A stretch of 64,000 nt of DNA from an uncultured Gammaproteobacteria bacterium (GTDB lineage Bacteria; Pseudomonadota; Gammaproteobacteria; Steroidobacterales; JBCCMA01). This document shows positions 1-64,000 of this stretch, in pieces (the stretch's first letter is position 1; each line of letters opens with the position of its first letter). Under the pieces are notes generated by a model, which was not told the origin of the DNA, ran no database searches, and worked only from the letters and a program-made list of their open reading frames with translations. A program made the position numbers and the translations under genes. The stretch covers positions 20,900 through 84,899 of the forward strand of contig CAZXCL010000004.1 in assembly GCA_964639265.1 (NCBI GenBank). The letters run 5' to 3'.

Positions 1-1
1 G

Positions 2-73
2 CCTTATGGCGAGGTGTCGATGTTCACGATCAAAACGCCCGACGGGGCCAACATACAGTTTTTTGAACGCTGA
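2..73 (+). CDS. 3' end of probable VOC/glyoxalase-family protein (partial)
   Basis: Frame from base 2 reads PYGEVSMFTIKTPDGANIQFFER*, resembling the VOC C-terminal 'xDPDGNxxE' motif. Confidence 0.55.
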   Translation, partial: PYGEVSMFTIKTPDGANIQFFER

Positions 74-86
74 TCGGGAGAGTACT

Positions 87-713
87 GTGCGCAATCGCTG
101 GCTTGGATGGAGTGGCGCACTCTTCGCGCTGGGTTGGTGTCTACAGGCTGCGGCCGACGACGTGGTATTCGAAGACTATGACTTCGGCCGCTGGTCGCAA
201 ACCATCACGCGTTGCGACGAGCTGGCGGCGCACGGCCGCGATCCGGGGCACGTAGGAACACCGGTGACCAGCAAGACTATGGATAAGCCTGCGGCTATCA
301 AGGCCTGCCGTGAGGCGGTCAGAAATGATCCGGACAACCCGCGACTGAACTACCAGCTTGCCAGGGCGTACGGGTATTCGGGACGCGGTGAAGAGGCGAT
401 GCCGTTTCGACTCAAAGCTGTTGAGGCGGACTATCCGCAGTCGCTGTTCGTAATCGGCTATCTGCACCTGCTCGGGCGCACGATTGAACAGGACACCTGT
501 CGCGCGCTGGAACTATGGCAGCGCGGCGCGCGTTTCCGGCGCCTCGCCGCGCTTGTGTCGCTGCCGCGGCATTACCTGCGCGGCGATTTCGATAAGTGCA
601 ATGTCACGATTTCCGAGCACACGTTGCGCCAATATCTTGAACAAGCGCAAGAGCTGTCGGATGACTATTACGTTGGAATGTTGATCGAGGAACTGCTGGC
701 CCAGCTGGACTGA
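87..713 (+). CDS. Secreted Sel1/TPR-like repeat protein
   Basis: GGGAG RBS then GTG at 87; signal peptide; 'CDELAAH..DP', 'AAIKACREAV..DPDNPRLNYQLARAY', 'SLFVIGYLHLLG' Sel1-like repeats. Confidence 0.7.
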   Translation: MRNRWLGWSGALFALGWCLQAAADDVVFEDYDFGRWSQTITRCDELAAHGRDPGHVGTPVTSKTMDKPAAIKACREAVRNDPDNPRLNYQLARAYGYSGRGEEAMPFRLKAVEADYPQSLFVIGYLHLLGRTIEQDTCRALELWQRGARFRRLAALVSLPRHYLRGDFDKCNVTISEHTLRQYLEQAQELSDDYYVGMLIEELLAQLD

Positions 714-732
714 GTGAGCGGATTGTCGGCGC

Positions 733-780
733 AAAAAAAAGTGGTCCGGAGGCGGGGAGGTTCTTTCCCCCGGACCACTT
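733..780 (-). terminator. Rho-independent terminator of TonB receptor 1
   Basis: AAGTGGTCCGG...CCGGACCACTT inverted repeat flanked by A8 (U-tract on minus strand). Confidence 0.75.
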
Positions 781-811
781 GCCTGCGTGCGCGGAGCCGT
801 TGATTAGCGCG

Positions 812-3355
812 CTAGCGCTGGCCCCATTTGTAGTTCACACGCAGGCCAATCTCGCGATCATCCTGTGGGGAGACCGCGACGCCCTGTTTGGCTGTCAGGA
901 AGGCAAATTGCGTCGGGCTGGAAAAATCGGTCCAGCGCGCGCCGGTGGCCCAGGCCGTTTCATCGGTGAGGTTGTTGACGAACATCTCAATCCGGTAGTT
1001 GTCCGACTCGATGCCGGCACGCAGGTTGAAGATCGTGAAATCATCCAGATAGGCCAAATTCGATTCATCGATAAACGCGCGGCCCTGATAGCGCATGTCG
1101 CCCCGCACGTAGGATTCAAACCCGAGTACGTTGAAGTTGTAGGTGATCGAGCCGTTCATGGCCCACTCGGGCTGGCGCGGGGTCGCGCGGCCGCGCATCT
1201 GCGAGAAGCCGGCGATGGGTGCGACGAAATTGAAGTTGTAGTCGTCGTACTCGGCGTTAATCTTTGAGAGATTGAACGTCATCGTCAGGTTGTCGCTGGG
1301 GCGAAACAGGGTTTCTACCTCAAGCCCCGTGATCGTGGCGTCGCCCGGGATCAGCACATTGCGCGAGTTGAAAAATGGAACAATGTTGCCGCTGCCATCA
1401 TCGATCTGTTTCGGATCGCCAACGCCGATACCGAGCGCAGGATCGCAGCCGGTCGCACCAATGTCCTGCGCGCGGCAGGTTTCGTTAATCTGTACCGACG
1501 AGCGGCCCTTAATGGCTTCCCACTCGTTTCGATAGAGCGCCACGTTCACAAGCAGCCGGCCTTCATTGAATGACTGCTTCCAGCCAACTTCCAGTGCGGT
1601 GAGCTCTTCGGCCGGGGTGGAGGGCTGGATCGTGGGATCGGCGGCCAGATACTGATCCAGCTCGCGCTGATCGGCGTTCACAACGAACGTGTTGAAGTCA
1701 CCGGCAATTTGCCCCAGGGAGTAGCTCGCAAACAGCGTGCCATTGTCGTTTGGCTGATAGCGGAAGATCAGGCGCGGCAGAAACTCGTCGAAAGAATCAC
1801 GCAGGATTTCGCCGCCGGGATTGATCAGGCCACCACCTTTGGTCAGCTCGTCTTGCTGGAAGCGGCCCTCGGCGACAATGGTCATCTGATCATTGATGTC
1901 GTAGTCAATCGCGCCAAACAGGCCGAACACGTCGGCTTCGTCGGTGCCGGCCAGCGTGTTGGGGAACAGCAATACCAGTCCCGGGATGCAGGTTGAGGAA
2001 TCATCAGTAAATTCAGCCGCCGTTGAGAAACAGGACGTGCTGGCGTCGCCGCCGCCGCCGGATGAGGTGAATTCCTGGGTATAGGAGTTCACACCAACGA
2101 GCCAGCGCAGTCGGCCGTCCTGCGGGCCCGTCAGGCGCAGCTCAAAGCTCTGGTCTTCCATTTGCTGCGGATCGCGAGAGAACCAGCCCAGGCGATCCGA
2201 CAGATCAAAGTCGCGAATCCAGTTCGCATCCTGCTCGTTGCGCGCGGCGATGAACTCGATGCTGTAGTCATTGAAGTCGTAGTTTGCCGTCAGGCTGATG
2301 CGCTCGGTTTCGCGCTTGAGTCCGATGCCGCTGACCTGAGGCACGCCCGGCACGTTTGTGGTCGGGTCGTTGATGCCACGGTCAATAACGTTTTGCGGGA
2401 TGATCGTGTTGGATGAGATGACGTTGCTGCCTTGAGTGGCGATTGCGGTCTGCAGGTCGGGCACCTGTCCGCAAATGTAGCGCGTCGGATTGGCCGGGCC
2501 CTCGGGCGTGTTGATGGTGCGCCCCGTGCAGGTGTCATTCTGAATGCCGGAGATAAAGGCCTGCGCCGGCGCGCCATCATCGTCTTCCGATGTTGAGTAG
2601 CGAAACTTCAATGACAGGGCGTCGGTGGGCTCCCAGCTGAGCACGCCATTGAAGGTGGTGGTTTCTTCGTCGCCGAGCCGCCCCCCGTCGTTGGCCACAA
2701 AGTGCCCCTTCTTATCGTAGAGGCGGGCACTGGCGCTAAAGGACAACTGGTCCTGAATAATCGGTCCTTCGACGTAGGCAGACAAATCGTTGTTGCTGTG
2801 ATCGGTGGTCGAGAATGTGGCTTCAGCAAAGTAGTCCTGTTTGCTCGGATCGCGTGTGATCAGATTGACGGCACCGCCAAAGGTGTTGCGTCCAAAGTAG
2901 GCCGACTGCGGACCCTTGATGATCTCCACGCGTTCAACGTCCATGAGTGAGAGCGAGGTGCCGCCGTTGAGCACGTAGACCCCGTCGATGAACAAGGCGC
3001 CGGTCGCGAAGCTGGGCGAAAACTGCGCGGTGGTCAGGCCGCGAAACTGCAGCTGGGTGTTGTAGCGCCCGGGCTGCTGGTTGCCCTGATTCTGAAACTG
3101 AAACCCGGCCGTCTGCTCCGAGATGTCGTCCAGAGCGCGCATATCGGCCGCGGCCAGGTCGTCGGTACCGAACGCGGTGATGGAAATCGGCACATCCTGA
3201 ATGGATTCCGAGCGTTTACGCGCCGTGACGTAAACCTCTTCAATCGGTCCGTTTTCGTTTTTATTGCCGTTTTCCTGGGCAAGCGTTGCGGGAGTAACGG
3301 CGATCAGACCGGGCGTTGCGCACGCCAGCGTCGCCAATAGCGCAGTTCGTTTCAT
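812..3355 (-). CDS. TonB-dependent receptor (1)
   Basis: Signal peptide MKRTALL; TonB box 'IEEVYVTARKR'; plug motif 'VERVEIIKGPQSAYFGRNTFGGAVN'; beta-barrel C-terminus; start moved to ATG 3355 with GAGG RBS. Confidence 0.92.
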   Translation of the reverse strand: MKRTALLATLACATPGLIAVTPATLAQENGNKNENGPIEEVYVTARKRSESIQDVPISITAFGTDDLAAADMRALDDISEQTAGFQFQNQGNQQPGRYNTQLQFRGLTTAQFSPSFATGALFIDGVYVLNGGTSLSLMDVERVEIIKGPQSAYFGRNTFGGAVNLITRDPSKQDYFAEATFSTTDHSNNDLSAYVEGPIIQDQLSFSASARLYDKKGHFVANDGGRLGDEETTTFNGVLSWEPTDALSLKFRYSTSEDDDGAPAQAFISGIQNDTCTGRTINTPEGPANPTRYICGQVPDLQTAIATQGSNVISSNTIIPQNVIDRGINDPTTNVPGVPQVSGIGLKRETERISLTANYDFNDYSIEFIAARNEQDANWIRDFDLSDRLGWFSRDPQQMEDQSFELRLTGPQDGRLRWLVGVNSYTQEFTSSGGGGDASTSCFSTAAEFTDDSSTCIPGLVLLFPNTLAGTDEADVFGLFGAIDYDINDQMTIVAEGRFQQDELTKGGGLINPGGEILRDSFDEFLPRLIFRYQPNDNGTLFASYSLGQIAGDFNTFVVNADQRELDQYLAADPTIQPSTPAEELTALEVGWKQSFNEGRLLVNVALYRNEWEAIKGRSSVQINETCRAQDIGATGCDPALGIGVGDPKQIDDGSGNIVPFFNSRNVLIPGDATITGLEVETLFRPSDNLTMTFNLSKINAEYDDYNFNFVAPIAGFSQMRGRATPRQPEWAMNGSITYNFNVLGFESYVRGDMRYQGRAFIDESNLAYLDDFTIFNLRAGIESDNYRIEMFVNNLTDETAWATGARWTDFSSPTQFAFLTAKQGVAVSPQDDREIGLRVNYKWGQR

Positions 3356-3585
3356 AGTGGCCGGTGCCTCGAGACAGGTCATCGAATGCCGGCGGGTGTT
3401 TTGCCCGGGATCGCGCGCAAAAGGCGTGCGGTTTGAAATGTGGGCGTCGCAGCTCGCCGCGTTGTCTGAACACATATGTGCCAGTTGCTATAAACATATA
3501 ACATTGGTGCATATCGCGCCAGAGAAATATTATGTTGTATCCGCGATATTCTTTAGGCGTGTAAAATACTGATAACGTTGAAAAA

Positions 3586-4260
3586 TTAGCCTGCCGCGCG
3601 TACGCCCGTGCTGTGTTTGGGGCTGGCTCCTTTGCGAAAATAGAACTCAAATGCCTGGTCTCGCTGCCCGGTGAGATAGGGCACAAGATAGAGAATGGCC
3701 ATGGATTCGAGTGCGTGGCAGTGCTTCAGTGGACCCACATCGATGGTCTCAAAGCCCATTTTCTCCACCAGTTCCGCGACCGTCCGCTTGGCATCGGCGT
3801 TGTCGCCGGCCAGCGGCACGGTGACGGCACCGCCGGCGGCCGCCGGGTTGGCCATCACGTGAAACCCCACCGTGTTGAACGCCTTGACGACGTTGGCCGC
3901 CGGCTTGGCGGACTGCAGTTCCTCGGCGGCCGATTCGGCTACCGCCATTTTCATCATGCCGTCGCCGTCGGGAACCAACGCGTTGGTGACATCGATCACG
4001 ATCTTCCCCGCCAGGTCTCCGACTGTTTGCAGTGCTTCGGTCATGCCGCGATAGGGCATGGCAAAGACCACAATATCCGCGTCACGGGCTGCGTCTGCGA
4101 CGGTGACAAGCTGCGCTGCGCTGCCGGTCTGTTGCACCAGTTCGGCCAGGCCCTCGCGCTGTGGGTCGCGTGAGCCATAGACCACATCATGGCCCAACTG
4201 CGCCAGACGAGGGCCAAGTGCGCCGCCGACGCGGCCTGTTCCAAGAATGGCAAATTTCAT
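3586..4260 (-). CDS. NADPH-dependent F420 reductase-like / dinucleotide-binding oxidoreductase
   Basis: 'ILGTGRVG', 'YGSRDP', 'VIDVTN', 'VVKAFNT', 'DVGPL' motifs. Confidence 0.85.
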   Translation of the reverse strand: MKFAILGTGRVGGALGPRLAQLGHDVVYGSRDPQREGLAELVQQTGSAAQLVTVADAARDADIVVFAMPYRGMTEALQTVGDLAGKIVIDVTNALVPDGDGMMKMAVAESAAEELQSAKPAANVVKAFNTVGFHVMANPAAAGGAVTVPLAGDNADAKRTVAELVEKMGFETIDVGPLKHCHALESMAILYLVPYLTGQRDQAFEFYFRKGASPKHSTGVRAAG

Positions 4261-4333
4261 GTTGGGTGCTCCAGTGTGAGAAGGCCTGTTGGCAGTATTA
4301 AACGCTCGCTCGCATGAAATAAAGCGTCAGCAC

Positions 4334-4361
4334 AAAAAACCCCGCCACGTGGGCGGGGTTT
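4334..4361 (-). terminator. Rho-independent terminator of TonB receptor 2
   Basis: AAACCCCGCC-ACGTG-GGCGGGGTTT hairpin with A6 flank. Confidence 0.8.
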
Positions 4362-4413
4362 GCAGACGTCGAAAGAGATCATGGTCTCTCTCGTTATTTA
4401 CCGTGAGCGCCGG

Positions 4414-6867
4414 CTAGAATCGAGCGCGAAGACGCATGCCATAGTTGCGCGGGTACAGATACGAAGTCTGGACCACGTCGTCGCCATTGTTGTTGCCACG
4501 CGCGAGAACATCGGCGTCCTCGATGTTCTCAATGAAGGCTTCCACGGTGTACATGCCATCCGCTGAGTCCCACATGACTCGCAGATCGGTTTTGGTGAAC
4601 GAGTCCTGCTGATGCGACGGATCGTTGGCCAGCAGGTTGGAGGTGTTGTAGCCGTCCGAGTAGTAGGTTTGCAGATACGGTGTGATCGTGCCCTTGTCGC
4701 CCATGTCGATCAGATAGGCGGCACTGGCGCCCAGCGTGATTTCCGGTGACCACGGGGTTGTGACCCCGGCCTGGTCAATGAAGCCGCGGACTTCGCCGTT
4801 GAACAGCTGATACGGGTTGCTCTGGCCAAACGTGCCGAACTCCGAATCCAGATAGGCGAGGGTGCCGGTAAGGGTCCAGCGATCGGTCGGGACCCAGGTG
4901 GCGTCGAACTCAAGGCCCCAGGCTTCGATGTCACCACCGTTATCCGAAAAGGTGAGCACGATGCCGGTGTTGGGATCCAGCCGCTGCCGCTGCGTGAGCA
5001 GGTTGGTGTACTCGGTAAAGTGCAGCGCACCGTTAATCTGCAGAGTGTTGTCACGCAGTACGCTGCGGAAGCCAAACTCGATGACCTGCGACTCCTGTTC
5101 GTCCGTCGAGGTGGTCGTGCTGGCCGAGCCTGACAGATAGCCTGTAGAGGCTGTGCCATAGATCATGGTGTCGTCGTTCATGTCGTATTCGACACCGGCG
5201 CGCCAAGTGAAGTTGTCGAACTCGGGGATGTTGTCCGTGTCCTGAATCGTGTTGGCGCTGGTGATCGCGTCGCTTGCGCCGCAGTTGTAGGTAAACAGGT
5301 CGCGGGCATTCTCGGGCAGCACCGCAGGCGACGTGCCGGCAATGCCGTCGATAACGTTCACGACACGATCGACCGTGCCGTCATTGTTTTCATCGCCGGT
5401 GAAGTTGGAGCCGCCGCAGCTCGCTGATTTTTCCTCGTCGTTGTAGCGCAGGCCACCGATGAGGCGCAGCTGGTCATTGACCGAGTACTCCACCTGGCTG
5501 TAAATGCCCAGGTAATCCGTGTCGATCTGGACCGCGTTCGCGAAGAAGCCGCCGAGCACGGTGGCGTCAGACACCAGCGGCGTTCCCGAAAGAATCGTGA
5601 ATTCACCCAAGTCAGGAATGGTGACAGTGGGCCGTACAGAATCATCGCGCACGGTCTGCTGGTAGATATAGAACGAGTTGAAGTCTTCCACTGACGAGAC
5701 GTACAGCCCTGCGGTCCACTGCAGGGGACCATCGTGCGTGCTGGTGAGCTGGATCTCCTGAGCAAGGCCCTCCGAAGCTTCCTGGTAGCCACCGTTGGAG
5801 TTTTGCGACGGACTGAAATCAAAGTCGAAATTGATGTCGTTGTTGAAGTCGTTGTAGGCCGTAATCGACTTGAGGCTGAAGTTGTCGAAGTCGTAGGTGA
5901 AGGTCAGTGAGAATTCGTCGTCCTCGAGATCAACCGGGCGCACATAGTCCTGAGAGATGCGCCAGGGGTCGCCGCCGGGGCCGTTGGATGCCGGACCGAG
6001 GCCGCCGGAGCCGCGGACCGGGTTGGCGCAGTTGCGAACCGAGCCAAACGGGTCGGTCAGGCCGTCTGGCGTTTCGTTGCGGCACAAGAAGGTGTAACCA
6101 AACAGACCGGCCTCATTGCCGTCCTCTTCGATGCTCGTGGCGCGGAAGATCAGTTCGGCCCGGTCGCTCGGATTCCAAAGAGCAGTAAAGCGAATGCCTT
6201 TGTCGTCCTGCGCACCGATGTCCGGTCCGGCCAGGTTCTGGATGTAGCCGTCGCTCTTGTCCAGATAGCCAGCGATGCGCACGCCAAAATTGTCGGTGAT
6301 TGGTGCGTTGAAATAGCCTTCGCTGCGGACGCGGTCAAAGCGCTGCGGGCTGATGTCGATACCACCAGAAAATTCCTCGAGGTCAGGCGTGTTGGTGTAG
6401 ACATTCAATGCGCCGGCAAATGTGTTGCGGCCATACAGCGTGCCCTGCGGTCCGCGCAGAAATTCAACGTTGGAAACGTCGAAAAAGCCGCGTGTCTGCT
6501 GCGACGCTCGCGCTTTGTAGATGCCGTCGACAAACGCGCCGACAATCGAGCTGTTGTCACCGAAGGTGTTACTGGAGTTGGCGCCGCGAACATTGAACTT
6601 GGCGTCATTACCCACGAACGCATAGTTCAGGCCGGGGACCAGAAGTTCGAGTCGCGATACGTCCGAAATGCCGCCAAACTGCAGCGCCTCTTCGCCGAGT
6701 GCTGTCACAGAGACACTGACGTCCTGCAGGCTCTCTTCGCGTCGTTCGGCCGTCACGACGACCTCTTCAAGTTGAGCTCGAGCACCGAGCGAACCGGCCA
6801 GCAATGTGGCCGCAATGGCGCAGGACAACGCTTTGCGCCCCGCAATTGGTGAATACAGTCGTGTCAT
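4414..6867 (-). CDS. TonB-dependent receptor (2)
   Basis: Start MTRLYSP; 'LEEVVVTAERREESLQDV'; 'VEFLRGPQGTLYGRNTFAG'; C-terminal Phe; the ORF track's upstream extension is not credible. Confidence 0.92.
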   Translation of the reverse strand: MTRLYSPIAGRKALSCAIAATLLAGSLGARAQLEEVVVTAERREESLQDVSVSVTALGEEALQFGGISDVSRLELLVPGLNYAFVGNDAKFNVRGANSSNTFGDNSSIVGAFVDGIYKARASQQTRGFFDVSNVEFLRGPQGTLYGRNTFAGALNVYTNTPDLEEFSGGIDISPQRFDRVRSEGYFNAPITDNFGVRIAGYLDKSDGYIQNLAGPDIGAQDDKGIRFTALWNPSDRAELIFRATSIEEDGNEAGLFGYTFLCRNETPDGLTDPFGSVRNCANPVRGSGGLGPASNGPGGDPWRISQDYVRPVDLEDDEFSLTFTYDFDNFSLKSITAYNDFNNDINFDFDFSPSQNSNGGYQEASEGLAQEIQLTSTHDGPLQWTAGLYVSSVEDFNSFYIYQQTVRDDSVRPTVTIPDLGEFTILSGTPLVSDATVLGGFFANAVQIDTDYLGIYSQVEYSVNDQLRLIGGLRYNDEEKSASCGGSNFTGDENNDGTVDRVVNVIDGIAGTSPAVLPENARDLFTYNCGASDAITSANTIQDTDNIPEFDNFTWRAGVEYDMNDDTMIYGTASTGYLSGSASTTTSTDEQESQVIEFGFRSVLRDNTLQINGALHFTEYTNLLTQRQRLDPNTGIVLTFSDNGGDIEAWGLEFDATWVPTDRWTLTGTLAYLDSEFGTFGQSNPYQLFNGEVRGFIDQAGVTTPWSPEITLGASAAYLIDMGDKGTITPYLQTYYSDGYNTSNLLANDPSHQQDSFTKTDLRVMWDSADGMYTVEAFIENIEDADVLARGNNNGDDVVQTSYLYPRNYGMRLRARF

Positions 6868-6948
6868 CAGTAACCCCCGGGGAAGTCGCCGTCTGTTCGC
6901 GTGCAAACGGCTCAGCCAATTCAAAAGTGCAGGATCAGTCTGCGTCGA

Positions 6949-6965
6949 TTGTACTCCGAATGCAA
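6949..6965. promoter_or_regulatory. Putative LacI-family operator, site A
   Basis: TTGTACTCCGAATGCAA upstream of TonB receptor 2; matches four other sites in the cluster. Confidence 0.65.
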
Positions 6966-7108
6966 GCCAATGCCGTGCCGGTGCGTCGGAGATTTTCCTC
7001 TGATTCTCGCGAGTTACCGCCAGGATGCCCGGAAATTGGGCGCTTACCGGCACCACATGGTGGCGCCACGGCAGGTTATGTCGCTGACTCCGAAGTACAA
7101 ACGCGGGT

Positions 7109-8146
7109 CTAGGCTGCGCCGCCAGACTGTTCCCGCATGCGGGCAAACAGGTCCACCCCCATTTGTGCGAACAGGTGCACCATGTCGACAAACACCCAGT
7201 TTTCGAGATAGCGCTCCCCCGACCTTTTCCAGAAGTCGAGGCCGTTGATGGCAAGCGCGTTGCCGGTGGCGGCCACACCCAGGTATTCACCGCGATGGGT
7301 CGCTTTGACGCCTGACCAGCCCGGCGAGCCGCTGTATTCGCCTTCACCAATCAGTGCGGTCAGGTCCAGCACGCGTCGATCCGGAAAAGCGTTTAACCAA
7401 GGCCCCTGATGAAGCTGCTGGAAGTCGGCGAGGCTCAGGCAGGCGCCAATGCCGCCGGGACCGTACCAGGCGATGTCTGGCTCAAAAAAGTCAGCCATGC
7501 CCATGCTCTTGAGGTCCGATTCGTCGTAGTCGTTGAGTGTGCCGAACACGAAGCGGCGAATATGATCGAGCGTATAGTCGCTGACTGCGTCGTCTTGTTG
7601 GGCCAGCAACACGCCGTCATTTGCCTTCGGTGCGGGGTAGAGACCTGGCCTGCCGCGCGAGGGTGGCAACACGTTTATACCGGCCTGCTCCATGAGATCG
7701 ACAAAGTCGAACAGTGCGTAGCTCTCGACTATGCGCCCGTTTTCCAGGCGCGCAAATTCGCCAAAGCGCATGGCGATGTCTTCGCCGTTGGGCGGAATGC
7801 CCAGATACGGTTGTTCGAAGCGGCCATGGAAGGTGCCCGTCGCGCCAACCCAATAGTGGCCTTCGTTGCGACCGTCTACACGTCCACTTGAAAGACCGCC
7901 CATGAAGATAAACGACTCCCGCTGGAGATTTTTGAACGCACGGCGCATGGGGCGCCAAACACTATCCACATAGGCCTTGGCGCCGATGACCGTGCCAATA
8001 GGTTGGGGACCGTGCCAGGGCGCTTGCGGATCCAGGTGCGGCTCGAGCAGGGCGAGCAGGTCGCCATCGTCTGCGCGGTCCATGGCATTCCACAGGTCCC
8101 ACACCTGTTGCTTGTTGCGCTGATTCAGATCGCTGTGATCGCTCAT
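7109..8146 (-). CDS. Two-domain SnoaL-like ester cyclase (NTF2 fold)
   Basis: 'GTFHGRFEQPYLGIPPNG', 'WYGPGGIG', 'THRGEYLGVAATG', 'ENWVFVD'. Confidence 0.85.
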   Translation of the reverse strand: MSDHSDLNQRNKQQVWDLWNAMDRADDGDLLALLEPHLDPQAPWHGPQPIGTVIGAKAYVDSVWRPMRRAFKNLQRESFIFMGGLSSGRVDGRNEGHYWVGATGTFHGRFEQPYLGIPPNGEDIAMRFGEFARLENGRIVESYALFDFVDLMEQAGINVLPPSRGRPGLYPAPKANDGVLLAQQDDAVSDYTLDHIRRFVFGTLNDYDESDLKSMGMADFFEPDIAWYGPGGIGACLSLADFQQLHQGPWLNAFPDRRVLDLTALIGEGEYSGSPGWSGVKATHRGEYLGVAATGNALAINGLDFWKRSGERYLENWVFVDMVHLFAQMGVDLFARMREQSGGAA

Positions 8147-8670
8147 GGCGTGTCTTCCTTTGCTGCAGGGCGTTGATCGTATTGCTCCCAGCCGTGTCCG
8201 TTGAACGGGTCGATCCCAAGCTGTTGCATCACGTGTGGGAAATCGACCATGACCCAGTTGTCGACGATCTTGCCGTCCACCACTTTCCAGAAGTCCATGT
8301 AGCGAATCTCAACGCGTTTGCCGGTCGGGGCGATGCCCATGAAAGTGCCGCTGTGGGTGGCTTCCTGACGACCAAACGCTGCGCACCACTGACCTTGGGT
8401 AAGACGCGCCTCGTCGATGCACACCTTGTCCGAGAACGCCGCCTGAAACGGCCGCTGCCAGTTGTCCTGAAATTCTCGCAGGCCGTTTTTTACGCCGCAG
8501 CCGGCATTGCCCATCCAGCGAAACGTCGGCGCGAAAAAACGATCCATGTGTTCGATGTCGTGATCATTGAGACCATCGACCATGGCGTCGATGACGCCGA
8601 GCGTTTCAGCCGTTTTCGTCAGGTCGTTGTCCCGTGTCAGCTCGCCCTGCTCGGGGCGTGAGCCCTTCAT
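8143..8670 (-). CDS. Single-domain SnoaL-like ester cyclase
   Basis: 'THSGTFMGIAPTGKRVEIRYMDFW', 'DNWVMVD'; start moved to ATG 8670; 4-bp overlap with next gene. Confidence 0.85.
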   Translation of the reverse strand: MKGSRPEQGELTRDNDLTKTAETLGVIDAMVDGLNDHDIEHMDRFFAPTFRWMGNAGCGVKNGLREFQDNWQRPFQAAFSDKVCIDEARLTQGQWCAAFGRQEATHSGTFMGIAPTGKRVEIRYMDFWKVVDGKIVDNWVMVDFPHVMQQLGIDPFNGHGWEQYDQRPAAKEDTP

Positions 8671-8772
8671 GCTGCGCTCCGATTGCCGCTGCCTGGCCAG
8701 GCACGGCGGGGCGACGTGGGTGGGTCGGGAAAAGTCGTCATTCTGGCATCCTCCAGCGGTGATCGGTTGTTT

Positions 8773-8788
8773 TTGCATTCGCAGTCAA
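8773..8788. promoter_or_regulatory. Putative LacI-family operator, site B
   Basis: TTGCATTCGCAGTCAA (reverse complement TTGACTGCGAATGCAA) in the divergent intergenic region. Confidence 0.55.
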
Positions 8789-8831
8789 CATGAGTAACAT
8801 GTGGCTTTCCCGGGCGCAATGGTGGTATCTG

Positions 8832-9866
8832 ATGACGGTGGACACCGACAAAATCCAGAAGGCCAAAGACGTCGTGCGCGCCTGCCATCGCGACGTGGAC
8901 GGCTGCGCTGACGATCAGCTCGAGGCGACGCTCGCTCGACACGTTAGCGCCCACTACCGCTGGCGCGGCATGCGTCCTTTCTACGAGCAAGCCGGCTCCG
9001 AGGCCGTGGTCGCTGCGTTCTGGCGGCCGTTACGTCAGGCATTTACGGCGCTTACTCGACGCGAGGATGTGTTCATCGCCGGGCACAACGACGCATCGCA
9101 TGATGGTGCCGAAATCTGGACGGCCAGCATGGGGCATTTTGTTGGGTTGTTCGACGCGCCATGGCTGGGTATTCCGGCTACCGGCCGCATGGCTGCGCTG
9201 CGCTACGCGCAGTTCGATTGTGTTGCCGACGGCGCCATCGAGAGTAGCGCGCTTTTTTGCGACGTCATCGGGGTGATGCAGCAGGCCGGCTGCTATCCGT
9301 TACCAGAGCAAACCGGCGCAGCACATATGTATCCCGGGCCGCGCACTCACGACGGAATTCATCTGGCGGCAACCGATCCGCAGCATGGGCACGACACGCT
9401 TGCGCTGATCAATCGCATGATCGACGACTTGAGCGCCTTGAACGACAGCGGCGAGGATCACTGCTCGCCTGAGTATCTGGCGCGTTGCTGGCATCGTGAC
9501 ATGGCCTGGTACGGCCCGGCAGGTATTGGTTCAACCATGACGATTGAGCGTTACCAGCAACAACACCAGTATCCGTTTCGCGAACAGCTCAGTGACAAAC
9601 GCTTTCTCGGGCACGTCGCGCGCATCGCGGAGGGCAATTACGGCGCGTTCTTTGGCTGGCCCAATCTGACCAATCGTTCCACTGGCGGTTTTCTGGGATT
9701 GCCGGCCAGCGCCACGGCGTGCGAGATGCGTGTGGTCGATGTGTTTCGTCGCGATGGCGATCGGTTGGCAGAGAACTGGGTGTTTATCGATCTGCCGCAC
9801 TATCTGGCGCAACAGGGGCTTGACGTGCTCGATCGATTGCAACGGCTGCGTCAGGGCGGCGGGTGA
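8832..9866 (+). CDS. Two-domain SnoaL-like ester cyclase
   Basis: 'WLGIPATG', 'WYGPAGIG', 'ENWVFID'; paralogue of 7109-8146. Confidence 0.85.
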   Translation: MTVDTDKIQKAKDVVRACHRDVDGCADDQLEATLARHVSAHYRWRGMRPFYEQAGSEAVVAAFWRPLRQAFTALTRREDVFIAGHNDASHDGAEIWTASMGHFVGLFDAPWLGIPATGRMAALRYAQFDCVADGAIESSALFCDVIGVMQQAGCYPLPEQTGAAHMYPGPRTHDGIHLAATDPQHGHDTLALINRMIDDLSALNDSGEDHCSPEYLARCWHRDMAWYGPAGIGSTMTIERYQQQHQYPFREQLSDKRFLGHVARIAEGNYGAFFGWPNLTNRSTGGFLGLPASATACEMRVVDVFRRDGDRLAENWVFIDLPHYLAQQGLDVLDRLQRLRQGGG

Positions 9867-11185
9867 GGTTCATTGCTTCGTTGTGGCTTGCGCTGGCACT
9901 GTGTGCCTGCGCAAGCACCTTGCCGCGTGCTGCGAGTGACTACACGTCGCTTTCAGACTTTTCAATCACGGCGCTGCGTGAACGCACTTACGGTTCGCCG
10001 CTGGGTGTCGAGCAGGTTGTCCGTTCCGAGGTGTATCCATCGTCACTGGTGTCCTACCAGTCTGACGGTTTGCGCGTCTACGCCCGCTTGGATTTGCCCG
10101 CTACCGACGGACTGCCTGAGGGCTATCCGGTTGTCGTGTTTTTGCACGGCTGGCGCGGCATCGACGCGGCGCCCTCCCTGGGCTTTTACTACGACCCTGA
10201 ATCGTATTACCACGACATGGTCAACGCCTATCGCGAGGCGGGCTTTGCCGTCATCACACCCGGCTATCGCGGCCACGGTACGGTCAACGGCCGGCCCGCC
10301 GACGGGCTTGATGACATGGCACGGTGGGATCAGGGCAGCTACCTGATTCCGGTGCTCTACGCCGTGGACGTTATGAATCTGCTCGACGGGCTGGCGTCTG
10401 TACATCCCGGCAAACTCGATCTTTCACGGGTGAATCTCGTGGGCCATTCGCAGGGTGGTGACGCCGCGCTTGTGGTTGCCGCGGTGGCCAGCGGAGGATC
10501 AGGTCTCAGACAGCGGATCAACGCCGTCTCGATATGGAATGGACTGGTCGCACCGCGTCTGGAGCAGGCGCAGGTGTATGCGCTTTTGCAAAACAGTGCG
10601 ACTGCGTTTCTCGCAGGGGATGGCACATGGACCGGTGCGGCGCAGGGCGCAAATGGACAGGTCAATCGGGAGTTTGTGTTTGGCTGGCCGCCAGAGTGGA
10701 TTGAAACGCCCCATCCGTCAGAGTGGACGTGGCAGCACGACACCTGGGGCAAGAGCGCGCATGAGGCGCTCGAAGAGGCAATGGGCAAGTTGTACGGCGC
10801 CGTCAACGACAACCTGCCAGCGCTTGCCGACGCGCGCTACGTCGTTTCGCGCCACGCCGATGGGTCGCCGGTGGTCCAGCATGATCCTCGGGTGGCGTCG
10901 GGACTGGCGGCCACGCACGCCGCACATAGGCCCGGTGACCTCGCTGTACCGGTAAATGTGCATTTTTCTGATCGCGATATCTATTCTCTTGTGCGCTGGA
11001 ATCGGCAGCTGTGCGCGGCGATCAAGCAGGCGGGTGGTGCCTGCCGTGCTTATGAATATCCTGGCAACACGCATCGGCTGCGCTTGAGTGAGCGAGCATG
11101 GTTTTCCCAAAAGCAGCACCGTGAAGGTTTTGCCGACGCGGTCAGTCGCGACGTCGTGCTCTTTCGGACTAGATCAGAGCGTTAA
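9863..11185 (+). CDS. Alpha/beta hydrolase lipoprotein (peptidase S9/esterase-like)
   Basis: Lipobox LCAC; 'VVFLHGW', 'PGYRGHG', nucleophile motif GHSQGG, 'YPGNTH'. Confidence 0.8.
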   Translation: MRFIASLWLALALCACASTLPRAASDYTSLSDFSITALRERTYGSPLGVEQVVRSEVYPSSLVSYQSDGLRVYARLDLPATDGLPEGYPVVVFLHGWRGIDAAPSLGFYYDPESYYHDMVNAYREAGFAVITPGYRGHGTVNGRPADGLDDMARWDQGSYLIPVLYAVDVMNLLDGLASVHPGKLDLSRVNLVGHSQGGDAALVVAAVASGGSGLRQRINAVSIWNGLVAPRLEQAQVYALLQNSATAFLAGDGTWTGAAQGANGQVNREFVFGWPPEWIETPHPSEWTWQHDTWGKSAHEALEEAMGKLYGAVNDNLPALADARYVVSRHADGSPVVQHDPRVASGLAATHAAHRPGDLAVPVNVHFSDRDIYSLVRWNRQLCAAIKQAGGACRAYEYPGNTHRLRLSERAWFSQKQHREGFADAVSRDVVLFRTRSER

Positions 11186-12776
11186 ACAGCCACAGCAGGC
11201 CCATGCAAAACGCAAAGTAGCCAATCATCAGCAGGCTGATCGAATCGAGCCTGCCGGCCACGTTGTACCAGCCGCCCACTTTTTCCGGTAGGCCCTTTTC
11301 GCGATGCAGTTTGAGCTGCCCGGGCACGCTATGCGGTGACCATTGTTCCTGTTTGCCATCGAGAATCAGGCTGGCAGCCCAGGCGACGACGATGTTGGCG
11401 CTGGCGCCGATCAGCGTGAACCACGGCCAGGCGATCGATGTGCGCGTGGCCACATACCACACCAGAATGAAGCCGGCCGCGACACCGATAAGAAGTCCAC
11501 GTTCGGTCGTATGGCGAGAGAAAAACCCCATGCCGTACATGGCGAGTTTGGCGCCGACAAAGTAGGAGCCAAGCTTGCTGAGGATCTCAAGAATCGAGCC
11601 CTCCGTGCGCGAAAACAAAATCGCCGGAATGATGATCAATACGGCCCACAGCAACGTGAATCCGCGCGATACCTTCAGCAATTGCTGATCCGAGGCATCG
11701 GCTTTGACGTAGCGCTGATAAAAATCCACGGTCGCCACGGTGGCCATTGAGTTGAGCGAGGAATCCAGCGTCGACATCGACGCCGCCATCACCGCCGCCG
11801 CAATCAGTCCCATCAAACCGGGCAGGCCGTACTCGGCGGCAAACTCGAGAATGATGGTGTTGCCGTTGTCAAATTCGCGGCCGTCGTAATAGGCGAAAAG
11901 CAGTACGCCGAGAACGATGAAAATGAAGTAGATAAACGGCGAGACGAAACCCATCATCAGATAGGATTTTTTCGCGTCGCCGATGTTTTTCGCTGCCAGC
12001 GTTCGCTGCGCCATCATCTGGTTCACGCCATACACCGTCACGTGGAAGATCGTCATCGCAAAAATGCCGGACCAGACGGTGGAAACTTCGGTGAAATCAA
12101 AATTGAAATTGAACGGATCAGTTTTGCCCTGAGCCTTGAGCGCAATCAGGGTGTCGTGTAGCGGCATCGGTAGTCGATCGATGAGTGCGTACAAGATGAT
12201 GCCGGCGCCCACAAACAGAATGATTGCCTGTACCACGTCGGTCCAGATCACGGCCGCGATACCGCCCATCATGGTGTAGATCAGTGCAATGATCGTTACG
12301 ATGAAAATGGCATACAGCACATCGATGCCGGTGATGAACTGCAAGACAAGCGACGTTGCGTACAAGATCGCCGCGGCGCTGAAGCCCTGCGAGATCAGGA
12401 AAATGGTCGCGATGACTGAGCGCGACTTGGAGCCAAATCGCCGCTCTTGATAGTCATAGATTGACGCCACACCGCTGTTGTAGAAGAACGGCAGGAACAG
12501 CGTGATTACCAGAACGATAACCAGCGGATAGTTCATGTGGATCAGGATGACCGACATGCCTTCGGTGTATGACCACGCGGGTCCACCAAGAAACGACAGT
12601 GCACTGACGTAGGTCGCGACAACGGAAACACCAATGGCCCACCACGGTGTGTCGCGTCGACCCAGCGCATAGTCTTGCGCTGTTTCCACTCGACGCCCGA
12701 GCACGAAGCCCAACACCAGATTGCCCAGAATGTAGACGATAAGAATCGTCCAGTTCAGTGTGCCAAATTCTGCCAT
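11169..12776 (-). CDS. Sodium:solute symporter (SSS family)
   Basis: Many hydrophobic segments; 'SALSFLGGP', 'GGIAAVIWTDVVQ', 'NQMMAQR', 'AASMSTLDSSLNS'. Confidence 0.92.
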   Translation of the reverse strand: MAEFGTLNWTILIVYILGNLVLGFVLGRRVETAQDYALGRRDTPWWAIGVSVVATYVSALSFLGGPAWSYTEGMSVILIHMNYPLVIVLVITLFLPFFYNSGVASIYDYQERRFGSKSRSVIATIFLISQGFSAAAILYATSLVLQFITGIDVLYAIFIVTIIALIYTMMGGIAAVIWTDVVQAIILFVGAGIILYALIDRLPMPLHDTLIALKAQGKTDPFNFNFDFTEVSTVWSGIFAMTIFHVTVYGVNQMMAQRTLAAKNIGDAKKSYLMMGFVSPFIYFIFIVLGVLLFAYYDGREFDNGNTIILEFAAEYGLPGLMGLIAAAVMAASMSTLDSSLNSMATVATVDFYQRYVKADASDQQLLKVSRGFTLLWAVLIIIPAILFSRTEGSILEILSKLGSYFVGAKLAMYGMGFFSRHTTERGLLIGVAAGFILVWYVATRTSIAWPWFTLIGASANIVVAWAASLILDGKQEQWSPHSVPGQLKLHREKGLPEKVGGWYNVAGRLDSISLLMIGYFAFCMGLLWLFNALI

Positions 12777-12807
12777 GCTGCTACCTGAGTGTTAGTGCGA
12801 AGGATGC

Positions 12808-13542
12808 CTAGCGCGCGGTCCAGCCGCCGTCGACGCGCAGGCTGTGGCCGGTGACCATGCGCGCACCTGGAGAGACCAGATACATCAGCGCGCTGACAAC
12901 GTCGTCGACACGCCCAATTTCGCGCAGTGGAATCATGTCCATGACCGAGTTAAAGAACTCAGGATCATCAAGCATGGGTTTGGTAAGCGGCGTCTCGATA
13001 AAGGTGGGCGCGATGGCATTAACCCGGATGCCGCTGGGCGCCAATTCCACCGCCATGGCCTTGGTCAAACCCTCGATGGCGTGTTTGGTCATGCAGTACA
13101 CGGTGCGATTGGCGGCGCCGATATGACCCATCTGCGATGACATATTGATGATGCGCCCCGGTATCTTGTCCCGCAGCATGGCACGTGCGGCGGCCCGGGC
13201 AATGCGAAATGCCGAGCGCACGTTGAGATCGATGACAAAATCCAGAGAGTCGTCATCCACCTCGACGAAGGCCTGGGGGCGATTGCCGCCTGCGTTGTTG
13301 ACCAGAATGCTCAGTCCGTCGAGTGCTTCGATTCGTGTTGGCAATTCGTCGGAGCAGACGTCGGCAGACCATCCTTCAATACGCTGTGGATCGTGGCTTG
13401 CAAGTTGATCGAGATCATCCGGCGAGCGGGCAATGGCGATGACGCGCGCACCGGCGTCGGCAAGGGCGTGGACGCAGCCGCGGCCGATGCCACGACTTGC
13501 TCCAGTGACGACAGCGAGCTGGCCTTCAAGAGGCGTAGACAT
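12808..13542 (-). CDS. Short-chain dehydrogenase/reductase
   Basis: TGASRGIG, NNAG, YCMTK, VDGGW; start at ATG 13542. Confidence 0.92.
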   Translation of the reverse strand: MSTPLEGQLAVVTGASRGIGRGCVHALADAGARVIAIARSPDDLDQLASHDPQRIEGWSADVCSDELPTRIEALDGLSILVNNAGGNRPQAFVEVDDDSLDFVIDLNVRSAFRIARAAARAMLRDKIPGRIINMSSQMGHIGAANRTVYCMTKHAIEGLTKAMAVELAPSGIRVNAIAPTFIETPLTKPMLDDPEFFNSVMDMIPLREIGRVDDVVSALMYLVSPGARMVTGHSLRVDGGWTAR

Positions 13543-13555
13543 GTCAGGCTCCAGA

Positions 13556-13571
13556 TTGCATGCGGATGCAA
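13556..13571. promoter_or_regulatory. Putative LacI-family operator, site C (SDR/lacI divergent region)
   Basis: Near-perfect CG-centred palindrome TTGCATGCGGATGCAA. Confidence 0.7.
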
Positions 13572-13627
13572 TATTGCCTAACATCATTGCTGAATACCGA
13601 CGGCACTTCAACAACAGGGCGACATAC

Positions 13628-14671
13628 TTGGGCGAAGAATCCAGCGACGACAAAGCGCCGCGGCAAACTCGCAAGCGCGCCAACTCTTACGACGTCGCGC
13701 GTCTTGCTGGCGTTTCGCAGTCTGCAGTGTCGCGCGTTTTTCAGCCAGGCGCCAGTGCCTCCAAGGAAATGCGCAGTCGCGTTCTCAAGGCGGCCAAGAA
13801 GCTGGGTTATCGGCCCAATGCCATCGCGCGTGGCTTGATTACCCAACGCTCGGACATGGTCGCCGTGCTCATCTCGGTGCAGACCAATCTCTACTACCCC
13901 GAAGTGCTGGTGCAGCTAACCAAGCGTTTCTCCGAACGCGGTGTACGTGTTTTGCTGTTTGCCCTTGAGCATGAGGGTGACATTGAATCCACGCTTGAAC
14001 AGGTGTTGCGCTATCGCGTGGACGGTGTCGTGACGGCTGCCATGTTGTCGCCCGAGCAGCTGGCGACAATCGAATCGGTCGATATCCCTGTGGTGTTTTT
14101 CAACCGCACGCTGGCCGATGCGCCGGTCAACTCGGTGCGCTGTGATCAGGAGGAAGGTGAGCGCTGGCTGGTGCGCCAATTGCACGAAGCGGGTCATCGC
14201 CGCTTTGCCATTGTTACCGGCCCGGATGATTCGCCCGTGAGCACGGAACGCACCCGCGGCGCGACGCGCATGCTGCATGAGCTGGGTGTCAGAGATTTTC
14301 GCGTCGTGAACGGCGACTACAGTTACGCGAGTGGGCGTACGTGCCTCGCGCAGCTTATGGCCTCCGCAGAAGGCGCACCCGATGCGGTGATTGCCGCGAA
14401 TGATGCGATGGCGATCGGGTGTATCGATGAGGCGCGTGCGAAGTTCGGGCTGCGCGTTCCTGAGGACCTGTCAGTGGTGGGGTTCGACGGCATCGGCCCA
14501 TCCGCGTTCGATGCCTACGCCCTCACGACCATTCGCCAGCCGGTGGCGCGTATGACCGACGCCACCGTTTCGATGTTGCTTGATCGAATTGAAAACCCCG
14601 ATCTGGCGCCGGAGAAACGCGTGTTTTCCGGTGAGCGTCGTGCGGGGCGCTCGGCGCGGCTGAGCACGTAG
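13628..14671 (+). CDS. LacI-family transcriptional regulator
   Basis: 'YDVARLAGVSQSAVSRVF', 'LGYRPNAIARGL', 'VPEDLSVVGFDG', 'LTTIRQP'; TTG start is approximate. Confidence 0.93.
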   Translation: MGEESSDDKAPRQTRKRANSYDVARLAGVSQSAVSRVFQPGASASKEMRSRVLKAAKKLGYRPNAIARGLITQRSDMVAVLISVQTNLYYPEVLVQLTKRFSERGVRVLLFALEHEGDIESTLEQVLRYRVDGVVTAAMLSPEQLATIESVDIPVVFFNRTLADAPVNSVRCDQEEGERWLVRQLHEAGHRRFAIVTGPDDSPVSTERTRGATRMLHELGVRDFRVVNGDYSYASGRTCLAQLMASAEGAPDAVIAANDAMAIGCIDEARAKFGLRVPEDLSVVGFDGIGPSAFDAYALTTIRQPVARMTDATVSMLLDRIENPDLAPEKRVFSGERRAGRSARLST

Positions 14672-14705
14672 ATTCCAAGCAAAGTAACACAACGGGCGTA
14701 GTGCA

Positions 14706-15851
14706 ATGCAGATCAGTCGTGACCGAATCCTGACCACTCACGTGGGCAGCCTGCCCCGATCAGCCGATGTGACCGACACGGTGTTTGCGCTTGAAAAGGG
14801 CGACACGGTAGCGAACGCCGACGCGATCTTCAGCGCTGCGGTGGATGCCGTGGTCAAGCGTCAGGTGGACGTTGGCGTTGACGTGGTCAGTGACGGTGAG
14901 ATGAGCAAGATCAGCTATGCGACCTATATCAAGGATCGCATTAGTGGTTTTGACGGAGACAGTGAGCGCGATCCACCCAGCGATCTGCAGGAGTTTCCGG
15001 GCTTTCTTGAGCGCCAGGCGCAGTCGGGCGGTACGCCCAGCTATCGTCGGCCATGCTGCGTGGGAGATATCCAGGTCAAGGACACCGGGCCCGTTGAGGC
15101 GGATCTGGCCAACATGCGTCGCGCGATTGCAGCGCACTCGCCGCACGAGGGATTCATGAACGCGGCCTCCCCGGGTGTTATTGCTCTGTTCCAGCCTAAT
15201 CATCACTACCCGTCGCATGAGGCCTATCTGGCGGCACTCGCCGACGCCATGGCGTATGAGTACAAAGCGATCGTCGACGCCGGTCTGGTGTTGCAAATCG
15301 ACTCTCCTGATCTTGGGCTCGGACGACACATGCTGTTCAAGGGCAAGCCCGACGAGGACTACGTGCGACTTGCGTCCGCCCACGTCGAGGCCCTCAATCA
15401 CGCGTTGCGCGATGTGCCCAAAGACCGCGTGCGGTTGCACGTGTGCTGGGGCAATTACGAAGGGCCGCATCACCACGACGCACCCATGTCGCTCGTTTTG
15501 CCCGTGGCGCTCAAGGCCGACGTTGGCGCGCTGCTGTTTGAATCGGCTAACCCGCGTCATGCGCACGAGTGGGCTACGTTTGCTGATGCTTCGTTACCCG
15601 ACGATCTGGTGCTCGTGCCGGGTGTGATCGATTCGACTACCAACTTTGTCGAGCACCCCGAACTGGTTGCGCAGCGACTGATTCAGTTTGCAAACATCGT
15701 GGGGCGCGAGCGGGTGATCGCCGGCACCGACTGCGGCTTTTCCACGTTTGCGGGCTTTGGCTCGGTGGATGAAGATATTGTTTACGCCAAGCTCGGCAGT
15801 CTGGTCGAGGGTGCGGCATTGGCGAGCCGGCAGCTCTGGGGTGGTCCATGA
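14706..15851 (+). CDS. Cobalamin-independent methionine synthase II family (single-barrel MetE-like zinc enzyme)
   Basis: 'THVGSLPR', 'SDGE', zinc ligands in 'HVCWGN', 'FESAN', 'TDCGF'. Confidence 0.88.
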   Translation: MQISRDRILTTHVGSLPRSADVTDTVFALEKGDTVANADAIFSAAVDAVVKRQVDVGVDVVSDGEMSKISYATYIKDRISGFDGDSERDPPSDLQEFPGFLERQAQSGGTPSYRRPCCVGDIQVKDTGPVEADLANMRRAIAAHSPHEGFMNAASPGVIALFQPNHHYPSHEAYLAALADAMAYEYKAIVDAGLVLQIDSPDLGLGRHMLFKGKPDEDYVRLASAHVEALNHALRDVPKDRVRLHVCWGNYEGPHHHDAPMSLVLPVALKADVGALLFESANPRHAHEWATFADASLPDDLVLVPGVIDSTTNFVEHPELVAQRLIQFANIVGRERVIAGTDCGFSTFAGFGSVDEDIVYAKLGSLVEGAALASRQLWGGP

Positions 15852-16609
15852 GTTTGAGCGCATCCGCGTTTCGCGCGGCGATTGTCGGGCGCGAACTGGT
15901 CGTCGGCACATTTCTCAAAACGCCGTCGTCGATCATGTGCGAGGTGTTCGCGCACAGTGAGCTCGATGTTCTGTGTCTTGACGCCGAACATGCGCCGTTT
16001 GGTCATCTTCAAATTGACCAGTGCGTGGCCGCACTGCGGGCCGCACGGCGACCGTCGCTGGTGCGCGTGCCCGATCACTCGGAGACATCCGTGCGCAATG
16101 CGCTCGATTGTGGCGCGACGGGTATTCTGGTGCCGCACGTGCACAGCGCCGAGCAGGCACAACACATCGCGCGCGCGGCCCATTTCGGTCGAGGAGGTCG
16201 TGGATACGCCGGCTCGACCCGTGCCGCCGGGCTTGGCACCAAGCGCATGGGTGATCACCTGAAAGACAGCGCCGAACAAACCACGGTGATTGTGCAGATC
16301 GAAGACCCCGAAGCGCTTGGCAACGTGGCGCAGATCGCCGCCGTCGACAACGTCGATGCTCTTTTTGTCGGGCGCATCGATTTGGCCGTGTCACTGGGCC
16401 TCGATGCGTCTTCGCCAGAACTGCTCGAGATTGTTGCGAAGATCTGTGCGGATGCCGGTGATACCTGTGTCGGCATGTTTACGCCGTCGCTGGATGAGTT
16501 GCCGCGCTGGCGCGAAGCCGGTGCCAGCTTGTTTTTGCTCGGCTCCGATCACGCGCTGTTCCTCGACGCAGCGAACTCACTCGCGCGCAAGGTGCGCGCG
16601 GCGACCTAG
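15848..16609 (+). CDS. HpcH/HpaI aldolase family protein
   Basis: 'DAEHAP', 'LVRVP', 'VQIE', 'FVGRIDL'. Confidence 0.88.
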   Translation: MSLSASAFRAAIVGRELVVGTFLKTPSSIMCEVFAHSELDVLCLDAEHAPFGHLQIDQCVAALRAARRPSLVRVPDHSETSVRNALDCGATGILVPHVHSAEQAQHIARAAHFGRGGRGYAGSTRAAGLGTKRMGDHLKDSAEQTTVIVQIEDPEALGNVAQIAAVDNVDALFVGRIDLAVSLGLDASSPELLEIVAKICADAGDTCVGMFTPSLDELPRWREAGASLFLLGSDHALFLDAANSLARKVRAAT

Positions 16610-17532
16610 AGCGGTTCGAGTTCGGTCAGTCGATAAAAGCGCAGGGCGTTGTTGACGAATACATCGTTGCGCTGCGCGGCATCCAGATCTGTCGTCAGAG
16701 CTTCGAAAGCATCGTAGAGTTGCGCGTAGCTCGCGTGCAGTTTGTCAACCGGAAAGTTCGAGCCAAACATGCAACGCTGTGGCCCGAACACCTCGAGGCA
16801 GGTCTCGATCAGGGGGCTTAAGGACTGCACAGACCAGTTGTGATCGAACATGCCGAACCCCGACATTTTGCACACGGTGCGCGGGCGTTCGGCCAGGCGC
16901 TGCAGGCCGGCGCGCCAGTGGGCGAGCCCCGCGGGTGACTGATCCCACGGTGAGCCGGCGTGACACAGGGCCACATCCAGATCCGGAACGGCCTCCAGTG
17001 CGTCACTGACCGCGGCCATTTGTGTTGGGATGAGCTGCAGATCGAACGACAGATTGCGCTCGGCGAGTAGTGCAAGACCGCGTCGCCACTGTGGGTTGGC
17101 GGGCAACGCACCGCTGCCGGTTTGCGCATCTTCTTCGGCCGAGCGCCCAACAATCTGGCGCACACCACGCAGCTGCGGCGCTTCAGCGTGAGCATCCAGT
17201 GTGGATTCGGCGGCGGGTTTTTCCAGATCGCAATAGGCGACGATGGCGCTGGGCAAGCCCGTGCGCTCGGCGATGCTCTGAAGCCAGCGCGTCTCGTCGA
17301 CTTCGCGTCCGGGTGCAGCGCCCACCTGTATATGCACCGAGCCCAGCAAGTCAAAATGCTCGGCATCTGTGCGCAAATCCGCCGGCAGATAGTTTTTAGC
17401 GATAGGGGCTGGGTCGCCGAAGAAACGCCGCACTCCCTTGGCCATAAGCCACGGATACTCCACGGCATTGAGGTCCCACAAATGGTGATGGGCATCGACA
17501 ATGCGTCGCTTGGTGGAGGTTGAATCACTCAT
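16606..17532 (-). CDS. Amidohydrolase_2 family protein (sugar-lactonase-like)
   Basis: 'DAHHHLW', 'LSFDLQ', 'HAGSP', 'MFGSNFPVD'. Confidence 0.87.
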   Translation of the reverse strand: MSDSTSTKRRIVDAHHHLWDLNAVEYPWLMAKGVRRFFGDPAPIAKNYLPADLRTDAEHFDLLGSVHIQVGAAPGREVDETRWLQSIAERTGLPSAIVAYCDLEKPAAESTLDAHAEAPQLRGVRQIVGRSAEEDAQTGSGALPANPQWRRGLALLAERNLSFDLQLIPTQMAAVSDALEAVPDLDVALCHAGSPWDQSPAGLAHWRAGLQRLAERPRTVCKMSGFGMFDHNWSVQSLSPLIETCLEVFGPQRCMFGSNFPVDKLHASYAQLYDAFEALTTDLDAAQRNDVFVNNALRFYRLTELEPL

Positions 17533-17541
17533 GGCAATCCT

Positions 17542-18501
17542 TCACAAGATCTGGGCAAGCACGCCAAGCTGGTCAAACACGGTCCACTGCGCGGTGATCT
17601 GTCCATCCATGGTTCGCCAGTGCGTGGCACCGAGAATGAACACGCGTTTGTCGCTGGCCGCTGCGCCCAGATAGGTGCCGGTGTGTCGGGCGCAGGCTGT
17701 CCAGCGCACCGCGATTGAAGCGTCTGTCGGCTGATCCGGGGGGATGGCGACGTGGTCAACCTGCAGGGCATCCACCGCAAACGCGTCGCGTAGTTGTTGA
17801 TACTGAGCGCACAGGGCGTCGCGCCCCGAATGCAGGTCGTCCGCCGCAGCATGCAGTGCCGCATAGGGAGCGAAGTGTTCTTCGATAACTGCGTCGTCGC
17901 CGCTGATCCACTGCGCTTCGAGAATGCGCTGGGCCAGCGCGTGCTCTGACTCGCGCACGCGCGTTGTTTCGAGTCGCGAGAGTTCCTGGTCGATCCACCG
18001 GGTGGTCTCGTCGCTGCGACTGTCGCGCAGCGTGGTGGCTGCCGCGATCAGGTCGATGTCCAGCTGACGCGCAAGGGATGCGCCGTCACGCATGAGCCAT
18101 TCGCGTACAATTATGCCGTCGCGTACCTCGCAGTCCGCGATGGTCATGACGCGAGCCTGGTGACCGGTTGCGGGGCCAAAAACAGACGCGCCCAGATTGG
18201 TCATGGTGCTGATGATCCGGTGCGATGAGTAGTAGCCCGACTGGCGCGAGCCGTTCCAGATCACCTCGTCGCCGACGAGGATTCGATCGGGGAAACTTGC
18301 CAGCATGGCCTTGGTGCCGTCGACGACGGCCGCTGCGCCAACGGTGACGCCAGATAACGCGTAAATCGGGGCCTGCGATCCGTAGTAGTCGTGGATGCGA
18401 TCGAGGCCGCGTTGCTCCCAGATTTCGTAGGTAATGCCCAGGATGAAGTCGACGAGGGGGTCGCCGGGACCGTATTTGGCGCGCTTGGCTTGATCGGGCA
18501 T
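17542..18501 (-). CDS. Two-domain SnoaL-like ester cyclase
   Basis: 'FILGITYEIWEQR', 'SFPDR', 'FGPATG', 'HTGTYLGAAAS', 'WTVFDQL'; start at ATG 18501. Confidence 0.8.
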   Translation of the reverse strand: MPDQAKRAKYGPGDPLVDFILGITYEIWEQRGLDRIHDYYGSQAPIYALSGVTVGAAAVVDGTKAMLASFPDRILVGDEVIWNGSRQSGYYSSHRIISTMTNLGASVFGPATGHQARVMTIADCEVRDGIIVREWLMRDGASLARQLDIDLIAAATTLRDSRSDETTRWIDQELSRLETTRVRESEHALAQRILEAQWISGDDAVIEEHFAPYAALHAAADDLHSGRDALCAQYQQLRDAFAVDALQVDHVAIPPDQPTDASIAVRWTACARHTGTYLGAAASDKRVFILGATHWRTMDGQITAQWTVFDQLGVLAQIL

Positions 18502-18530
18502 CGTAGTTTTCCGAGCTGATTCGAGTGCCA

Positions 18531-18547
18531 TTGTACTTCGGATGCAA
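18531..18547. promoter_or_regulatory. Putative LacI-family operator, site D
   Basis: TTGTACTTCGGATGCAA. Confidence 0.7.
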
Positions 18548-18621
18548 AGCAACACAAGCTGTATATTACGGGTGTTGGGGCCAGACGAGCCGCGTTGCCT
18601 GGGTGATGCCTTGAATCAGTA

Positions 18622-18637
18622 TTGCATTCGAAGTACA
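18622..18637. promoter_or_regulatory. Putative LacI-family operator, site E (inverted relative to D)
   Basis: TTGCATTCGAAGTACA = reverse complement TGTACTTCGAATGCAA. Confidence 0.7.
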
Positions 18638-18671
18638 TTCAAAGCTCTATCAATCACGGCGCATTGGCGCA

Positions 18672-19703
18672 ATGTCTGAACCCGAACATCCCTCCACCGA
18701 CGTGCCGTCTGCGTTGACAGACTGTTTCGTTCGCTACGACGAGTTGCGACCGTGCACCACTGCGTTTATCGATACGCGCACGCCCGGGAGTGAGAAGAAA
18801 GAGAACTTCACGATCATCGGTCCAGGCGTATCGGAGAGCCCGGACCAGCACGTGCACATCAACGTGCCTCACGGCTTCAACATTGGCGCGGCGCGGCAGC
18901 CACCTGGCTGCATCAATTCGCAGCACAGCCACGAAACCGCCGAAGTCTTTTTTGTGCATTCGGGCACATGGGCCTTCACGCTGGGTGAAAAGGCGACCGA
19001 CGGTACGGTGGTCTTGCATCCCGGTGACACGATTTCTATCCCGACCCAGGTCTTCCGCGGCTTTGAAAATGTCGGTGACGACACGGGGCTTATTTTTGCG
19101 GTGCTTGGTGGTGATGATCCCGGGCACGTGATGTGGGCGCCAGATGTGTTCGAGCGAGCAGCCACCTACGGCCTGATCTTGCTCGATGACGGCTCGTTGG
19201 TGGACACCACGCGAGGTGAGGCTGTCCCGGAGGGCAAGACTCCGCAGGCACCAACGAGCGCCGAGCAGGTCGCCGCATTGCGCAGCATGACGGCGGATGA
19301 TCTGGCCGCGTGCGTGGTGTCGCAGGATGGCATGACGTGGCGCGCTGCTCGGGCGGCCGTCCAGGGTGTAGAGGAAGCCGCCATCATTGGTATGGGTAAC
19401 CGTGACATCCGCGAACCGGCTGCTCCGCTCGACTGGTCGCACGGCTTCTGCGCGGTGCGTATGCGCGTTGCATCGGATGGAACGACACAGTGGCATCGTC
19501 GCGATGAGGAAGAGGTCATTATCGTGCATCGAGGGCAGCTGAGCGTGCACACCGCGGATGGCGCGCTTGAGTTGCGCCAGGGGGATGTACTGACCGTGCC
19601 GCCCGGCATGATGAGAAAATTTTGTGGCACCGGTCAGGCTGCCGCTGATGCGTTCGTGGTTCGGCGTGGTGATTGCCCGCAACCACTGCATCTGGAATCG
19701 TAA
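18672..19703 (+). CDS. Bicupin domain protein
   Basis: Cupin motifs '[13 protein letters not shown]...[10 protein letters not shown]' and '[12 protein letters not shown]...[12 protein letters not shown]'. Confidence 0.82.
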
Positions 19704-19728
19704 AACACGACAATCGAGGATCTGGATC

Positions 19729-21003
19729 GTGATCAAGGTAATCAAAGAAGGCATTGATACCACCGTTGCCGCAGAGATGGACGGCAAGGTGCGCGCTACC
19801 GTGGAGAGTATTCTCGAGGACATCGGGGCACGCGGTGATGCGGCCGTGCGGGCGTTGTCGCAGAAATTTGACAGCTGGTCTCCCGAGGCGTTTCGACTCA
19901 GCGACGACGAAATAAAGGCCTGTGTTGAGCGGCTGCCGCAGCGCTCCATTGACGATATTCGTTACGCACAAACCCAGATTCGTCGTTTTGCCGAGATTCA
20001 GAAAGCGGCTTTGCAGGACGTGGAGGTCGAGACCATTCCAGGCGTTGTTCTTGGCCACAAGAATCTGCCGGTAAACAGCGTTGGTTGCTACGTGCCCGGT
20101 GGCAAGTATCCGATGGTCGCGTCGGCGCACATGAGTGTGCTGACGGCGAAAGTGGCGGGCGTCAAACGTGTGATTGCGTGCGCGCCGCCTTATCAGGGTA
20201 AGCCGAGCGACGCCATCGTCGCGGCGATGCACATGGCTGGGGCCGATGAGATTTACTGCCTTGGCGGTGTGCAGGCTGTGGGCGCAATGGCGCTGGGCAC
20301 CCAGACCATCGACAGTGTCGATATGATTGTCGGACCGGGAAATGCGTTTGTCGCAGAAGCCAAGCGCCAGCTTTACGGACGCGTCGGTATCGATCTTTTC
20401 GCCGGACCGACCGAGACGCTGATCATCGCCGACGAGACCTGCGACGGCGAGATGGCCGCCACCGATTTGCTGGGCCAGGCCGAGCATGGCGTTAACTCAC
20501 CTGCGATTTTGCTGACGACGTCGGCCAAGCTCGTCGAAGATACGCAGGTAGAAATCGAGCGCCAGCTCAAGACGCTGGCCACGGCAGAGGTGGCTGGGCA
20601 GGCCTGGCGCGATTACGGCCAGATCATTCTATGTGACACCGATGAGGAGCTGTTGGCTGAGGCCGATCGCATCGCCAGTGAGCACGTTCAGGTGCTCACC
20701 CGTGATCCGGATTACTTTCTCGATAACATGACCAACTACGGCGCACTGTTCCTTGGGCCGGAAACCAACGTGGCCTACGGCGACAAGGTCATTGGTACCA
20801 ACCACACGTTGCCGACGAAGCTCGCCGCGCGCTACACCGGCGGATTGTGGGTCGGCAAGTTTATCAAGACCTGCACCTATCAGAAGGTAACGCCCGAGGC
20901 GACGGTCGAGGTGGGTGAATACTGCTCCAGGCTGTGCGAACTCGAAGGGTTTGCCGGTCATCAGGCGCAGGCCGATCTGCGCGTCGCGCGCTACAAGACC
21001 TGA
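19729..21003 (+). CDS. Histidinol dehydrogenase-family protein, HpsN-like paralogue (probably not biosynthetic HisD)
   Basis: 'CYVPGG', '[12 protein letters not shown]', 'QAEHG', '[13 protein letters not shown]'; GAGGA RBS before GTG 19729. Confidence 0.88.
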
Positions 21004-21023
21004 TCATGTAAGGAGAAAGGACG

Positions 21024-23273
21024 ATGGATCTGACGCGGCGACGATTTCTGACTTTGTCCACCGCAGTCGGTGCGGCCTCCACGGTGCCGTTTTCGCTGCC
21101 AGCGGCGGCGGCAGCGTCAGAGTCCTTACGCGCCAAAGGCGCAAGCTGGACGCCACGCGACGTGCCGCGCAAACCCAATATTGCCGTTGTGGTTCTCGAT
21201 GATGTGGGTTTTGCGGATCTGGGGTGCTACGGATCGGAGAATCTGACGCCCACGATCGACAAGCTGGCCGCCGACGGCGTTCGCTTCAACAACTTTCACG
21301 TCACGGCGCTGTGCGCGCCGACCCGGGCCTGTCTTTTGACCGGCAGCAATGCGCATGCGGTCGGTGTGGGCAATATCGCCGAGTGGGGGCGTGATCATCC
21401 GGGCTATCGCGGCTGGATCCGCCCCGATGCGCCGACCATTGCCGAGATGCTCCGGCCGCAAGGTTACTCGACCATGGCTCTGGGCAAGTGGCATTTGTCG
21501 TCGCTGTCCGATCAGAATGCCACCGGCCCCTACGATCACTGGCCGATTGGTCGCGGGTTTGATCGCTGGTATGGCGCGCACGGCAATGCGATCGATCATT
21601 TTCACCCCGAGGTTTTCGAGAACACACGGCAGGTGCGTCCTGACAAGCGTGAGGGCTATCACTTTTCCGAAGATCTGGTCGATCGCGCTTCGCACTACGT
21701 CAAGGATCACCTTGCGGCGACCAACGACAGTCCTTTTTTCATGTACCTGGCTTTCGGGGCGTGTCACTTTCCGTTTCATCCGCCGCGGTCTTATCTTGAA
21801 CGTGCACGCGGGCGCTACGACGCCGGTTGGGATGTGCTTCGTGCGCAGCGCTTTGAGCGCCAGCAGGCGCTCGGAGTCCTGCCAGCCGGTACGCGTTTGT
21901 CGCCGCGCAGCCCGAATGTCCAGGCGTGGTCGTCGCTTGGGCGCGATGAGCAACGTGTGTCGGCGCGCATGCAGGAAGCTTACGCGGCGTTTCTTGAACA
22001 CACCGATGATCAGATCGCGCGCCTGGTTGCCATGCTTCAAGCCGAGGGGCAGCTCGACAACACGATACTGATGGTGCTGTCCGACAATGGCGCGGCCAGC
22101 GGCGGACCGCCATCTGGCATGCTGGACGTGCGTCGGGTGTCGTATCTTGAGCCTGAGTCGCTCGAGCACCTGGTCGCAAACATCGACAACATCGGTACCG
22201 AGCACTCGCAGTGCATTTACAGTCCCGGCTGGAGTCATGCGGGCAATACGCCGCTCAAATGGTTCAAAGGCGATACCCACGGCGGCGGCACGCGCTCACC
22301 GCTGGTCGTGCACTGGCCTGCCGGTGGTATCCGCGGTGGCGCTGTGCTCGATCAGTACCATCACGTGACGGATCTGGTGCCGAGTCTGCTTGAGATGTCG
22401 GGCAACGATGCGCCGGCCGAACACGACGGGTCGCCGGTCCTGCCCATCCAGGGAACGAGCTTCGCCTATGCGCTCGATCATCAGGATGCGCCAACAAATA
22501 AATCGGTGCAGTACTTTGAAACGCTCGGTGATCGTGCGATCTGGTACGACGGCTGGAAGGCCGTGGTGCGTCATCAGGGGCGCAGCAGTTTTGACGATGA
22601 CGTCTGGGAACTCTATCACACAGATACGGATTTCTCCGAAACCACAAACCTTGCCGAGGCACAAACCTCACGCCTCATGCATATGGTGAGTCTGTGGGAT
22701 GAGCAGGCGCGCACGTACAACATTCTGCCGCTGGCCAATAACACGCTCGAGTTGTACAAGCGTGCGGTGCCAGCGCCGCGGGCGCGGCACGTTTTTTATC
22801 CGGATATGACGAGGCTGGATCGTCTCAGCGCACCGGATATTTACGCTTTTGATTCTCTCATGACAGCGGATGTCGTCATCGACGCCAAGCGCGCTGAAGG
22901 CGTGCTGCTCGCCAGTGGTGACGGCGGCGCCGGCTACGAGTGGTTTGTGCTCGATGGTCAGGTCGTATTCAGCTATGTGTTTACGCGCGAGCAGCGCTAC
23001 ACGATACGCTCAAAACGTCGCGTGCCAGTGGGCACGCAGCGGCTGGGTGTGCGTATCCGCAAGACGGGAGACGCCTCAGCAGATATTGAATTGCTGATTG
23101 ATGATCAAACCGTCGCGCGCGGCGCGTTGCCCAAAATGTGGCCGGTGTATACCCCCAACGCCGGTCTGCGCTGCGGCGCCAATCATGAGGCGCCGATCAG
23201 CGCGGCCTATGAAGGACCATTTCCTTTTGATCAGACGCTGCGTCGCATTGTCGTGCAGGTCTCGATCAGCTAA
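21024..23273 (+). CDS. Tat-exported arylsulfatase (Cys-type)
   Basis: 'TRRRFL' signal; 'LDDVGFAD', CAPTR signature, 'GKWHL', 'SDNG'; C-terminal beta-sandwich extension. Confidence 0.92.
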   Translation: MDLTRRRFLTLSTAVGAASTVPFSLPAAAAASESLRAKGASWTPRDVPRKPNIAVVVLDDVGFADLGCYGSENLTPTIDKLAADGVRFNNFHVTALCAPTRACLLTGSNAHAVGVGNIAEWGRDHPGYRGWIRPDAPTIAEMLRPQGYSTMALGKWHLSSLSDQNATGPYDHWPIGRGFDRWYGAHGNAIDHFHPEVFENTRQVRPDKREGYHFSEDLVDRASHYVKDHLAATNDSPFFMYLAFGACHFPFHPPRSYLERARGRYDAGWDVLRAQRFERQQALGVLPAGTRLSPRSPNVQAWSSLGRDEQRVSARMQEAYAAFLEHTDDQIARLVAMLQAEGQLDNTILMVLSDNGAASGGPPSGMLDVRRVSYLEPESLEHLVANIDNIGTEHSQCIYSPGWSHAGNTPLKWFKGDTHGGGTRSPLVVHWPAGGIRGGAVLDQYHHVTDLVPSLLEMSGNDAPAEHDGSPVLPIQGTSFAYALDHQDAPTNKSVQYFETLGDRAIWYDGWKAVVRHQGRSSFDDDVWELYHTDTDFSETTNLAEAQTSRLMHMVSLWDEQARTYNILPLANNTLELYKRAVPAPRARHVFYPDMTRLDRLSAPDIYAFDSLMTADVVIDAKRAEGVLLASGDGGAGYEWFVLDGQVVFSYVFTREQRYTIRSKRRVPVGTQRLGVRIRKTGDASADIELLIDDQTVARGALPKMWPVYTPNAGLRCGANHEAPISAAYEGPFPFDQTLRRIVVQVSIS

Positions 23274-24753
23274 GGCGATCTATCACCTCGAGCGCGGCGC
23301 GTTCGCCCGATTCCATGGCGCCTTCCATGCCGCGATTGATGACGGCCGTGTGTTCGCCGGCAAAGTGAATGCGGGCGAGAGGCTGACGCATGGTCTTTGC
23401 AAAACGCGTGGCTTGTCCCGGTTGCCAATAGGCGTATGCGCCACCGGCAAACGGCGTGCGATTCCAGGAGTAGACCTTGGCCAGGCGCAGCGCACCTTTG
23501 GTTGATGGCCTGATCTCGGCGAGTAGAGACTCAATCATGCGCCCGGCTTTTTCCGGTGCAAAGCGATCCAGATATCGCGCCATCTGGCCGTTGACGAACG
23601 ACAGGCAGCTGGTAATGCGCTCTGGCTCGGACGGGTCGTTTTTCAGTGCCATGAATCGTCCGCAAATGCGATCGGTCCACATGCTGGGCGGCAAACCGTC
23701 GATTTCCCAGTAGGGTTTGAGCGGGACAAAGTGCGCTTGAAACACCGGCGTGTACTCAAGCTGATGCACGGCCTCGGCCTGCAGGCCCTCAAACGCCGGA
23801 GCAATATGCACGTGGCGCAGCGCGCTAAATGGCAGCGTGCACACGCAAAATTTCGCGCGAAACACTCGCCCTTCAATCGTGGTAACGCGCACGCCTTTGC
23901 CGTCGGATTCAATGCTGCGTACGTGCTGGTTGAGCAACACGTCGCCACCCAGGCCCCCGGCCATCGCTTCAGGAATACGCTGATTGCCGCCCGCGCTCGC
24001 CATTGATCGGGCTGGCAGTGCGTTGTCGCCGCGATACAGGCTGTTGATCAGGTTGCTACTTTGAAAACCCATCAGCATGGACAAATCATGCGGGCTTGTG
24101 CCGTAGCTCATATTGGTGCCACAGCCGAGTTTGATGGCTTCGCCAGACAGGCCCTTGCGCGACAGGTAGTCAAACACCGAAATGTCGACGTCGCCATACT
24201 TGCCGCTTTGCCAGGCTTCAAAGTTGTGTCTGGGCAGCGGGTTTTCGTCTTCGGGATAGACCAGAAACTGAAATGAGCTGAGTTTTTTTCCGCGATTGGA
24301 CTTGGTGCTGAACGGGTTGAGTTGGTGGGTGGCCCATTCGTCCACTGCGATTGGCTGGCCACGCAGGTGGTACATCAATTCGCCTTTGCGTGGCTCGGTA
24401 CGCGGCCGTGAATCCTGCATTTCGACACCAAAGCGTTCGGCGACGTACAGGATGCGAGCATAGTGTGAGCCGATGCCGCTGCCGCCCATCTCCGGATGAC
24501 CCGGAACCTCGTTCTCGGCTGCCGTGAAGAGTCTTCCGCCTACCCGGTCGTTGCCCTCCAGCACCTGCACGCGAAAGCCCACGTCTTCGAGGTTGAGCGC
24601 GGCGTTCAGTCCCGCGAGGCCGGCGCCAAGCACCAGTACGTCGGGCGGGCCACCTTGTGCCTGGGCGAAGCGACCGGGCGCGGACGCGATCAGCGCCGCG
24701 GCCGACAGGCCTTTGAGCGCATCGCGGCGGGAGAAGTGAGAAGGCTTGCTCAA
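23266..24753 (-). CDS. Tat-exported flavin monoamine oxidase / L-amino acid oxidase family protein
   Basis: AAGGAG RBS before TTG 24753; 'SRRDALK'; GAGLAG, 'RVGGR', 'FAGEHT', 'GMEGAMESG'. Confidence 0.88.
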   Translation of the reverse strand: MSKPSHFSRRDALKGLSAAALIASAPGRFAQAQGGPPDVLVLGAGLAGLNAALNLEDVGFRVQVLEGNDRVGGRLFTAAENEVPGHPEMGGSGIGSHYARILYVAERFGVEMQDSRPRTEPRKGELMYHLRGQPIAVDEWATHQLNPFSTKSNRGKKLSSFQFLVYPEDENPLPRHNFEAWQSGKYGDVDISVFDYLSRKGLSGEAIKLGCGTNMSYGTSPHDLSMLMGFQSSNLINSLYRGDNALPARSMASAGGNQRIPEAMAGGLGGDVLLNQHVRSIESDGKGVRVTTIEGRVFRAKFCVCTLPFSALRHVHIAPAFEGLQAEAVHQLEYTPVFQAHFVPLKPYWEIDGLPPSMWTDRICGRFMALKNDPSEPERITSCLSFVNGQMARYLDRFAPEKAGRMIESLLAEIRPSTKGALRLAKVYSWNRTPFAGGAYAYWQPGQATRFAKTMRQPLARIHFAGEHTAVINRGMEGAMESGERAALEVIDRLS

Positions 24754-24862
24754 AGAGCGTCTCCTTGTTGCTCGATCACATAGCTGCGTGATCACATATA
24801 TACTTGATCGATACACAAATGTATATTCCACGTAGACATAGGCCAAAACGAAACGGGTTCGT

Positions 24863-26152
24863 ATGCTCCGTAACACGCCACTACGATGCTGGATAACTGT
24901 TGCCGCAGTCTTGCTGAGCCTCGCGTGTACGCCTGCGCGTGTCGAGCCGACCTCCGGCGCTGCGGTTCCTGTGCACAAGGGGACCCAGGACGCGGCCGCG
25001 TTGGCTGCCATTGCACTGGCTCAGATCGACGATCCAGCCGTGTGGGTGGTCGCGGCGACCGAGCTTGCCGAGGCATTCGTCGCGCAGGGTCGGTTTGATC
25101 TTGCTGCGAGTTTACTGGAGCGGGCAAAGCAAAAAGCAGACGCGCTTGAAGATCTGACATCAAGAACCTCCGCCCTGACAGGCATCGCGCCGCTGTTGGC
25201 GTCGGTTGGCCAGACGCAGCAAAGCGCCGTGGTCATCGACCAGGCCCGGCGGCTGGCCACGCAAATCGATGATGAAAACGTGCGCTGGGACGTCGAGGGC
25301 AAACTGTGCGTGGCGCTGGCCGCGGGCGGTGCGTTTGAGGCCGCGCTGGCGTGTGCGAATGCCGTGCCTGTGACCACCGATACGCTGGCCTCCTACAAAG
25401 CCAGAACGTTGCACGATATTGCCCCGTTCGTAGCGGCAGCCGGTGAGTTGGTTCGTGCCGAGGAAGCGCTTCAGAGCATCACCATGGGCTTGACCTACTA
25501 CGCTGCGGCCGCACGCACCGACGTCGCGATTTATGCGCATCAACAGGATGCGTCAATGTTGGCGCAGAGGTTGCTTACGGAGGCGGAGGCGATTGCTCGC
25601 GATCAAACCGACGGCTACTTCATCGCAGGCGCCCTGCGTCACGTTGCTGTCGCTCGTCTTGCACTCGGGCAAGATAGCGCGGCAAGTGACATTTTTACCG
25701 CCGCTGTGAACGCGGCTCGGCAAGGCGCCTCGCCTCAGCACAAGGCCCGCGCCGTAAGCCGAGTTGCGACATCTCTGGCCGACTACGGGCGTCTGGCTGA
25801 GACCGCACCGTTGCTCGATGAGGCGCTGGCGCTGGCCGCTACCGAATCGCGCGACACATTTCGCTACTGGTGCCTGTATGAAATTGCCGGGTCCGCGGCA
25901 TTCGCAGGTTTTTCGGACAAGGCCAAGGCGACGCTCGCGGACATTCCGTCTGACCTGATGTTCGGTGGCAAGTCACTCGCCGCTGCCACCCAGCGCGATG
26001 TCGCTTGGGGAATGGCGCGGCATGGCAACATGGTCGAGGCCATTGCATTGGCCGAGGCCATCAATTCGCCTCGCGAACGCGTACAGGCGCTTAGTCGTAT
26101 TGCCCGGGTTGCCGTCGACCCTGCGATGAAAGCGTTGCCACGTTATTTATAG
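24863..26152 (+). CDS. TPR-like alpha-helical repeat lipoprotein
   Basis: Lipobox 'SLAC'; Ala/Leu-rich helical repeats. Confidence 0.65.
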   Translation: MLRNTPLRCWITVAAVLLSLACTPARVEPTSGAAVPVHKGTQDAAALAAIALAQIDDPAVWVVAATELAEAFVAQGRFDLAASLLERAKQKADALEDLTSRTSALTGIAPLLASVGQTQQSAVVIDQARRLATQIDDENVRWDVEGKLCVALAAGGAFEAALACANAVPVTTDTLASYKARTLHDIAPFVAAAGELVRAEEALQSITMGLTYYAAAARTDVAIYAHQQDASMLAQRLLTEAEAIARDQTDGYFIAGALRHVAVARLALGQDSAASDIFTAAVNAARQGASPQHKARAVSRVATSLADYGRLAETAPLLDEALALAATESRDTFRYWCLYEIAGSAAFAGFSDKAKATLADIPSDLMFGGKSLAAATQRDVAWGMARHGNMVEAIALAEAINSPRERVQALSRIARVAVDPAMKALPRYL

Positions 26153-26170
26153 CGCAAAGAGGAACTGACC

Positions 26171-26851
26171 ATGGACGCTTCGATTCGAACCATCACACTC
26201 GGTGTTTGCAGCGCGCTGCTATTGCTTGTTGGGGGGTGCGCCACCGGTACGGCATCGACCAACGACATCGCCACGATCATGCAGTGGTGGAATGGTGACT
26301 ATGACAACGACGCGCAGATCAAGGGGCTCATGGCAGCCGATAAACCCGTGTGGCGTGCTGACGGTTCGGGGGAGGGGGGACACATCGCTGTGACTTCGCA
26401 CTACCGACGCATCAATCTGCCGGCGTTCGGCGACAACGTGATCTATGTTGAGGAAACCAAGCACAACGATCCGGACAACCTGTTCCGACAGCGCATCTAC
26501 ACGTTGTCGCAGCCGGATTCCGACGGGCCGGTGCGCGTCAAGCTGTGGTACTTCAAGGATAAGGAAGGCTATATCGGGGCATGGAAAAATTTGTCGATGC
26601 TCGACAAGCTGACGCCCGAGCAAATGTCGCCGCTGCCAGATAATTGTGATTTGCTCGTGACGCGCGTGGGTCGCAAGTATCACATGCCGATGACCGACGG
26701 TGCGTGCGTGTTTGGTACGCGAAGCTTCAACTACCAGGTGCTACTTGGTCGCGACAGCTTCTGGTTCCGCGACAAGATCGTGGACGTTGAAAGCGGCGAA
26801 ACTCTCGAGACCGCCGGCGCGTTCACCTACCACGAGCTCGCCCGACAGTAG
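26171..26851 (+). CDS. CpcT/CpeT-family (T-type bilin lyase fold) lipoprotein
   Basis: Lipobox 'VGGC'; 'WWNGDYDNDAQ', 'YVEE...FRQRIY', 'LPDNCDL'. Confidence 0.7.
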   Translation: MDASIRTITLGVCSALLLLVGGCATGTASTNDIATIMQWWNGDYDNDAQIKGLMAADKPVWRADGSGEGGHIAVTSHYRRINLPAFGDNVIYVEETKHNDPDNLFRQRIYTLSQPDSDGPVRVKLWYFKDKEGYIGAWKNLSMLDKLTPEQMSPLPDNCDLLVTRVGRKYHMPMTDGACVFGTRSFNYQVLLGRDSFWFRDKIVDVESGETLETAGAFTYHELARQ

Positions 26852-26981
26852 TTCGACTGATTCCAGACCCGGCCCGCGAGGCCCGCCGTTGGGCGGTGCG
26901 GCCGCCGCGCCACACTTATTCACCATTGTGTGAGAGATACTTGTTTATAGTCAACGCGTTATTGACTTCTGGAGTATCGAA

Positions 26982-27263
26982 ATGGAAGGTTTACTGCCTC
27001 TTATTATTAGTCTTGCCAGCGGCGCTGCCGGCGGTAATCTCGCCGGCGCCGTGATGAAGAATTTCAACCTTGGCACCCTGTGGAACTCGGTTGTTGGCAT
27101 TCTTGGCGGCGGCATCGGCAGCCAGTTGCTTGGCATGGTCGGCGTGGACACCGGCGGTGGCATGGACATCGGCGGCATTATCGGCAGCGTTGCCTCCGGC
27201 GGTGTTGGCGGCGGTGTACTGATGGCTATCGTCGGGATGGTCAAAAAAATGATGGCCAAGTAA
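26982..27263 (+). CDS. Small glycine-zipper membrane protein
   Basis: GGAG RBS; 93 aa, Gly-rich hydrophobic 'SGAAGGN', 'GILGGGIG', 'GGVGGGVL'. Confidence 0.8.
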   Translation: MEGLLPLIISLASGAAGGNLAGAVMKNFNLGTLWNSVVGILGGGIGSQLLGMVGVDTGGGMDIGGIIGSVASGGVGGGVLMAIVGMVKKMMAK

Positions 27264-27408
27264 ACGGCTTTTTTTAAGCCGCGGCGGGCACAGGACGTGC
27301 CTGCCCCAATCGTCTTCGCGGCACTCGTCCGCAACATCCAAATCACTCTTCCTCTGCGTTTGACGGTACTCTGTTGACATCTTTTCGATGTGTAGAAGGC
27401 CCCGTCCG

Positions 27409-28437
27409 ATGTCGATCACTGTCTGTCGTGCCGTCTGTCTTGTTTTGAGCCTGTTTCTTGTTGCGTGCGCGACACCGCCCGGGATGAATCCGGAACGCGC
27501 GTTTGAGCCCCAGGAACGTCGCGCCCGGCTTTCAGATCAGACCATGGCGGTGGCCTACTCAGGTTTTCGCAAAGGCCAGCATCCTGATCGCGGCAACGGT
27601 GCGAAAAATCCGAGCCGGGAGGAGATACTCGAAGATCTGCGCATTCTCGTTGAGCACGATTTCAAATTGATTCGCCTCTACGACACCGGTGCAAACACAC
27701 GAACGACCTTGAGCCTGATCCGCGATCATCAGCTACCCATCAAGGTGCTGCTGGGCGTCTGGCTTAGCGCGGAGGTCAGCAACCACGAAGGCTGCCCGTG
27801 GCTTACCGAACCAATTCCCGACGCGACGCTTGAGGCCAACATGCTCGTCAACCGCCGTGCCGTTCAGACCGGCATTGAGCTGGCGCGCGAGTTTCAGGAG
27901 ATTGTTGTGGCGGTGAACGTTGGCAATGAAGCGCTGGTCGAGTGGAATGATCACATGGTGCCGCTGGAAACTGTGATCGACTATGTGCGCACCATGAAGT
28001 CGGGTATCGAGCAGCCGGTTACGGTGGCCGAGAATTACGTCTGGTGGATTCGTCACGGTGCGCCACTGGCCGCGCACGTCGATTTTCTGGGCGTACACAC
28101 CTATCCGGTGTGGGAGCAAAAAACGATTGATGAGGGTCTGGCGTACACGATCAGCAATTTGCGCGATGTCCAGATCGCGCATCCGGACCGTGCCATCGCC
28201 GTGCTCGAGGCCGGCTGGGCAACCACGGCCAGTGAATTTGGCGAGCGCGCCGGTCAGACGCAGCAAAAACGGTATTTTTCAGAGCTCGGCGCGTGGGCCA
28301 ACGCGCATGAGGTGAGCGTGTTTTTCTTCGAGGCGTTTGATGAGCCGTGGAAAGGAAATCCGAACAACCCGGCAGGTGCTGAGAAACACTGGGGCCTGTT
28401 TTTCGAGGATCGAACGCCGAAAAAAGTGATGCAGTAG
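27409..28437 (+). CDS. Glycoside hydrolase family 17 lipoprotein (beta-1,3-glucanase-like)
   Basis: Lipobox 'LVAC'; 'IRLYD', 'NVGNEAL', 'LEAGWAT', 'FEAFDEPWK', 'EKHWGLF'. Confidence 0.88.
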   Translation: MSITVCRAVCLVLSLFLVACATPPGMNPERAFEPQERRARLSDQTMAVAYSGFRKGQHPDRGNGAKNPSREEILEDLRILVEHDFKLIRLYDTGANTRTTLSLIRDHQLPIKVLLGVWLSAEVSNHEGCPWLTEPIPDATLEANMLVNRRAVQTGIELAREFQEIVVAVNVGNEALVEWNDHMVPLETVIDYVRTMKSGIEQPVTVAENYVWWIRHGAPLAAHVDFLGVHTYPVWEQKTIDEGLAYTISNLRDVQIAHPDRAIAVLEAGWATTASEFGERAGQTQQKRYFSELGAWANAHEVSVFFFEAFDEPWKGNPNNPAGAEKHWGLFFEDRTPKKVMQ

Positions 28438-28444
28438 GCCGCGC

Positions 28445-28795
28445 CTAGAACGGAATATCGTCGTCGGAGATCGGCGGCTGTTCTTCCCATGCCGGCGGCG
28501 CTTCACCCCCCGCATCCTGATTCATTTGCTGGTCCGGGCGTTCGATGCGCCAGGCTTTGACATCGGTATACCAGCGTCCGTTGTACTCGCGGCTTTCAAG
28601 ATCAAAATGAACGTTGAGCTGCTCACCTTGCTTGATCCGAAACTGATCAATCTTGTCGCCCCACACCATGAAGCACACGGATTTCGGGTAGTCGCCCGGT
28701 ATCTCGACCACATATTCCTGCTTGCGCCACGGCCCTCGGGCCGAGTTGCCGGATTTTTCTTCCAGTACGTGGGTGATCTTTCCTGACAGTTCCAA
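28445..28795 (-). CDS. DUF3127 family OB-fold protein with SSB-type C-terminal tail
   Basis: AGAGG RBS before TTG 28795; 'WRKQEYVVE..GDYPKSVCF..WGDKID', 'ESREYNGRWYTDVKAWRI'; ends DDDIPF. Confidence 0.82.
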   Translation of the reverse strand: MELSGKITHVLEEKSGNSARGPWRKQEYVVEIPGDYPKSVCFMVWGDKIDQFRIKQGEQLNVHFDLESREYNGRWYTDVKAWRIERPDQQMNQDAGGEAPPAWEEQPPISDDDIPF

Positions 28796-28989
28796 TGTGA
28801 GACCTCTGTTGTGCAGCATGTGAATTTCGAGGCGCAAGATTACCACTGCACGGAGAGGTCGGCGAGTCTGATGGCATCGGTTGCTGGCGGCGTGAAATGT
28901 TTTGCGCATGCGGCGGGTCTTCTGGGTAAGCGCGCTCTGACGGATGCGTGATATTTCCAAATTTTACGACCTGATCAGGACGCAACATC

Positions 28990-29445
28990 ATGACCATTCG
29001 CTTCATTCACACTGCATTGACGTCGGCGTTGCTAATGATTGCCGCGATCAGTTACGCGGGGCCCGATGAGAGCTTCAAGACGCCTTCGCTTGGAGGCTAT
29101 AGCCCGGTATCGTATTTCACTGAAGGGGCGGCTCAGCTTGGTGATCCCGCGTTTGCGGTCAACTACAAGGGCAAGCGGTATTTCCTGACGTCCGAGGAGC
29201 AGGTTGCGCTGTTTGAGGCCGACCCGCAGAAATACCAGCCGCGCCACGGCGTTTGCACCTACAGCCTCGCGCTTGGCATGGTGCGGCCGCTAAATCCTAC
29301 GAAGTTTAAAATCGTTGACGGCAGCCTGCTGCTGTTTCACGTTGACGAGGACAAGGATGCGCTGTTTGAATGGAACCGCTCGCAGATAGATGAAAGGGAA
29401 TTACTGCGCCGCGCCGACAACAACCTGTTTCTGGTTAAGTTCTGA
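28990..29445 (+). CDS. Secreted YHS domain protein
   Basis: 'GGYSPVSYFT', 'YKGKRYFLTSEEQVALFEADPQKYQP'. Confidence 0.8.
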   Translation: MTIRFIHTALTSALLMIAAISYAGPDESFKTPSLGGYSPVSYFTEGAAQLGDPAFAVNYKGKRYFLTSEEQVALFEADPQKYQPRHGVCTYSLALGMVRPLNPTKFKIVDGSLLLFHVDEDKDALFEWNRSQIDERELLRRADNNLFLVKF

Positions 29446-29475
29446 TCGGCGCGCGTCGACGCCACGGAGTTTTGT

Positions 29476-30114
29476 ATGATGGCCATCCAACGCTTTTTTC
29501 TGATCGGCGCTGTGGCACTGGGTCTTGCGGCATGTGCCGCGCCCATTGTTGAGCAGCAGCGATCGGGTTTTTTGAGCAGCTACAAGTTGCTGGCGCCGGT
29601 AGAGAAAAACGCACACCGATTTACCAATCCCGCCATTGCAGACTATCGAGAAATAATCATCGATGAGCCGGTGTACTTGCTTGACGGGGCATCCGCCGAC
29701 GGTGGCGATATGTTCTCCGAAGACGAGCTCGAGGCATTGAGCGACTACATACGTGAACGCCTGGAGAAGGTTCTGACCAAGGACGAGCGTTTTGCGATAG
29801 CGTCCGCGCCAGGTCCCGGCGTCGCGCGTGTGCGCGTTGCGCTGACGGCTATAGACGCGTCGCAGGGTCTGTTAAACCTGACTCTGTATACGAAGGTCAC
29901 AGGCGCGGGTCTTGGCGGCGCAGCAATGGAATCCGAGATCGTTGATTCGGTCAGCAATGAGCAGCTAAGCGCCTCAGTGCAGTGGGGCAACGATAGTCGA
30001 TTCCTCAGAGCAGGCTTCAGCCGGCTGGGTGGCGCCAAGCTGCAAACCAATCGCTGGGTCAGGAGCTTGCGTCATCGAATCGAAGAGGCCGATGAGAACG
30101 CGGCAGCAAACTAG
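29476..30114 (+). CDS. DUF3313-like lipoprotein
   Basis: Lipobox LAAC; 'SGFLSSYKLL', 'PGPGVARVRVALT', 'MESEIVDSVSNEQL'. Confidence 0.75.
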   Translation: MMAIQRFFLIGAVALGLAACAAPIVEQQRSGFLSSYKLLAPVEKNAHRFTNPAIADYREIIIDEPVYLLDGASADGGDMFSEDELEALSDYIRERLEKVLTKDERFAIASAPGPGVARVRVALTAIDASQGLLNLTLYTKVTGAGLGGAAMESEIVDSVSNEQLSASVQWGNDSRFLRAGFSRLGGAKLQTNRWVRSLRHRIEEADENAAAN

Positions 30115-31691
30115 CTGCGCAGAAAATCGGTGACAGCCGCCACGAACTCACCAGAGGCTGCCTCGCGCCCCAGCAGCAGGTGTCCATCGCTCTCAAGCCC
30201 CACGAACTGCGCGTTCGGAATTTGCGCGGCGATATCCAGGCCCACCTCAAAGGGAATACGTCGATCACCGCGTGAGTGCAGAACCAGTGTGGGTACCTGT
30301 ACTTTGGCCAGCTGATCGCGCACGTCGATATCCCCGAAAGCGGACAAAAACCGCGCGGCATTTTCCGGCGATGTCGTATGACGTTGAAATTCGTTGAACC
30401 ATGACATCTCCTCGGGCGTCGCATCGGGCATGAAGGTGGAGGAGAAAATCTGTCGATAGGCCGGGTTGTTCCGGCCCCAGCCGGTTTCGGTCAGCGTCAT
30501 GATGGCCTCGCGTTCGCGTATCAATGCCTCGTCGGCATCGATGCGCCAGCCCGCGGCGTAGGCGCCGAACAGCACCAGATGGCTAACGCGCTCGGGATGG
30601 CGCACAGCATACTCAATGGACACCGATGCGCCCTGTGATATGCCGAGCAGGGCAAATCGCTCGACGTCGCAGGCGTCGACGACCGATTCGAGGTCGTTTA
30701 TGAACGCGTCGAAGCTGATGTCCTTGACCTCCCAGTCTGACAGGCCATTGCCGCGTTCGTCATAGCGCACGAGTTGATGGCTTTGCGCAATCTGTCGAAA
30801 CAATGGACTCCAGATCGGCGCGTCCCAGTCCAGTGCGAGGTGGCTCAGCCAGTTGGCGGCCTTGATCACCGCCGGGCCCTCACCGACCGTCGCGTAGGCA
30901 ATGCGTGCACCGTCAGATGCCTCGCAAAACTGGATGCGCTGGCGTGCCAGGAGTTCGCGGTCTTGTGTTTCCTCGTCGATCGGCGTTGTGCGTTGGGCGG
31001 GTTTGCGCTCCCAGACAAGCGGCACGCCGGCATTGCGAAACCGAGTGGCCAGTTCCGTCTCAAGCCGTGCCGCGTCGGCCAGCTGACCAAAGCGTCGATG
31101 GTCCGCAGTGAGTTGGCGCGCTGCGTCGGCGTTGTAGGGATCGCGCTCAAGCCAACGCTCGGACCACAGCAGCGCTTCGTCGGCGGGGAGTTCTGCGTGT
31201 TGCCGGATAAGGCTGGCCACTCTGGCGGCAAGCTTGTCGATCTGGGTGCGCTCGCCCTGCAGCCAGCGCGCGAAAGGCTCCTGACGCGGAAGATCGATAC
31301 CGGCGAGCAGGGTGTCGTCAAGCTGCTCGGCGATGGCGCGCAGGGCTTCGAGCGGAAGGTCCTGTTCCTCCAGTCGGGCGCCGATTTCAAGCGTGTCGAG
31401 AGAGACGTCCGAGGTATCGAGCTCCACGCGTTCACGATCGGCGACAATGCGTGGCCGATCGGCCCTGTTAACAATCGGCCGCAGTTTGCTCAAAGACCAG
31501 CGCAGCGCTGCGCGCGGATCGTCGGGCACCTCCCAGAGCAGCTCGCACAGGCGATCGCGCCGATGCGGGCGGGCCGTGATGGCCAGGTAGGCCAGCAAAG
31601 CACGAGTTTTGCGTGAGGCGGGCAGCGCGGCGGTTTCCCCGTCTACGGACACGCGCAGTTCCCCCAACACCTGAATTTGAAGCTTGGTCAT
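30111..31691 (-). CDS. SARP/AfsR-type regulator (wHTH-BTAD) fused to an alpha/beta hydrolase
   Basis: N-terminal 'VLGELRV', 'RKTRALLAYL', 'ALRWSLSKLR'; C-terminal 'YDERGNGLSD', GISQG, 'LHSRGD', 'SDGH'. Confidence 0.85.
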   Translation of the reverse strand: MTKLQIQVLGELRVSVDGETAALPASRKTRALLAYLAITARPHRRDRLCELLWEVPDDPRAALRWSLSKLRPIVNRADRPRIVADRERVELDTSDVSLDTLEIGARLEEQDLPLEALRAIAEQLDDTLLAGIDLPRQEPFARWLQGERTQIDKLAARVASLIRQHAELPADEALLWSERWLERDPYNADAARQLTADHRRFGQLADAARLETELATRFRNAGVPLVWERKPAQRTTPIDEETQDRELLARQRIQFCEASDGARIAYATVGEGPAVIKAANWLSHLALDWDAPIWSPLFRQIAQSHQLVRYDERGNGLSDWEVKDISFDAFINDLESVVDACDVERFALLGISQGASVSIEYAVRHPERVSHLVLFGAYAAGWRIDADEALIREREAIMTLTETGWGRNNPAYRQIFSSTFMPDATPEEMSWFNEFQRHTTSPENAARFLSAFGDIDVRDQLAKVQVPTLVLHSRGDRRIPFEVGLDIAAQIPNAQFVGLESDGHLLLGREAASGEFVAAVTDFLRS

Positions 31692-31733
31692 AGCGTCTTC
31701 CCCTGAAGCAGGCCGCCCTATTGTGCGCAATTT

Positions 31734-31763
31734 CCACGCTGGCACCAACGCTCTTTGCAACGT
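31734..31763 (+). promoter_or_regulatory. Three direct hexamer repeats with 12-bp period (candidate SARP binding site)
   Basis: CCACGC 31734, CAACGC 31746, CAACGT 31758 in the divergent intergenic region. Confidence 0.5.
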
Positions 31764-31821
31764 TGCCCTGTCATTGTGCAAACCGTCGCGGTGATCGCAT
31801 GTGCTCAACCTGGAGGGAACC

Positions 31822-32616
31822 ATGTTTGAAGTCCTTAACCTGCCTCATACCCTGCTTCTGATCGGCGTTTTTGCGCTCTTTGTCCTGCTCGACTATCTGG
31901 CACCGGAACGTCGCTACGCCCAGTCGCGCTGGTGGCGATTGCGCGGCATCGTGTCGGCGCTGGTCTATTTTGCGCTGGCAACCTACTCGCCCTATCTGTG
32001 GTCCGAGGCGCTGTCCGCGCATTTGCTCTTTGATGCAACCGAATGGTCGCTACTGGTCGCCGTCCCGGTGGGCTATGCATTGATGCAGCTGGTGCACTAT
32101 CTGTGGCACCGCGCGCTGCACCGTTTCGACGTACTGTGGCGTCTTTTCCATCAGATGCATCACAGCGCAGAGCGGCTCGATATCTACGGTGCCCTGTATT
32201 TCCACCCGTTGGACGTCATCGGATTCACGTTTGCCAACAGCTTTGCCCTTACGGTCATTCTTGGTTTGTCCCCTGCCGCCGCGGCGCTGTGCGGTGCACT
32301 CGCTGGCCTCCTGGCGCTGTTTTCCCACGCCAATCTGCGCACGCCGCGCTGGCTGGGATTTTTTATCGCGCGGCCCGAAGTCCACGCCGTGCATCATCAG
32401 CGCGGCCGCCACGGCTCCAACTACGGCGAGCTCATGCTGTGGGATCAGGTCTTCGGCAGCTTCTGCAACCCGCATCGCTCAGAACTAGAGGTGGGGTTTT
32501 ACGACGGCGCGTCCGAGCGTGTGGTTGAGGCCCTGCTTGGGCGCGACATCAGTGAACCGCCCAAGGTCAATCCGGATGCCCAGCGTCCCGCCGTGCTCAA
32601 GAAATTCGCTCACTGA
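31822..32616 (+). CDS. Sterol desaturase / fatty acid hydroxylase family protein
   Basis: His boxes HRALH, HQMHH, HAVHH; 'NYG...WDQVFG'. Confidence 0.88.
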   Translation: MFEVLNLPHTLLLIGVFALFVLLDYLAPERRYAQSRWWRLRGIVSALVYFALATYSPYLWSEALSAHLLFDATEWSLLVAVPVGYALMQLVHYLWHRALHRFDVLWRLFHQMHHSAERLDIYGALYFHPLDVIGFTFANSFALTVILGLSPAAAALCGALAGLLALFSHANLRTPRWLGFFIARPEVHAVHHQRGRHGSNYGELMLWDQVFGSFCNPHRSELEVGFYDGASERVVEALLGRDISEPPKVNPDAQRPAVLKKFAH

Positions 32617-32617
32617 A

Positions 32618-32664
32618 CTCGCGCGCAAAAACCTCGCGCGCAAAAACAACGCGCAATTCAACGC
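32618..32664 (+). repeat. 15-bp tandem duplication followed by two CAACGC repeats 12 bp apart
   Basis: CTCGCGCGCAAAAAC x2 (32618-32647); CAACGC at 32647 and 32659. Confidence 0.7.
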
Positions 32665-32729
32665 GGCTTCACACACCGCATCACTAATGTGTGTTTCGCA
32701 ACTTTGCACAACCGTTACCTAAGGAGAGG

Positions 32730-33527
32730 ATGATGATGAAATTCAAATCGAAAACCGCGGCGCTTCTGGTCGCTATGCTGCCTGCGACGTTTAGCCTGGC
32801 GGGGGCCCAGACCGGATCGGGCGATCGCTGTGCCGGAACGGCCGATGTGCTGATCGGCGCCGACGATGACAACGTGGATAACCCGATTATTCAGCCGATC
32901 GCGCCGCCGCCGAATCAAAGCCTGAACAACGCCGATATCCTGCAGGGTTTTGGCGGCTGCGATGTACTGATCGGTCTCAAGGGCAATGACGTGCTCGACG
33001 GTGGCGACGGCCCCGACATTACCATTGGCGGCGTCGAGCGTTTCGATCCAGAGGGCTTCGGCAACCGGGACGTGATCTTTGGTGGTGCCGGCAACGACAC
33101 CAATCTGTGGGCGCCGGGTGATGGCAGCGATGCGTTTATCGGCGGGCCCGGCGGGCGCGATGCGCAGGTATTTGGCTTGATCGACACCGGTTTTGACGAT
33201 GTGCCAGATCTTGCGGCCGTCAGCGGCACGTTCAGCGAGACGGGACTGCCAACGGCCAACCTGACCGGATCGCCCGGCTTTTGCCGACTCGAATACGTGG
33301 GTGATCAGAACCTCGGCTTTGATTTTCTGGTGCGTTTTTTCGTGCGCGCGACAGGCAATCTGGCGGTAACCATTCGACTCACAGACGTTGAGCAGGTGTT
33401 TTGCACCAGCGAGGCCGGCGGCGCGATTACCTATGCCGATCTTACGTCGAGTCATCCGCAGTTTGTGATTGTGGGACCGGACAAAGTTCGGGCATTGAAT
33501 CCGACGGTGGGGCGTATCGTCTACTAG
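32730..33527 (+). CDS. Secreted RTX/hemolysin-type Ca2+-binding repeat protein
   Basis: AAGGAG RBS; signal peptide; nonapeptide-like repeats 'LKGNDVLDGGDGPD', 'GGAGNDT', 'GDGSDAFIGG'. Confidence 0.75.
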   Translation: MMMKFKSKTAALLVAMLPATFSLAGAQTGSGDRCAGTADVLIGADDDNVDNPIIQPIAPPPNQSLNNADILQGFGGCDVLIGLKGNDVLDGGDGPDITIGGVERFDPEGFGNRDVIFGGAGNDTNLWAPGDGSDAFIGGPGGRDAQVFGLIDTGFDDVPDLAAVSGTFSETGLPTANLTGSPGFCRLEYVGDQNLGFDFLVRFFVRATGNLAVTIRLTDVEQVFCTSEAGGAITYADLTSSHPQFVIVGPDKVRALNPTVGRIVY

Positions 33528-33583
33528 TCGTTTTGACACGCGGGTGTACGTTTCAGGACACTTCCGTGATGACTCGAGGTTTC

Positions 33584-33614
33584 GTGGGCACCAAGATACT
33601 GTCTTGGTGCCCAC
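33584..33614. repeat. Perfect 13-bp inverted repeat (REP-like hairpin or terminator)
   Basis: GTGGGCACCAAGA-TACTG-TCTTGGTGCCCAC. Confidence 0.7.
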
Positions 33615-33634
33615 ACTTTATTTTGGAGATCGTT

Positions 33635-34390
33635 ATGGGACGGGAAATTCGCACGCTGTTTGTCGCGCTCGGTCTGTCAACGGCGTTGGCGGCCACGGCA
33701 GAGCCGCTCACGACGTTTCAAAGCGGATCACAACAGACCCAGCTCATCGAGCTTTATACCTCAGAGGGCTGCAGCAGCTGTCCGCCAGCCGAACGCTGGT
33801 TTACCGAGCTTGGTCAGGAAGACGGGTTGTGGAGCGAGTATGTGCCCGTCGCGTTTCATGTGACCTACTGGAACTATCTGGGCTGGCGCGACGCGCTGTC
33901 CGATGCTGCATTCGATCAGCGTCAGCGCCAACGCGCGGCTGGTGCACGCAGTAGCGTGTACACGCCCGGTGTGTTCCGCGACGGTGCCGAGTTTCGTCAG
34001 TGGCGACGGCTGCGTGCTGCGCCCAAGGTCACGTCTTCCGCTGCGGTCGGTCAGCTCACCGTGAGCGTGAGCGATAGCGACATTGTGGCGCGCTTCGATA
34101 CGACAGAGGCCGGCGCTGCGCCCGATCAGGATCTGGCGCTCGAGGTGGCCGTGCTCTCGAGCGGTATTTCTTCGAACGTCAAGGCGGGAGAAAATCGCGG
34201 CCGCTCACTACGTCACGATTTTGTCGTGGTGGATTTGCAAAGCGAAACGCTCAAACGTGACAACGACGTGTGGCTCGCTCGCGTGCCGCTGCCGGCCACC
34301 GACGGGGTGTCCAGACCAGCGCTGGCGGCATGGGTTGTCGATGCACAGGGCCGACCTGTGCAGGCTACGGGTGGTTGGCTGCCCAATTAG
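33635..34390 (+). CDS. DUF1223 thioredoxin-like secreted protein
   Basis: 'ELYTSEGCSSCPPA', 'FHVTYWNYLGWRD', 'AGENRGRSL.HDFVV'. Confidence 0.87.
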   Translation: MGREIRTLFVALGLSTALAATAEPLTTFQSGSQQTQLIELYTSEGCSSCPPAERWFTELGQEDGLWSEYVPVAFHVTYWNYLGWRDALSDAAFDQRQRQRAAGARSSVYTPGVFRDGAEFRQWRRLRAAPKVTSSAAVGQLTVSVSDSDIVARFDTTEAGAAPDQDLALEVAVLSSGISSNVKAGENRGRSLRHDFVVVDLQSETLKRDNDVWLARVPLPATDGVSRPALAAWVVDAQGRPVQATGGWLPN

Positions 34391-34393
34391 TGC

Positions 34394-35197
34394 TCAAGGA
34401 CGCGTCCAGATCAGATCGACCTGTTGATCGTCGTTGGCAAGCTGATCGCCGCTAATCGCTTCGAGTCCGTTGCCGCTCAGCCGGTGCGCACTGAAGCCGG
34501 CGTCGTGCATAAGCCTGAGAAGCTCGCTCGGCTCAAGATCGCCGCGCCGCATAAACGCCGGTGAGTATTCCAGCACTACCCGAGGACAGCGCGTAAGCGT
34601 TTGTGAAGCGCCTCTAAGCGCAATCAGCTCAAAGCCCTCTATGTCTATTTTCAAGAGGGCGGGGCGTCGGGCCCGGAGCGCGTCGTCATGACCAATCACA
34701 TCGTCCAGCCGCGCGGTCGCAATCTCGACCGTCTCGCCGTCGTGGATGGGCAAAAGCGAATGGCGGCCGCGGTTGTTGCCGGAAAAAAGATGCAGCGTGG
34801 CGCCGTCCTGATTGTCTGAAAGCGCCAGCGGCTCAGCGATAACCTTGTCGGCAAGTCCGTTCGCCGCGATGTTGTGCTTGAGCAGCGCGTAGTTGCCGGG
34901 ATCGGGCTCAAAGCACAGCACGTTGGCGTCAACCTCGCGACAGGCGTCGCCAAACAGTACGCTGAACCAGCCGATGTTGGCGCCGATGTCGATCATCAGA
35001 TCGCCGTCGCGGGCGTGCAGCGTGCGCCGCAAGTAGTCGCTCATGGCCGGGTCGTGCTGACCGTATTTGAAGATATGTCGACCCACCACGTCCTCGGTGT
35101 TGACGCGGAAGACTCTTCCGTCGTGGCGGGCGGTCAGTTGAGACCGGCGCAGGACGAAGCGTTGGAAGGCGTAATTAACGGCTCGAAGTGTGGACAT
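34394..35197 (-). CDS. FkbM-family methyltransferase
   Basis: 'IDIGANIG', 'FEPDP', 'LKIDIEGFE'. Confidence 0.88.
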   Translation of the reverse strand: MSTLRAVNYAFQRFVLRRSQLTARHDGRVFRVNTEDVVGRHIFKYGQHDPAMSDYLRRTLHARDGDLMIDIGANIGWFSVLFGDACREVDANVLCFEPDPGNYALLKHNIAANGLADKVIAEPLALSDNQDGATLHLFSGNNRGRHSLLPIHDGETVEIATARLDDVIGHDDALRARRPALLKIDIEGFELIALRGASQTLTRCPRVVLEYSPAFMRRGDLEPSELLRLMHDAGFSAHRLSGNGLEAISGDQLANDDQQVDLIWTRP

Positions 35198-35369
35198 GGT
35201 GCGGGTCGAAGGGCTCGCGTTACAGCTCAAATCTGGCGCTACCTTAACCCGTTTGCTCCCGTCGATGGCAACCTTGTCAAACTTAAGACCTGTCTGTGTC
35301 GGTGGCGTGAGGGAATTGTCGCGCCCATGGCGCAGTAAAGACAGGCACGTGAAAAACAGGAGCAGGACG

Positions 35370-35789
35370 ATGAGCATGATCTGCCGACTGACGATATTGA
35401 CGGTTTTGGTATGGGGTCTGGGTGTGCCGGCATCGGCGCAGTCGATCGAACAGAGGTGGCGCGACGGTCTTGACGGTGCGCGGCTGGCCGCCTACGCGGG
35501 CTCCAACATCACCTCGAACAGTACCCTCACCATCATCGAGTTTTGCCGCGGCGGTCGCTATCGCTACTACAAAGAGGGCAGCTGGTCGGTGCCGGGACAG
35601 GCCGGTGGCGCATCGCAACGTGTGATCACCGGTGTCTGGGATATCACCCAGTATGGCGTCAGCACGCTGCTGACCTACGAAACTGACGCGGGGGAGAAGG
35701 GGGCGTTTCCCATTTCTCTGCAAAACAACGGCAAGGTCAATATAGGTGGTGTGGCCTATTCAGTGGAGCGCGGTGGCGCAACCTGCTGA
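35370..35789 (+). CDS. Hypothetical secreted protein
   Basis: AGGA RBS; signal peptide ending ASA-Q; small beta-rich mature domain with two Cys. Confidence 0.6.
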   Translation: MSMICRLTILTVLVWGLGVPASAQSIEQRWRDGLDGARLAAYAGSNITSNSTLTIIEFCRGGRYRYYKEGSWSVPGQAGGASQRVITGVWDITQYGVSTLLTYETDAGEKGAFPISLQNNGKVNIGGVAYSVERGGATC

Positions 35790-35809
35790 AGGCTCCGTCG
35801 ATGTCCGGA

Positions 35810-38482
35810 TTAAGTGGCTACACTTGCGGTTCGGCGTTTATTCAGCGTTTTCTCAATGGCGCCCTCGAGCTCGCTGACAGAAAACGGCTTGCGCAGGAAC
35901 GTGCAATCGTGGCCCACGGACTTTGAGTAGCCAGACATCAGCACAACCGGTAACTCCGGGCTGAGTTGGCGTAATTTTTTCACCAGCTCGAGCCCGTCGA
36001 GCTTGCCCGGCATCACGATATCCGTGATCACCAGATCGGGCAGGCTGCCGGTTTCAATCTTGTGCAGAGCGTCCATGGCGTTGTTCGCCGTGGTGACCTC
36101 CACGCCCAGCTGAGTCAGCGCGGGTTCGAGAACGTGCAGGAGTTCCGCCCTGTCCTCTACCGCCAGCACACGGGTGCCGGCCGGTATAAGCCTGGAAGCT
36201 GTGCTGGATGGCGTCTCGCTGCGGGCCTGTGTCGTCGCGACGGGCAGCGACAGCGTAATCGTCGTGCCCTTGTTGCGCTCGCTCTTGATGGTCAGATCGC
36301 CATCGGATTGTCTGGCAAAACCAAACACCATCGACAGCCCAAGCCCCGAGCCTTCGCCTCCTTCCTTGGTAGTGAAAAAGGGCTCTACGGCCTGCTCCCG
36401 GACAGCCTGAGTCATCCCGACGCCGTTATCCTGTACCACGATTTCGGCTCGCGACTGCTGCCTGGCGTCGGTCACGCTGCGCAGCGTGATCGATACGGTG
36501 CCGCCCCCGAGCATGGCCTCCCTCGCATTCAAAAGAAGGTTGAGCACAGCCGTTGTGAGCTGCCCCTTGTCAACGCGGGTAACGCACGGTTCGAAGTGCG
36601 TCGTGAGCGTTATGCGTTCGCCCAGCGTGTTGCGCCAGATGGGCAGCGCTTCGTTGAGAAAGTGGTCAAGCCGGATAAGTTCGGGATCAAGCGGCTGCTT
36701 GCGGACATAGGCCAGCAGGCCGCGCGTGATTTTGGCGCCTGTGTCTGCCGCGTTCTTGATGTGTGCAAGCGTTTCGCTGGCCTCAACGTCGCCACGAAAC
36801 CGGTTGCTGAGCTGATCAGCGCCGAGCGTGACCACGGTCATGAGATTGTTGAAGTCGTGGGCGATGCCGGCGGTCAGCTGGCCCATCGAGCGGAGTTTCT
36901 CTCCCTCGAGCATGGTCTCGCTGAGCTGGCGCTTTTCCACTTCTGCGGCCATGCGCTTGGCCATCTCGTCTTCGAGCTCGCGCGTCCGGGCTTTTACGTC
37001 GTCTTCCAGGCGCGCGTTGGCCACTCGTTCGGCATCGGCGGTGCGCTTTTGCAGGCGTCTTGAAAACAACAGCGCGATGAGGGCGAAGAGCATGCCGCCG
37101 ATAAGCCAGGTCTGGCGGCGAAGGGTGGTTTCACGCTCGGCTTTTTCGCGCAGCGCCGCCTCGCGCTCGCGCGAGCGCTCAAGCTCGAAAGTCCGCCGAT
37201 CGATTTCCAGTGATGCGTTCAGCCGCGCCAGCTGATATTGAAAGCTCGCGTCCCAAAGGCGCGATTCGATGCTTGCGGCCTCTTCCTGTGCTTGTTTGGC
37301 GCCTTGGGGATCGCCGGTAGCCTTGTAGGTAAGCGCCAGTTGGCGATAGGCATCAAGAAGCAGTTGATCCGGTTTGTCCGGCGGGATACTCGCGATCAGT
37401 CTTTTCAGTAGCTGGAGCGCTGCCAGCGGGTCACCCGACTCACGCAGTGCCTGCGCAAACGGCACGGCAACCAGCTGAATGCGGGAGTGCTGCAATCCCG
37501 TTGTAAAATTCTGGCCCGTGATGTCGAGCACTTTCTGGAAATTGGCCAGAGCATCATTCGGCTGTTTGTCGGTGAGCTGGATAATGCCAAGCCCGGTGTA
37601 GGCGTACGTCATCCCGTCAGGCAGTACCTGCTCCTTGGCCCGTTCAATGGCTTGCTTCAGCTCCCGTTGCGCGCCGTCGGTCTCGCCAAGCGCTGCACGC
37701 GCCTGTCCGATCATGGACTGGACCACCAGTTGCCGTGTGGGATACAGATCAACAACGGGCGAGTCTCTTGCTTCCTGCAGCATGGCGAGCGCTTCGCGTC
37801 CGCGCCCGAGATAGGTGTAGCTCGAAGCAAGATTCAACTGGGTGATGACCATCGGTCCGCTGAACGGAAGTTCGCGTGCGGCCTCCAGGGCGCTTTCAAA
37901 ATGCGGTAGCGACATGCGCGGGCGCAGGCGCGTCACAAAGTGCAAGCCCAGCATATTGTGAGTGGCGGCCATCAACGCGGCGTCGTCCACGGCTGCAGCC
38001 AGTATCAGCGCGCGTTCGGCTTCGGTTTGCGATCGGGTGTGGTCGCCTTCGCGATAGAAGTAGTACATCAGCGTTGTGACGTAGAACGCCTGTACAAACT
38101 CACTGTGTGCATCGACGTCAATTTCAAGAAGGTCGCCGCAGCTTCGGGTTGCTTCGGGCAATGACTGTCGATGTTCGAGCTGGCAGCGAAGGGCGGCAGC
38201 GACGACGGTTGCTTCCTGATCCAGCGTGGGAAGCGCCTCGGCCTGACGCAAATACTGGCCAACGGCCTCGGTGGACTGATGCAGGGCTCGGTCGGCCAGC
38301 GTCAGCAGCGCGCGGGCTTTTTGAAAGTCTGTTGCGCTGGAGTCAGCGCCAACGCGTTCAAGCAACGCGCTATCGGGCAGTCCGCGAACGGTGCCCCAGG
38401 GGTCCTCGCTTGTCGCAATGCTCACTAGCGGCGTCAGCCCGAGCCAGAGCCACAGCAAGCGTAGAATGCACCCTCGCAGCAT
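35810..38482 (-). CDS. Hybrid sensor histidine kinase/response regulator with periplasmic TPR region
   Basis: H-box 'AGIAHDFNNL', 'NLLLNAREAM', 'DNGVGM', 'PFFTTK..GSGLGL'; receiver 'ITDIVMPG', 'RKPF'. Confidence 0.92.
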   Translation of the reverse strand: MLRGCILRLLWLWLGLTPLVSIATSEDPWGTVRGLPDSALLERVGADSSATDFQKARALLTLADRALHQSTEAVGQYLRQAEALPTLDQEATVVAAALRCQLEHRQSLPEATRSCGDLLEIDVDAHSEFVQAFYVTTLMYYFYREGDHTRSQTEAERALILAAAVDDAALMAATHNMLGLHFVTRLRPRMSLPHFESALEAARELPFSGPMVITQLNLASSYTYLGRGREALAMLQEARDSPVVDLYPTRQLVVQSMIGQARAALGETDGAQRELKQAIERAKEQVLPDGMTYAYTGLGIIQLTDKQPNDALANFQKVLDITGQNFTTGLQHSRIQLVAVPFAQALRESGDPLAALQLLKRLIASIPPDKPDQLLLDAYRQLALTYKATGDPQGAKQAQEEAASIESRLWDASFQYQLARLNASLEIDRRTFELERSREREAALREKAERETTLRRQTWLIGGMLFALIALLFSRRLQKRTADAERVANARLEDDVKARTRELEDEMAKRMAAEVEKRQLSETMLEGEKLRSMGQLTAGIAHDFNNLMTVVTLGADQLSNRFRGDVEASETLAHIKNAADTGAKITRGLLAYVRKQPLDPELIRLDHFLNEALPIWRNTLGERITLTTHFEPCVTRVDKGQLTTAVLNLLLNAREAMLGGGTVSITLRSVTDARQQSRAEIVVQDNGVGMTQAVREQAVEPFFTTKEGGEGSGLGLSMVFGFARQSDGDLTIKSERNKGTTITLSLPVATTQARSETPSSTASRLIPAGTRVLAVEDRAELLHVLEPALTQLGVEVTTANNAMDALHKIETGSLPDLVITDIVMPGKLDGLELVKKLRQLSPELPVVLMSGYSKSVGHDCTFLRKPFSVSELEGAIEKTLNKRRTASVAT

Positions 38483-38583
38483 TACGCTCTCGTTCTTATT
38501 TAACGGTCGTAGAGCGTACTAGAGACTACGACACACTGCCATAGTTTGGGGTTGACACCGGTGTCGTTGACCTCTGCCTGAGC

Positions 38584-41500
38584 TCAGGCGCGACCGCCTT
38601 CGGCGCTTGCGTTGGGTGCATGGTCTGGCAGCGCGACAAGTTCGCTCAACGGGGCGGGTCGATGGATTCCGAAACCCTGGGCGTAGTCGCTGCCAAGTTC
38701 GGTCACGACATCCAGGATGTCCTGATCCTCGACGAACTCAGCGGTCACCCGCATGCCCAGGGTATGGGCGATATCGATAATGGACTTCACGAAAATGCGA
38801 TCAGTGGGATCGGTCGCGATGTCGCGCACAAACTGTCCGTCGATTTTGAGACAGTCCACGTTGAGTCGCTTGAGATAGCCAAATGACGACAGGCCGCTGC
38901 CAAAGTCATCCAGTGCGAATCGACAGCCGATCGCCTGGAGTGATTCGATGAGCGATGCGGCATCGTCAATTTTTCGAATCACAGCGGTTTCGGTAATTTC
39001 GAAGTTCAGGCAGCCTTTTGGAAGGTTTGCTTTGCGGACAAGTTGCACGATGGACTGAGAAATCTTGGTGTCGCCGACGCTGGCACCGGACAGATTGATC
39101 CAGAACTGCTGATTGGCGATGGTGTCCCGGTCCTGCGCGGCAAGAGCCGCAATAACGTTTTTGATCACCCAGTGATCGAGACGGCCCTGCAGACCGTAGC
39201 GCTCGGCAGCGGGCAAAAACGCGCCGGGCGGGATGAGCCGATTGGAAGTGCGATCACGCATGCGCAGCAGGATCTCGATTCTGTCGGGGTTGCGGTCGGA
39301 CGGCGTCAGGCGCTCGATGCGCTGGCCAAACAGCTCGAAACTGTCATGATCAATAGCGTGGTTCAGGCGCTGGACCCAGCGCATTTCTACGCGATGCTCA
39401 TGGACCGCATCGGATTGGCCAGCCACCAGATGCACGCGGTTGCGGCCAGCTTCCTTGGCCGCATAGCACGCCGCATCAGCCAGCTGCTGCAATTCATTCC
39501 AGTCTTTGGTTGTGGAGGCGACAGGCACCACACCAATACTGACTCCGATGCGGAATACATCCTGGCCCCACAGAAATTCCAGATCGGCAATACGCTGGCG
39601 AATATCTTCTGCTCGCTGCAGCGCGATTTCTTCGCTGCAGCCGATCACAATCAGGGCGAACTCGTCGCCACCGAGGCGGGCAACGGTGTCCTGCTCGCGG
39701 ACGCAACGGGTAATGAGCTTTGCCACCTTGCGCAGCAGTTCGTCGCCGGCAGCGTGACCGCAGGTGTCATTGACCACTTTGAACTGGTCAAGGTCGAGAA
39801 ACATCAGGAAGGCCCGTTCTATGGGCTCATCGCTCGCGCTCATCATTTCGAGGCGCTCGGAAAAAGCACGTCGATTGACCAGACCGGTGAGCTCGTCGAA
39901 GCGCGCCTGATAGGCAAGTTGATCGGTCATTGCGCGGCTTTCGGTGACGTCATGCGCAAGCAACACGATGTACTGCAGATCGCCGTGCTGATCGCGTACG
40001 GCGGAGGGGTGAAAATCAATGCGGCGCGACGCTCCGTGGTGGTCCGTGCATTCGACTTCCATGCTTGCGGCTTCGGCCTTGTCCGCGGCATAGGCGCCCA
40101 GAAATGCCGACAGCGCCTGGCGATCGTCTTCTGCAATCACGGCCATCAGGGGTTCGCGGTCCTCGGGTTCTGAATGCGGCCAGAAGAGCGCCTTCATGCG
40201 CGGATTGCACTCGTAGACCAGGCCCTCGGCGTCGACCAGCGCCATGCCGATGGGCGAGTTTTGATAGGCCTGATGAAACTTTGCTTCAACTTCTGCGCGC
40301 ATGGCGTCGGCTTTTTGCCGTTCGACAATCTCGCTGCTGAGCTGCCGGTTTATCTGTTCGAGTTCCTTGCGACCGGCCTCGATTGATTCAGTTCGCTCCG
40401 CCACTTCGATACGCAGCCGACGATTGATGTTTGCAACGGCGCGAAGACGCAGTCGAATGGCAAACCAGACCAGCGCCAGCGCCGCGAAGATTGCGCAGGC
40501 AATAAACCAGGGCGTGCGCCAGAATGGCGTGGGGACGGTAAATGCCCAGCTGGCTGGCGCGCTCCACTGGCCGCCCGGCAAGCGTGCGCGCAGGTCAAAG
40601 CGGTAGTCGCCTGGTCTGAGATTGGAGTATCCGCTGGAGGTGGCGTCTGTCGGGGCGCTCCAGTCGTTGTCCTGCCCGTCAAGACGGTAGCTGTATTCCA
40701 CGCCAAAAGGCTTGCGCGTAGAAACCGCCGTGTAGTTCACGACAACCTTGTTGGCGGAAATGCCTGGTGGCAGCGCACCGCTGGATTCGATATCAACATC
40801 ATCAACGACGAGGCGCTTGATCAGCGGCTTTGGCTGCCCGACTTTCTCCATCGCCAGGCTGACGTCCATAACGGCAAGGCCGGCTGTCGTGCCGATCATC
40901 AGCGACTTCTCGCCGTCAAAGAAATTCGCGTGAATCTTGCTCTCGATGGCCACATAGCCGTCGAGTGCGCCGTAATGGTCCAGAGCGCTTGTCACCGGAT
41001 CGTAGCGGTACGCACCGCGGCTGGTCGCCATGACCAGCGTGTTATCCGGTAGCGGCGCAATAGAGTAGATTGTTTGCTGGCTCATGAGTGCTTCATCGAC
41101 GATGCGCTCAAGTTTGCCGTCCTGCCAGCGATAGACCGCCCCCTGGATGCTGGCAAACCAGATCGTCGGGCGACCGTTGTTGGTCTGCGCCACGACCTGT
41201 GTGTAAACCTCCTGCTTCAGGTCCGCATCCGACACGATGCGTTCGGGCTTGGCCTGTGCATCGCTCGTGTCAATGCGAAAGATGCCCTCGTAGTTGGCGC
41301 TGAACCAGAGCTTGCCGTCAGCGGCCAGATCACTGGCATAGATTGACGCGCCGTTGCCAATTTCAATAACGCGCGACTCGCCGGTGTTGTCGTCAAATAT
41401 CGTGAGCGTGCCGAGGTAGGATCCCAGCCAGACCTTGCCCTGCGGATCGACTTCCATGCTCACGACCAGGGATCGCTCATCGCCAATCGTGCGCCGCGTG

Positions 41501-42690
41501 GTCATGGTGGCAAGATCGATGGCGTAGGTGGGCGCCTGAACGTGGGCCACCCACAACGTGCGTTTGTCGGGTGACAGCCGCAGTTCGCGGGCCTCGCGGC
41601 GCGCGTAACCAAGTTGGTCGGAAACGTTGGTCAGCGTGCCGTCACGAGCGACATGTAACAGGCCGAGGCTGGTGCCGAACCAGAAGTCACCGTCAAGGCC
41701 CGGCAATATAGAAAATACCTCCGGCCGCACGCCCTCGAATTCCAGCGCGTGCTGGCGAAAGCGTCCACCGAGGTAGCGGGCGAGACCCGAGCGGGCGGGG
41801 ATCCACAATACGCCTTCATCATCGATGAGTGCGGGCGCGGTGCCGCCGGTGCGAAGAACCGTGTCGGCAGTCGGGTCGCCAAACGGCATCATGCCGCGGC
41901 CCTCGGCGATGGCCCAGGTGATTTGACCGTCTTCGACAACCAGATCGGAAATCGGTCCGTCGTACTGCACGCTGGTCCAATCGACAGAGTTGTCCGGGTT
42001 AAGCCAGCCAACCTGACCTTGCTCGTTGCCGATCGCAAAACGTCCATAGCCGTCAGCTGTCATTGCTGTAGCGTTTTCGAGGATCAGCTCAAACATCGGT
42101 TCGCTGTTCGGTCGAAAGCGATAGAGCCCTTGTGCGCCCATCATCAGCATTTCGTCTGCGTTGCGATGACGCAGGATGTAGATTTCGTTGGGCGCTTCTT
42201 CGATGCGGGTAAAGCCGGCATCCAGATCGTCGAGATTCAGAAAACGCATGCCGCCAGGTTGGGTCCCGACGTAAAGAATATTGTCCAGTTCGAGGATGGC
42301 TCTGGCGACGCCGCGCGCGTCGTCATCAGGGTCGAAAGTACGGGTGACCCGACCGCCCTCGATGACCGTTAGTCCGCCGGCGGCATCGCCGGCCCACAGC
42401 CGATTTTGCTTGTCTACGTAAAGGCCCTGAATAAGGTTCTGACGCAGCCCCTGGCTGGTGGTGTAACTCTCGAAGCGGCGACCATCAAATCGATTCAAGC
42501 CGCCGAACGTCGCAATCCAAAGAAAGCCGTCACGATCCTGCGTAACCGCCAGCACCGATTTCTGATTGAGCCCGTCTGCCACCGAATAAATCCGAAACGG
42601 CGATCGTGCCGTGGAGGCCAGATCGGCGGTGGCCTGGCAGGGTGCAGTGAGCGCCAGTAGCGCCAGCACGATGAACAATGGTGCTTTCAA
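38584..42690 (-). CDS. Beta-propeller/Y_Y_Y sensor with PAS-GGDEF-EAL output
   Basis: 'QDRDGFLWIATFGGLNRFDG' propeller repeats; 'YSYRLDG...NLRPGDYRF'; 'RLGGDEF'; 'EILLR', 'DDFGSG'; start approximate. Confidence 0.92.
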   Translation of the reverse strand: MKAPLFIVLALLALTAPCQATADLASTARSPFRIYSVADGLNQKSVLAVTQDRDGFLWIATFGGLNRFDGRRFESYTTSQGLRQNLIQGLYVDKQNRLWAGDAAGGLTVIEGGRVTRTFDPDDDARGVARAILELDNILYVGTQPGGMRFLNLDDLDAGFTRIEEAPNEIYILRHRNADEMLMMGAQGLYRFRPNSEPMFELILENATAMTADGYGRFAIGNEQGQVGWLNPDNSVDWTSVQYDGPISDLVVEDGQITWAIAEGRGMMPFGDPTADTVLRTGGTAPALIDDEGVLWIPARSGLARYLGGRFRQHALEFEGVRPEVFSILPGLDGDFWFGTSLGLLHVARDGTLTNVSDQLGYARREARELRLSPDKRTLWVAHVQAPTYAIDLATMTTRRTIGDERSLVVSMEVDPQGKVWLGSYLGTLTIFDDNTGESRVIEIGNGASIYASDLAADGKLWFSANYEGIFRIDTSDAQAKPERIVSDADLKQEVYTQVVAQTNNGRPTIWFASIQGAVYRWQDGKLERIVDEALMSQQTIYSIAPLPDNTLVMATSRGAYRYDPVTSALDHYGALDGYVAIESKIHANFFDGEKSLMIGTTAGLAVMDVSLAMEKVGQPKPLIKRLVVDDVDIESSGALPPGISANKVVVNYTAVSTRKPFGVEYSYRLDGQDNDWSAPTDATSSGYSNLRPGDYRFDLRARLPGGQWSAPASWAFTVPTPFWRTPWFIACAIFAALALVWFAIRLRLRAVANINRRLRIEVAERTESIEAGRKELEQINRQLSSEIVERQKADAMRAEVEAKFHQAYQNSPIGMALVDAEGLVYECNPRMKALFWPHSEPEDREPLMAVIAEDDRQALSAFLGAYAADKAEAASMEVECTDHHGASRRIDFHPSAVRDQHGDLQYIVLLAHDVTESRAMTDQLAYQARFDELTGLVNRRAFSERLEMMSASDEPIERAFLMFLDLDQFKVVNDTCGHAAGDELLRKVAKLITRCVREQDTVARLGGDEFALIVIGCSEEIALQRAEDIRQRIADLEFLWGQDVFRIGVSIGVVPVASTTKDWNELQQLADAACYAAKEAGRNRVHLVAGQSDAVHEHRVEMRWVQRLNHAIDHDSFELFGQRIERLTPSDRNPDRIEILLRMRDRTSNRLIPPGAFLPAAERYGLQGRLDHWVIKNVIAALAAQDRDTIANQQFWINLSGASVGDTKISQSIVQLVRKANLPKGCLNFEITETAVIRKIDDAASLIESLQAIGCRFALDDFGSGLSSFGYLKRLNVDCLKIDGQFVRDIATDPTDRIFVKSIIDIAHTLGMRVTAEFVEDQDILDVVTELGSDYAQGFGIHRPAPLSELVALPDHAPNASAEGGRA

Positions 42691-43006
42691 GGAAGTATCG
42701 ACTCTTGTATCCGTACACGAGCAGCGGTCAGACACCGCTTGGCAGTCCAAAGCTTATGTTCTTTGCGGATTGAATTCTGCGCACCAGTGCCGGTTTTTTG
42801 CGCAATTATACGAAGATCTTCGTGTTATGTGTTGTGTTTTAGCATCATTACAAAATGTTTGAAAACAATTATTTATATATTTGTTGAGACTTTTGTTGCA
42901 AAAATATTTGCACCCTGTTCTTTTCGGGGTTAACAATAAATCGAGGTTCGCTAGCTGCCCCAGTGATTCCAACCGACGTGTTTTTCTTACCTTCGGAGGC
43001 TGAATC

Positions 43007-45835
43007 ATGATTCAAGCACTGCTTGCCCGGCGGGTACTCCGTTCCGGGCTCACATTTTTCCTTTTCACCATCCTTGCCGCGCCACAGACAGCGGCGCAAG
43101 ACCAGGGCGAGTCCCTGGAAGAGGTCGTCGTCACGGGATCGCGGATACCGCGACCCGATTTCGTTGCCAACAGTCCGGTGACGGTGGTCGACTCCAGAGA
43201 GTTCGAACTCGCGGCCACCGTGGAGACCGAGTCGATACTCAACACACTGCCGCAAATCGTGCCCTCGTTCGGCGCCACGACCAATAATCCTGGCTCCGGA
43301 ACGGCCACAGTCGATCTGCGCAATCTGGGACCCGTTCGCACGCTCGTCATGATGAACGGGCGGCGCATTGTCGGCTCCGGCACCAGCGGTATCGTCGATA
43401 TCAACAATATCCCGCCTGCTCTGATCGAACGCGTGGATGTGGCCACCGGCGGCGCTTCGGCGGTGTACGGGTCCGACGCCATGGCGGGTGTTGTGAACTT
43501 CATACTCAAGGATGATTTTGAAGGCGTGCAGCTCAGCGCGCAGTACGGCGCCACGCAGGAGTCCGATTCCGAGCGTGCCAACATCGACTTTACCTGGGGG
43601 GCCAACTCTGCCGACGGTCGCGGCAACGCCGTGATCTACGCGAACTATTTTCGACGCGAGCAAACGCTTGCCGGCGAGCGCGACTTCGCGCGCATCGAAC
43701 TTGATGAAGACACCGATGCAAACGGCAATCCTGTGCTCTCTGCGGGCGGCTCGTCGCGTATTCCGCAGGGGCGCTTTTCCGGTGCCGCGTTCACGGGACT
43801 GATCGATGTCAATGGCGACGAGATCGGGGGAAGTGGCTTTTTCGTTGACGCCAACGGCGCACCCGACGACTACACCTCACCGGACGACACGTTCAACTTT
43901 GCGCCGTTCAACAATCTGCAGCTGCCGCTCGAGCGCTGGACCACAACCGCGCTTGGCAGCTACGAGCTTTCCCCTGACGTTCAGGCTTTCGGTGAGTTCA
44001 CCTTTGCCAACAACCGCATCAATCGCACGTTGGCGCCCACGCCGTACAACGAATCGGGCGTGGATATCGATCTGAACAATCCGCTTATTCCGGCCGCAAC
44101 GCTGGCGCTTCTGCAACAGGCCGACACTGACGGCGACGGCATCGTGAACGGCGGCATCAGTCGCCGCATGCTTGAAGCTGGCAGCCGTATCAGCGACGAC
44201 AGCCGCAACCTTTGGCGGTTTGTTGCCGGACTCAAAGGCGAGTTCGCGGATTGGGACTGGGAGGTTTATCACAACTTCGGTCGCAGCGAGAACGCGCAGC
44301 GTCAGGACGGCAACATCGTGCTGTCGAAGTTCCAGGAAGGCCTGCTGGTCGATGCGGATGACCCCACCCAGTGCGCCAGCGGCAACCCCGCATGCGTGGT
44401 CATCAATCCCTTCGGTGAAGGTTCGTTTACACCCGAGATGGTCAACTGGGTGCGCGCGGCGGCCAGCAACATCACCAACGTTGAGCAGCGTACGGTGGCC
44501 GCCAACATCGCCGGTGCACCGATCGATCTGCCGGCCGGCGCTCTCGGGCTGGCCTTTGGTATTGAACACCGCGAAGAGGCTGCGGAGTTCCTGCCCGATA
44601 CCTTTCTTGCCTCCGGCGACGTCGACGGCTTCAACGCTGGTCTGCCCACACAGGGCGAGTACGATGTGACGGAAGTCTACGGCGAGGCGATCGTGCCGCT
44701 GCTCGCCGGAAAGCGGTTTGCTGAATACCTTGGTCTTGAGCTGGGCTATCGCTACTCCGACTACTCAAACGTGGGCGGTGTAAATACCTACAAGTTTGGC
44801 GGTGAGTGGAATCCCATACCGTCGCTGAAGCTGCGGGGCCTGTTCCAGCGCGCTGTGCGCGCCCCCAATATTCTCGAGCTGTTCCAGGGTAGCTCGAACA
44901 GCTTCCCGGGCGGTGAGGACTTCTGCAATGCAGGTGCCGATCGTACGGCCGAAGAAGAGGCTTTCTGCGTTGAGCTGGGTGTGCCGCAGGCATTGCTTGC
45001 CACCTTCCAGCAGCCGGATGATCAGATCGAGGTCTTGCTTAGCGGCAATCCTGAGCTGGATGTTGAGAGCTCGGATACCTGGTCGGTGGGTTTTGTCTAT
45101 CAGCCCGAGCGTATCGCCGGTCTGTCGATCACGATGGACTACTACTCCATCGAGATCGAGGATGCAATTTCCACCTTTGGTGGCGGCATGCAGAGCACGA
45201 TTGATGCCTGCAATCAGAACTTGAGTCTGTCCAACGTGTTCTGCCAACCGCTGACCGCGCGCAACGATGCAGGGGAGCTCGAGTTTGTACCGTTGCCCAA
45301 TCAGAACATCGCGAATCTGGCCACTGACGGGCTGGATATGTCGGTGCGCTACGGCATGGAGTTTGATCGCGGTGGCGATCTGGATCTGTCGCTGGCGGCC
45401 ACCTACGTGTTTGCGAATGAGCAGCAGAGCAGCCCGGTCACCAATGTGGTGGATTGCGCCGGTTCGGTAGGCGTGCGTGGCACCTGCGGCAACGCCGATC
45501 CGCATTTGCGTCTGGTCGGTCGTGCCACTTACACCCAGGGCAAACTGCGCGGTTCACTGCGCTATCGCTACGTGGGAGAGGTGGACAACGAGCTGATTGC
45601 CCTGGGCACGGCCGCCAACACGCTGGCTGTGACCGGCGTTGATGCCGAGCACTATCTGGATCTTGGCTTGACCTACACCTACACAGACAAAATGGATCTG
45701 TTCGTAAACATCGACAATGTTCTGGACAACGATCCACCGGTGCTCGCGGATGCCGGCGGGCAGTTCAACACTGACGCATCGGTGTATGACGTGTTGGGTC
45801 GCCGCATGACCTTCGGTTTGCGTTCACGCTTCTAG
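43007..45835 (+). CDS. TonB-dependent receptor (3)
   Basis: GGAGG RBS; 'LEEVVVTGSRIPR', 'IERVDVATGGASAVYGSDAMAGVVNFI'; C-terminal Phe. Confidence 0.94.
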   Translation: MIQALLARRVLRSGLTFFLFTILAAPQTAAQDQGESLEEVVVTGSRIPRPDFVANSPVTVVDSREFELAATVETESILNTLPQIVPSFGATTNNPGSGTATVDLRNLGPVRTLVMMNGRRIVGSGTSGIVDINNIPPALIERVDVATGGASAVYGSDAMAGVVNFILKDDFEGVQLSAQYGATQESDSERANIDFTWGANSADGRGNAVIYANYFRREQTLAGERDFARIELDEDTDANGNPVLSAGGSSRIPQGRFSGAAFTGLIDVNGDEIGGSGFFVDANGAPDDYTSPDDTFNFAPFNNLQLPLERWTTTALGSYELSPDVQAFGEFTFANNRINRTLAPTPYNESGVDIDLNNPLIPAATLALLQQADTDGDGIVNGGISRRMLEAGSRISDDSRNLWRFVAGLKGEFADWDWEVYHNFGRSENAQRQDGNIVLSKFQEGLLVDADDPTQCASGNPACVVINPFGEGSFTPEMVNWVRAAASNITNVEQRTVAANIAGAPIDLPAGALGLAFGIEHREEAAEFLPDTFLASGDVDGFNAGLPTQGEYDVTEVYGEAIVPLLAGKRFAEYLGLELGYRYSDYSNVGGVNTYKFGGEWNPIPSLKLRGLFQRAVRAPNILELFQGSSNSFPGGEDFCNAGADRTAEEEAFCVELGVPQALLATFQQPDDQIEVLLSGNPELDVESSDTWSVGFVYQPERIAGLSITMDYYSIEIEDAISTFGGGMQSTIDACNQNLSLSNVFCQPLTARNDAGELEFVPLPNQNIANLATDGLDMSVRYGMEFDRGGDLDLSLAATYVFANEQQSSPVTNVVDCAGSVGVRGTCGNADPHLRLVGRATYTQGKLRGSLRYRYVGEVDNELIALGTAANTLAVTGVDAEHYLDLGLTYTYTDKMDLFVNIDNVLDNDPPVLADAGGQFNTDASVYDVLGRRMTFGLRSRF

Positions 45836-45844
45836 ACGTTCGAC

Positions 45845-45876
45845 GGACGGGGCGCCTTGGTGCGTCCCGTCCATTT
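45845..45876 (+). terminator. Probable terminator hairpin
   Basis: GGACGGGGCGC-CTTGGT-GCGTCCCGTCC followed by ATTT. Confidence 0.6.
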
Positions 45877-45959
45877 CCCGCGCTGTTACGTAATGAGAGA
45901 CTATTGACGCGATTAAGGCGCATAATCCGCACTCATATGGCGGACAACAGTCGACATTA

Positions 45960-47039
45960 ATGAAAGCACTAGGGATTGCGGTTCTGCTCGCGCTGGGCGC
46001 GGCAGGCGTTTTCTGGCTGACAGGTCAGAGCGCTCAAAGCGGGCCGGAAGCGGCCCAGGCCGGGGCGCGAGGCGGGCGTCCAGCCCAACGTGCTGTGCCG
46101 ATTACCGTGGAAACGGTTTCCGAGCAGCCCTTCGCCGATGAGGTGGAGGCGATCGGCACCACCCGCGCCAACGAGTCGGTCACGATCACGGCCAAGGTTA
46201 CCGACAAGATTTCGCGTATCAATTTCACGGACGGTGAACGCGTGGAGAAGGGCGCGTTGCTGGTAGAGCTGACCAACGACGAGCAGGCCGCTCAGCTGGC
46301 GGAGGCCAAGGCCGACCGCACAGAGGCGCGGGCCCAGCTGCAACGACTCGAAGACCTGGCCGAACAAAATACCGTCGCGGCTTCCCAGCTCGATGAAAGC
46401 CGCGCGCGTTATTCCATTGCCAGTGCGCGACTGGAAGCCATTGTCGCCCGTCTTGAAGATCGGGTCATTCGGGCGCCCTTCGACGGCGTGCTCGGATTCA
46501 GGCAGATCAGCCCCGGCACACTGGTAACACCGGGCACGGCGATTACGACGCTTGACGATGTGTCCACGCTCAAGCTCGACTTCAATGTGCCGGAGTTGTT
46601 TCTGGGTGCGATTAGTATCGGCGACGAGGTGGTGGCCGCAAGTCCGGCCTATCGTGACGAACAGTTTACCGGCACCGTGGCGGGTATCGATTCACGCGTT
46701 GATGAAGTAACGCGCTCGGTGACCATTCGTGCACAGTTGCCTAACCCGACCGGTGCCCTGCGTCCCGGGATGCTCATGACGGTGAGTCTGGCCACCGCGC
46801 AGCGCACGGCGCTGTCGGTGCCCGAGAGCGCCGTTGTGCCCACTAATCGTGAGCCCTATGTCTACGTTATCGGAGATGAACTGGTGGCGCAGCGGCGCAC
46901 GGTAACCATCGGTCAGCGCGCCTCGGGGCGTGTGGAAATCCTTACGGGACTCGAAGCGGGCGAACGGGTTGCCGTTCTCGGGCTGGTGAGTTTGCGCCCC
47001 GGTGTGCCGGTCACGATCGCGGACGGGGAGGTCGGCTGA
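45960..47039 (+). CDS. RND efflux periplasmic adaptor (MFP)
   Basis: 'GERVEKGALLVEL', 'IRAPFDGVLG', 'LRPGM', 'VPESAV'. Confidence 0.92.
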   Translation: MKALGIAVLLALGAAGVFWLTGQSAQSGPEAAQAGARGGRPAQRAVPITVETVSEQPFADEVEAIGTTRANESVTITAKVTDKISRINFTDGERVEKGALLVELTNDEQAAQLAEAKADRTEARAQLQRLEDLAEQNTVAASQLDESRARYSIASARLEAIVARLEDRVIRAPFDGVLGFRQISPGTLVTPGTAITTLDDVSTLKLDFNVPELFLGAISIGDEVVAASPAYRDEQFTGTVAGIDSRVDEVTRSVTIRAQLPNPTGALRPGMLMTVSLATAQRTALSVPESAVVPTNREPYVYVIGDELVAQRRTVTIGQRASGRVEILTGLEAGERVAVLGLVSLRPGVPVTIADGEVG

Positions 47040-47040
47040 G

Positions 47041-50000
47041 ATGTGGTTGTCGGACACGTCGGTCAAGCGCCCGGTTTTCGCCACCGTCATCAGTCTTCTG
47101 TTGATCGCCTTTGGTGTGCTTGCCTCGCAGTCGCTGACCACGCGCGAATATCCGGACATCGTGCCGCCAATCATATCGGTCAATACGACCTACGCTGGCG
47201 CCTCGGCCAACATTGTAGAAACGCGCATTACCCAGCTGCTCGAAAAGCAGATCGCGGGAATCGAGGGCATCCGCACGATGACCTCGCGCAGTCAGGACGG
47301 ACGCTCCGCAATCAGCATCGAGTTCAAGCTGGATGTCGATCTGGATCAGGCCGCCAATGACGTACGCGATCGGGTTAGTCGCGTCGCGCGGGCGCTGCCC
47401 GACGGCGTGGATCTGCCGTCGATTTCCAAGCAGGATTCAGACGCCAGGCCCATCATGTATATGAGCCTGACCAGCGATGGCGTGCTCAGTCCGATGGCAC
47501 TCAACGACTATGCCGAACGCTTTATCGTTGATCGCTTCAACGTAATCCCCGGCGTTTCGCGCATCGATGTGTTTGGCGCGGGTCGGCCTTCCATGCGCGT
47601 ATGGCTTGACCGCGTTGCCTTGGCGGCACGCAATCTCACCGTGCAAGACGTTGAGGAGGCGCTGCGGCGGCAGAACGTGGAGTTGCCGGCGGGCACGCTG
47701 GAATCCGACTCCCGCCAGCGTCAGGTTCGTCTGGCCCGCGGTTATGAGACGGAAGAGGATTTCCGTGAGCTGGTTGTTGCCCGTGGCGATGACTACCTCG
47801 TGCGCCTGGGTGAGGTTGCGCGCATCGAGCGGGCACCGCGCGACCTGCGCAACGTCTTTCGCGCCAACGGCACCAATACCATTGCGCTGGGCGTGGTCAA
47901 ACAGTCCACGGCTAACACGGTGGATGTGCTCGAGGCGGTGAAGGAAACCATCGACGCGGTGAATGCCGATCTGCCGGACGACATGTCGCTGATTCCAAGT
48001 AGTGACGATTCGTTGTACATCCGCGCGGCCATTCGCGCTGTTTTCCTGACGATTCTGGTGACCACGGCGCTGGTGAGCGTCGTGCTGCTGTTTTTCCTGG
48101 GCTCGATACGCGCCACCGTGATTCCGGCGCTGACGATTCCGATTTGTCTGGTGGCCTCGTTCATGGGTTTGTCGGCATTTGGCTACTCCATCAACCTGAT
48201 CACACTGCTCGCGCTGGTACTGTGCATCGGGCTTGTGGTCGATGATGCAATTGTGGTGGTTGAAAACGTGCATCGGCGCATGGAGCGCGGCGAGCCGCCG
48301 CTTCTTGCTGCCTACAAGGGCACACGCCAGGTGGGTTTCGCGGTGATTGCAACCACGCTGGTGCTGATCGCGGTGTTTACGCCCATCATTTTTCTGCAAG
48401 ACAATCTGGGTCAGCTGTTTGGTGAGCTGGCCGTCACCGTGTCGGCGGCGATGATTTTCTCGACCGTCGTGGCGCTTACGCTCACGCCCATGCTGTGCTC
48501 CAAGCTGTTCAAGCCGGCGGAAAAAGCCGGGCGCGTGAGCAAGTCCATCGATGCTGGCTTTGAGCGCGTCAACGACTTTTACGCGCGGACGTTAAGTGCC
48601 TCGCTGAGGGCGCCGCTGGTGGCCGTCGCCGCGACGGGGCTCATCGTTGCGGCCGCCTGGTTCCTGTTCGTCAATCTGAATCAGGAATATGCGCCGGTCG
48701 AGGATCAGGGTGGTTTCTTCGCGAGCTTCCGTGCGGCCGAGGGCAGCAGCTTCGAGCGTATGGCCGGGTTTGTCGATCCGATTGAGGCGCCCATGGAACC
48801 CTACTTTGAGTCGGGCCTGATCCAGCGCGGGCTCCTGCGCATCCCCGGCTTTGGCGGGCGCGGACTCAATACCGCCGTTGTTGTGGTGACGCTCGACCCC
48901 GATCGTGCGCCGGAAAACAGCACCGAGTCGATTCGTCGCGAGCTGACCCAACAGTGGAACCAGATTCCGGGGCTGCGAGCGTTCAGCGTCATTCGTTCAG
49001 GCTTGTCGCGTGGCGGTGGCGGACAACCGGTGCAGGTGGTACTGGGCGGCACGAGCTATGAGGAGCTGGCCCGATGGCGCGACATTGTTCTGGATCGCGC
49101 CGCCGAGAATCCGGGGCTGGCGCGTGTGCAGTCGAATCTCGACGATACGCAGCCTCAAATCGCTGTGGACGTGGACCGTTCGCGTGCGGCGGCGCTCGGC
49201 GTGTCGGTGCAAACCGTGGGCAGCACGCTGGAGGCCATGATGGCGGAAAAGCGCGTGGCCACCTATGTGAGCGATGGCGAAGAGTACGACATCATTATGC
49301 AGGCGGACGCGCAGCAACGACGCAGTCTGGGTGATCTGCAAAACATCTTTGTGCGTTCCGAGGATTCCGGTGAGCTGATTCCACTGTCAAATCTCGTGCA
49401 GATTCGTGAGCGTTCCGGTGCAAGTCAGCTCAATCGATTCAACCGTCTTCGTGCGGTCACGATCAGTGCCAATCTCGTCGGCGACTACACGCTGCCTGAG
49501 GCGCTGGATTTTTTTGAGCAGGTGGTGCGCGATGAATTGCCGGTTTCGGCTCTGATTGATTACAGCGGCGAATCGCTCGAATACAAGGAAGCCAGCGGCG
49601 GCATTGTTTTTACGTTCGGGATTGCGCTTCTGGTCGTGTTTCTGGTGCTGGCGGCGCAGTTTGAGAGCTTTATTCATCCGATCGTGATCATGGTGGCCGT
49701 GCCGCTTGCCGTTGCTGGCGGGCTGCTGGGACTCTACGCCACCGACACGCCGTTCAATATCTTCAGCCAGATCGGAATGATTATTCTGATCGGAATCGCG
49801 ACCAAGAACGGCATTCTGATCGTCGAGTTCATCAATCAGGTACGCGAGAGCGGCGTGGAGTTTGAGCCGGCCATTGTCCAGGCCGCGCGCATCCGACTGC
49901 GCCCGGTGCTCATGACCACCATTTCCACCTCGGCCGGCGCCGTGCCGTTGATGCTGGCCACCGGCGCCGGATCGGTCAGTCGCCAGAATCTGGGTGTGGT

Positions 50001-50136
50001 CATGTTTTTCGGTGTACTGTTGAGTGCACTGATGACCCTTTATATTGTGCCGGCGTTTTACAAGGTGTTTGCGCGCGGTACGCGTTCGCGCAACGCCGTG
50101 GCCGAAACGCTGTCGGAGTTGCAGAAGCAGCACTAA
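47041..50136 (+). CDS. RND efflux permease (AcrB/AcrD/AcrF family)
   Basis: 'KRPVFATV', 'GLVVDDAIVVVEN', 'KNGILIVEF', 'RLRPVLMT'. Confidence 0.95.
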   Translation: MWLSDTSVKRPVFATVISLLLIAFGVLASQSLTTREYPDIVPPIISVNTTYAGASANIVETRITQLLEKQIAGIEGIRTMTSRSQDGRSAISIEFKLDVDLDQAANDVRDRVSRVARALPDGVDLPSISKQDSDARPIMYMSLTSDGVLSPMALNDYAERFIVDRFNVIPGVSRIDVFGAGRPSMRVWLDRVALAARNLTVQDVEEALRRQNVELPAGTLESDSRQRQVRLARGYETEEDFRELVVARGDDYLVRLGEVARIERAPRDLRNVFRANGTNTIALGVVKQSTANTVDVLEAVKETIDAVNADLPDDMSLIPSSDDSLYIRAAIRAVFLTILVTTALVSVVLLFFLGSIRATVIPALTIPICLVASFMGLSAFGYSINLITLLALVLCIGLVVDDAIVVVENVHRRMERGEPPLLAAYKGTRQVGFAVIATTLVLIAVFTPIIFLQDNLGQLFGELAVTVSAAMIFSTVVALTLTPMLCSKLFKPAEKAGRVSKSIDAGFERVNDFYARTLSASLRAPLVAVAATGLIVAAAWFLFVNLNQEYAPVEDQGGFFASFRAAEGSSFERMAGFVDPIEAPMEPYFESGLIQRGLLRIPGFGGRGLNTAVVVVTLDPDRAPENSTESIRRELTQQWNQIPGLRAFSVIRSGLSRGGGGQPVQVVLGGTSYEELARWRDIVLDRAAENPGLARVQSNLDDTQPQIAVDVDRSRAAALGVSVQTVGSTLEAMMAEKRVATYVSDGEEYDIIMQADAQQRRSLGDLQNIFVRSEDSGELIPLSNLVQIRERSGASQLNRFNRLRAVTISANLVGDYTLPEALDFFEQVVRDELPVSALIDYSGESLEYKEASGGIVFTFGIALLVVFLVLAAQFESFIHPIVIMVAVPLAVAGGLLGLYATDTPFNIFSQIGMIILIGIATKNGILIVEFINQVRESGVEFEPAIVQAARIRLRPVLMTTISTSAGAVPLMLATGAGSVSRQNLGVVMFFGVLLSALMTLYIVPAFYKVFARGTRSRNAVAETLSELQKQH

Positions 50137-50159
50137 ACCATCCGCAACGGGAGAGACAG

Positions 50160-51311
50160 ATGACCACCACGACGCGACGTTCCTTTCTGATCGGTGCGGC
50201 AGGGCTGTCTGTCATGGCAGGGGCCTGTACCAACGGGTTGTCCCGAGCCCAGGTTGAGAAGGTCGGCGCGTTTCCAAAGATGCCCGGCGGTGGCGAGCTG
50301 ATTGGTCCGCAACCCGGCGTGGCCAGATTGTTTGCCAATGAAAACCCGTACGGACCGTCGCGATCGGCGCGTCAGGGTATCGAATACGCCGCGCGCAAGG
50401 GCGCGTTCTACGCGGACGGCGTCACCAAAAAACTGGCAGCCATGATCGCCGAGCGACACGGTCTGACGGCCGATCATGTGACCGTGTCGACCGGCTCTGC
50501 CGAGGCGCTCAGCGCGATTGCGATGATCTACGGACAGGACGGTCCGATCGTCGCCCCGCGACTTTTCTTTGACGCGACACCGCTTTACGCAGAGCGTTTG
50601 GGGCTTGCGACCATCGAGCGTGCGCCCATAGCGGCGGACATGAGCGTGGATCTGGCGGCGCTGGAGTCGATGGTCACAGCCGACACGGGTCTCGTGCAGC
50701 TGTGCAATCCGAACAACCCGACCGGCATGCTCAGCGATACGGCGACGCTCAAGGCTGCGGTCAAGCGTATGGCCGCGAAGGCGCCGGTCGTGGTCGATGA
50801 GGCATACATGGAATTGACACCCGATCCTGTGGGTATGTCGTGCGTGGATCTGGTGGCGCAGGGACATGATGTCATCGTTTCGCGCACCTTCTCCAAGCTT
50901 TACGGCATGGCCGGTGCGCGGGTCGGCTATGTGATCTCATCCCCTGATACCGCGCAACGCGTGCGGTCGGCCAACATGACGTGGATGTCCGGGTTGGGGC
51001 TTGCCGGCGCGATTGCCTGTTACAACGATACAAGCTTTACCGATCAGTCGCGGGCGAAAATTCTGCAAGGGCGAGAGATGGTCAACGACACGGTTAGCCG
51101 GCTGGGCCTGCAGGCGCTGCCCTCGCAGACCAACTTTGTATATTTCAAATCCGGCATGCCCGCCAACGAATTGCAGCAAGCCATGGCCGCACGGAACATC
51201 CTGATCCGCGGTCAGTACATGGACTATGCCGACTGGACGCGAGTCTCAATGGGACACCTCGATGACGTTGCACGATTCTGCGAGGCACTGCCACAAGTGC
51301 TGGGCGCCTGA
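50160..51311 (+). CDS. HisC-like PLP-dependent aminotransferase with Tat/lipoprotein signal
   Basis: 'TRRSFL...MAGAC'; 'NENPYGP', 'CNPNNPTG', 'VDEAY', 'RTFSKLYGMAGARVG'. Confidence 0.88.
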   Translation: MTTTTRRSFLIGAAGLSVMAGACTNGLSRAQVEKVGAFPKMPGGGELIGPQPGVARLFANENPYGPSRSARQGIEYAARKGAFYADGVTKKLAAMIAERHGLTADHVTVSTGSAEALSAIAMIYGQDGPIVAPRLFFDATPLYAERLGLATIERAPIAADMSVDLAALESMVTADTGLVQLCNPNNPTGMLSDTATLKAAVKRMAAKAPVVVDEAYMELTPDPVGMSCVDLVAQGHDVIVSRTFSKLYGMAGARVGYVISSPDTAQRVRSANMTWMSGLGLAGAIACYNDTSFTDQSRAKILQGREMVNDTVSRLGLQALPSQTNFVYFKSGMPANELQQAMAARNILIRGQYMDYADWTRVSMGHLDDVARFCEALPQVLGA

Positions 51312-51330
51312 GAGGCGCTGAGCGGCGGCG

Positions 51331-51516
51331 CTAGGTCAGCGTCGTTTTCGTGGTGCCGCACCGCGTGCAGCGGTGCAGCGTCACGAGTTTGCCCTGCTTC
51401 ACATCAAACTGTTTTTTGGCGTCCGGCGCCCACTTGTGAAAGCCGTGCTTGCACATGGTTTTCCTGTGCGCCTTCTTTTTCGGTGACGGCTTTTTAAAAG
51501 GAAGAACGTCGCCCAC
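51331..51516 (-). CDS. Small basic hypothetical protein, possible zinc ribbon
   Basis: GTG start GDVLPFKKP; 'CKHGFHKW' and 'CTRCG'. Confidence 0.6.
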   Translation of the reverse strand: MGDVLPFKKPSPKKKAHRKTMCKHGFHKWAPDAKKQFDVKQGKLVTLHRCTRCGTTKTTLT

Positions 51517-51527
51517 GACGCGCAGTG

Positions 51528-52010
51528 CTATTTGCTGGCGTACTTGGCGGCTTTGCCGGCTGCTGCCGACGCAGGTTGCCAGTACCAGCCTTTCGGATCC
51601 CAGCACTGCGAAAAGCTGAAATCCTCCTCCAGCGCGCGAAACGCGGCCGCAGCCTGCGGATACATGCGGCGCTTTTCATACGAGGTGCCCTGGATGAACA
51701 GGCAGGTGCCCACGTCGTTGAGCGCCCAGTAGTCGTTGACCTTCTCAACCGGTGGGAACAACGTCAGCGAGGCGTTCATCTTCTTGCCGCGCTCGCCGTA
51801 GAGCTCCACGCATTTATTGGTGTAGGCAATCACCGCCGCGTGATCATTGGCGTCCAGCGCCTCCCAGCCTTTGGTGGCGAGCGTTGAGGAGGTGTAGTCA
51901 CCGTAGTCCAGCGTCGCGGCGGTTTGTTCAATCTTCTCGTTGCTGATTGGTGCCGGTGCGCAGGCGGCGATCATGGAAACAAAAACAGCGGTAGCGAGTA
52001 GGCGATGCAT
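51528..52010 (-). CDS. TPR-like lipoprotein of unknown function, divergent from beta-glucanases
   Basis: Lipobox IAAC; 'YWALNDVGTCLFIQG', 'SQCWDPKGWYWQP'. Confidence 0.7.
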   Translation of the reverse strand: MHRLLATAVFVSMIAACAPAPISNEKIEQTAATLDYGDYTSSTLATKGWEALDANDHAAVIAYTNKCVELYGERGKKMNASLTLFPPVEKVNDYWALNDVGTCLFIQGTSYEKRRMYPQAAAAFRALEEDFSFSQCWDPKGWYWQPASAAAGKAAKYASK

Positions 52011-52102
52011 GGGTGTCTCTTTTTCTGGCAAGTGGAGTACACTCACGCTAGCGATTGTGGCCGCGAGATGCAATGCGGCGAATTTCCCGAGATATCACCA
52101 TC

Positions 52103-53809
52103 ATGTCAGGTCTTCTTTTACCTCGCCGGGCTGCGCCGGGTTTATTCGCCGGTTTTGTCGTCGTCGTGCTTTGTGGCTGCACCGCCGTTCAGACCAGCAA
52201 CAGGCCGGACTACGGGCTGACCAGTACCCACGAGATCATTGTCACCAACGAAGCTGGCGCCAGGCTTGAAAGCCAACCTAATGTCGAATTTGCTCGCGCC
52301 CGGAATGCTCAAATCGTCATAGACGTGTTTCCCGACGATCGGCGCCAGACCTTACTTGGCGTCGGCACCTCTTTCACCGAGTCCTCGGCGTTTGTCCTGG
52401 CACATCTGCCGGTTGATCGTCGTCGCGAGGTCATGACGAGCATCTACGGCGCAAGCGGTGCGAACTTCTCTATTGCGCGAGCGCCCATTGCATCCACGGA
52501 CTTTTCGGTCGAGGGCAAATACTCCTATGCTCCGGTGCCCGATGACGTGAAGCTTGAGTCGTTCAGTATCGCGCCCGATCTTGCCGGGTTTGCGCGCAGC
52601 ATCTATCCGGGCGTGATTGACGAGTCGTACGACGTGCTGCCGATGATTGAAGAGGCCCTGGCGATCAAGGCCGAACAAACACAGAGCGATTTGCGCATCG
52701 TGGCCTCGGCGTGGACGGCACCGCCGTGGATGAAGACCATCGACACCTGGTACATCCGCCCCACCGCGGACAACAACTGGCAGGGCACGGGCGGCGATCT
52801 GAAACCGCAATACCAGGCCACGTACGCCGACTATCTTGTGCGCTATCTCGATGCCTATGCCGAGCGCGGCATTTCCATCTGGGGCCTGACGCCGGTGAAC
52901 GAACCGCACGGCAATTCCGGGCAGTGGGAGAGCATGCATTTTTCGGCCGCAAGCCAGGCCGACTTTGTGCGCGAACATCTGGGACCGCGTATGAGCGAAT
53001 CAGGGTATGAGACGATCAAGCTTCTGATCTACGATCAAAATCGCGACGGATTGCAGGACTGGGTCGACACGTTTTATGCCGACGATGATGCGTCGAGGTA
53101 TGTTTACGGTGCAGCCGTGCACTGGTATTCGAGCACAACGGATGTGTATGAGCAGGTGTTCGAGCAGGTCAAGGACGCGTATCCCTCGTTTGGCCTTATT
53201 CACACCGAAGGCACCATCGACGATCTCGGCAAGCCCGCGCCCGGTGGTATCGGTGACCCGGAGAAATTTACCGAGTCCAACTGGTTTTTGAACGACCGTT
53301 TCTGGTGGCAGCCCAACGCTACCGACTGGGCGTACACGGCCGAGTGGGCGCCCAATGCCGAGGATCATCCTGCGTACACGCCCGTGCATCGCTACGCGCG
53401 CGACATAATCGTGGGCTTCAATCACTGGCTGGAGGGCTGGATTGACTGGAATATCGTGCTCGATCATCGCGGCGGACCAAACCACGTTGGCAATTTTTGC
53501 GGTGCGCCGATCATGATCGATACGCGCGATCAGACGGTGTACTACACGCCGGTGTTTTACGTGCTGTCGCAGCTCTCGCGCACCATTCGTCCAGGTGACA
53601 CAGCGGTGCGGACGCAGACCCTAGCGCCAGCGCTGGATCCGGATGCGTTGCATGCCAGTGCAAGCATCAACAGCGATGGCATGCTCAGTATCCAGATGCT
53701 CAACACAACGAGCGCAGCGCTCGAGCTAGAGCTTGTGATCGGGGCACAGTCGGCGCCCGTTCGAATTGATGCCAATGCCCTGCAGACCGTGCGCGTTGCG
53801 CTCCGGTAA
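52103..53809 (+). CDS. Glycoside hydrolase family 30 (glucosylceramidase / beta-1,6-glucanase-like) lipoprotein
   Basis: 'SAWTAPPWMK', acid/base 'VNEP', nucleophile 'HTEG', 'DWNIVLD..GGPNHVGN'. Confidence 0.9.
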   Translation: MSGLLLPRRAAPGLFAGFVVVVLCGCTAVQTSNRPDYGLTSTHEIIVTNEAGARLESQPNVEFARARNAQIVIDVFPDDRRQTLLGVGTSFTESSAFVLAHLPVDRRREVMTSIYGASGANFSIARAPIASTDFSVEGKYSYAPVPDDVKLESFSIAPDLAGFARSIYPGVIDESYDVLPMIEEALAIKAEQTQSDLRIVASAWTAPPWMKTIDTWYIRPTADNNWQGTGGDLKPQYQATYADYLVRYLDAYAERGISIWGLTPVNEPHGNSGQWESMHFSAASQADFVREHLGPRMSESGYETIKLLIYDQNRDGLQDWVDTFYADDDASRYVYGAAVHWYSSTTDVYEQVFEQVKDAYPSFGLIHTEGTIDDLGKPAPGGIGDPEKFTESNWFLNDRFWWQPNATDWAYTAEWAPNAEDHPAYTPVHRYARDIIVGFNHWLEGWIDWNIVLDHRGGPNHVGNFCGAPIMIDTRDQTVYYTPVFYVLSQLSRTIRPGDTAVRTQTLAPALDPDALHASASINSDGMLSIQMLNTTSAALELELVIGAQSAPVRIDANALQTVRVALR

Positions 53810-53827
53810 CCCGGAACAATCAGGTCA

Positions 53828-55168
53828 ATGCGAATGAACACTCGAAGCACGGCCTTTTCGATGTTTCTGGTCTGGATCATCGCCGTGTCTGGCGGATGCG
53901 GCGCCGCGCCGCGCGATGATTCGGCTGATGCGTTGGTGTGGGCCGTGAACGTGGCCGGCCCGGCCTACGTTGCGCGCGATGGCACCAGCTATGTCGCCAG
54001 TGAGGCGATCCAGGGCGGAACAGCCGGCCAGCTGGCCACCGTCAAAGGCTCTCAGGACTCGGCGCTTTATCGGGATTTTCAACGCGGCGAGTTCGTTGTG
54101 TCCAAGGCGCTGGAGAACGGTCGCTACGATGTGACGTTCCACTTTGCCGAGCCCGATGAAGTGGAGCCCGGCGCGCGGGTTTTCTCGGCCTTCGTTGAAG
54201 ACCAGCCTGTGATTCGTGATCTGGACGTCATGCTCTTTCGAGACGCCAAAGTCCATTCGGCGCTGACCGTAACGGTGCCGGGCGTGCGCATCGACGACCG
54301 CGAGTTGTCTGTGCGGTTTGAGGCCAGCGCAGGCGAGCCCGTGCTGAGCGCTCTGGTGGTGCGCTCGGCCAGCGAACGCAAGCAACCGTGGAAACTGGCC
54401 TGGAGCGATGAGTTTGATTACCGCGGCGCGCCCGACCCGGCGCGCTGGAATGTTGAACGTTGGGATGCGCGCAAGGTGAACGACGAGGATCAGGCTTACA
54501 CAGATCGCCCGGACAATGTGCGTGTTGAGGATGGTCATCTGATCATTGAGGCGCGGCGCGAGGACTACGACGATGCGCGCTTCACATCCGCGCGTATCCA
54601 GTCGCAGGGCAAGGGCGATGTGCTCTACGGTCGTGTGGAAGTGCGAGCGAAGCTGCCCGAGGGCAAGGGTACGTGGCCGGCGATCTGGATGCTCCCAAGC
54701 GATCCTTTCCGTTACGCGACAATGTGCGGCGAAGGCGTGGACTGGCAGGGCAACCCCGACTGCGACGCGTGGCCCAACTCGGGCGAGATCGACATCATGG
54801 AGCACGTTGGCTACCAGATGAATCACGTGCACGGCACGGTGCATAACAAGGCCTACTACTGGATCAACTGGGAGCAGCGCAAAGGCCGGGTGCTGCTTGA
54901 CGATGTGGCCGAAAAATTCCACGTCTATGCGCTGGAGTGGCGTCCGGACATGATCGAGATATTTGTGGACGACACGCTCTACTTCACCTACGCGAACGAG
55001 GGAGACGGCTGGCGCGCGTGGCCCTTTGATCACCCCTTTCATCTGATTCTCAATGTTGCCGTGGGCGGCTACTGGGGTCGAGCCGGCGGCGGCATTGACG
55101 AGAGTGTGTTTCCGCAGCAAATGACGGTGGACTACGTGCGCGTCTACGAGCGCGCTGGGCGAAAATAG
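53828..55168 (+). CDS. Malectin domain + GH16 laminarinase
   Basis: N-terminal 'AVNVAG...YDVTFHFAE...RVF'; 'WSDEFD', 'WPAIWML', catalytic EIDIMEH. Confidence 0.9.
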   Translation: MRMNTRSTAFSMFLVWIIAVSGGCGAAPRDDSADALVWAVNVAGPAYVARDGTSYVASEAIQGGTAGQLATVKGSQDSALYRDFQRGEFVVSKALENGRYDVTFHFAEPDEVEPGARVFSAFVEDQPVIRDLDVMLFRDAKVHSALTVTVPGVRIDDRELSVRFEASAGEPVLSALVVRSASERKQPWKLAWSDEFDYRGAPDPARWNVERWDARKVNDEDQAYTDRPDNVRVEDGHLIIEARREDYDDARFTSARIQSQGKGDVLYGRVEVRAKLPEGKGTWPAIWMLPSDPFRYATMCGEGVDWQGNPDCDAWPNSGEIDIMEHVGYQMNHVHGTVHNKAYYWINWEQRKGRVLLDDVAEKFHVYALEWRPDMIEIFVDDTLYFTYANEGDGWRAWPFDHPFHLILNVAVGGYWGRAGGGIDESVFPQQMTVDYVRVYERAGRK

Positions 55169-55959
55169 TCGCGATTGGAGTAGAACGACGGCAACTCGTT
55201 GTCCGGCCACCAGCCCGGAATGCCAAGTATTGGCAGCGGCAACAGCTCGTGCGTGCTCAAGACGCATTGATCGTTGATGATGGCCTTACTCAGGCTGTCA
55301 TCGACGGCGTGGCGTTGCTCATCTTCAGGTAGTTCGAACCAGTCCGCGGGCATTTTCAGATGCAGCGCTTTGCCAGTGAGTCCGATGTAGGGCGTCAGGC
55401 ACTGCTCCAGCAGGCCGTGGCCGAGATTCATTGGCTTGATGCGCCGGCCCCAGTCCTCGCGATTCGCCACGAACAGTTCGTGCCAGTCGTGCTCCTCGTG
55501 CATCCGCGTCCAGTCGTAGTCGTCAACAACAAGCACGATGCCGCACTCATCCAGCAGCGTGACGGCGTCGCGCCGCGCCGAGCGGGCGCCGCCTTGCTGG
55601 CATAAGAGCTCTCGGCGATGAATGGCATTGAGGCTGGATTTTGTTAACGGGAAGGCGATCCACATCAGCGCATTGAACAGGTCGTGCCAGCTGCGCGGGC
55701 GAAGTGGAATCACACCGCTGCGATTAATCTCGGTTTCGTAAGCGGCCGCCCCCTCGTCGCCGGCGCCTGCGCTGTAGGAAAATCGCATGCGCTGCCCCGC
55801 GGAATTGACGCAGGTCGCGGTCAATTGCTCATTGAGCTGCTCTTGCGTCGGCCAGTCTCGCCACCCGAACTTTGCGGCGCGGGCGGCGATATTGCGGTGC
55901 AGTATGGAGGCGCGGAGCTGATCGAGGAGGGCCGCGGGTTTCATATCATTCTCATTCAT
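55144..55959 (-). CDS. DUF3025 family protein
   Basis: 'WHDLFNALMW..FP..K..LN', 'RDAVTLLDECG', 'PLPILGIPGW', 'YFRP'. Confidence 0.8.
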   Translation of the reverse strand: MNENDMKPAALLDQLRASILHRNIAARAAKFGWRDWPTQEQLNEQLTATCVNSAGQRMRFSYSAGAGDEGAAAYETEINRSGVIPLRPRSWHDLFNALMWIAFPLTKSSLNAIHRRELLCQQGGARSARRDAVTLLDECGIVLVVDDYDWTRMHEEHDWHELFVANREDWGRRIKPMNLGHGLLEQCLTPYIGLTGKALHLKMPADWFELPEDEQRHAVDDSLSKAIINDQCVLSTHELLPLPILGIPGWWPDNELPSFYSNRDYFRPARS

Positions 55960-56011
55960 AACGAGTTTTGCTTGCCAGCGACGTCTCGCCGCCCGACCGT
56001 GCAATCAAATA

Positions 56012-56033
56012 AATAGTTTCTATTGAAACAATT
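56012..56033. promoter_or_regulatory. Palindromic operator candidate between DUF3025 and hppD
   Basis: AATAGTTTCTATTGAAACAATT (GTTTC-N4-GAAAC core) in an AT-rich patch. Confidence 0.55.
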
Positions 56034-56229
56034 ATATCTCTTTGTTTATAATCGCGAAGCGCGGAAGCTGACACCATCTTTGATGATGCATCACGACAGC
56101 CATATGCCGCGCCAGAGCGGAGCGACGTCGCTCACACTACCCGACCTTTTCAGGTGACGACATCTGCGTCCTTACCGGGCAACGACGCGTCGGCCCTGCT
56201 GTTGCAGGCGATTACACATGGAGCTGACT

Positions 56230-57315
56230 ATGGCAGATTTATTTGAGAATCCGGCAGGCCTCGAAGGATTCGAGTTCATCGAGTTTTCCGCACCCGAAAA
56301 AGGTGTGCTTGAGCCCGTGTTCACTGCGATGGGTTTTACTCGTGTGGCACGGCATCGTTCAAAGGACGTTGAGCTGTGGCGCCAGGGTGGCATCAATCTG
56401 ATCACCAACTACGAGCCAAAATCCGCGGCCTGGTATTTCGCCCGCGAGCACGGACCGTCAGCCTGTGGCATGGGTTTTCGCGTCCGCAATGCCGGCGTTG
56501 CCTACGAACATCTGTTGGCCAACGGCGCCGAGCCGGTGGATGTCCCCACCGGCCCGATGGAGCTGCGCCTGCCCGCCATCCGCGGTATCGGCAACGCGAT
56601 CGTCTATCTGATCGATCGCTACGCCGATCACAAGCCCGATATTTACGATATTGATTTCGAATACCTCGACGGCGTCGAGCAGCAGCCGGCGGGTGCAGGT
56701 TTTGAGATGATCGACCACCTCACCCATAACGTCTATCCGGGCCGTATGTCCTATTGGGCCGAGTATTACGAGAAGTTGTTCAACTTCCGCGAGATTCGCT
56801 ATTTCGATATCAAGGGTGAATACACCGGTCTGACGTCGCGGGCACTAACGGCCCCGGACGGTCTGATCCGCATTCCGCTTAACGAGGAGGGCGATCAGGG
56901 CAAGGGTCAGATCGAGGAATACCTGCGCGAGTTTCGCGGCGAGGGCATCCAGCACATTGCCTTTTCCTGCTCCGATCTGCCGGCCTGTCTTGACCGGCTC
57001 AGAAGTTTGGGTACGCCGTTCATGACGGCGCCGCCAAACGCCTATTACGAGTTGCTTGATGAGCGTTTGCCGGGTCACGGTGAAAACGTTGATGCGCTGA
57101 GCACGCGCGGCATATTGCTCGACGGCGATACCGATGGCGAGCAGCCGCGTCTGCTGCTGCAGATTTTTTCCGAGACGCTGCTTGGTCCGGTGTTCTTCGA
57201 GTTTATCCAGCGCAAAGGCGATGAGGGCTTCGGCGAGGGCAACTTCAAGGCGCTGTTTGAATCTATCGAGCGCGATCAGCTTGATCGCGGTGTGCTGAAC
57301 GCAGAGGCATCCTGA
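56230..57315 (+). CDS. hppD: 4-hydroxyphenylpyruvate dioxygenase
   Basis: '[17 protein letters not shown]', 'IDHLTHNV', 'GEGIQHIA', '[26 protein letters not shown]'. Confidence 0.96.
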
Positions 57316-57319
57316 CACC

Positions 57320-58339
57320 ATGAAACTTGCAACCATTAACAATGGGACCCGGGACGGTGCCCTGCACGTGGTCACGGCCGACCTGTCTCGCTGCATCAGC
57401 GCCAGCGACATTGCGCCGACGCTGCAGGCGGCGCTGGATGAATGGGAGACCACTGCGCCGAAGCTCGAAGCACTGGCAAAGCAGCTGGCTGCCGACACGG
57501 CGCTGGGCCAACCTTTTGATCAGAACGCCTGTACGTCGCCGCTGCCACGGGCCGGTCAGTGGGCCGATGGTTCTGCCTACGTCAATCACGTTGAGCTGGT
57601 GCGTCGCGCACGCGGCGCCCAGATGCCCGATTCGTTCTGGACCGATCCGCTGATGTACCAGGGTGGATCCGATACTTTTCTCGGGCCCCGCGAAGACATC
57701 GTGATGCCGCAGGACGAGACGTTCGGTATCGATATGGAAGGTGAAGTGGCGATCGTGACCACCGACGTGCCCATGGGTGTGTCGCCCGAGGATGCGCTCC
57801 AGTTCATCGCCCTGATCATGATCGTCAACGACGTGAGTTTGCGCGGGCTGATTCCGGGCGAGCTGGCCAAGGGCTTTGGCTTTTTCCAGTCCAAACCCTC
57901 CAGCGCGTTCAGTCCATGCGCGATCACGCTGGACGAGCTGGGCGACAAGTGGCGCGATGGCAAGGTGCATCTGCCGCTGCTGGTGCACTACAACGGCCAG
58001 CCGTTTGGCAAAGCCAACGCCGGTGTCGACATGACCTTTCACTTCGGCCAGCTGATCGCGCACGCAGCGCGCACCCGACGTCTCGGCGCCGGTACGATCA
58101 TAGGCTCGGGTACCGTGTCCAACAAAGCGGCCGACGGCGCACCGGGCAAGCCGATTGCCGAGGGTGGGCTGGGCTATTCATGTATTGCCGAGATTCGCAT
58201 GATCGAAACCATCGATCATGGTTCGCCAAGCACGCCGTTCATGAAATTTGGTGATCGGGTTGAGATCGACATGCAGGACGCCGACGGGCAGTCGCTGTTC
58301 GGTACGATTTCCCAGAAGGTGTCGCCGCTCAAGACCTGA
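57320..58339 (+). CDS. Fumarylacetoacetate hydrolase family protein
   Basis: 'ADGSAYVNHVEL', 'YQGGSD', 'DMEGEV', 'NDVSLR', 'GSGTVSN'. Confidence 0.9.
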   Translation: MKLATINNGTRDGALHVVTADLSRCISASDIAPTLQAALDEWETTAPKLEALAKQLAADTALGQPFDQNACTSPLPRAGQWADGSAYVNHVELVRRARGAQMPDSFWTDPLMYQGGSDTFLGPREDIVMPQDETFGIDMEGEVAIVTTDVPMGVSPEDALQFIALIMIVNDVSLRGLIPGELAKGFGFFQSKPSSAFSPCAITLDELGDKWRDGKVHLPLLVHYNGQPFGKANAGVDMTFHFGQLIAHAARTRRLGAGTIIGSGTVSNKAADGAPGKPIAEGGLGYSCIAEIRMIETIDHGSPSTPFMKFGDRVEIDMQDADGQSLFGTISQKVSPLKT

Positions 58340-58472
58340 GGCCCGGACCGCTACCCCGTTTGTGCCTGATTTCTCTACGACGGTCCGCTAGGGACAGGGC
58401 GGCGCGGAAAAAGTGCTTTTGTGCAGTGCCTCGTGCGACACTGTAGACAGGTGCAGGAAGCGCGGGTGTGGC

Positions 58473-60698
58473 ATGAGTGAGCTTTACTCCGATTTCGATC
58501 TGACGGAAGAAAACTGTCATCGCGAGCCGATTCATCGGCCCGAAGCGGTGCAGGGTTCCGGGCATCTGCTTGCCTTTGATGCGGGAAAAGACGCCAAATT
58601 GCTGGCTATCTCCGCGGATACCGCTGCGCTTTTAGCGCTTGATGCCGACGATTTGTGGCTCGAGGGATATGGAGCGCTGCCACAGACACTTCGCGATGCC
58701 GTCGACGTTTATCAACAGGCGCCAAGTCCAGAGGTGGCGCAAGCCGGGCAGTTCAGCGCCGGTGACGAGACCTACACCGTCATTTGCCACTGGCACAACG
58801 ACGTATTTTTCGTCGAGCTGGAAAACGCCGATGCGATTCATTTCCCCACACGGACCATTACGCGCTTCGCCGAAGCGGCTCGTCAACTTCACCAGGTGGA
58901 TGAACTATGTCAGCTGGCGGCTGCCAGTATGCGCGAGGTGCTCGGTTACGATCGGGTCATGGTCTATCAGTTTGATGCAGACGGCCATGGCTTTGTCGCC
59001 GGAGAGGCCAGGGCCGAATCGCTCGAGCCGTTTCTCGGCCTGCACTATCCGGCGACCGATATTCCTCAGAATGCACGGGACTTGTTCAAGCTGAACAGAA
59101 CGCGCTCGATTCCGGGTGTGCGTATACCCAATCGTCCGATTCATTTTCGCGACGACCATTTTGGCGCCAACGACCACCTTGACTTGAGTCGCTGCCAACT
59201 TCGCGCGACGTCGCCGGTGCATGTGCAGTACCTCAAGAACATGGGCGTCGTGGCAACCTTTACCGTTGCCATTGTGCTGCGTGGCGAGCTGTGGGGGCTG
59301 TTCGCCTGCCATCACAACAGCCCGCGCGATCCGTCGTTGCAAACCAGACTGCGTGCCGAGGTGTTCTCGGTGGTGTTTGCCCAGCGCATGCACGAGATCG
59401 AAGCCCTGCAGGCCACAATGCTTGAAGACCATTCGCGCAAGATAGAGGCGCAGTTTATCGAGGCGCTGCGGGTAGAAGATCAATATCAGCTGCGCGTCAT
59501 GGACGACACGGTGCCTCTTCTGGCGCTGTGCCCCTGCGACGGTGCTGTGGTTGTGGACGGCTCAGGCAGAATCATAATGCAGAAAGGTCAACTGCCCTCC
59601 GGGGAGTATCTCCTCAAACTGCGTCGCTGGCTGGTGGACAACGACAAGAACACGGTGTTCGGTACGGACATCATGCAGGACCTGTTTGAAGATGGCCGTG
59701 AGGGCGCCGGTAACCTGGGCGGCGTACTTGCCGTGCGGGTGTCGGAGATATCCGAAAACTTCATCTTCTGGTTTCGTATTCAGCAGAGCCAGACAATCAC
59801 CTGGGCCGGTGATCCTCGTCGCGCCGGGCTTGAGCAACGTGAAATGAGCGATGGTGCAACCCGATTGAGTCCGCGCCGTTCATTTGCAAAGTGGATAGAC
59901 CAGATTGATACGCGCAGTCGGCCTTGGGAGGCCTGGACGCTGGCGATGGCGCAGCGCCTGCGCGAAGGCACACTCAAGCTTGAGTTGCGACATACTGCCG
60001 AACTCGTGTCGCGGGCCAATCGGGAGTTTATGCAGCTGACGTTCGCCGCGGCCCATGATCTGCAGGAGCCGCTGCGCACGCAGCTCAATTACATCGAGCT
60101 ACTGGAAGAGGAATTTGACGATCGCGAGAAACAAGTCATCGAGCGTTTCCTGCGCGGCTCAAAAAATGCGGTCCAGCGCATGCAAACACTGGTCAACGAC
60201 CTTCTGTCCTACGCGCAGTTAGGGCGCGAGATGAGCTGGGAAAACATCGATCTCAATGACTTGATGGATGAAATCCATGCCGATGTCTCTGATTCGCTAA
60301 AGCGTTCAGGCGGCAGTTTGCATTGGACCGAACTGCCGGCCGTGATCGGTGACCGTCTGCACATGCGTCAGTTGCTGCTAAACCTGATCACCAACGGCAT
60401 CAAATACGTGGCGCCCGATGACGCTCCGGCTGTTGAGGTTTTCGTGCGTCAGGAAGAGCGGAGTTTCGATCTGTGTGTGCGCGATCAGGGCATCGGCATT
60501 CGCAGGGAAGATCATGAGCGTGTGTTTTCAATGTTCACCCGCCTGCATCACCGCGAGGACTATTCGGGCACGGGTATTGGTCTTGCCATCGCCAAGCGTG
60601 CGGCGGAAAACCAGACGGGCACGCTGGGCCTGGAATCCGTTCCGGGCAAAGGCAGTCTGTTCTGGTGCCGTTTCCACAAAGCGCAGCTGGCGTCATGA
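58473..60698 (+). CDS. bphP: Bacteriophytochrome histidine kinase (PAS-GAF-PHY-HisKA-HATPase)
   Basis: N-terminal biliverdin Cys 'NCHREPIH', 'YPATDIP', 'SPVHVQYLKNMGV', PHY tongue 'PRRSF', H-box 'HDLQEPLR'. Confidence 0.94.
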   Translation: MSELYSDFDLTEENCHREPIHRPEAVQGSGHLLAFDAGKDAKLLAISADTAALLALDADDLWLEGYGALPQTLRDAVDVYQQAPSPEVAQAGQFSAGDETYTVICHWHNDVFFVELENADAIHFPTRTITRFAEAARQLHQVDELCQLAAASMREVLGYDRVMVYQFDADGHGFVAGEARAESLEPFLGLHYPATDIPQNARDLFKLNRTRSIPGVRIPNRPIHFRDDHFGANDHLDLSRCQLRATSPVHVQYLKNMGVVATFTVAIVLRGELWGLFACHHNSPRDPSLQTRLRAEVFSVVFAQRMHEIEALQATMLEDHSRKIEAQFIEALRVEDQYQLRVMDDTVPLLALCPCDGAVVVDGSGRIIMQKGQLPSGEYLLKLRRWLVDNDKNTVFGTDIMQDLFEDGREGAGNLGGVLAVRVSEISENFIFWFRIQQSQTITWAGDPRRAGLEQREMSDGATRLSPRRSFAKWIDQIDTRSRPWEAWTLAMAQRLREGTLKLELRHTAELVSRANREFMQLTFAAAHDLQEPLRTQLNYIELLEEEFDDREKQVIERFLRGSKNAVQRMQTLVNDLLSYAQLGREMSWENIDLNDLMDEIHADVSDSLKRSGGSLHWTELPAVIGDRLHMRQLLLNLITNGIKYVAPDDAPAVEVFVRQEERSFDLCVRDQGIGIRREDHERVFSMFTRLHHREDYSGTGIGLAIAKRAAENQTGTLGLESVPGKGSLFWCRFHKAQLAS

Positions 60699-61126
60699 GC
60701 CGAACGCCCCTGACCCATGTCTTGCTGGTCGATGACAGCGAGGATGACAATTTCTTTCACGAGCGGGCGATTGTTCGCTCTGGCCTGCCTTCACGCACCA
60801 CGGTTTGCCGCGATGGCATCGAAGCCATGCGCTTTTTGCAAAATTGTGCCGAAACGCAGGGCCGCGCCGACCTGCCCAGCGTCATTTTCCTCGATATCAA
60901 TATGCCGCGCATGACCGGCTGGGAATTTCTTATGGAGTACGAAAACCTTCCCGTTGAAATGCAGGAAAAGACGATCGTCGTCATGCTTTCCGCCAGCATG
61001 GATCCGCTGGATCGAGCTCGCGCCCTCGACAGTCCGCTCGTCGCCGAGTTTCTTTCCAAGCCGCTGACAGCGGATAAAATGCGCGACATCGCCGTCAACT
61101 ATCTGGGAGCAAATATTGCGCAGTGA
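60695..61126 (+). CDS. Single-domain response regulator
   Basis: 'LLVDD', 'FLDINMP', 'SKPL'; ATGA overlap with bphP. Confidence 0.92.
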   Translation: MSRTPLTHVLLVDDSEDDNFFHERAIVRSGLPSRTTVCRDGIEAMRFLQNCAETQGRADLPSVIFLDINMPRMTGWEFLMEYENLPVEMQEKTIVVMLSASMDPLDRARALDSPLVAEFLSKPLTADKMRDIAVNYLGANIAQ

Positions 61127-61706
61127 GCGCCCGTCGGGACCGGTGCTGCGTCATGTGCGCGCGGTCACCGGCGGATTGCACGATGCACTTGATGCGAGTG
61201 TAGAGGGTCAGGCCATTCTCGCCGGCCGTGTGACGCGCGCAAGCTATCTCCGGATGTTGAATGCGCATTTGTCACTGCATCAATATGTCGCCGACTGTAC
61301 CGGGCGGCTGCTCAGTCAGGATAAGCCTCAGAGACTTCTGGACTGGCCCGACTGCCCGCGTCTTGACGCGCTGCAAGCGGATCTGGCCCGCCTCGACGCG
61401 CAGGCCAGACGCCATCAATCGTCACCGCCGCTGCCCGCCGTTATCAGCGTGTCGTTCGCATGCGGCTTGCTCTATGTGGTGGAAGGTGCCTGTCACGGCA
61501 CCGGGCAGATGCTGCGCGCACTAAAAAAGAACCAGGAGTTTGTGGGCTGGGCGGCCGATGCGTTCATGACCTTGAGCCGCGAAGGCATCGCTACGCGCTG
61601 GCCGGCCACCGTGGCTCTACTCGAGCAACACGGTGAACACGACCTCGACGGCGTTGCGCAAGGTGCGGTCACCGGTTTCGAATGCTACCGCGCGGCGGCC
61701 GCCTGA
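61116..61706 (+). CDS. bphO: Biliverdin-producing heme oxygenase
   Basis: Proximal His 'TGGLHDALD', 'LQADL', 'LYVVEGA'; in operon with phytochrome. Confidence 0.8.
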   Translation: MRSERPSGPVLRHVRAVTGGLHDALDASVEGQAILAGRVTRASYLRMLNAHLSLHQYVADCTGRLLSQDKPQRLLDWPDCPRLDALQADLARLDAQARRHQSSPPLPAVISVSFACGLLYVVEGACHGTGQMLRALKKNQEFVGWAADAFMTLSREGIATRWPATVALLEQHGEHDLDGVAQGAVTGFECYRAAAA

Positions 61707-61710
61707 CACG

Positions 61711-62961
61711 ATGGCGCGTGAGCAGGACAGTTTTGACGTGGTCGTGGCCGGGGCGGGCATCATTGGTCTGGCAAGCGCGTATCAAATTGCCCGCCGCAGT
61801 GCGCTACGTGTGCTGGTGCTGGATAAGGGCGCGGCGGTGGGCGAGGGCTCGACTGGCGCTTCGTCTTCCATTTGTCGCACGCGTTATTCGTCGGACGATA
61901 TGGTTTGTCTGGCCCGCGATGGTATCGAGGCCTATCGGCATTGGGCGCAATTCACCGGGATTGAGACGCCCCGCGCCGCGTTGGTGCCCGATGGGGTTTT
62001 ATGGCTAACCGGCCGCGACAAGACCTGGGCCGAACGAGAACATCAGCGCCTGCAGCCGCTCGGCATTCGTACTGCCGTCCTCGATGACGATGAGCTTGTG
62101 CGGCGTTTCCCCGGCATCAGTCCCTGCAGTCTGAGCCCGGACCTTGAGACCGGTGAGGATCACGACTGCGTGGGCGGGTCGCGTCATTTGCTTGAGCTGG
62201 ACGGTGGTCACGTCGATCCGGTCGGTGCGGCATCTGATCTTGTGGACGCCTGCCGCCGTGAGGGCGTCGACGTGCGCTTCGGCACGGCGGTCGAGCATGT
62301 ACGTGCCGATGGTGGTCGGGTGAGCGGTGTTGTGCTTGCGGACGGCCGCAAAATCAATACGCCGCTGGTGATCAATGCGTTGGGACCATGGGCGCAAGGT
62401 TTGTTTGAATCTCTGGATCTGCCGATGCGCTGGGACATGGTGCCGGTGCGCATTCAGGTGCTCTATCGTGAGCGCCCGGAAGAAGTGGCGGGGCATATTC
62501 CGGTCACCGTCGATATGGCGGCAGGGATCTACTTTCGAACCCAAAATCTTGGTCAGCAACTGGTCGTGGGGTCCATATTGGAGGAGGACGAACGCGAGGT
62601 TGTGGACTGCCCCGATCGCTTTCAAACCGAGACGGACACCGAGTTCGAGCAGTACAAACTGCATCTGCTGCACCATCGTTTGCCGGGTCTGCCCTATCGC
62701 GGGCGAGTGCGCGGTTTTTGCGGGCTATACACAGTAAACCGCGACGATGTGCATCCGGTGGTTGGTCCCACTCCGGTTGAGGGATTCTGGGTCGCCAACG
62801 GCTTTAGCGGGCACGGTTTCAAACTGGCGCCGGCCATCGGGTCGTTGATTGCGCAGCGTCTGTGCGGCGTGCGTGCCGACTACGACACGGACGTGTCGCA
62901 ATCGTTTGTCGCGTTTGATCGAGCGCCGATCGAGGTCAACACCAAATCGGTGCTGGCCTGA
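61711..62961 (+). CDS. FAD-dependent oxidoreductase (DAO / sarcosine oxidase beta family)
   Basis: GAGIIG, 'GSTGASS', 'GFSGHGFKLAPAIG'. Confidence 0.88.
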   Translation: MAREQDSFDVVVAGAGIIGLASAYQIARRSALRVLVLDKGAAVGEGSTGASSSICRTRYSSDDMVCLARDGIEAYRHWAQFTGIETPRAALVPDGVLWLTGRDKTWAEREHQRLQPLGIRTAVLDDDELVRRFPGISPCSLSPDLETGEDHDCVGGSRHLLELDGGHVDPVGAASDLVDACRREGVDVRFGTAVEHVRADGGRVSGVVLADGRKINTPLVINALGPWAQGLFESLDLPMRWDMVPVRIQVLYRERPEEVAGHIPVTVDMAAGIYFRTQNLGQQLVVGSILEEDEREVVDCPDRFQTETDTEFEQYKLHLLHHRLPGLPYRGRVRGFCGLYTVNRDDVHPVVGPTPVEGFWVANGFSGHGFKLAPAIGSLIAQRLCGVRADYDTDVSQSFVAFDRAPIEVNTKSVLA

Positions 62962-62984
62962 TCGGACGGATTCGACGATGAAAA

Positions 62985-64000
62985 CTAGCCGAGCTTGATC
63001 GGCAGCGAACGCACGCGCATGCCGCTGGCCTGATACACGGCGTTGCCGATAGCGGGAGCCACGGGAATCAAAGGCGGTTCGCCAAGCCCCATTGGAAACT
63101 CGCCGTTGTCGATGAACTTCAGGCTCAGTTCGGGTACGTCGGCCATGCGCAGCGGCGAGTAGGTATCCAGATTGGTCTGCTTGACGCGGCCGTTTTCAAT
63201 TTGCGCGCCTTCGTGCAGGGCCAGACTCACGCCCCAAAGCGTCGCGCCCTCGGCCTGTGCCATCGCGCCGTCGGGATGCACGACCGTGCCGCAGTCGATG
63301 GTCTGCCAGAGCTTTTTCACGCTTACCGCCTTGGTTGACGGGTCGACCGCAACGTGTGCGATGCAGGCGGCCCAGGTTGGCATATTGCGTTCCTGGCCGC
63401 TGCCAATCGCCACGCCCAGGCCTTCGCCTGGCGGCAGATCACGTCCCCAGCCGGCACGTTCGCGCACGTCGCGCAAAACCGCGGCCAGGCGACTCGCGCC
63501 GCCCACCGAATTGGGGTCTGAGCCGGCGTTCTTGCCCGACGCGTCCAGACGCGCCAGCCGATAGTCGATGGGATCGACGCCAGCTTTCAGCGCCAGCTCG
63601 TCCATGAAGCACTCAACACCCCAGGCCGTCCAGCCGGGACCCACGGCCCGCAGCCAGCCCGGCAAAAACGTCTTTTGTGCCAGCTCGTTGTTGATTGCGC
63701 GTACGCGATGGGCTGGCAAGGTGTACCAGTGGTCGGCGCCGCTGATCGAAAAGGTGTCGTACTTGCCTTTGCCATTCTCGCCAAGGTCGGCCACGCCGTC
63801 GGCCAGAAAGCCCGGGGCCATCGACAGTGTGGGCCAACCCGCCGCAGCCGCGTGATCGATGGCTGTGAGCTCGCCGTCGGCGTCAAACGCGGCATCGAAG
63901 CGCGCGACCGATGGCGAGCGAACACAATCGAATTCGCTGTCGGCCGGTCGCTGGAAAACAAGCTTGACCGGCTTGCCAAGTTCGCGCGCAGCCAGCGCAG
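62985..64000 (-). CDS. Xanthine dehydrogenase-family molybdopterin subunit (IorB-like), 5' truncated by window edge
   Basis: 'GWLRAVG', 'FMDELA', 'IDCGTVVHPD', 'GLGEPP..PVAPAIGNA'. Confidence 0.88.
   Translation of the reverse strand, partial: ALAARELGKPVKLVFQRPADSEFDCVRSPSVARFDAAFDADGELTAIDHAAAAGWPTLSMAPGFLADGVADLGENGKGKYDTFSISGADHWYTLPAHRVRAINNELAQKTFLPGWLRAVGPGWTAWGVECFMDELALKAGVDPIDYRLARLDASGKNAGSDPNSVGGASRLAAVLRDVRERAGWGRDLPPGEGLGVAIGSGQERNMPTWAACIAHVAVDPSTKAVSVKKLWQTIDCGTVVHPDGAMAQAEGATLWGVSLALHEGAQIENGRVKQTNLDTYSPLRMADVPELSLKFIDNGEFPMGLGEPPLIPVAPAIGNAVYQASGMRVRSLPIKLG

Follow-up and report, generated by a model that had tools for sequence, protein, structure and literature searches.

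Dehydrogenases of the HisD family oxidize a -CH2OH group to -COOH. LacI-family regulators, SSS symporters and CUT1 ABC systems usually have sugars as their substrates, and RraA-type aldolases prefer 4-carboxy substrates. In HpsN, the final histidine of the motif G-R-Y-A/S-H binds the sulfonate (PMC11382572). In the catabolism of syringate, the predicted tautomerase is a SnoaL-like protein, MgaD (PMC12314914). Neither the literature search nor the NCBIfam equivalog models yielded a described pathway equal to the cluster reported here, in agreement with a sequence-only reading of this DNA, which had not recognized the gene combination as a characterized pathway.

The cluster, 16 genes in six transcription units (Table 1), probably occupies positions 4414-23273 of the window, the whole 64-kb stretch of DNA that was analysed. 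All gene types named in the sequence-only reading were found by Pfam and NCBIfam profile searches, and the three divergent promoter regions that it had described are real (8670-8790, 13543-13625 and 18531-18671). Of the four SnoaL genes, three encode two fused domains each, giving seven SnoaL domains altogether, and the start of the HpcH aldolase gene overlaps the stop of the MetE-like gene. Where a start codon was moved, the new one was chosen by visual inspection of signal peptides and of the positions of domains. The open reading frame of the TonB receptor is listed to 7350, and the signal peptide puts its true start near 6867; SnoaL B probably starts at the Met at residue 37 of its listed frame, and the LacI gene has its probable start at the TTG at 13626. 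The sulfatase, an accessory gene of Woeseiaceae-type clusters, probably belongs to the cluster: it lies 21 nt past the HisD paralogue (HisDp) in the same orientation, and an orthologue adjoins the cluster in 5 of 80 related loci. Upstream, another receptor (812-3475) and an F420-type reductase (3586-4260) are neither conserved with the cluster nor preceded by an operator. The longest open reading frame at 18654-19949 (minus strand, 431 residues) was rejected as a gene: it is antisense to the bicupin, and its arginine-rich, junk-like translation matches no family.

Table 1. Genes and operator sites of the cluster (positions in the window)
Feature	Position	Strand	Basis
TonB-dependent outer-membrane receptor	4414-6867	-	plug and beta-barrel domains; signal peptide by eye
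Operator half-site TTGCATTCGGA	6955-6965	-	about 90 nt upstream of TonB receptor gene
SnoaL A, tandem two-domain SnoaL/NTF2	7109-8146	-	two SnoaL stretches (Pfam)
SnoaL B, single domain	8143-~8670	-	listed ORF runs to 8778
Operator half-site, divergent region SnoaL B / SnoaL C	8773-8783	+	motif match
SnoaL C, tandem SnoaL	~8790-9866	+	Pfam
Alpha/beta hydrolase, N-terminal lipoprotein-type signal (esterase- or peptidase-like)	9863-11185	+	Abhydrolase_1/AXE1 matches
SSS sodium:solute symporter	11169-12776	-	PF00474, TIGR00813
SDR, short-chain dehydrogenase	12808-13542	-	Pfam and NCBIfam
Perfect palindromic operator ATTGCATGCGGATGCAAT	13555-13572		between SDR and LacI genes
LacI-family repressor	~13626-14671	+	LacI HTH and Peripla_BP domains
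MetE-like single-domain zinc alkyl(methyl)transferase	14706-15851	+	PF01717, 56 bits
HpcH/HpaI-type class II pyruvate aldolase	15848-16609	+	PF03328
Amidohydro_2 lactonase-type hydrolase	16606-17532	-	PF04909
SnoaL D, tandem SnoaL	17542-~18531	-	Pfam
Operator half-site, divergent region SnoaL D / bicupin	18537-18547	-	motif match
Operator half-site, divergent region SnoaL D / bicupin	18622-18632	+	motif match
Bicupin	18672-19703	+	two Cupin_2 stretches
HisDp, HpsN-like HisD-family dehydrogenase	~19729-21003	+	PF00815
Exported sulfatase	21024-23273	+	PF00884; twin-arginine signal and CxPxR motif by eye

The genes are kept together in other bacteria, as a synteny search proposed in the sequence-only reading has borne out. 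Eight core families were scored in the 80 related loci, 43 of which have full 10-kb flanks, and at least five of the eight are kept in 29 of these 43. The bicupin is present in 36 of the full-flank loci, SnoaL A/C in 35, SnoaL D in 32, LacI and HisDp in 31 each, the SDR in 26 and HpcH in 24; several families are absent from many of them, for example the small hydrolase (present in 20) and Amidohydro_2 (in 16). In all 80 loci, the corresponding counts are 57 for the bicupin, 52 for SnoaL D, 50 for A/B/C-type SnoaL (93 open reading frames, the window's own three included), 49 for the SDR, 47 for HpcH, 43 for the TonB receptor, 35 for the SSS symporter and 32 for Amidohydro_2. The carriers within this set are Gamma- and Alphaproteobacteria, Bacteroidota, Acidimicrobiales and Granulicella; a Microbacterium also carries the cluster, at a separately fetched locus. 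SnoaL B is 74-84% identical in Woeseiaceae loci, and the MetE-like protein is 62-80% identical across phyla. In an unbiased sample of 401 Gammaproteobacteria genomes, the MetE-like and HisDp orthologues occur in 12 genomes each and together in 10, and in 8 of these 10 they are at most 10 kb apart. The clustering of the genes is not due to chance. The MetE-like gene can have other contexts: 4 of the 43 full-flank loci have no core family at all, and in Microbacterium this gene is at a locus separate from the cluster.

An operator with the consensus TTGCAT-NCGN-ATGCAA is present at each promoter region of the cluster and is found again in the related loci. The pattern TTGCATNCGNA has 6 matches in the window, all within the cluster promoter regions and none elsewhere, compared with a chance expectation of 0.96; six were reached in 1 of 100 shuffles. 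Over 1.38 Mb (part of the window and the 80 loci), the pattern has 205 matches, versus 7 in reversed sequence and 3-15 in shuffles. Of the 205, 196 are no more than 250 nt away from the 5' end of a gene that belongs to a cluster family. A LacI-family gene is present in 59 of the 80 loci. The conservation of the genes across phyla and the operator that they have in common uphold the earlier proposal of one import-and-degrade system.

A pathway can be proposed, the order of its steps being taken from the protein families alone. The compound would be taken up by the TonB receptor, as the family and the operator of this gene suggest. The lipoprotein hydrolase and, in Woeseiaceae, also the Tat-exported sulfatase would then trim it in the periplasm, which is consistent with their families and with the export signals on both proteins. 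The hydrolase has an S-I-x-x-L-R motif in common with S9/DLH-type lipoproteins of other loci, and the hydrolase or such a lipoprotein is found in 14 of the 43 full-flank loci. The product would be imported by the sodium symporter, the best solved relative of which is the sialic-acid transporter SiaT (5nv9, 165 bits), followed by NIS and vSGLT; in other lineages an MFS transporter (13 of the 80 loci) or a CUT1 ABC system (about six) replaces it. The transporters look like carboxylate carriers.

The tandem SnoaL proteins (SnoaL A has no signal peptide) may then act in the cytoplasm, where, to judge from their fold alone, they would hydrolyse, tautomerize or dehydrate an enone or a ring by acid/base chemistry. 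The AlphaFold model of SnoaL D (pLDDT 91.3) has two NTF2 domains, and its nearest folds are the Lsd19/MonB tandem epoxide hydrolases, SnoaL-like cyclases and limonene epoxide hydrolase; SnoaL C has no PDB relative by sequence. The SnoaL folds point to nothing specific. The MetE-like zinc enzyme, the nearest solved structure of which is 1ypx, would transfer an alkyl group, most simply the methyl of a methoxy group, to a thiol such as homocysteine, because the zinc-binding and amino-acid-binding residues are invariant: H245, C247, E279, S15, D63-G64-E65 and D199 are the same in 74 of 74 family members, and the column aligned to the cysteine of the window's TDCGF is flagged as invariant in the family alignment.

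The ring may then be opened by the bicupin, a putative metal-dependent ring-opening enzyme. Its H85, H87, E91 and R129 are found in every one of 36 sequences; the nearest folds of its predicted model (pLDDT 92.7) are quercetinase, oxalate decarboxylase and MncA (TM about 0.55), and sequence and fold comparison gave no matches beyond generic bicupins. Lactone forms would be opened by Amidohydro_2 and by the small hydrolase found in most relatives, which best matches the 3-oxoadipate enol-lactonase PcaD. The HpsN-like dehydrogenase, in which the zinc, Glu-His and Asp-Lys residues are kept, would convert a -CH2OH beside a carbinol into -COOH, presumably on a non-sulfonated substrate, and the class II aldolase would release pyruvate and an oxo-acid or aldehyde. 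In three genomes without HpcH (L030, L040 and G067), an RraA-like aldolase stands in the cluster in its place, which argues that the pathway ends in pyruvate aldol cleavage. The lead candidate for the substrate, with a modest chance of being correct, is the 2-methoxy-5-hydroxy-5-hydroxymethyl-cyclohexenone core of mycosporine-like amino acids or 4-deoxygadusol. A cyclic or polyhydroxylated substrate, or one of algal origin, as suggested in the sequence-only reading, is possible, and mycosporines, which that reading listed, are possibly the best single candidate.

An unusual O-methylated or deoxy sugar or sugar acid, degraded by a non-phosphorylative oxidative pathway, is another explanation with a modest chance of being correct. 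The SDR would oxidize C1, the lactonase open the lactone, an unrecognized dehydratase (bicupin, SnoaL or MetE-like) produce a 2-keto-3-deoxy acid, and the aldolase yield pyruvate and a C3 aldehyde, which the HpsN-like enzyme would turn into an acid. The SDR and Amidohydro_2 are most like a sugar 1-dehydrogenase and a sugar lactonase: the best subfamily model of the SDR is glucose 1-dehydrogenase (193 bits, just below the cut-off of 215), and the only NCBIfam match of Amidohydro_2 is L-fucono-1,5-lactonase (135 bits, cut-off 400; nearest solved relative 4dlf). These likenesses, the usual substrates of the LacI regulator, the SGLT-like SSS symporter and the CUT1 systems of several loci, and an aldose 1-epimerase in one related locus speak for a sugar rather than a carbocyclic ring. 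The best models of the aldolase are GarL (135 bits, NCBIfam cut-off 407) and keto-deoxy-rhamnonate aldolase, and the separate MetE-like gene of Microbacterium is beside a GFO oxidoreductase, two sugar-isomerase-type TIM barrels, LacI and glycerate kinase. However, the cluster contains no known aldonate dehydratase family, Amidohydro_2 is missing from most of the 80 loci, and known sugar routes have no place for seven SnoaL domains and a bicupin. Given the substrate preference of RraA-type aldolases, their substitution for HpcH suggests a 4-carboxy substrate rather than a keto-deoxy sugar acid, and the best solved relative of the symporter is a carboxylate carrier.

Rather unlikely is a methoxylated phenolic acid (gallate, 3-O-methylgallate or syringate type), in many cases present as an ester or sulfate. 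The esterase and arylsulfatase would free the acid, the MetE-like enzyme O-demethylate it and the bicupin cleave the ring; the small hydrolase and lactonase would open methyl-ester or lactone intermediates, the SnoaL proteins act as tautomerases, and the aldolase cleave a product like 4-carboxy-4-hydroxy-2-oxoadipate. The PcaD likeness of the small hydrolase, the arylsulfatase model that the sulfatase matches best (NCBIfam) and the RraA-like aldolases replacing HpcH agree with such a route. The families of LigU, LigK and LigJ are represented directly beside the cluster of Parasphingorhabdus marina, by PrpF, an RraA-like aldolase and another Amidohydro_2. The SnoaL-like MgaD, the predicted tautomerase of syringate catabolism (PMC12314914), is a further point in favor. 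The MFS transporters of 13 loci best match aromatic-acid:H+ symporter and MhpT models, but score well under the family cut-offs (118 versus 418). Against this route, HisDp has no obvious role in it although it is a core gene, the LacI, SSS and CUT1 systems are unusual for aromatic acids, the cluster has no LigB-type or intradiol dioxygenase, and Amidohydro_2 matches fucono-lactonase, with no match to LigI or LigJ in the comparison with solved structures.

A pathway for DHPS or another C3-sulfonate, which the HpsN likeness and JGI product names would suggest, is very improbable. The nearest solved relative of HisDp is DHPS-3-dehydrogenase (399 bits to CpHpsN, 8v35, versus 260 bits to HisD), many orthologues carry the JGI name 'sulfopropanediol 3-dehydrogenase', and an SDR often comes next after HisDp, just as 3 of 4 inspected loci have one after canonical HpsN. 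True hisD is located elsewhere in the genome. However, HisDp has GKYPM in place of GRY[AS]H: the motif G-R-Y-A/S-H is present in all 15 sequences that were fetched from the 46-50% identity group and in none of the 54 cluster paralogues, all of which are without the sulfonate-binding histidine, so that a sulfonate substrate is unlikely. HisDp and HpsN form separate clades divided by a branch with SH-aLRT 100, four sampled genomes have both, the window SDR is just 33-35% identical to SDRs following canonical HpsN, and the cluster has no SuyAB, Xsc or CuyA-type gene, nor any other desulfonating enzyme. Of the interpretation offered in the sequence-only reading, one conserved, co-regulated import-and-degrade system stands, and the sulfur-bearing substrate is not supported. 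Equally improbable are several unrelated operons merely side by side: the spread of the genes over six transcription units and both strands, together with the differing gene content between loci, would permit this, but the single common operator, the closeness of its sites to the 5' ends of genes from the cluster families, the co-occurrence and co-localization in the unbiased sample and Polaribacter, where all genes are in a single one-strand operon, speak against it.

The preferred reading, to which we give about an even chance, is that the stretch would be one LacI-repressed regulon that scavenges and catabolizes a small anionic hydroxylated compound, probably cyclic and O-methylated. The gene set itself, which would import and degrade a small organic acid, is real and is conserved as a unit in many bacteria, probably under one repressor.

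The gene cluster at window positions 4414-23273 appears to be a substrate-specific catabolic regulon of undescribed chemistry. ORF listing with Pfam and NCBIfam scans recovered every gene type that had been named from the sequence alone. The genes fall into six or seven predicted transcription units, depending on whether the operator between units 1 and 2 marks a separate promoter; these two units are counted separately because the operator stands between them, although both lie on the same strand. Several adjacent genes overlap by 4 nt, which suggests that their translation is coupled. As judged by eye, the alpha/beta hydrolase carries a lipoprotein-type signal and the sulfatase a twin-arginine signal together with a CxPxR motif, and no signal peptide is seen in the SnoaL, MetE-like, bicupin and HisD proteins. 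A 431-aa ORF on the strand opposite the bicupin and the first part of the HisD paralogue exceeds the real gene in length; it has no family match and an arginine-rich translation, and was rejected as an antisense artefact. Most minor "families" in the ORF clustering of related loci are likewise antisense shadows of genuine genes, without a Pfam match. Gene calls in these loci are plain ORFs checked against Pfam; a GC3-based caller was dropped because it missed real genes.

Features of the cluster, its surroundings and related loci (positions refer to the window, or to a related locus where an L number is given)
Feature	Position	Strand	Unit
TonB receptor	4414-6867	-	2
Tandem SnoaL	7109-8146	-	1
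Single SnoaL	8143-~8670	-	1
Tandem SnoaL	~8790-9866	+	3
Exported alpha/beta hydrolase	9863-11185	+	3
SSS symporter	11169-12776	-	4
SDR	12808-13542	-	4
LacI	~13626-14671	+	5
MetE-like	14706-15851	+	5
HpcH aldolase	15848-16609	+	5
Amidohydro_2	16606-17532	-	6
Tandem SnoaL	17542-~18531	-	6
Bicupin	18672-19703	+	7
HisD paralogue	~19729-21003	+	7
Sulfatase	21024-23273	+	7
Rejected antisense ORF	18654-19949	-	
Second TonB receptor, F420-reductase-like gene	812-4260	-	
Flavin amine oxidase	23266-25011	-	
CpeT/CpcT-family protein	26171-26851	+	
TPR hybrid histidine kinase	35810-38482		
1388-aa signalling protein	38584-42750	-	
4-Hydroxyphenylpyruvate dioxygenase to bacteriophytochrome kinase	56218-60698	+	
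PrpF, RraA-like, DUF1932, second Amidohydro_2	L074:5640-9262		
TPR-plus-sulfotransferase protein	L015:2705-4576; L014:1396-3297		
MetE-like neighbourhood, Microbacterium sp. SA39	L061:7454-16085		
Second HisD paralogue	L069:11926-13248; L055:10854-12161; L090:6717-8033		

A perfect palindrome, ATTGCATGCGGATGCAAT, lies between the SDR and LacI genes. The operator half-site, TTGCATNCGNA, occurs six times in the 64-kb window, and all six copies lie in promoter regions of the cluster: it is present in each of the three divergent regions around which the sequence-only reading had arranged the genes, and also upstream of the receptor. The chance expectation for the window is 0.96, and six copies were reached in one of 100 shuffles. 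In part of the window together with 80 related loci (1.38 Mb) there are 205 half-site starts, against 7 for the reversed sequence and 3-15 in five shuffles, and in 196 of the 205 cases the 5' end of a cluster-family gene is no more than 250 nt away (bicupin 46, receptor 37, HisD paralogue 36, SnoaL D 34, SnoaL A/C 30, SDR 28, LacI 27). Microbacterium has one site, in the intergenic region between LacI and the HisD paralogue; no operator was found in the loci of Bacteroidota, Acidimicrobiales and Granulicella. This comparative evidence predicts that the cluster forms one regulon. The only PcaD-like small-hydrolase homologue in the genome of the window (contig C35, 49% identity) was considered as a further member, and is left out because no exact operator lies nearby and its three one-mismatch matches fall below the 5.6 expected by chance.

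With the MetE-like protein as seed, one genome per species was scanned; this yielded at least 592 relatives, and 80 loci with flanks of up to 10 kb were kept. Synteny was counted by tblastn and all-against-all ORF clustering (E < 1e-20, coverage >= 60%); the counts depend on these thresholds, and related genomes among the loci are non-independent samples. The genes proposed to act together are indeed kept together elsewhere, as at least five of eight core families are present in 29 of the 43 loci with full flanks, and only four such loci have none.

Occurrence of gene families at loci related to the cluster
Family	All loci (of 80)	Full-flank loci (of 43)
LacI	59	31
Bicupin	57	36
SnoaL D type	52	32
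HisD paralogue	51	31
SnoaL A/C type	50	35
SDR	49	26
HpcH	47	24
Small cytoplasmic hydrolase (not in window)	44	20
TonB receptor	43	27
SSS	35	24
Amidohydro_2	32	16

Among the carriers are Woeseiaceae, Halieaceae, Granulosicoccus, Sphingomonadales, Caulobacterales and Hyphomonadaceae, and further Polaribacter, Flammeovirgaceae, Acidimicrobiales and Granulicella. Cultured strains with the cluster genes are Pseudohalioglobus sediminis NY5, Parasphingorhabdus marina DSM 22363, Sphingomonas yunnanensis YIM 3 and Microbacterium sp. SA39. According to record titles the carriers come from seawater, sponge, kelp, lichen, a glacier stream and a lake; the public sequencing runs listed are DNA only, from one seawater study, with no RNA runs. 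In Polaribacter the full set forms one single-strand operon downstream of a SusD gene. A separately fetched locus of Microbacterium sp. SA39 carries HisD paralogue-SDR-HpcH, LacI, tandem SnoaL, bicupin, the small hydrolase and a CUT1 ABC system, and the MetE-like gene stands apart from this set. At its own locus this gene is accompanied by LacI, DUF993, a glycerate kinase, a GFO/IDH/MocA oxidoreductase and two TIM barrels of the xylose-isomerase-like kind, with galE/K/T adjoining, which is a cyclitol- or sugar-type context. In a seed-independent sample of 401 Gammaproteobacteria genomes, MetE-like orthologues (at least 55% identity) occur in 12, and orthologues of the HisD paralogue (at least 63% identity) in 12 of the 400 genomes scored for it. 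Both are found together in 10 genomes, in eight of them within 10 kb on one contig; in the remaining two they lie on different contigs of a fragmented assembly and 612 kb apart, respectively.

Several neighbouring genes in the window were set apart from the cluster. The second TonB receptor and the NADPH-dependent F420-reductase-like gene just upstream lack an operator, and related loci do not keep them with the cluster. The flavin amine oxidase, which has an N-terminal extension of ~120 aa and is convergent with the sulfatase gene, is excluded because it occurs in none of the 80 related loci. Farther downstream lies a CpeT/CpcT-family (DUF1001) protein, of a family that includes bilin lyases of phycobiliproteins and that is unexpected in an apparent Woeseiaceae-type heterotroph. 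A TPR hybrid histidine kinase adjoins a large signalling protein with Reg_prop, Y_Y_Y, PAS, GGDEF and EAL domains, and a bacteriophytochrome histidine kinase gene comes after those for 4-hydroxyphenylpyruvate dioxygenase and a hydrolase of the fumarylacetoacetase type.

The HisD paralogue matches PF00815 at 465 bits, and its closest solved relative is CpHpsN, the DHPS-3-dehydrogenase of Cupriavidus pinatubonensis (PDB 8v35), with 399 bits against 260 for true HisD. It scores 457 bits with TIGR00069 (cut-off 243.8), a model that evidently captures HpsN-type paralogues too. The alignment to 8v35 retains GQAEHG, SEH, GDK and the C-terminal His, so that the paralogue shares the HisD fold and the zinc-binding residues with HpsN, as well as the Glu-His and Asp-Lys pairs, with about half of the residues identical by eye. 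In the accessible text of the CpHpsN study, zinc is bound by Gln, His, Asp and a His of the partner chain, a Glu-His pair is catalytic, and HpsN (G-R-Y-A/S-H) is separated from HisD (G-S-A-P-L) by a motif whose last His binds the resting zinc and then the sulfonate (PMC11382572). The corresponding loop in the window, GKYPM, is neither of these. G[KR][YF]P[LM] is found in 54 of 54 cluster paralogues and the HpsN motif in none, and GRY[AS]H is found in all 15 fetched members of a group with 46-50% identity. Because the loop is G-[KR]-[YF]-P-[LM], the sulfonate- and resting-zinc-binding His of HpsN is missing from the cluster enzyme. The branch that divides it from the HpsN group has an SH-aLRT of 100 in a quick maximum-likelihood tree, a careful search being unfinished, and four sampled genomes contain both kinds. 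The true hisD of the window's genome is on contig C32 and scores higher (504.7 bits) than the paralogue; canonical HpsN was not found in this genome.

These features place the paralogue in a third branch of the HisD/HpsN family. Most likely it still converts a primary alcohol that neighbours a carbinol into the acid, on a substrate other than a sulfonate. This substrate may nonetheless carry a negative charge, as the Lys is retained. The earlier suggestion of a sulfur-bearing substrate, in the sense of a sulfonate, is made unlikely by the missing His, by the separate clade and by the lack of a desulfonating enzyme in the cluster. The accessible text of the CpHpsN study states that 728 of 1000 homologues were set aside for lacking hpsOP neighbours (PMC11382572), and these may include sequences of the present type. 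A second, divergent HisD paralogue lies in or near the cluster of the soil-type carriers Granulicella, Sphingomonas yunnanensis and Microbacterium, where its motif reads GRFPL in two of the three and a hydrolase of amidase or nitrilase type lies nearby; this paralogue might oxidize an amino-alcohol side chain.

The MetE-like enzyme is the best-conserved protein of the cluster, with 62-80% identity across phyla. Its 381 residues match PF01717 only and form a single barrel of the MetE C-terminal type, aligning to residues 465-692 of the 789-aa chain of a fungal MetE; the N-terminal folate-binding half is absent. H245, C247, E279, S15, D63-G64-E65 and Q197/D199 are invariant in 74 of 74 members, the cysteine column of TDCGF is marked invariant in the alignment, and the family-specific stretch WGNYEGPH and the stretch NPRH are also invariant (n = 74). 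We take these residues to be the zinc ligands (His-x-Cys...Glu...Cys) and the homocysteine-binding positions of MetE. The barrel, H-x-C, the second Cys, the Ser, Asp-Gly-Glu and Gln-x-Asp are shared with MetE, core-MetE and epoxyalkane:CoM transferase, whereas, unlike MetE, the protein is single-domain and sits inside a catabolic regulon. All NCBIfam methionine-synthase models remain below their cut-offs (best 90.6 bits against 406), a sequence search of solved structures gave only remote matches for this protein and for SnoaL D, and the label "epoxyalkane-CoM transferase" is an automatic cluster name only. "Core" MetE proteins without the folate domain use other methyl donors, according to the available part of one report (PMC12366255). 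Because of these donors and the invariant zinc and homocysteine positions, the enzyme is a putative thiol-dependent alkyl transferase, in the simplest case a methyl transferase, that would act on the catabolic substrate.

In the bicupin the HxHxxxE residues (H85, H87, E91) are invariant and Arg129 also stands in the alignment, at what is presumably the usual place of the last metal His of a cupin. Its predicted structure folds at high confidence, and quercetinases come first among its fold matches, yet with a TM of 0.55 and 13-15% identity, so that the likeness to quercetinase, oxalate decarboxylase and MncA is at fold level only. Neither the bicupin nor SnoaL C has a match in the sequence search of solved structures, and fold searches with the bicupin and SnoaL D returned generic bicupin and NTF2 neighbours only. 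The model of SnoaL D has two NTF2 domains, and its closest folds, which are informative at family level only, are the tandem epoxide hydrolases Lsd19 and MonB, SnoaL-like cyclases and limonene epoxide hydrolase. The SnoaL proteins reach 38 bits against a cut-off of 200 with the methyl-ester cyclase subfamily NF033407, which leaves the Pfam-level SnoaL/NTF2 fold. The Amidohydro_2 protein has a sole family match, L-fucono-1,5-lactonase (NF052480, 134.8 bits against a cut-off of 400), and its best solved relative is 4dlf, an L-fucono-1,5-lactonase (88.6 bits), not LigI or LigJ; by these scores it is a relative and not a member of that family. The small hydrolase of most relatives best matches 3-oxoadipate enol-lactonase. 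The aldolase is HpcH/GarL-like (PF03328, 95.6 bits, residues 20-240 of 253) and under the cut-offs of the GarL, HpaI and YfaU equivalogs. Loci L030 and L040 and genome G067 (2.0 Mb) lack HpcH and have an RraA-like aldolase within the cluster instead, and locus L011 carries both. This non-orthologous replacement pins the reaction down to an aldol cleavage of the class II pyruvate type. RraA-type HMG/CHA aldolases prefer 4-carboxy-4-hydroxy-2-oxo acids.

Among solved structures the SSS carrier is closest to SiaT, the sialic acid carrier, followed by iodide and glucose carriers and then by monocarboxylate and vitamin carriers. It is replaced in 13 loci by an MFS protein that best matches aromatic-acid and other organic-anion symporters, far under their cut-offs, and in other loci by CUT1 ABC systems. 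The transported compound is probably polar and carboxylated. In 10 of the 80 loci a TPR-plus-sulfotransferase protein adjoins the TonB receptor of the cluster.

By combining these observations it is possible to propose, tentatively and against the balance of probability, that the regulon is the hitherto undescribed route by which bacteria degrade mycosporines, mycosporine-like amino acids and gadusol-type sunscreens, the substrate core being that of mycosporine-like amino acids or 4-deoxygadusol. In mycosporines the core ring bears a C(OH)(CH2OH) centre flanked by two CH2 groups, a methoxy enol ether, and a system of the enaminone or reductone kind. We infer the following substrates, cellular locations and order of steps. 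After periplasmic trimming and import, the SnoaL enzymes would free the cyclohexenimine or cyclohexenone of its amino-acid substituents. The MetE-like enzyme would then transfer the methyl group of the C2 methoxy to homocysteine, giving methionine. The bicupin would use O2 to cleave the cyclic reductone into 4-hydroxy-4-hydroxymethyl-2-oxoadipate; acireductone dioxygenase and quercetinase, which cleave their own substrates with O2, are precedents. The HpsN-like enzyme would oxidize the -CH2OH group, and the resulting 4-carboxy-4-hydroxy-2-oxoadipate, a substrate of RraA-type aldolases, would be split by the HpcH/RraA-type aldolase into pyruvate and oxaloacetate.

Under this proposal the four odd core enzymes would each have a role; the MetE-like protein, the HisD paralogue and the bicupin are accounted for, as are the two kinds of aldolase. 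The proposal also agrees with carriers of the carboxylate type, with loss of the sulfonate His while the Lys is kept, with the RraA swap and with the habitats of the bacteria that have the cluster. Sulfated forms of mycosporines are known, which the sulfatase fits. Rare accessory genes (gamma-glutamyltransferase in three loci, serine dehydratase in four, an amidase/nitrilase-type hydrolase, and the second HisD paralogue of soil forms) fit the amino-acid side chains. Against it, the regulator and carriers look sugar-like, and the SDR would have no clear role.

An O-methyl or deoxy sugar, oxidized non-phosphorylatively, is possible but likewise improbable. The L-fucose and L-rhamnose routes share the SDR, the Amidohydro_2 lactonase (best relative 4dlf) and an HpcH-family aldolase with the cluster, but the latter lacks an enolase-type or IlvD-type dehydratase, all scores are under equivalog cut-offs, and the core of MetE-like protein, bicupin, tandem SnoaL and HisD paralogue is foreign to these routes. 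Methoxylated phenolic acids are a rather less probable substrate. The Lig/Mga lower pathway of protocatechuate 4,5-cleavage, gallate and 3-O-methylgallate (LigI, LigU, LigJ, LigK; MgaC, MgaD) has in common with the cluster a lactonase or esterase and a class II pyruvate aldolase, including RraA, and the accessible descriptions of it include an NTF2-type tautomerase as a precedent for the SnoaL proteins. However, the cluster has no LigAB- or GalA-type dioxygenase and no hydratase, its lactonase is closer to sugar lactonases, and the HpsN-like, MetE-like, LacI and SSS proteins belong to the cluster only. In Parasphingorhabdus marina, genes for PrpF, an RraA-like aldolase, a DUF1932 dehydrogenase-like protein and a second Amidohydro_2 adjoin the cluster; PrpF, the RraA-like protein and Amidohydro_2 are presumably of the families of LigU, LigK and LigJ of the lower pathway. 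DHPS is a most improbable substrate: an SDR is often the next gene in HpsNOP clusters, as it is beside the HisD paralogue, but the gene neighbourhood here is very different, no Zn-ADH or sulfolyase family of the HpsO/HpsP and SuyAB/Xsc/CuyA kind was found in window positions 1-26000, and the SDR is only 33-35% identical to those beside canonical HpsN. Other candidate substrates (apiose, ascorbate, Kdo and sialic-type acids, polyols, epoxides, methyl-inositols and quinate esters) were put aside, since each leaves at least two core enzymes without a role. The remaining probability lies with candidates outside those considered.

The set corresponds to no pathway that we could find described, in agreement with the sequence-only reading. 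No cluster protein reaches an NCBIfam equivalog cut-off, save for the generic hisD domain model that misnames the HisD paralogue, and a protein atlas offers automatic names only. Full-text literature searches, with few subscription journals covered, returned no description of this gene set or of bacterial catabolism of mycosporine-like amino acids. Public names for orthologues of the HisD paralogue are "histidinol dehydrogenase" or "sulfopropanediol 3-dehydrogenase".

The cluster is widespread, in about 3% of the sampled gammaproteobacterial genomes, including streamlined pelagic genomes of 2.0-2.5 Mb, and also in Alphaproteobacteria, Bacteroidota, Actinomycetota and Acidobacteriota. From its tight conservation, the substrate is probably a common natural product whose turnover lacks a gene assignment. 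Through the cluster, functions would follow for three kinds of protein that now bear wrong database labels: one called "histidinol dehydrogenase" or "sulfopropanediol dehydrogenase", one called "methionine synthase family" and one called "ester cyclase". With the new HisD/HpsN branch set apart, surveys of marine DHPS cycling would stop counting the HisD paralogue as hpsN. Should the mycosporine core prove to be the substrate, the long-open fate of these abundant sunscreens would become testable in cultured strains.

Follow-up and report, generated by a model that had tools for sequence, protein, structure and literature searches.

Five copies of a CG-centered motif recur in a 64,000-nt stretch of DNA from an uncultured gammaproteobacterium (the window), and they raise the question of which protein acts on them and by what means. 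An earlier note on this DNA had described intergenic copies starting at 6949, 8773, 13556, 18531, and 18622 (sites A–E) and assigned them to the LacI-family protein encoded at 13628. All five were found at these positions; the half-site CGRATGCAA, described as invariant, is kept in each of them, sites A, D, and E exceed the 16-bp sites B and C by one base in the other arm, and the intergenic placement holds in 5/5 after correction of gene starts. We consider it highly probable, from the sequence comparisons presented here, that sites A–E and a weak sixth copy are operators of the local LacI, mostly built into core promoters, at which the repressor would block RNA polymerase.

Site A (6949-6965; TTGTACTCCGAATGCAA on the plus strand) lies 80 nt upstream of the ATG (6867) of a TonB-dependent receptor gene; read gene-ward on the minus strand it is TTGCATTCGGAGTACAAT (6948-6965) and carries a −10-like TACAAT at 6948-6953. 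Site B (8773-8788, minus strand, TTGACTGCGAATGCAA) is a 16-bp near-palindrome, TTGCATTCGCAGTCAA, between two divergent SnoaL operons, flanked by genes starting at 8670 (minus strand) and at 8790 or 8832 (plus strand); orthologue N termini and the sequence point to the latter start, M15. Site C (13556-13571, TTGCATGCGGATGCAA), a 16-bp palindrome with a CG center, is located between the ATG of an SDR dehydrogenase gene (13542), 13 nt away, and the TTG start codon of lacI (13628). Sites D (18531-18547; TTGTACTTCGGATGCAA on the plus strand) and E (18622-18638, minus strand, (A)TGTACTTCGAATGCAA) share the interval between 18501 (minus strand) and 18672 (plus strand), where the ATG of a tandem-SnoaL gene is 28 nt downstream of D and that of a bicupin gene is 32 nt downstream of E.

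By itself, the 9-mer half-site is weak evidence and not significant within the window, where five copies compare with 2.43 on average after shuffling, and five are attained in 10 of 100 shuffles; it is present in 54 copies in the 4,459,902-bp genome, so that 0.14 copies are expected per 11.7 kb. The 13-mer ACTNCGRATGCAA has four matches in the genome, all at this locus (four in the window versus a shuffle mean of 0.05, with 0 of 100 shuffles reaching four), and TGTACTNCGRATGCAA has three, again all at this locus. A genome-wide scan, with matrices trained on 80 foreign loci and the window's own genome left out, bears out this set: E, A, D, and B are the best four class I matches in the 4.46-Mb genome (34.3, 29.0, 28.9, and 22.0 bits), followed by a fifth match of 18.7 bits. 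The score of E is the matrix maximum, B scores 23.8 bits as class II, and C scores 24.8 bits. A degenerate sixth copy, absent from the earlier note, was found at 7084-7101 (plus strand, CTGACTCCGAAGTACAAA); at 14.4 bits it is among 10 genome matches of at least 14 bits. It faces away from the receptor gene, into the 3′ end of a convergent gene, and probably represents what remains of a divergent cassette, or else an auxiliary site; in other loci, the TonB receptor has site pairs in divergent orientation.

Read toward the gene, the asymmetric sites conform to TTGAAn-N5-TTGCATTCGAAG-TACAWT, which resembles a −35 element, a 17-bp spacer, and a −10 element with the operator within. The one-base-longer arm of the 17-bp sites A, D, and E would therein coincide with the −10 hexamer, a feature that the earlier note lacks. 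Only E has a good −35 in the window: its putative promoter (18611-18639, plus strand) comprises TTGAAT (18611-18616), a 17-bp spacer, and TACATT (18634-18639), with the operator TTGCATTCGAAGTACAT at 18622-18638 inside. Site D, gene-ward TTGCATCCGAAGTACAAT on the minus strand (18530-18547), combines the −10 TACAAT (18530-18535) with a 16-bp spacer and a passable −35, TTGTGT, and the −35 position of site A, ACGGCA, is a poor match. Sites E and D each agree with the sigma-70 consensus at 8 of 12 positions; a strict sigma-70 consensus scan of 6800-18800 returned 0 promoters. Site B falls outside the asymmetric TTGAA/TACAWT architecture, and here TTGCAT (8773-8778), 16 bp, and TAACAT (8795-8800) on the plus strand resemble a promoter serving the gene whose probable start is 8832. 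At site C, TTGCAT (13556-13561), 17 bp, and TAACAT (13579-13584) form the predicted lacI promoter, and TAnCAT at 17-bp spacing is conserved. Because the TTGCAT of site C would be the −35 element of this promoter, LacI is predicted to repress its own gene.

The motif, its conservation, its association with the regulator, its targets, its orientation, and the fixed −35-like block are computational observations. From them we infer binding, repression, transcription starts, and an inducer, in the following arrangement. When inducer is lacking, a LacI dimer on core promoter elements would block RNA polymerase at five transcription units; repressed would be the TonB receptor gene, the two SnoaL operons at B, the SDR-symporter operon, the tandem SnoaL-lactonase operon, and the bicupin-dehydrogenase(-sulfatase) operon, as well as the repressor's own lacI-MetE-like-aldolase operon. 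Two architectures would serve this end: the asymmetric 17-bp form (A, D, and E) would sit inside a sigma-70-type promoter, its odd arm doubling as the −10 element, and in the 16-bp symmetric form (site C and, less exactly, site B) the TTGCAT arm would be the −35 element, with TAACAT 16 to 17 bp downstream.

The CG-to-CG distance between D and E, 90 bp in the window, is 86 to 91 bp in 37 of 43 divergent SnoaL/bicupin pairs (87 bp in 11, 88 in 13, 89 in 5, and 90 in 6). This conservation of distance was not part of the earlier note, which had offered looping or separate control of each divergent arm as uses of the pair. Separate control is supported by the arrangement of the sites, each of which faces its own gene within what appears to be its own −35/−10 frame. 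In addition to this main reading, dimers on D and E might touch each other, directly or via a bending protein, across the ∼88 bp and co-repress both divergent promoters, a possibility that we regard as real yet doubtful. The interquartile range of the D–E distance (87-89.5 bp) is narrow compared with those from site to projected start codon (45.5-58 and 44.5-52.5), pairs of 86 to 89 bp occur again at TonB-receptor genes, a mean ungapped identity of 0.32 in 158 same-length pairs marks the sequence between the −35 blocks as essentially random, and no third conserved block was found within 40 bp upstream of the sites. Set against this, the spread from 86 to 91 bp covers roughly half a turn of the helix, which is loose if looping depends on phase; other types of pair are spaced at 96, 106, 130, 174-178, and 207-208 bp without a common phase; and the fixed length could instead represent two promoter upstream regions placed back to back. 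The protein itself also argues against a loop, as it aligns with E. coli LacI over residues 18-319 of 347 (4-306 of 360 in E. coli LacI), and the 28 residues beyond the alignment, compared with 54 in E. coli LacI, leave no space for a LacI-type tetramerization helix. A tetrameric, loop-forming repressor of the E. coli type was rejected on this ground, the C-terminal extension for the tetramerization bundle being absent.

The longer arm may alternatively be an alternative half-site specified by the protein (TACAA, one base further out) rather than a −10 element, the promoter then lying elsewhere, for example with TTGCAT as the −35 element and a −10 element ∼18 bp downstream. Several features fit this proposal, which we nonetheless judge improbable: GTAC is nearly invariant in the asymmetric class, beyond the need of a TAnnnT box; TACAA, shifted by one base, differs from TGCAA at one position; TTGCAT is a plausible −35 element at lacI and site B; A/T is weakly enriched, by at most 0.34 bits, at +24 to +29 of the asymmetric sites; and the asymmetric lac O1 operator of E. 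coli is a precedent. The 116 asymmetric sites speak more strongly for a promoter. T, T, G, A, and A occupy positions −11 to −7 in 68, 72, 80, 71, and 64 of them, and this TTGAA block stands exactly 17 bp before TACAWT with 0.43 to 0.62 bits per position, more than the downstream A/T signal; these, like most counts reported here, were made in the same 80 loci that trained the matrices, the scans of the own genome and of its relatives alone being independent. The sixth −10 position, which lies outside any symmetric operator, is T in 78 of the 116 sites, at the position where the shifted half-site calls for A, T (71 sites) outnumbers A (33 sites), and the sites are strongly biased toward the gene-ward orientation. 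The median distance from the −10 element to the start codon is 37 to 38 nt for bicupin and SnoaL genes. We therefore favor the odd arm as a −10 element, and since its GTAC is conserved beyond what a −10 element needs, the repressor probably reads GTAC too. The −35-like block could in turn be a third half-site, TTGAAT resembling the half-site TTGCAT.

Comparison across genomes points to LacI as the binder of sites A–E, as the earlier note had proposed: of 81 loci with a LacI orthologue, 79 have the motif beside it. Among 41 related genomes, the 15-mer GTACTKCGRATGCAA is present in 9, exactly the nine with a LacI orthologue (51-100% identity), and in none of the 32 that lack one; the reversed-pattern control gave one match in all. 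In the nine LacI-holding genomes, the bicupin orthologue is preceded by a site of 23 to 34 bits, and in two genomes with a bicupin (55% identity) and no LacI orthologue, nothing of at least 8 bits was found in the 4-kb locus. Around LacI orthologues, the 9-mer is present in 238 copies in 1,393,326 bp, versus 16.9 expected at the density of this genome. Nearly all sites (220 of 224) lie outside coding homology. By gene labels that derive from crude ORF calls with BLAST against the window proteins, 176 of the 220 sites with a neighboring gene face the only or nearer gene and 44 face away from the nearer or only labeled gene; in other loci, the interval between LacI and SDR contains 51 of the 98 palindromic sites. 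The motif and LacI invariably accompany the locus, and co-occurrence alone cannot tell LacI from another locus protein; the motif is assigned to LacI because no other conserved gene of the locus encodes a DNA-binding protein. That another factor binds the motif, or that it is a repeated or mobile sequence merely near lacI, is very improbable: two further palindrome-like copies do occur beside unrelated genes, on contig 12 ahead of a MarR gene and cytochrome bd and on contig 51 ahead of a DUF7931 gene, but the phyletic match with LacI is perfect (9/9 versus 0/32), the motif is missing from the bicupin gene in genomes that lack LacI, it is of the type that PMC4052901 gives as the LacI-family norm, no match to the asymmetric form outside this locus reaches 20 bits in the genome, and the contig-12 type of site is absent from the same-genus genome G003 at up to one mismatch.

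The predicted binder (lacI, 13628-14671, plus strand; 347 aa with a TTG start; PF00356, PF13377, and PF00532) has an N-terminal helix-turn-helix domain (PF00356, 50.2 bits versus a cut-off of 27) and a periplasmic-binding-protein-like effector domain (PF13377, 100.8 bits; PF00532, 88.1 bits), and it aligns over its full length to solved LacI-family chains (best E 1.3e-42). Its recognition helix, VSQSAVSR, and hinge, PNAIARGL, are invariant in 80 to 81 of 81 orthologues. The hinge segment YRPNAIARGLIT is likewise invariant, with L70 in 81/81 orthologues; this residue may correspond to the lever leucine of PurR and LacI, which is inserted at the central CG step.

The claim that the TonB receptor (4414-6867, minus strand) belongs to the regulon stands, with a site within 300 nt upstream, the limit used throughout for targets, in 38 of 39 orthologues. 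The same holds for bicupin (60/60), LacI (72/81), SDR (54/59), and tandem-SnoaL genes of the 17542 type (64/78), and second genes of operons have almost no sites of their own. From site B, one operon runs leftward with a single-SnoaL gene (8143-8670) and a tandem-SnoaL gene (7109-8146), both on the minus strand, and another rightward with a tandem-SnoaL gene (8790, probable start 8832, to 9866) and an alpha/beta hydrolase gene (9863-11185) that is present in only 4 of 81 loci, both on the plus strand. Under site C are the minus-strand SDR dehydrogenase (12808-13542) and sodium:solute symporter (11169-12776) genes. The MetE-like (14706-15851) and HpcH-type aldolase (15848-16609) genes follow lacI on the plus strand with no site of their own in the window, nor in their orthologues except for 2 of 78 of the former (0 of 55 of the latter). 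Site D heads the minus-strand tandem-SnoaL (17542-18501) and lactonase-like Amidohydrolase_2 (16606-17532) genes, and site E the plus-strand bicupin (18672-19703), HpsN-like dehydrogenase (19729-21003), and sulfatase (21024-23273) genes, the last present in 17 of 81 loci. The dehydrogenase best matches solved HpsN chains (E 1.5e-118 versus 2.2e-76 for HisD). According to PMC11382572, a G-R-Y-A/S-H motif sets HpsN apart from HisD (G-S-A-P-L); the place of this motif reads G-K-Y-P-M here, and identity with HpsN (DHPS 3-dehydrogenase) was rejected. Against NCBIfam, no equivalog for a specific enzyme function reached its curated cut-off among the locus proteins, and the models that passed were the generic sodium/solute-symporter and histidinol-dehydrogenase-domain models only.

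Loci in which a TonB-dependent receptor, an inner-membrane transporter, catabolic enzymes, and a LacI-family repressor form one regulon are familiar from carbohydrate utilization in Xanthomonas and Caulobacter; the enzyme set here (four SnoaL-like proteins, a bicupin, an HpsN-like dehydrogenase, a MetE-like protein, a lactonase-like amidohydrolase, and an HpcH aldolase), in contrast, is not known to match any described pathway. The E. coli lac O1 operator is a pseudo-palindrome with one arm displaced by one base from the ideal symmetric site, and O1 and O3 take part in looping. Shared with lac are the displaced arm and two operators ∼90 bp apart, whereas the present protein lacks the C-terminal tetramerization stretch, the operators overlap the −10 or −35 element instead of following the start, and each paired site has its own putative promoter. 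GalR, a dimeric LacI-family repressor, acts in the gal repressosome on two operators at 113-bp spacing, roughly 100 bp apart as here; the spacing at this locus is 86 to 91 bp, with no sign of an architectural protein or loop.

According to Ravcheev 2014 (PMC4052901), the 16-bp CG-centered palindrome is the commonest LacI-family operator form, operators are even palindromes of 16 to 22 bp with a central CG, and odd-length motifs belong to only ∼4% of regulators. The even form is seen in site C and in 98 palindromic sites across 81 loci, and sites A, D, and E, asymmetric and 17 bp long, share it in one arm and the CG center only. The local LacI sugar regulons of RegPrecise in that survey are alike in having the repressor gene inside the controlled catabolic or transport cluster, in autoregulation, and in sites some tens of bp ahead of the genes that open operons; here, too, sites precede the candidate target operons and lacI itself. 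The difference is that a fixed asymmetric 17-bp variant predominates over the palindrome. The system is of an ordinary type in a new lineage; searches of full-text literature did not find this LacI orthologous group or its motif in print. Its operators would switch an uncharacterized nutrient-uptake and breakdown cluster, TonB receptor included, in uncultured marine bacteria. By record titles, the orthologous group belongs to Woeseiaceae-like, sponge-associated, and other uncultured Gammaproteobacteria.

All five copies of the CG-centred motif described in the earlier note, sites A to E, are present where it had placed them, and with corrected gene starts all five are intergenic, as it had claimed. 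The TonB-receptor ATG (6867) is 80 nt downstream of site A (6949–6965), and site B (8773–8788) lies between the SnoaL gene starting at 8670 on the minus strand and the plus-strand tandem-SnoaL gene at 8790/8832. Site C (13556–13571) precedes the SDR ATG (13542) by 13 nt and the TTG start of lacI (13628) by 57 nt. Sites D (18531–18547) and E (18622–18638) share the interval between a tandem-SnoaL ATG (18501, minus strand) and the bicupin ATG (18672, plus strand). The operator occurs in a symmetric form, TTGCATTCGAATGCAA, and an asymmetric form, TTGCATTCGAAGTACAT.

Genes were mapped with Pfam and NCBIfam. The minus strand encodes the TonB receptor (4414–6867), a tandem SnoaL protein (7109–8146), a single SnoaL protein (8143–8670), a sodium:solute symporter (11169–12776), the SDR (12808–13542), an Amidohydrolase_2 protein (16606–17532) and a further tandem SnoaL protein (17542–18501). 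On the plus strand are a tandem SnoaL protein (8790/8832–9866), an alpha/beta hydrolase (9863–11185), LacI (13628–14671), a MetE-like protein (14706–15851), an HpcH-type aldolase (15848–16609), the bicupin (18672–19703), a histidinol-dehydrogenase-family protein (19729–21003) and a sulfatase (21024–23273). Because orthologues of the 8790 ORF begin near residue 15–23, the ATG at 8832 is its likely start. The dehydrogenase was given a start at 19729, in agreement with 42 of 50 alignments to orthologues. Its longest ORF would open at 19624, within the bicupin gene, and probably overstates the coding region. LacI is the sole DNA-binding protein in the mapped set. Rfam gave no match at gathering scores in window positions 1–30000, so the long leader of the TonB receptor is not explained by a riboswitch. 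Directly downstream of this receptor (region 812–4260), on the minus strand, are a second TonB-dependent receptor (812–3475) and an NADPH-dependent F420-reductase-like gene (3586–4260); both are motif-free, and each occurs in 1 of 81 loci (the best 80 of 241 plus the window).

The assembly comprises 4.46 Mb at 60% G+C in 179 contigs, the window being positions 20900–84899 of contig 4. Inside the window, the invariant half-site (the 9-mer CGRATGCAA) is by itself not convincing: five matches compare with a shuffle mean of 2.43, and at least five occurred in 10 of 100 shuffles. Genome-wide it has 54 copies, giving 0.14 expected over the 11.7-kb span; none of the remaining 49, among them those at contig 4 position 17602 and on contig 57, has the extended motif. 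Within their own genome, the extended forms are confined to this locus. All four genome matches to ACTNCGRATGCAA lie there (four in the window against a shuffle mean of 0.05, a number attained in none of 100 shuffles), as do all three matches to TGTACTNCGRATGCAA. As an independent test, position-weight matrices trained on the 80 loci of other genomes only were scanned over the genome of the window. In this genome-wide scan, which the earlier note had proposed, the asymmetric matrix placed E (34.3 bits, the maximum), A (29.0), D (28.9) and B (22.0) on top; the fifth match scored 18.7 bits, and no other reached 20. The palindromic matrix returned C (24.8 bits), B (23.8 bits) and two sites outside the locus. 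These are palindrome-like and intergenic: TTGCATTCGAAGGCAA (26.5 bits; contig 12, 14628–14643; locus L108, 5029–5044), upstream of a MarR gene and cytochrome bd, and TTGCATTCGGCTGCAA (20.7 bits; contig 51, 8983–8998; locus L109, 4984–4999), upstream of a DUF7931 gene. At up to one mismatch, no counterpart of either was found in five orthologue-bearing genomes, and the search gave one other stray site, in G003. Both adjoin unrelated genes, and we take them as chance or strain-specific.

A sixth, degenerate copy, CTGACTCCGAAGTACAAA (7084–7101, plus strand; 14.4 bits), lies in the intergenic region of site A, 134 bp from it. It is inverted relative to A and directed into the 3′ end of a convergent gene, and seems to be the remnant of a divergent two-site cassette of the kind found at TonB-receptor genes elsewhere.

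LacI orthologues with 51–79% identity occur in 8 of 40 related genomes, over eight families of the order, and next-best matches reach at most 39%. In one-genome-per-species data, 241 stretches encode a LacI relative (tblastn E ≤ 1e-3). The best 80 of these (53–79% identity) plus the window make up the comparative set of 81 loci, many on truncated contigs; the titles of the 80 are those of MAGs labelled Woeseiaceae, Gammaproteobacteria, Pseudomonadales, Ca. Azotimanducaceae and similar. Several loci can come from one genome: L029, L033 and L104 belong to one MAG and L047, L048 and L103 to another, with LacI orthologues 66–71% identical, so regulator and cluster are duplicated within genomes.

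In sequence comparisons, the motif follows the LacI orthologue across genomes. Around the orthologues (best 80 of 241 loci plus the window), the 9-mer has 238 copies in 1,393,326 bp, against 16.9 expected at the density of the window's genome, and at least one site is present in 79 of 81 loci. Nearly every copy belongs to one of three extended forms: ATGTACTTCGAATGCAA or TTGTACTTCGAATGCAA (55 and 18 identical copies), the palindrome TTGCATnCGrATGCAA, and TTGACTTCGAATGCAA. The 15-mer GTACTKCGRATGCAA occurs in 9 of 41 genomes (the window's own, G000, and G003, G009, G014, G022, G026, G030, G033 and G037), which are exactly the nine with a LacI orthologue. None of the other 32 has it; among these are G005 and G015, with best LacI matches of 39% and 36% identity. 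A reversed-pattern control gave one match in total over the 41 genomes. The two groups were fixed before the 15-mer was counted; because related genomes are not independent, we claim no P value for this agreement. The complete genomes G024 and G040 (loci L119 and L118) encode a bicupin orthologue with 55% identity and have no LacI match at all. Their 4-kb bicupin loci contain nothing of at least 8 bits with either matrix, and all nine orthologue-bearing genomes have a 23–34-bit site at the bicupin locus. In G024, where the locus is annotated, the neighbours of the bicupin gene are unrelated to the regulon genes. Within the comparative set (best 80 of 241 plus the window), 80 of 81 LacI orthologues share the recognition helix VSQSAVSR, and all 81 share the hinge PNAIAR-G-LIT except at G69 (G in 77, S in 4). 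Such invariance fits one shared DNA specificity.

Gene content was compared over the same 81 loci (best 80 of 241 plus the window). Homologues were found for the MetE-like protein in 75, the symporter in 70, the bicupin in 60, the SDR in 56, the HpcH aldolase in 55, the dehydrogenase in 51, the amidohydrolase in 48 and the TonB receptor in 39. The regulon has four SnoaL/NTF2-like genes (7109–9866 and 17542–18501), three of them encoding tandem two-domain proteins, and these are kept beside the LacI orthologue in 31–66 of the 81 loci: the 17542, 8790 and 7109 types in 66, 48 and 44, and the single SnoaL in 31. The sulfatase (17 of 81) and the alpha/beta hydrolase (4 of 81) are passengers here, set apart from the conserved core by the operator set.

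We counted genes with a site no more than 300 nt upstream of the projected start, again in the best 80 of 241 loci plus the window. A site preceded 60 of 60 bicupin genes judged, 38 of 39 TonB receptors, 72 of 81 lacI genes, 54 of 59 SDR genes, 64 of 78 tandem SnoaL genes of the 17542 type and 30 of 83 symporter genes. Counts were 2 of 78 for MetE-like genes, 1 of 45 for the amidohydrolase, 0 of 55 for the HpcH aldolase and 0 of 51 for the dehydrogenase. Sites are thus a property of operon-first genes, not of later operon genes, and since the receptor shares this pattern, the tie between motif and TonB receptor proposed in the earlier note holds across genomes. The operator set delimits the genes that belong together, the receptor included.

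Alignment of 116 asymmetric sites, chosen by a fixed expression and read in the frame TTGCAT-TCG-AAGTACA, revealed an additional upstream block: T, T, G, A and A occupy positions −11 to −7 in 68, 72, 80, 71 and 64 sites, and T directly follows the site in 78. The composite, TTGAAn, 5 bp, TTGCATTCGAAG and TACAWT, would represent −35-like and −10-like hexamers separated by 17 bp, the operator occupying both this spacer and the −10, although TTGAAT also resembles the half-site. Overlap of the half-site with the −10-like hexamer would account for the longer second arm remarked on earlier, which would be under a double constraint, half-site and TAnnnT. GTAC is conserved beyond what a −10 element needs, which makes it probable that the repressor recognizes this arm as well. 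Fusion of operator and −10 box would allow a homodimeric repressor to have a strictly conserved asymmetric site, and would provide a compact natural example of such an arrangement. A strict sigma-70 consensus scan of 6800–18800 gave no promoter-like site against a shuffle mean of 3.3; support for the promoter reading thus comes from conservation, not from consensus strength. Among public sequencing runs, three DNA entries from a single study are listed and none for RNA.

The orientation of the sites can be read from 224 matches of at least 16 bits (best 80 of 241 loci plus the window), 220 of them outside coding homology. A gene lay only in the pointing direction in 59 cases, only opposite in 20 and in neither direction in 4; in 141 there were genes on both sides, and in 117 of these the nearer was in the pointing direction. 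Overall, 176 of the 220 sites with a labelled neighbour aim at the only or nearer gene. From −10 to start codon, the median distance is 37–38 nt at bicupin and SnoaL genes; at the receptor it is 83 nt. In the window, site E fits the full frame (TTGAAT at 18611–18616, 17 bp, TACATT at 18634–18639), D approximates it (TTGTGT, 16 bp, TACAAT), A has TACAAT with a poor −35, and B falls outside it. A plausible lacI promoter consists of TTGCAT (13556–13561), 17 bp and TAACAT (13579–13584); TAnCAT is kept at this spacing in 37–39 of 55 orientated palindromic sites, and the interval separating LacI and SDR genes contains 51 of 98 palindromic sites (best 80 of 241 loci plus the window). On the plus strand, site B has the same pattern (TTGCAT, 16 bp, TAACAT at 8795–8800). 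Site C abuts the ribosome-binding site of the SDR gene. In both architectures, a bound LacI dimer would exclude RNA polymerase.

Sites D and E each have a frame of their own, directed at their own gene, which supports separate control of the divergent arms, one of the two options raised in the earlier note. The CG-to-CG distance is 86–91 bp in 37 of 43 divergent pairs (best 80 of 241 loci plus the window), with 90 bp in the window and an interquartile range of 87–89.5 bp; site-to-start interquartile ranges at the same loci are 45.5–58 and 44.5–52.5. Over 158 pairs of loci with spacers of equal length, the sequence separating the −35 blocks averages 32% identity, and no third conserved site, for example for CRP, was seen between D and E within 40 bp of the sites. 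Spacing that is held while spacer sequence is free would fit cooperation or a loop between two bound dimers, but the LacI protein has no room for a LacI-type tetramerization helix, a spread of 5 bp is wide for a phased loop, and other pair types show no common phase, so we consider this explanation of the fixed spacing unlikely.

By the sequence criteria tested, the system is a local, autoregulated LacI-family regulon of the same kind as those catalogued by Ravcheev et al. (PMC4052901). That catalogue reports even palindromes for 1251 and a CG centre for 1173 of 1303 regulators, autoregulation in 72% and odd-length motifs in ~4%. Full-text literature searches returned one unrelated poultry paper for the motif strings and one unrelated paper for a Woeseiaceae LacI/TonB-dependent system. 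New here are the lineage and motif, not found in print, the putative fusion of a fixed asymmetric operator to the −10 box, the divergent pair of constrained length and the uncharacterized enzyme set. As regulation the system is conventional, and what stands out is the pathway together with the fixed spacing; the motif offers a clean, experimentally tractable handle on a cluster common in uncultured marine-sediment Gammaproteobacteria.

NCBIfam assigned none of the regulon proteins to an equivalog model of specific enzyme function at the curated cut-off; the only models above cut-off were generic ones, for sodium/solute symporters and for the histidinol-dehydrogenase domain. Among solved structures, 4dlf is the best match to the Amidohydrolase_2 protein, whose nearest NCBIfam model, below cut-off, is L-fucono-1,5-lactonase. 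A glucose-1-dehydrogenase-like SDR, a lactonase-like amidohydrolase, an HpcH aldolase and a sodium:solute symporter together suggest non-phosphorylative sugar oxidation. Among solved proteins, the dehydrogenase (19729–21003) is nearest to HpsN, a sulfopropanediol dehydrogenase (E 1.5e-118, compared with 2.2e-76 for HisD). Its diagnostic motif, GKYPM, is neither the G-R-Y-A/S-H of HpsN nor the G-S-A-P-L of HisD, as these are given in PMC11382572; we therefore did not file it as HpsN, and it may represent a third substrate class. At E 0.01 or better the bicupin matches no solved structure; its metagenomic relatives number more than 5,900, and the source names describe it only as 'cupin domain-containing'. 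Literature searches found nothing relevant linking HpsN with a cupin, or sulfoquinovose with a LacI operator. That the substrate is sulfonated or otherwise anionic, and sugar-like, is a reasonable guess, no more.

A reading that joins cooperative or looping LacI across the ~88-bp spacer with an undescribed catabolic regulon seems quite improbable as a whole. It would have a dimeric, non-tetrameric repressor close two back-to-back promoter–operator cassettes at once, the spacer being constrained in length and free in sequence. The regulon would be a route for an anionic, possibly sulfonated, sugar-like compound, using an HpsN-like dehydrogenase with a variant substrate motif, the bicupin, four SnoaL/NTF2-like proteins, the MetE-like protein, a lactonase and the HpcH aldolase, and would be widespread in marine-sediment Woeseiaceae-like and other uncultured Gammaproteobacteria.

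Elsewhere in the window are a GGDEF/EAL protein of 1388 aa (38584–42750), a TonB receptor (43007–45835), an RND efflux pair (45960–50136), GH30 and GH16 glycoside hydrolases (52055–55168), HPPD and fumarylacetoacetase-type genes (56218–58339) and a bacteriophytochrome histidine kinase (58413–60698). In other genomes, strong motif copies precede genes missing from the window, namely DUF1501 (three loci), a sulfotransferase and a pterin-binding protein (L033, 3687–5030; L038, 4130–5473; L080, 3653–4996; L042, 2777–3907; L101, 4198–5142). Such genes are possible accessory members of the regulon and would point to sulfate-ester or methyl-transfer chemistry.
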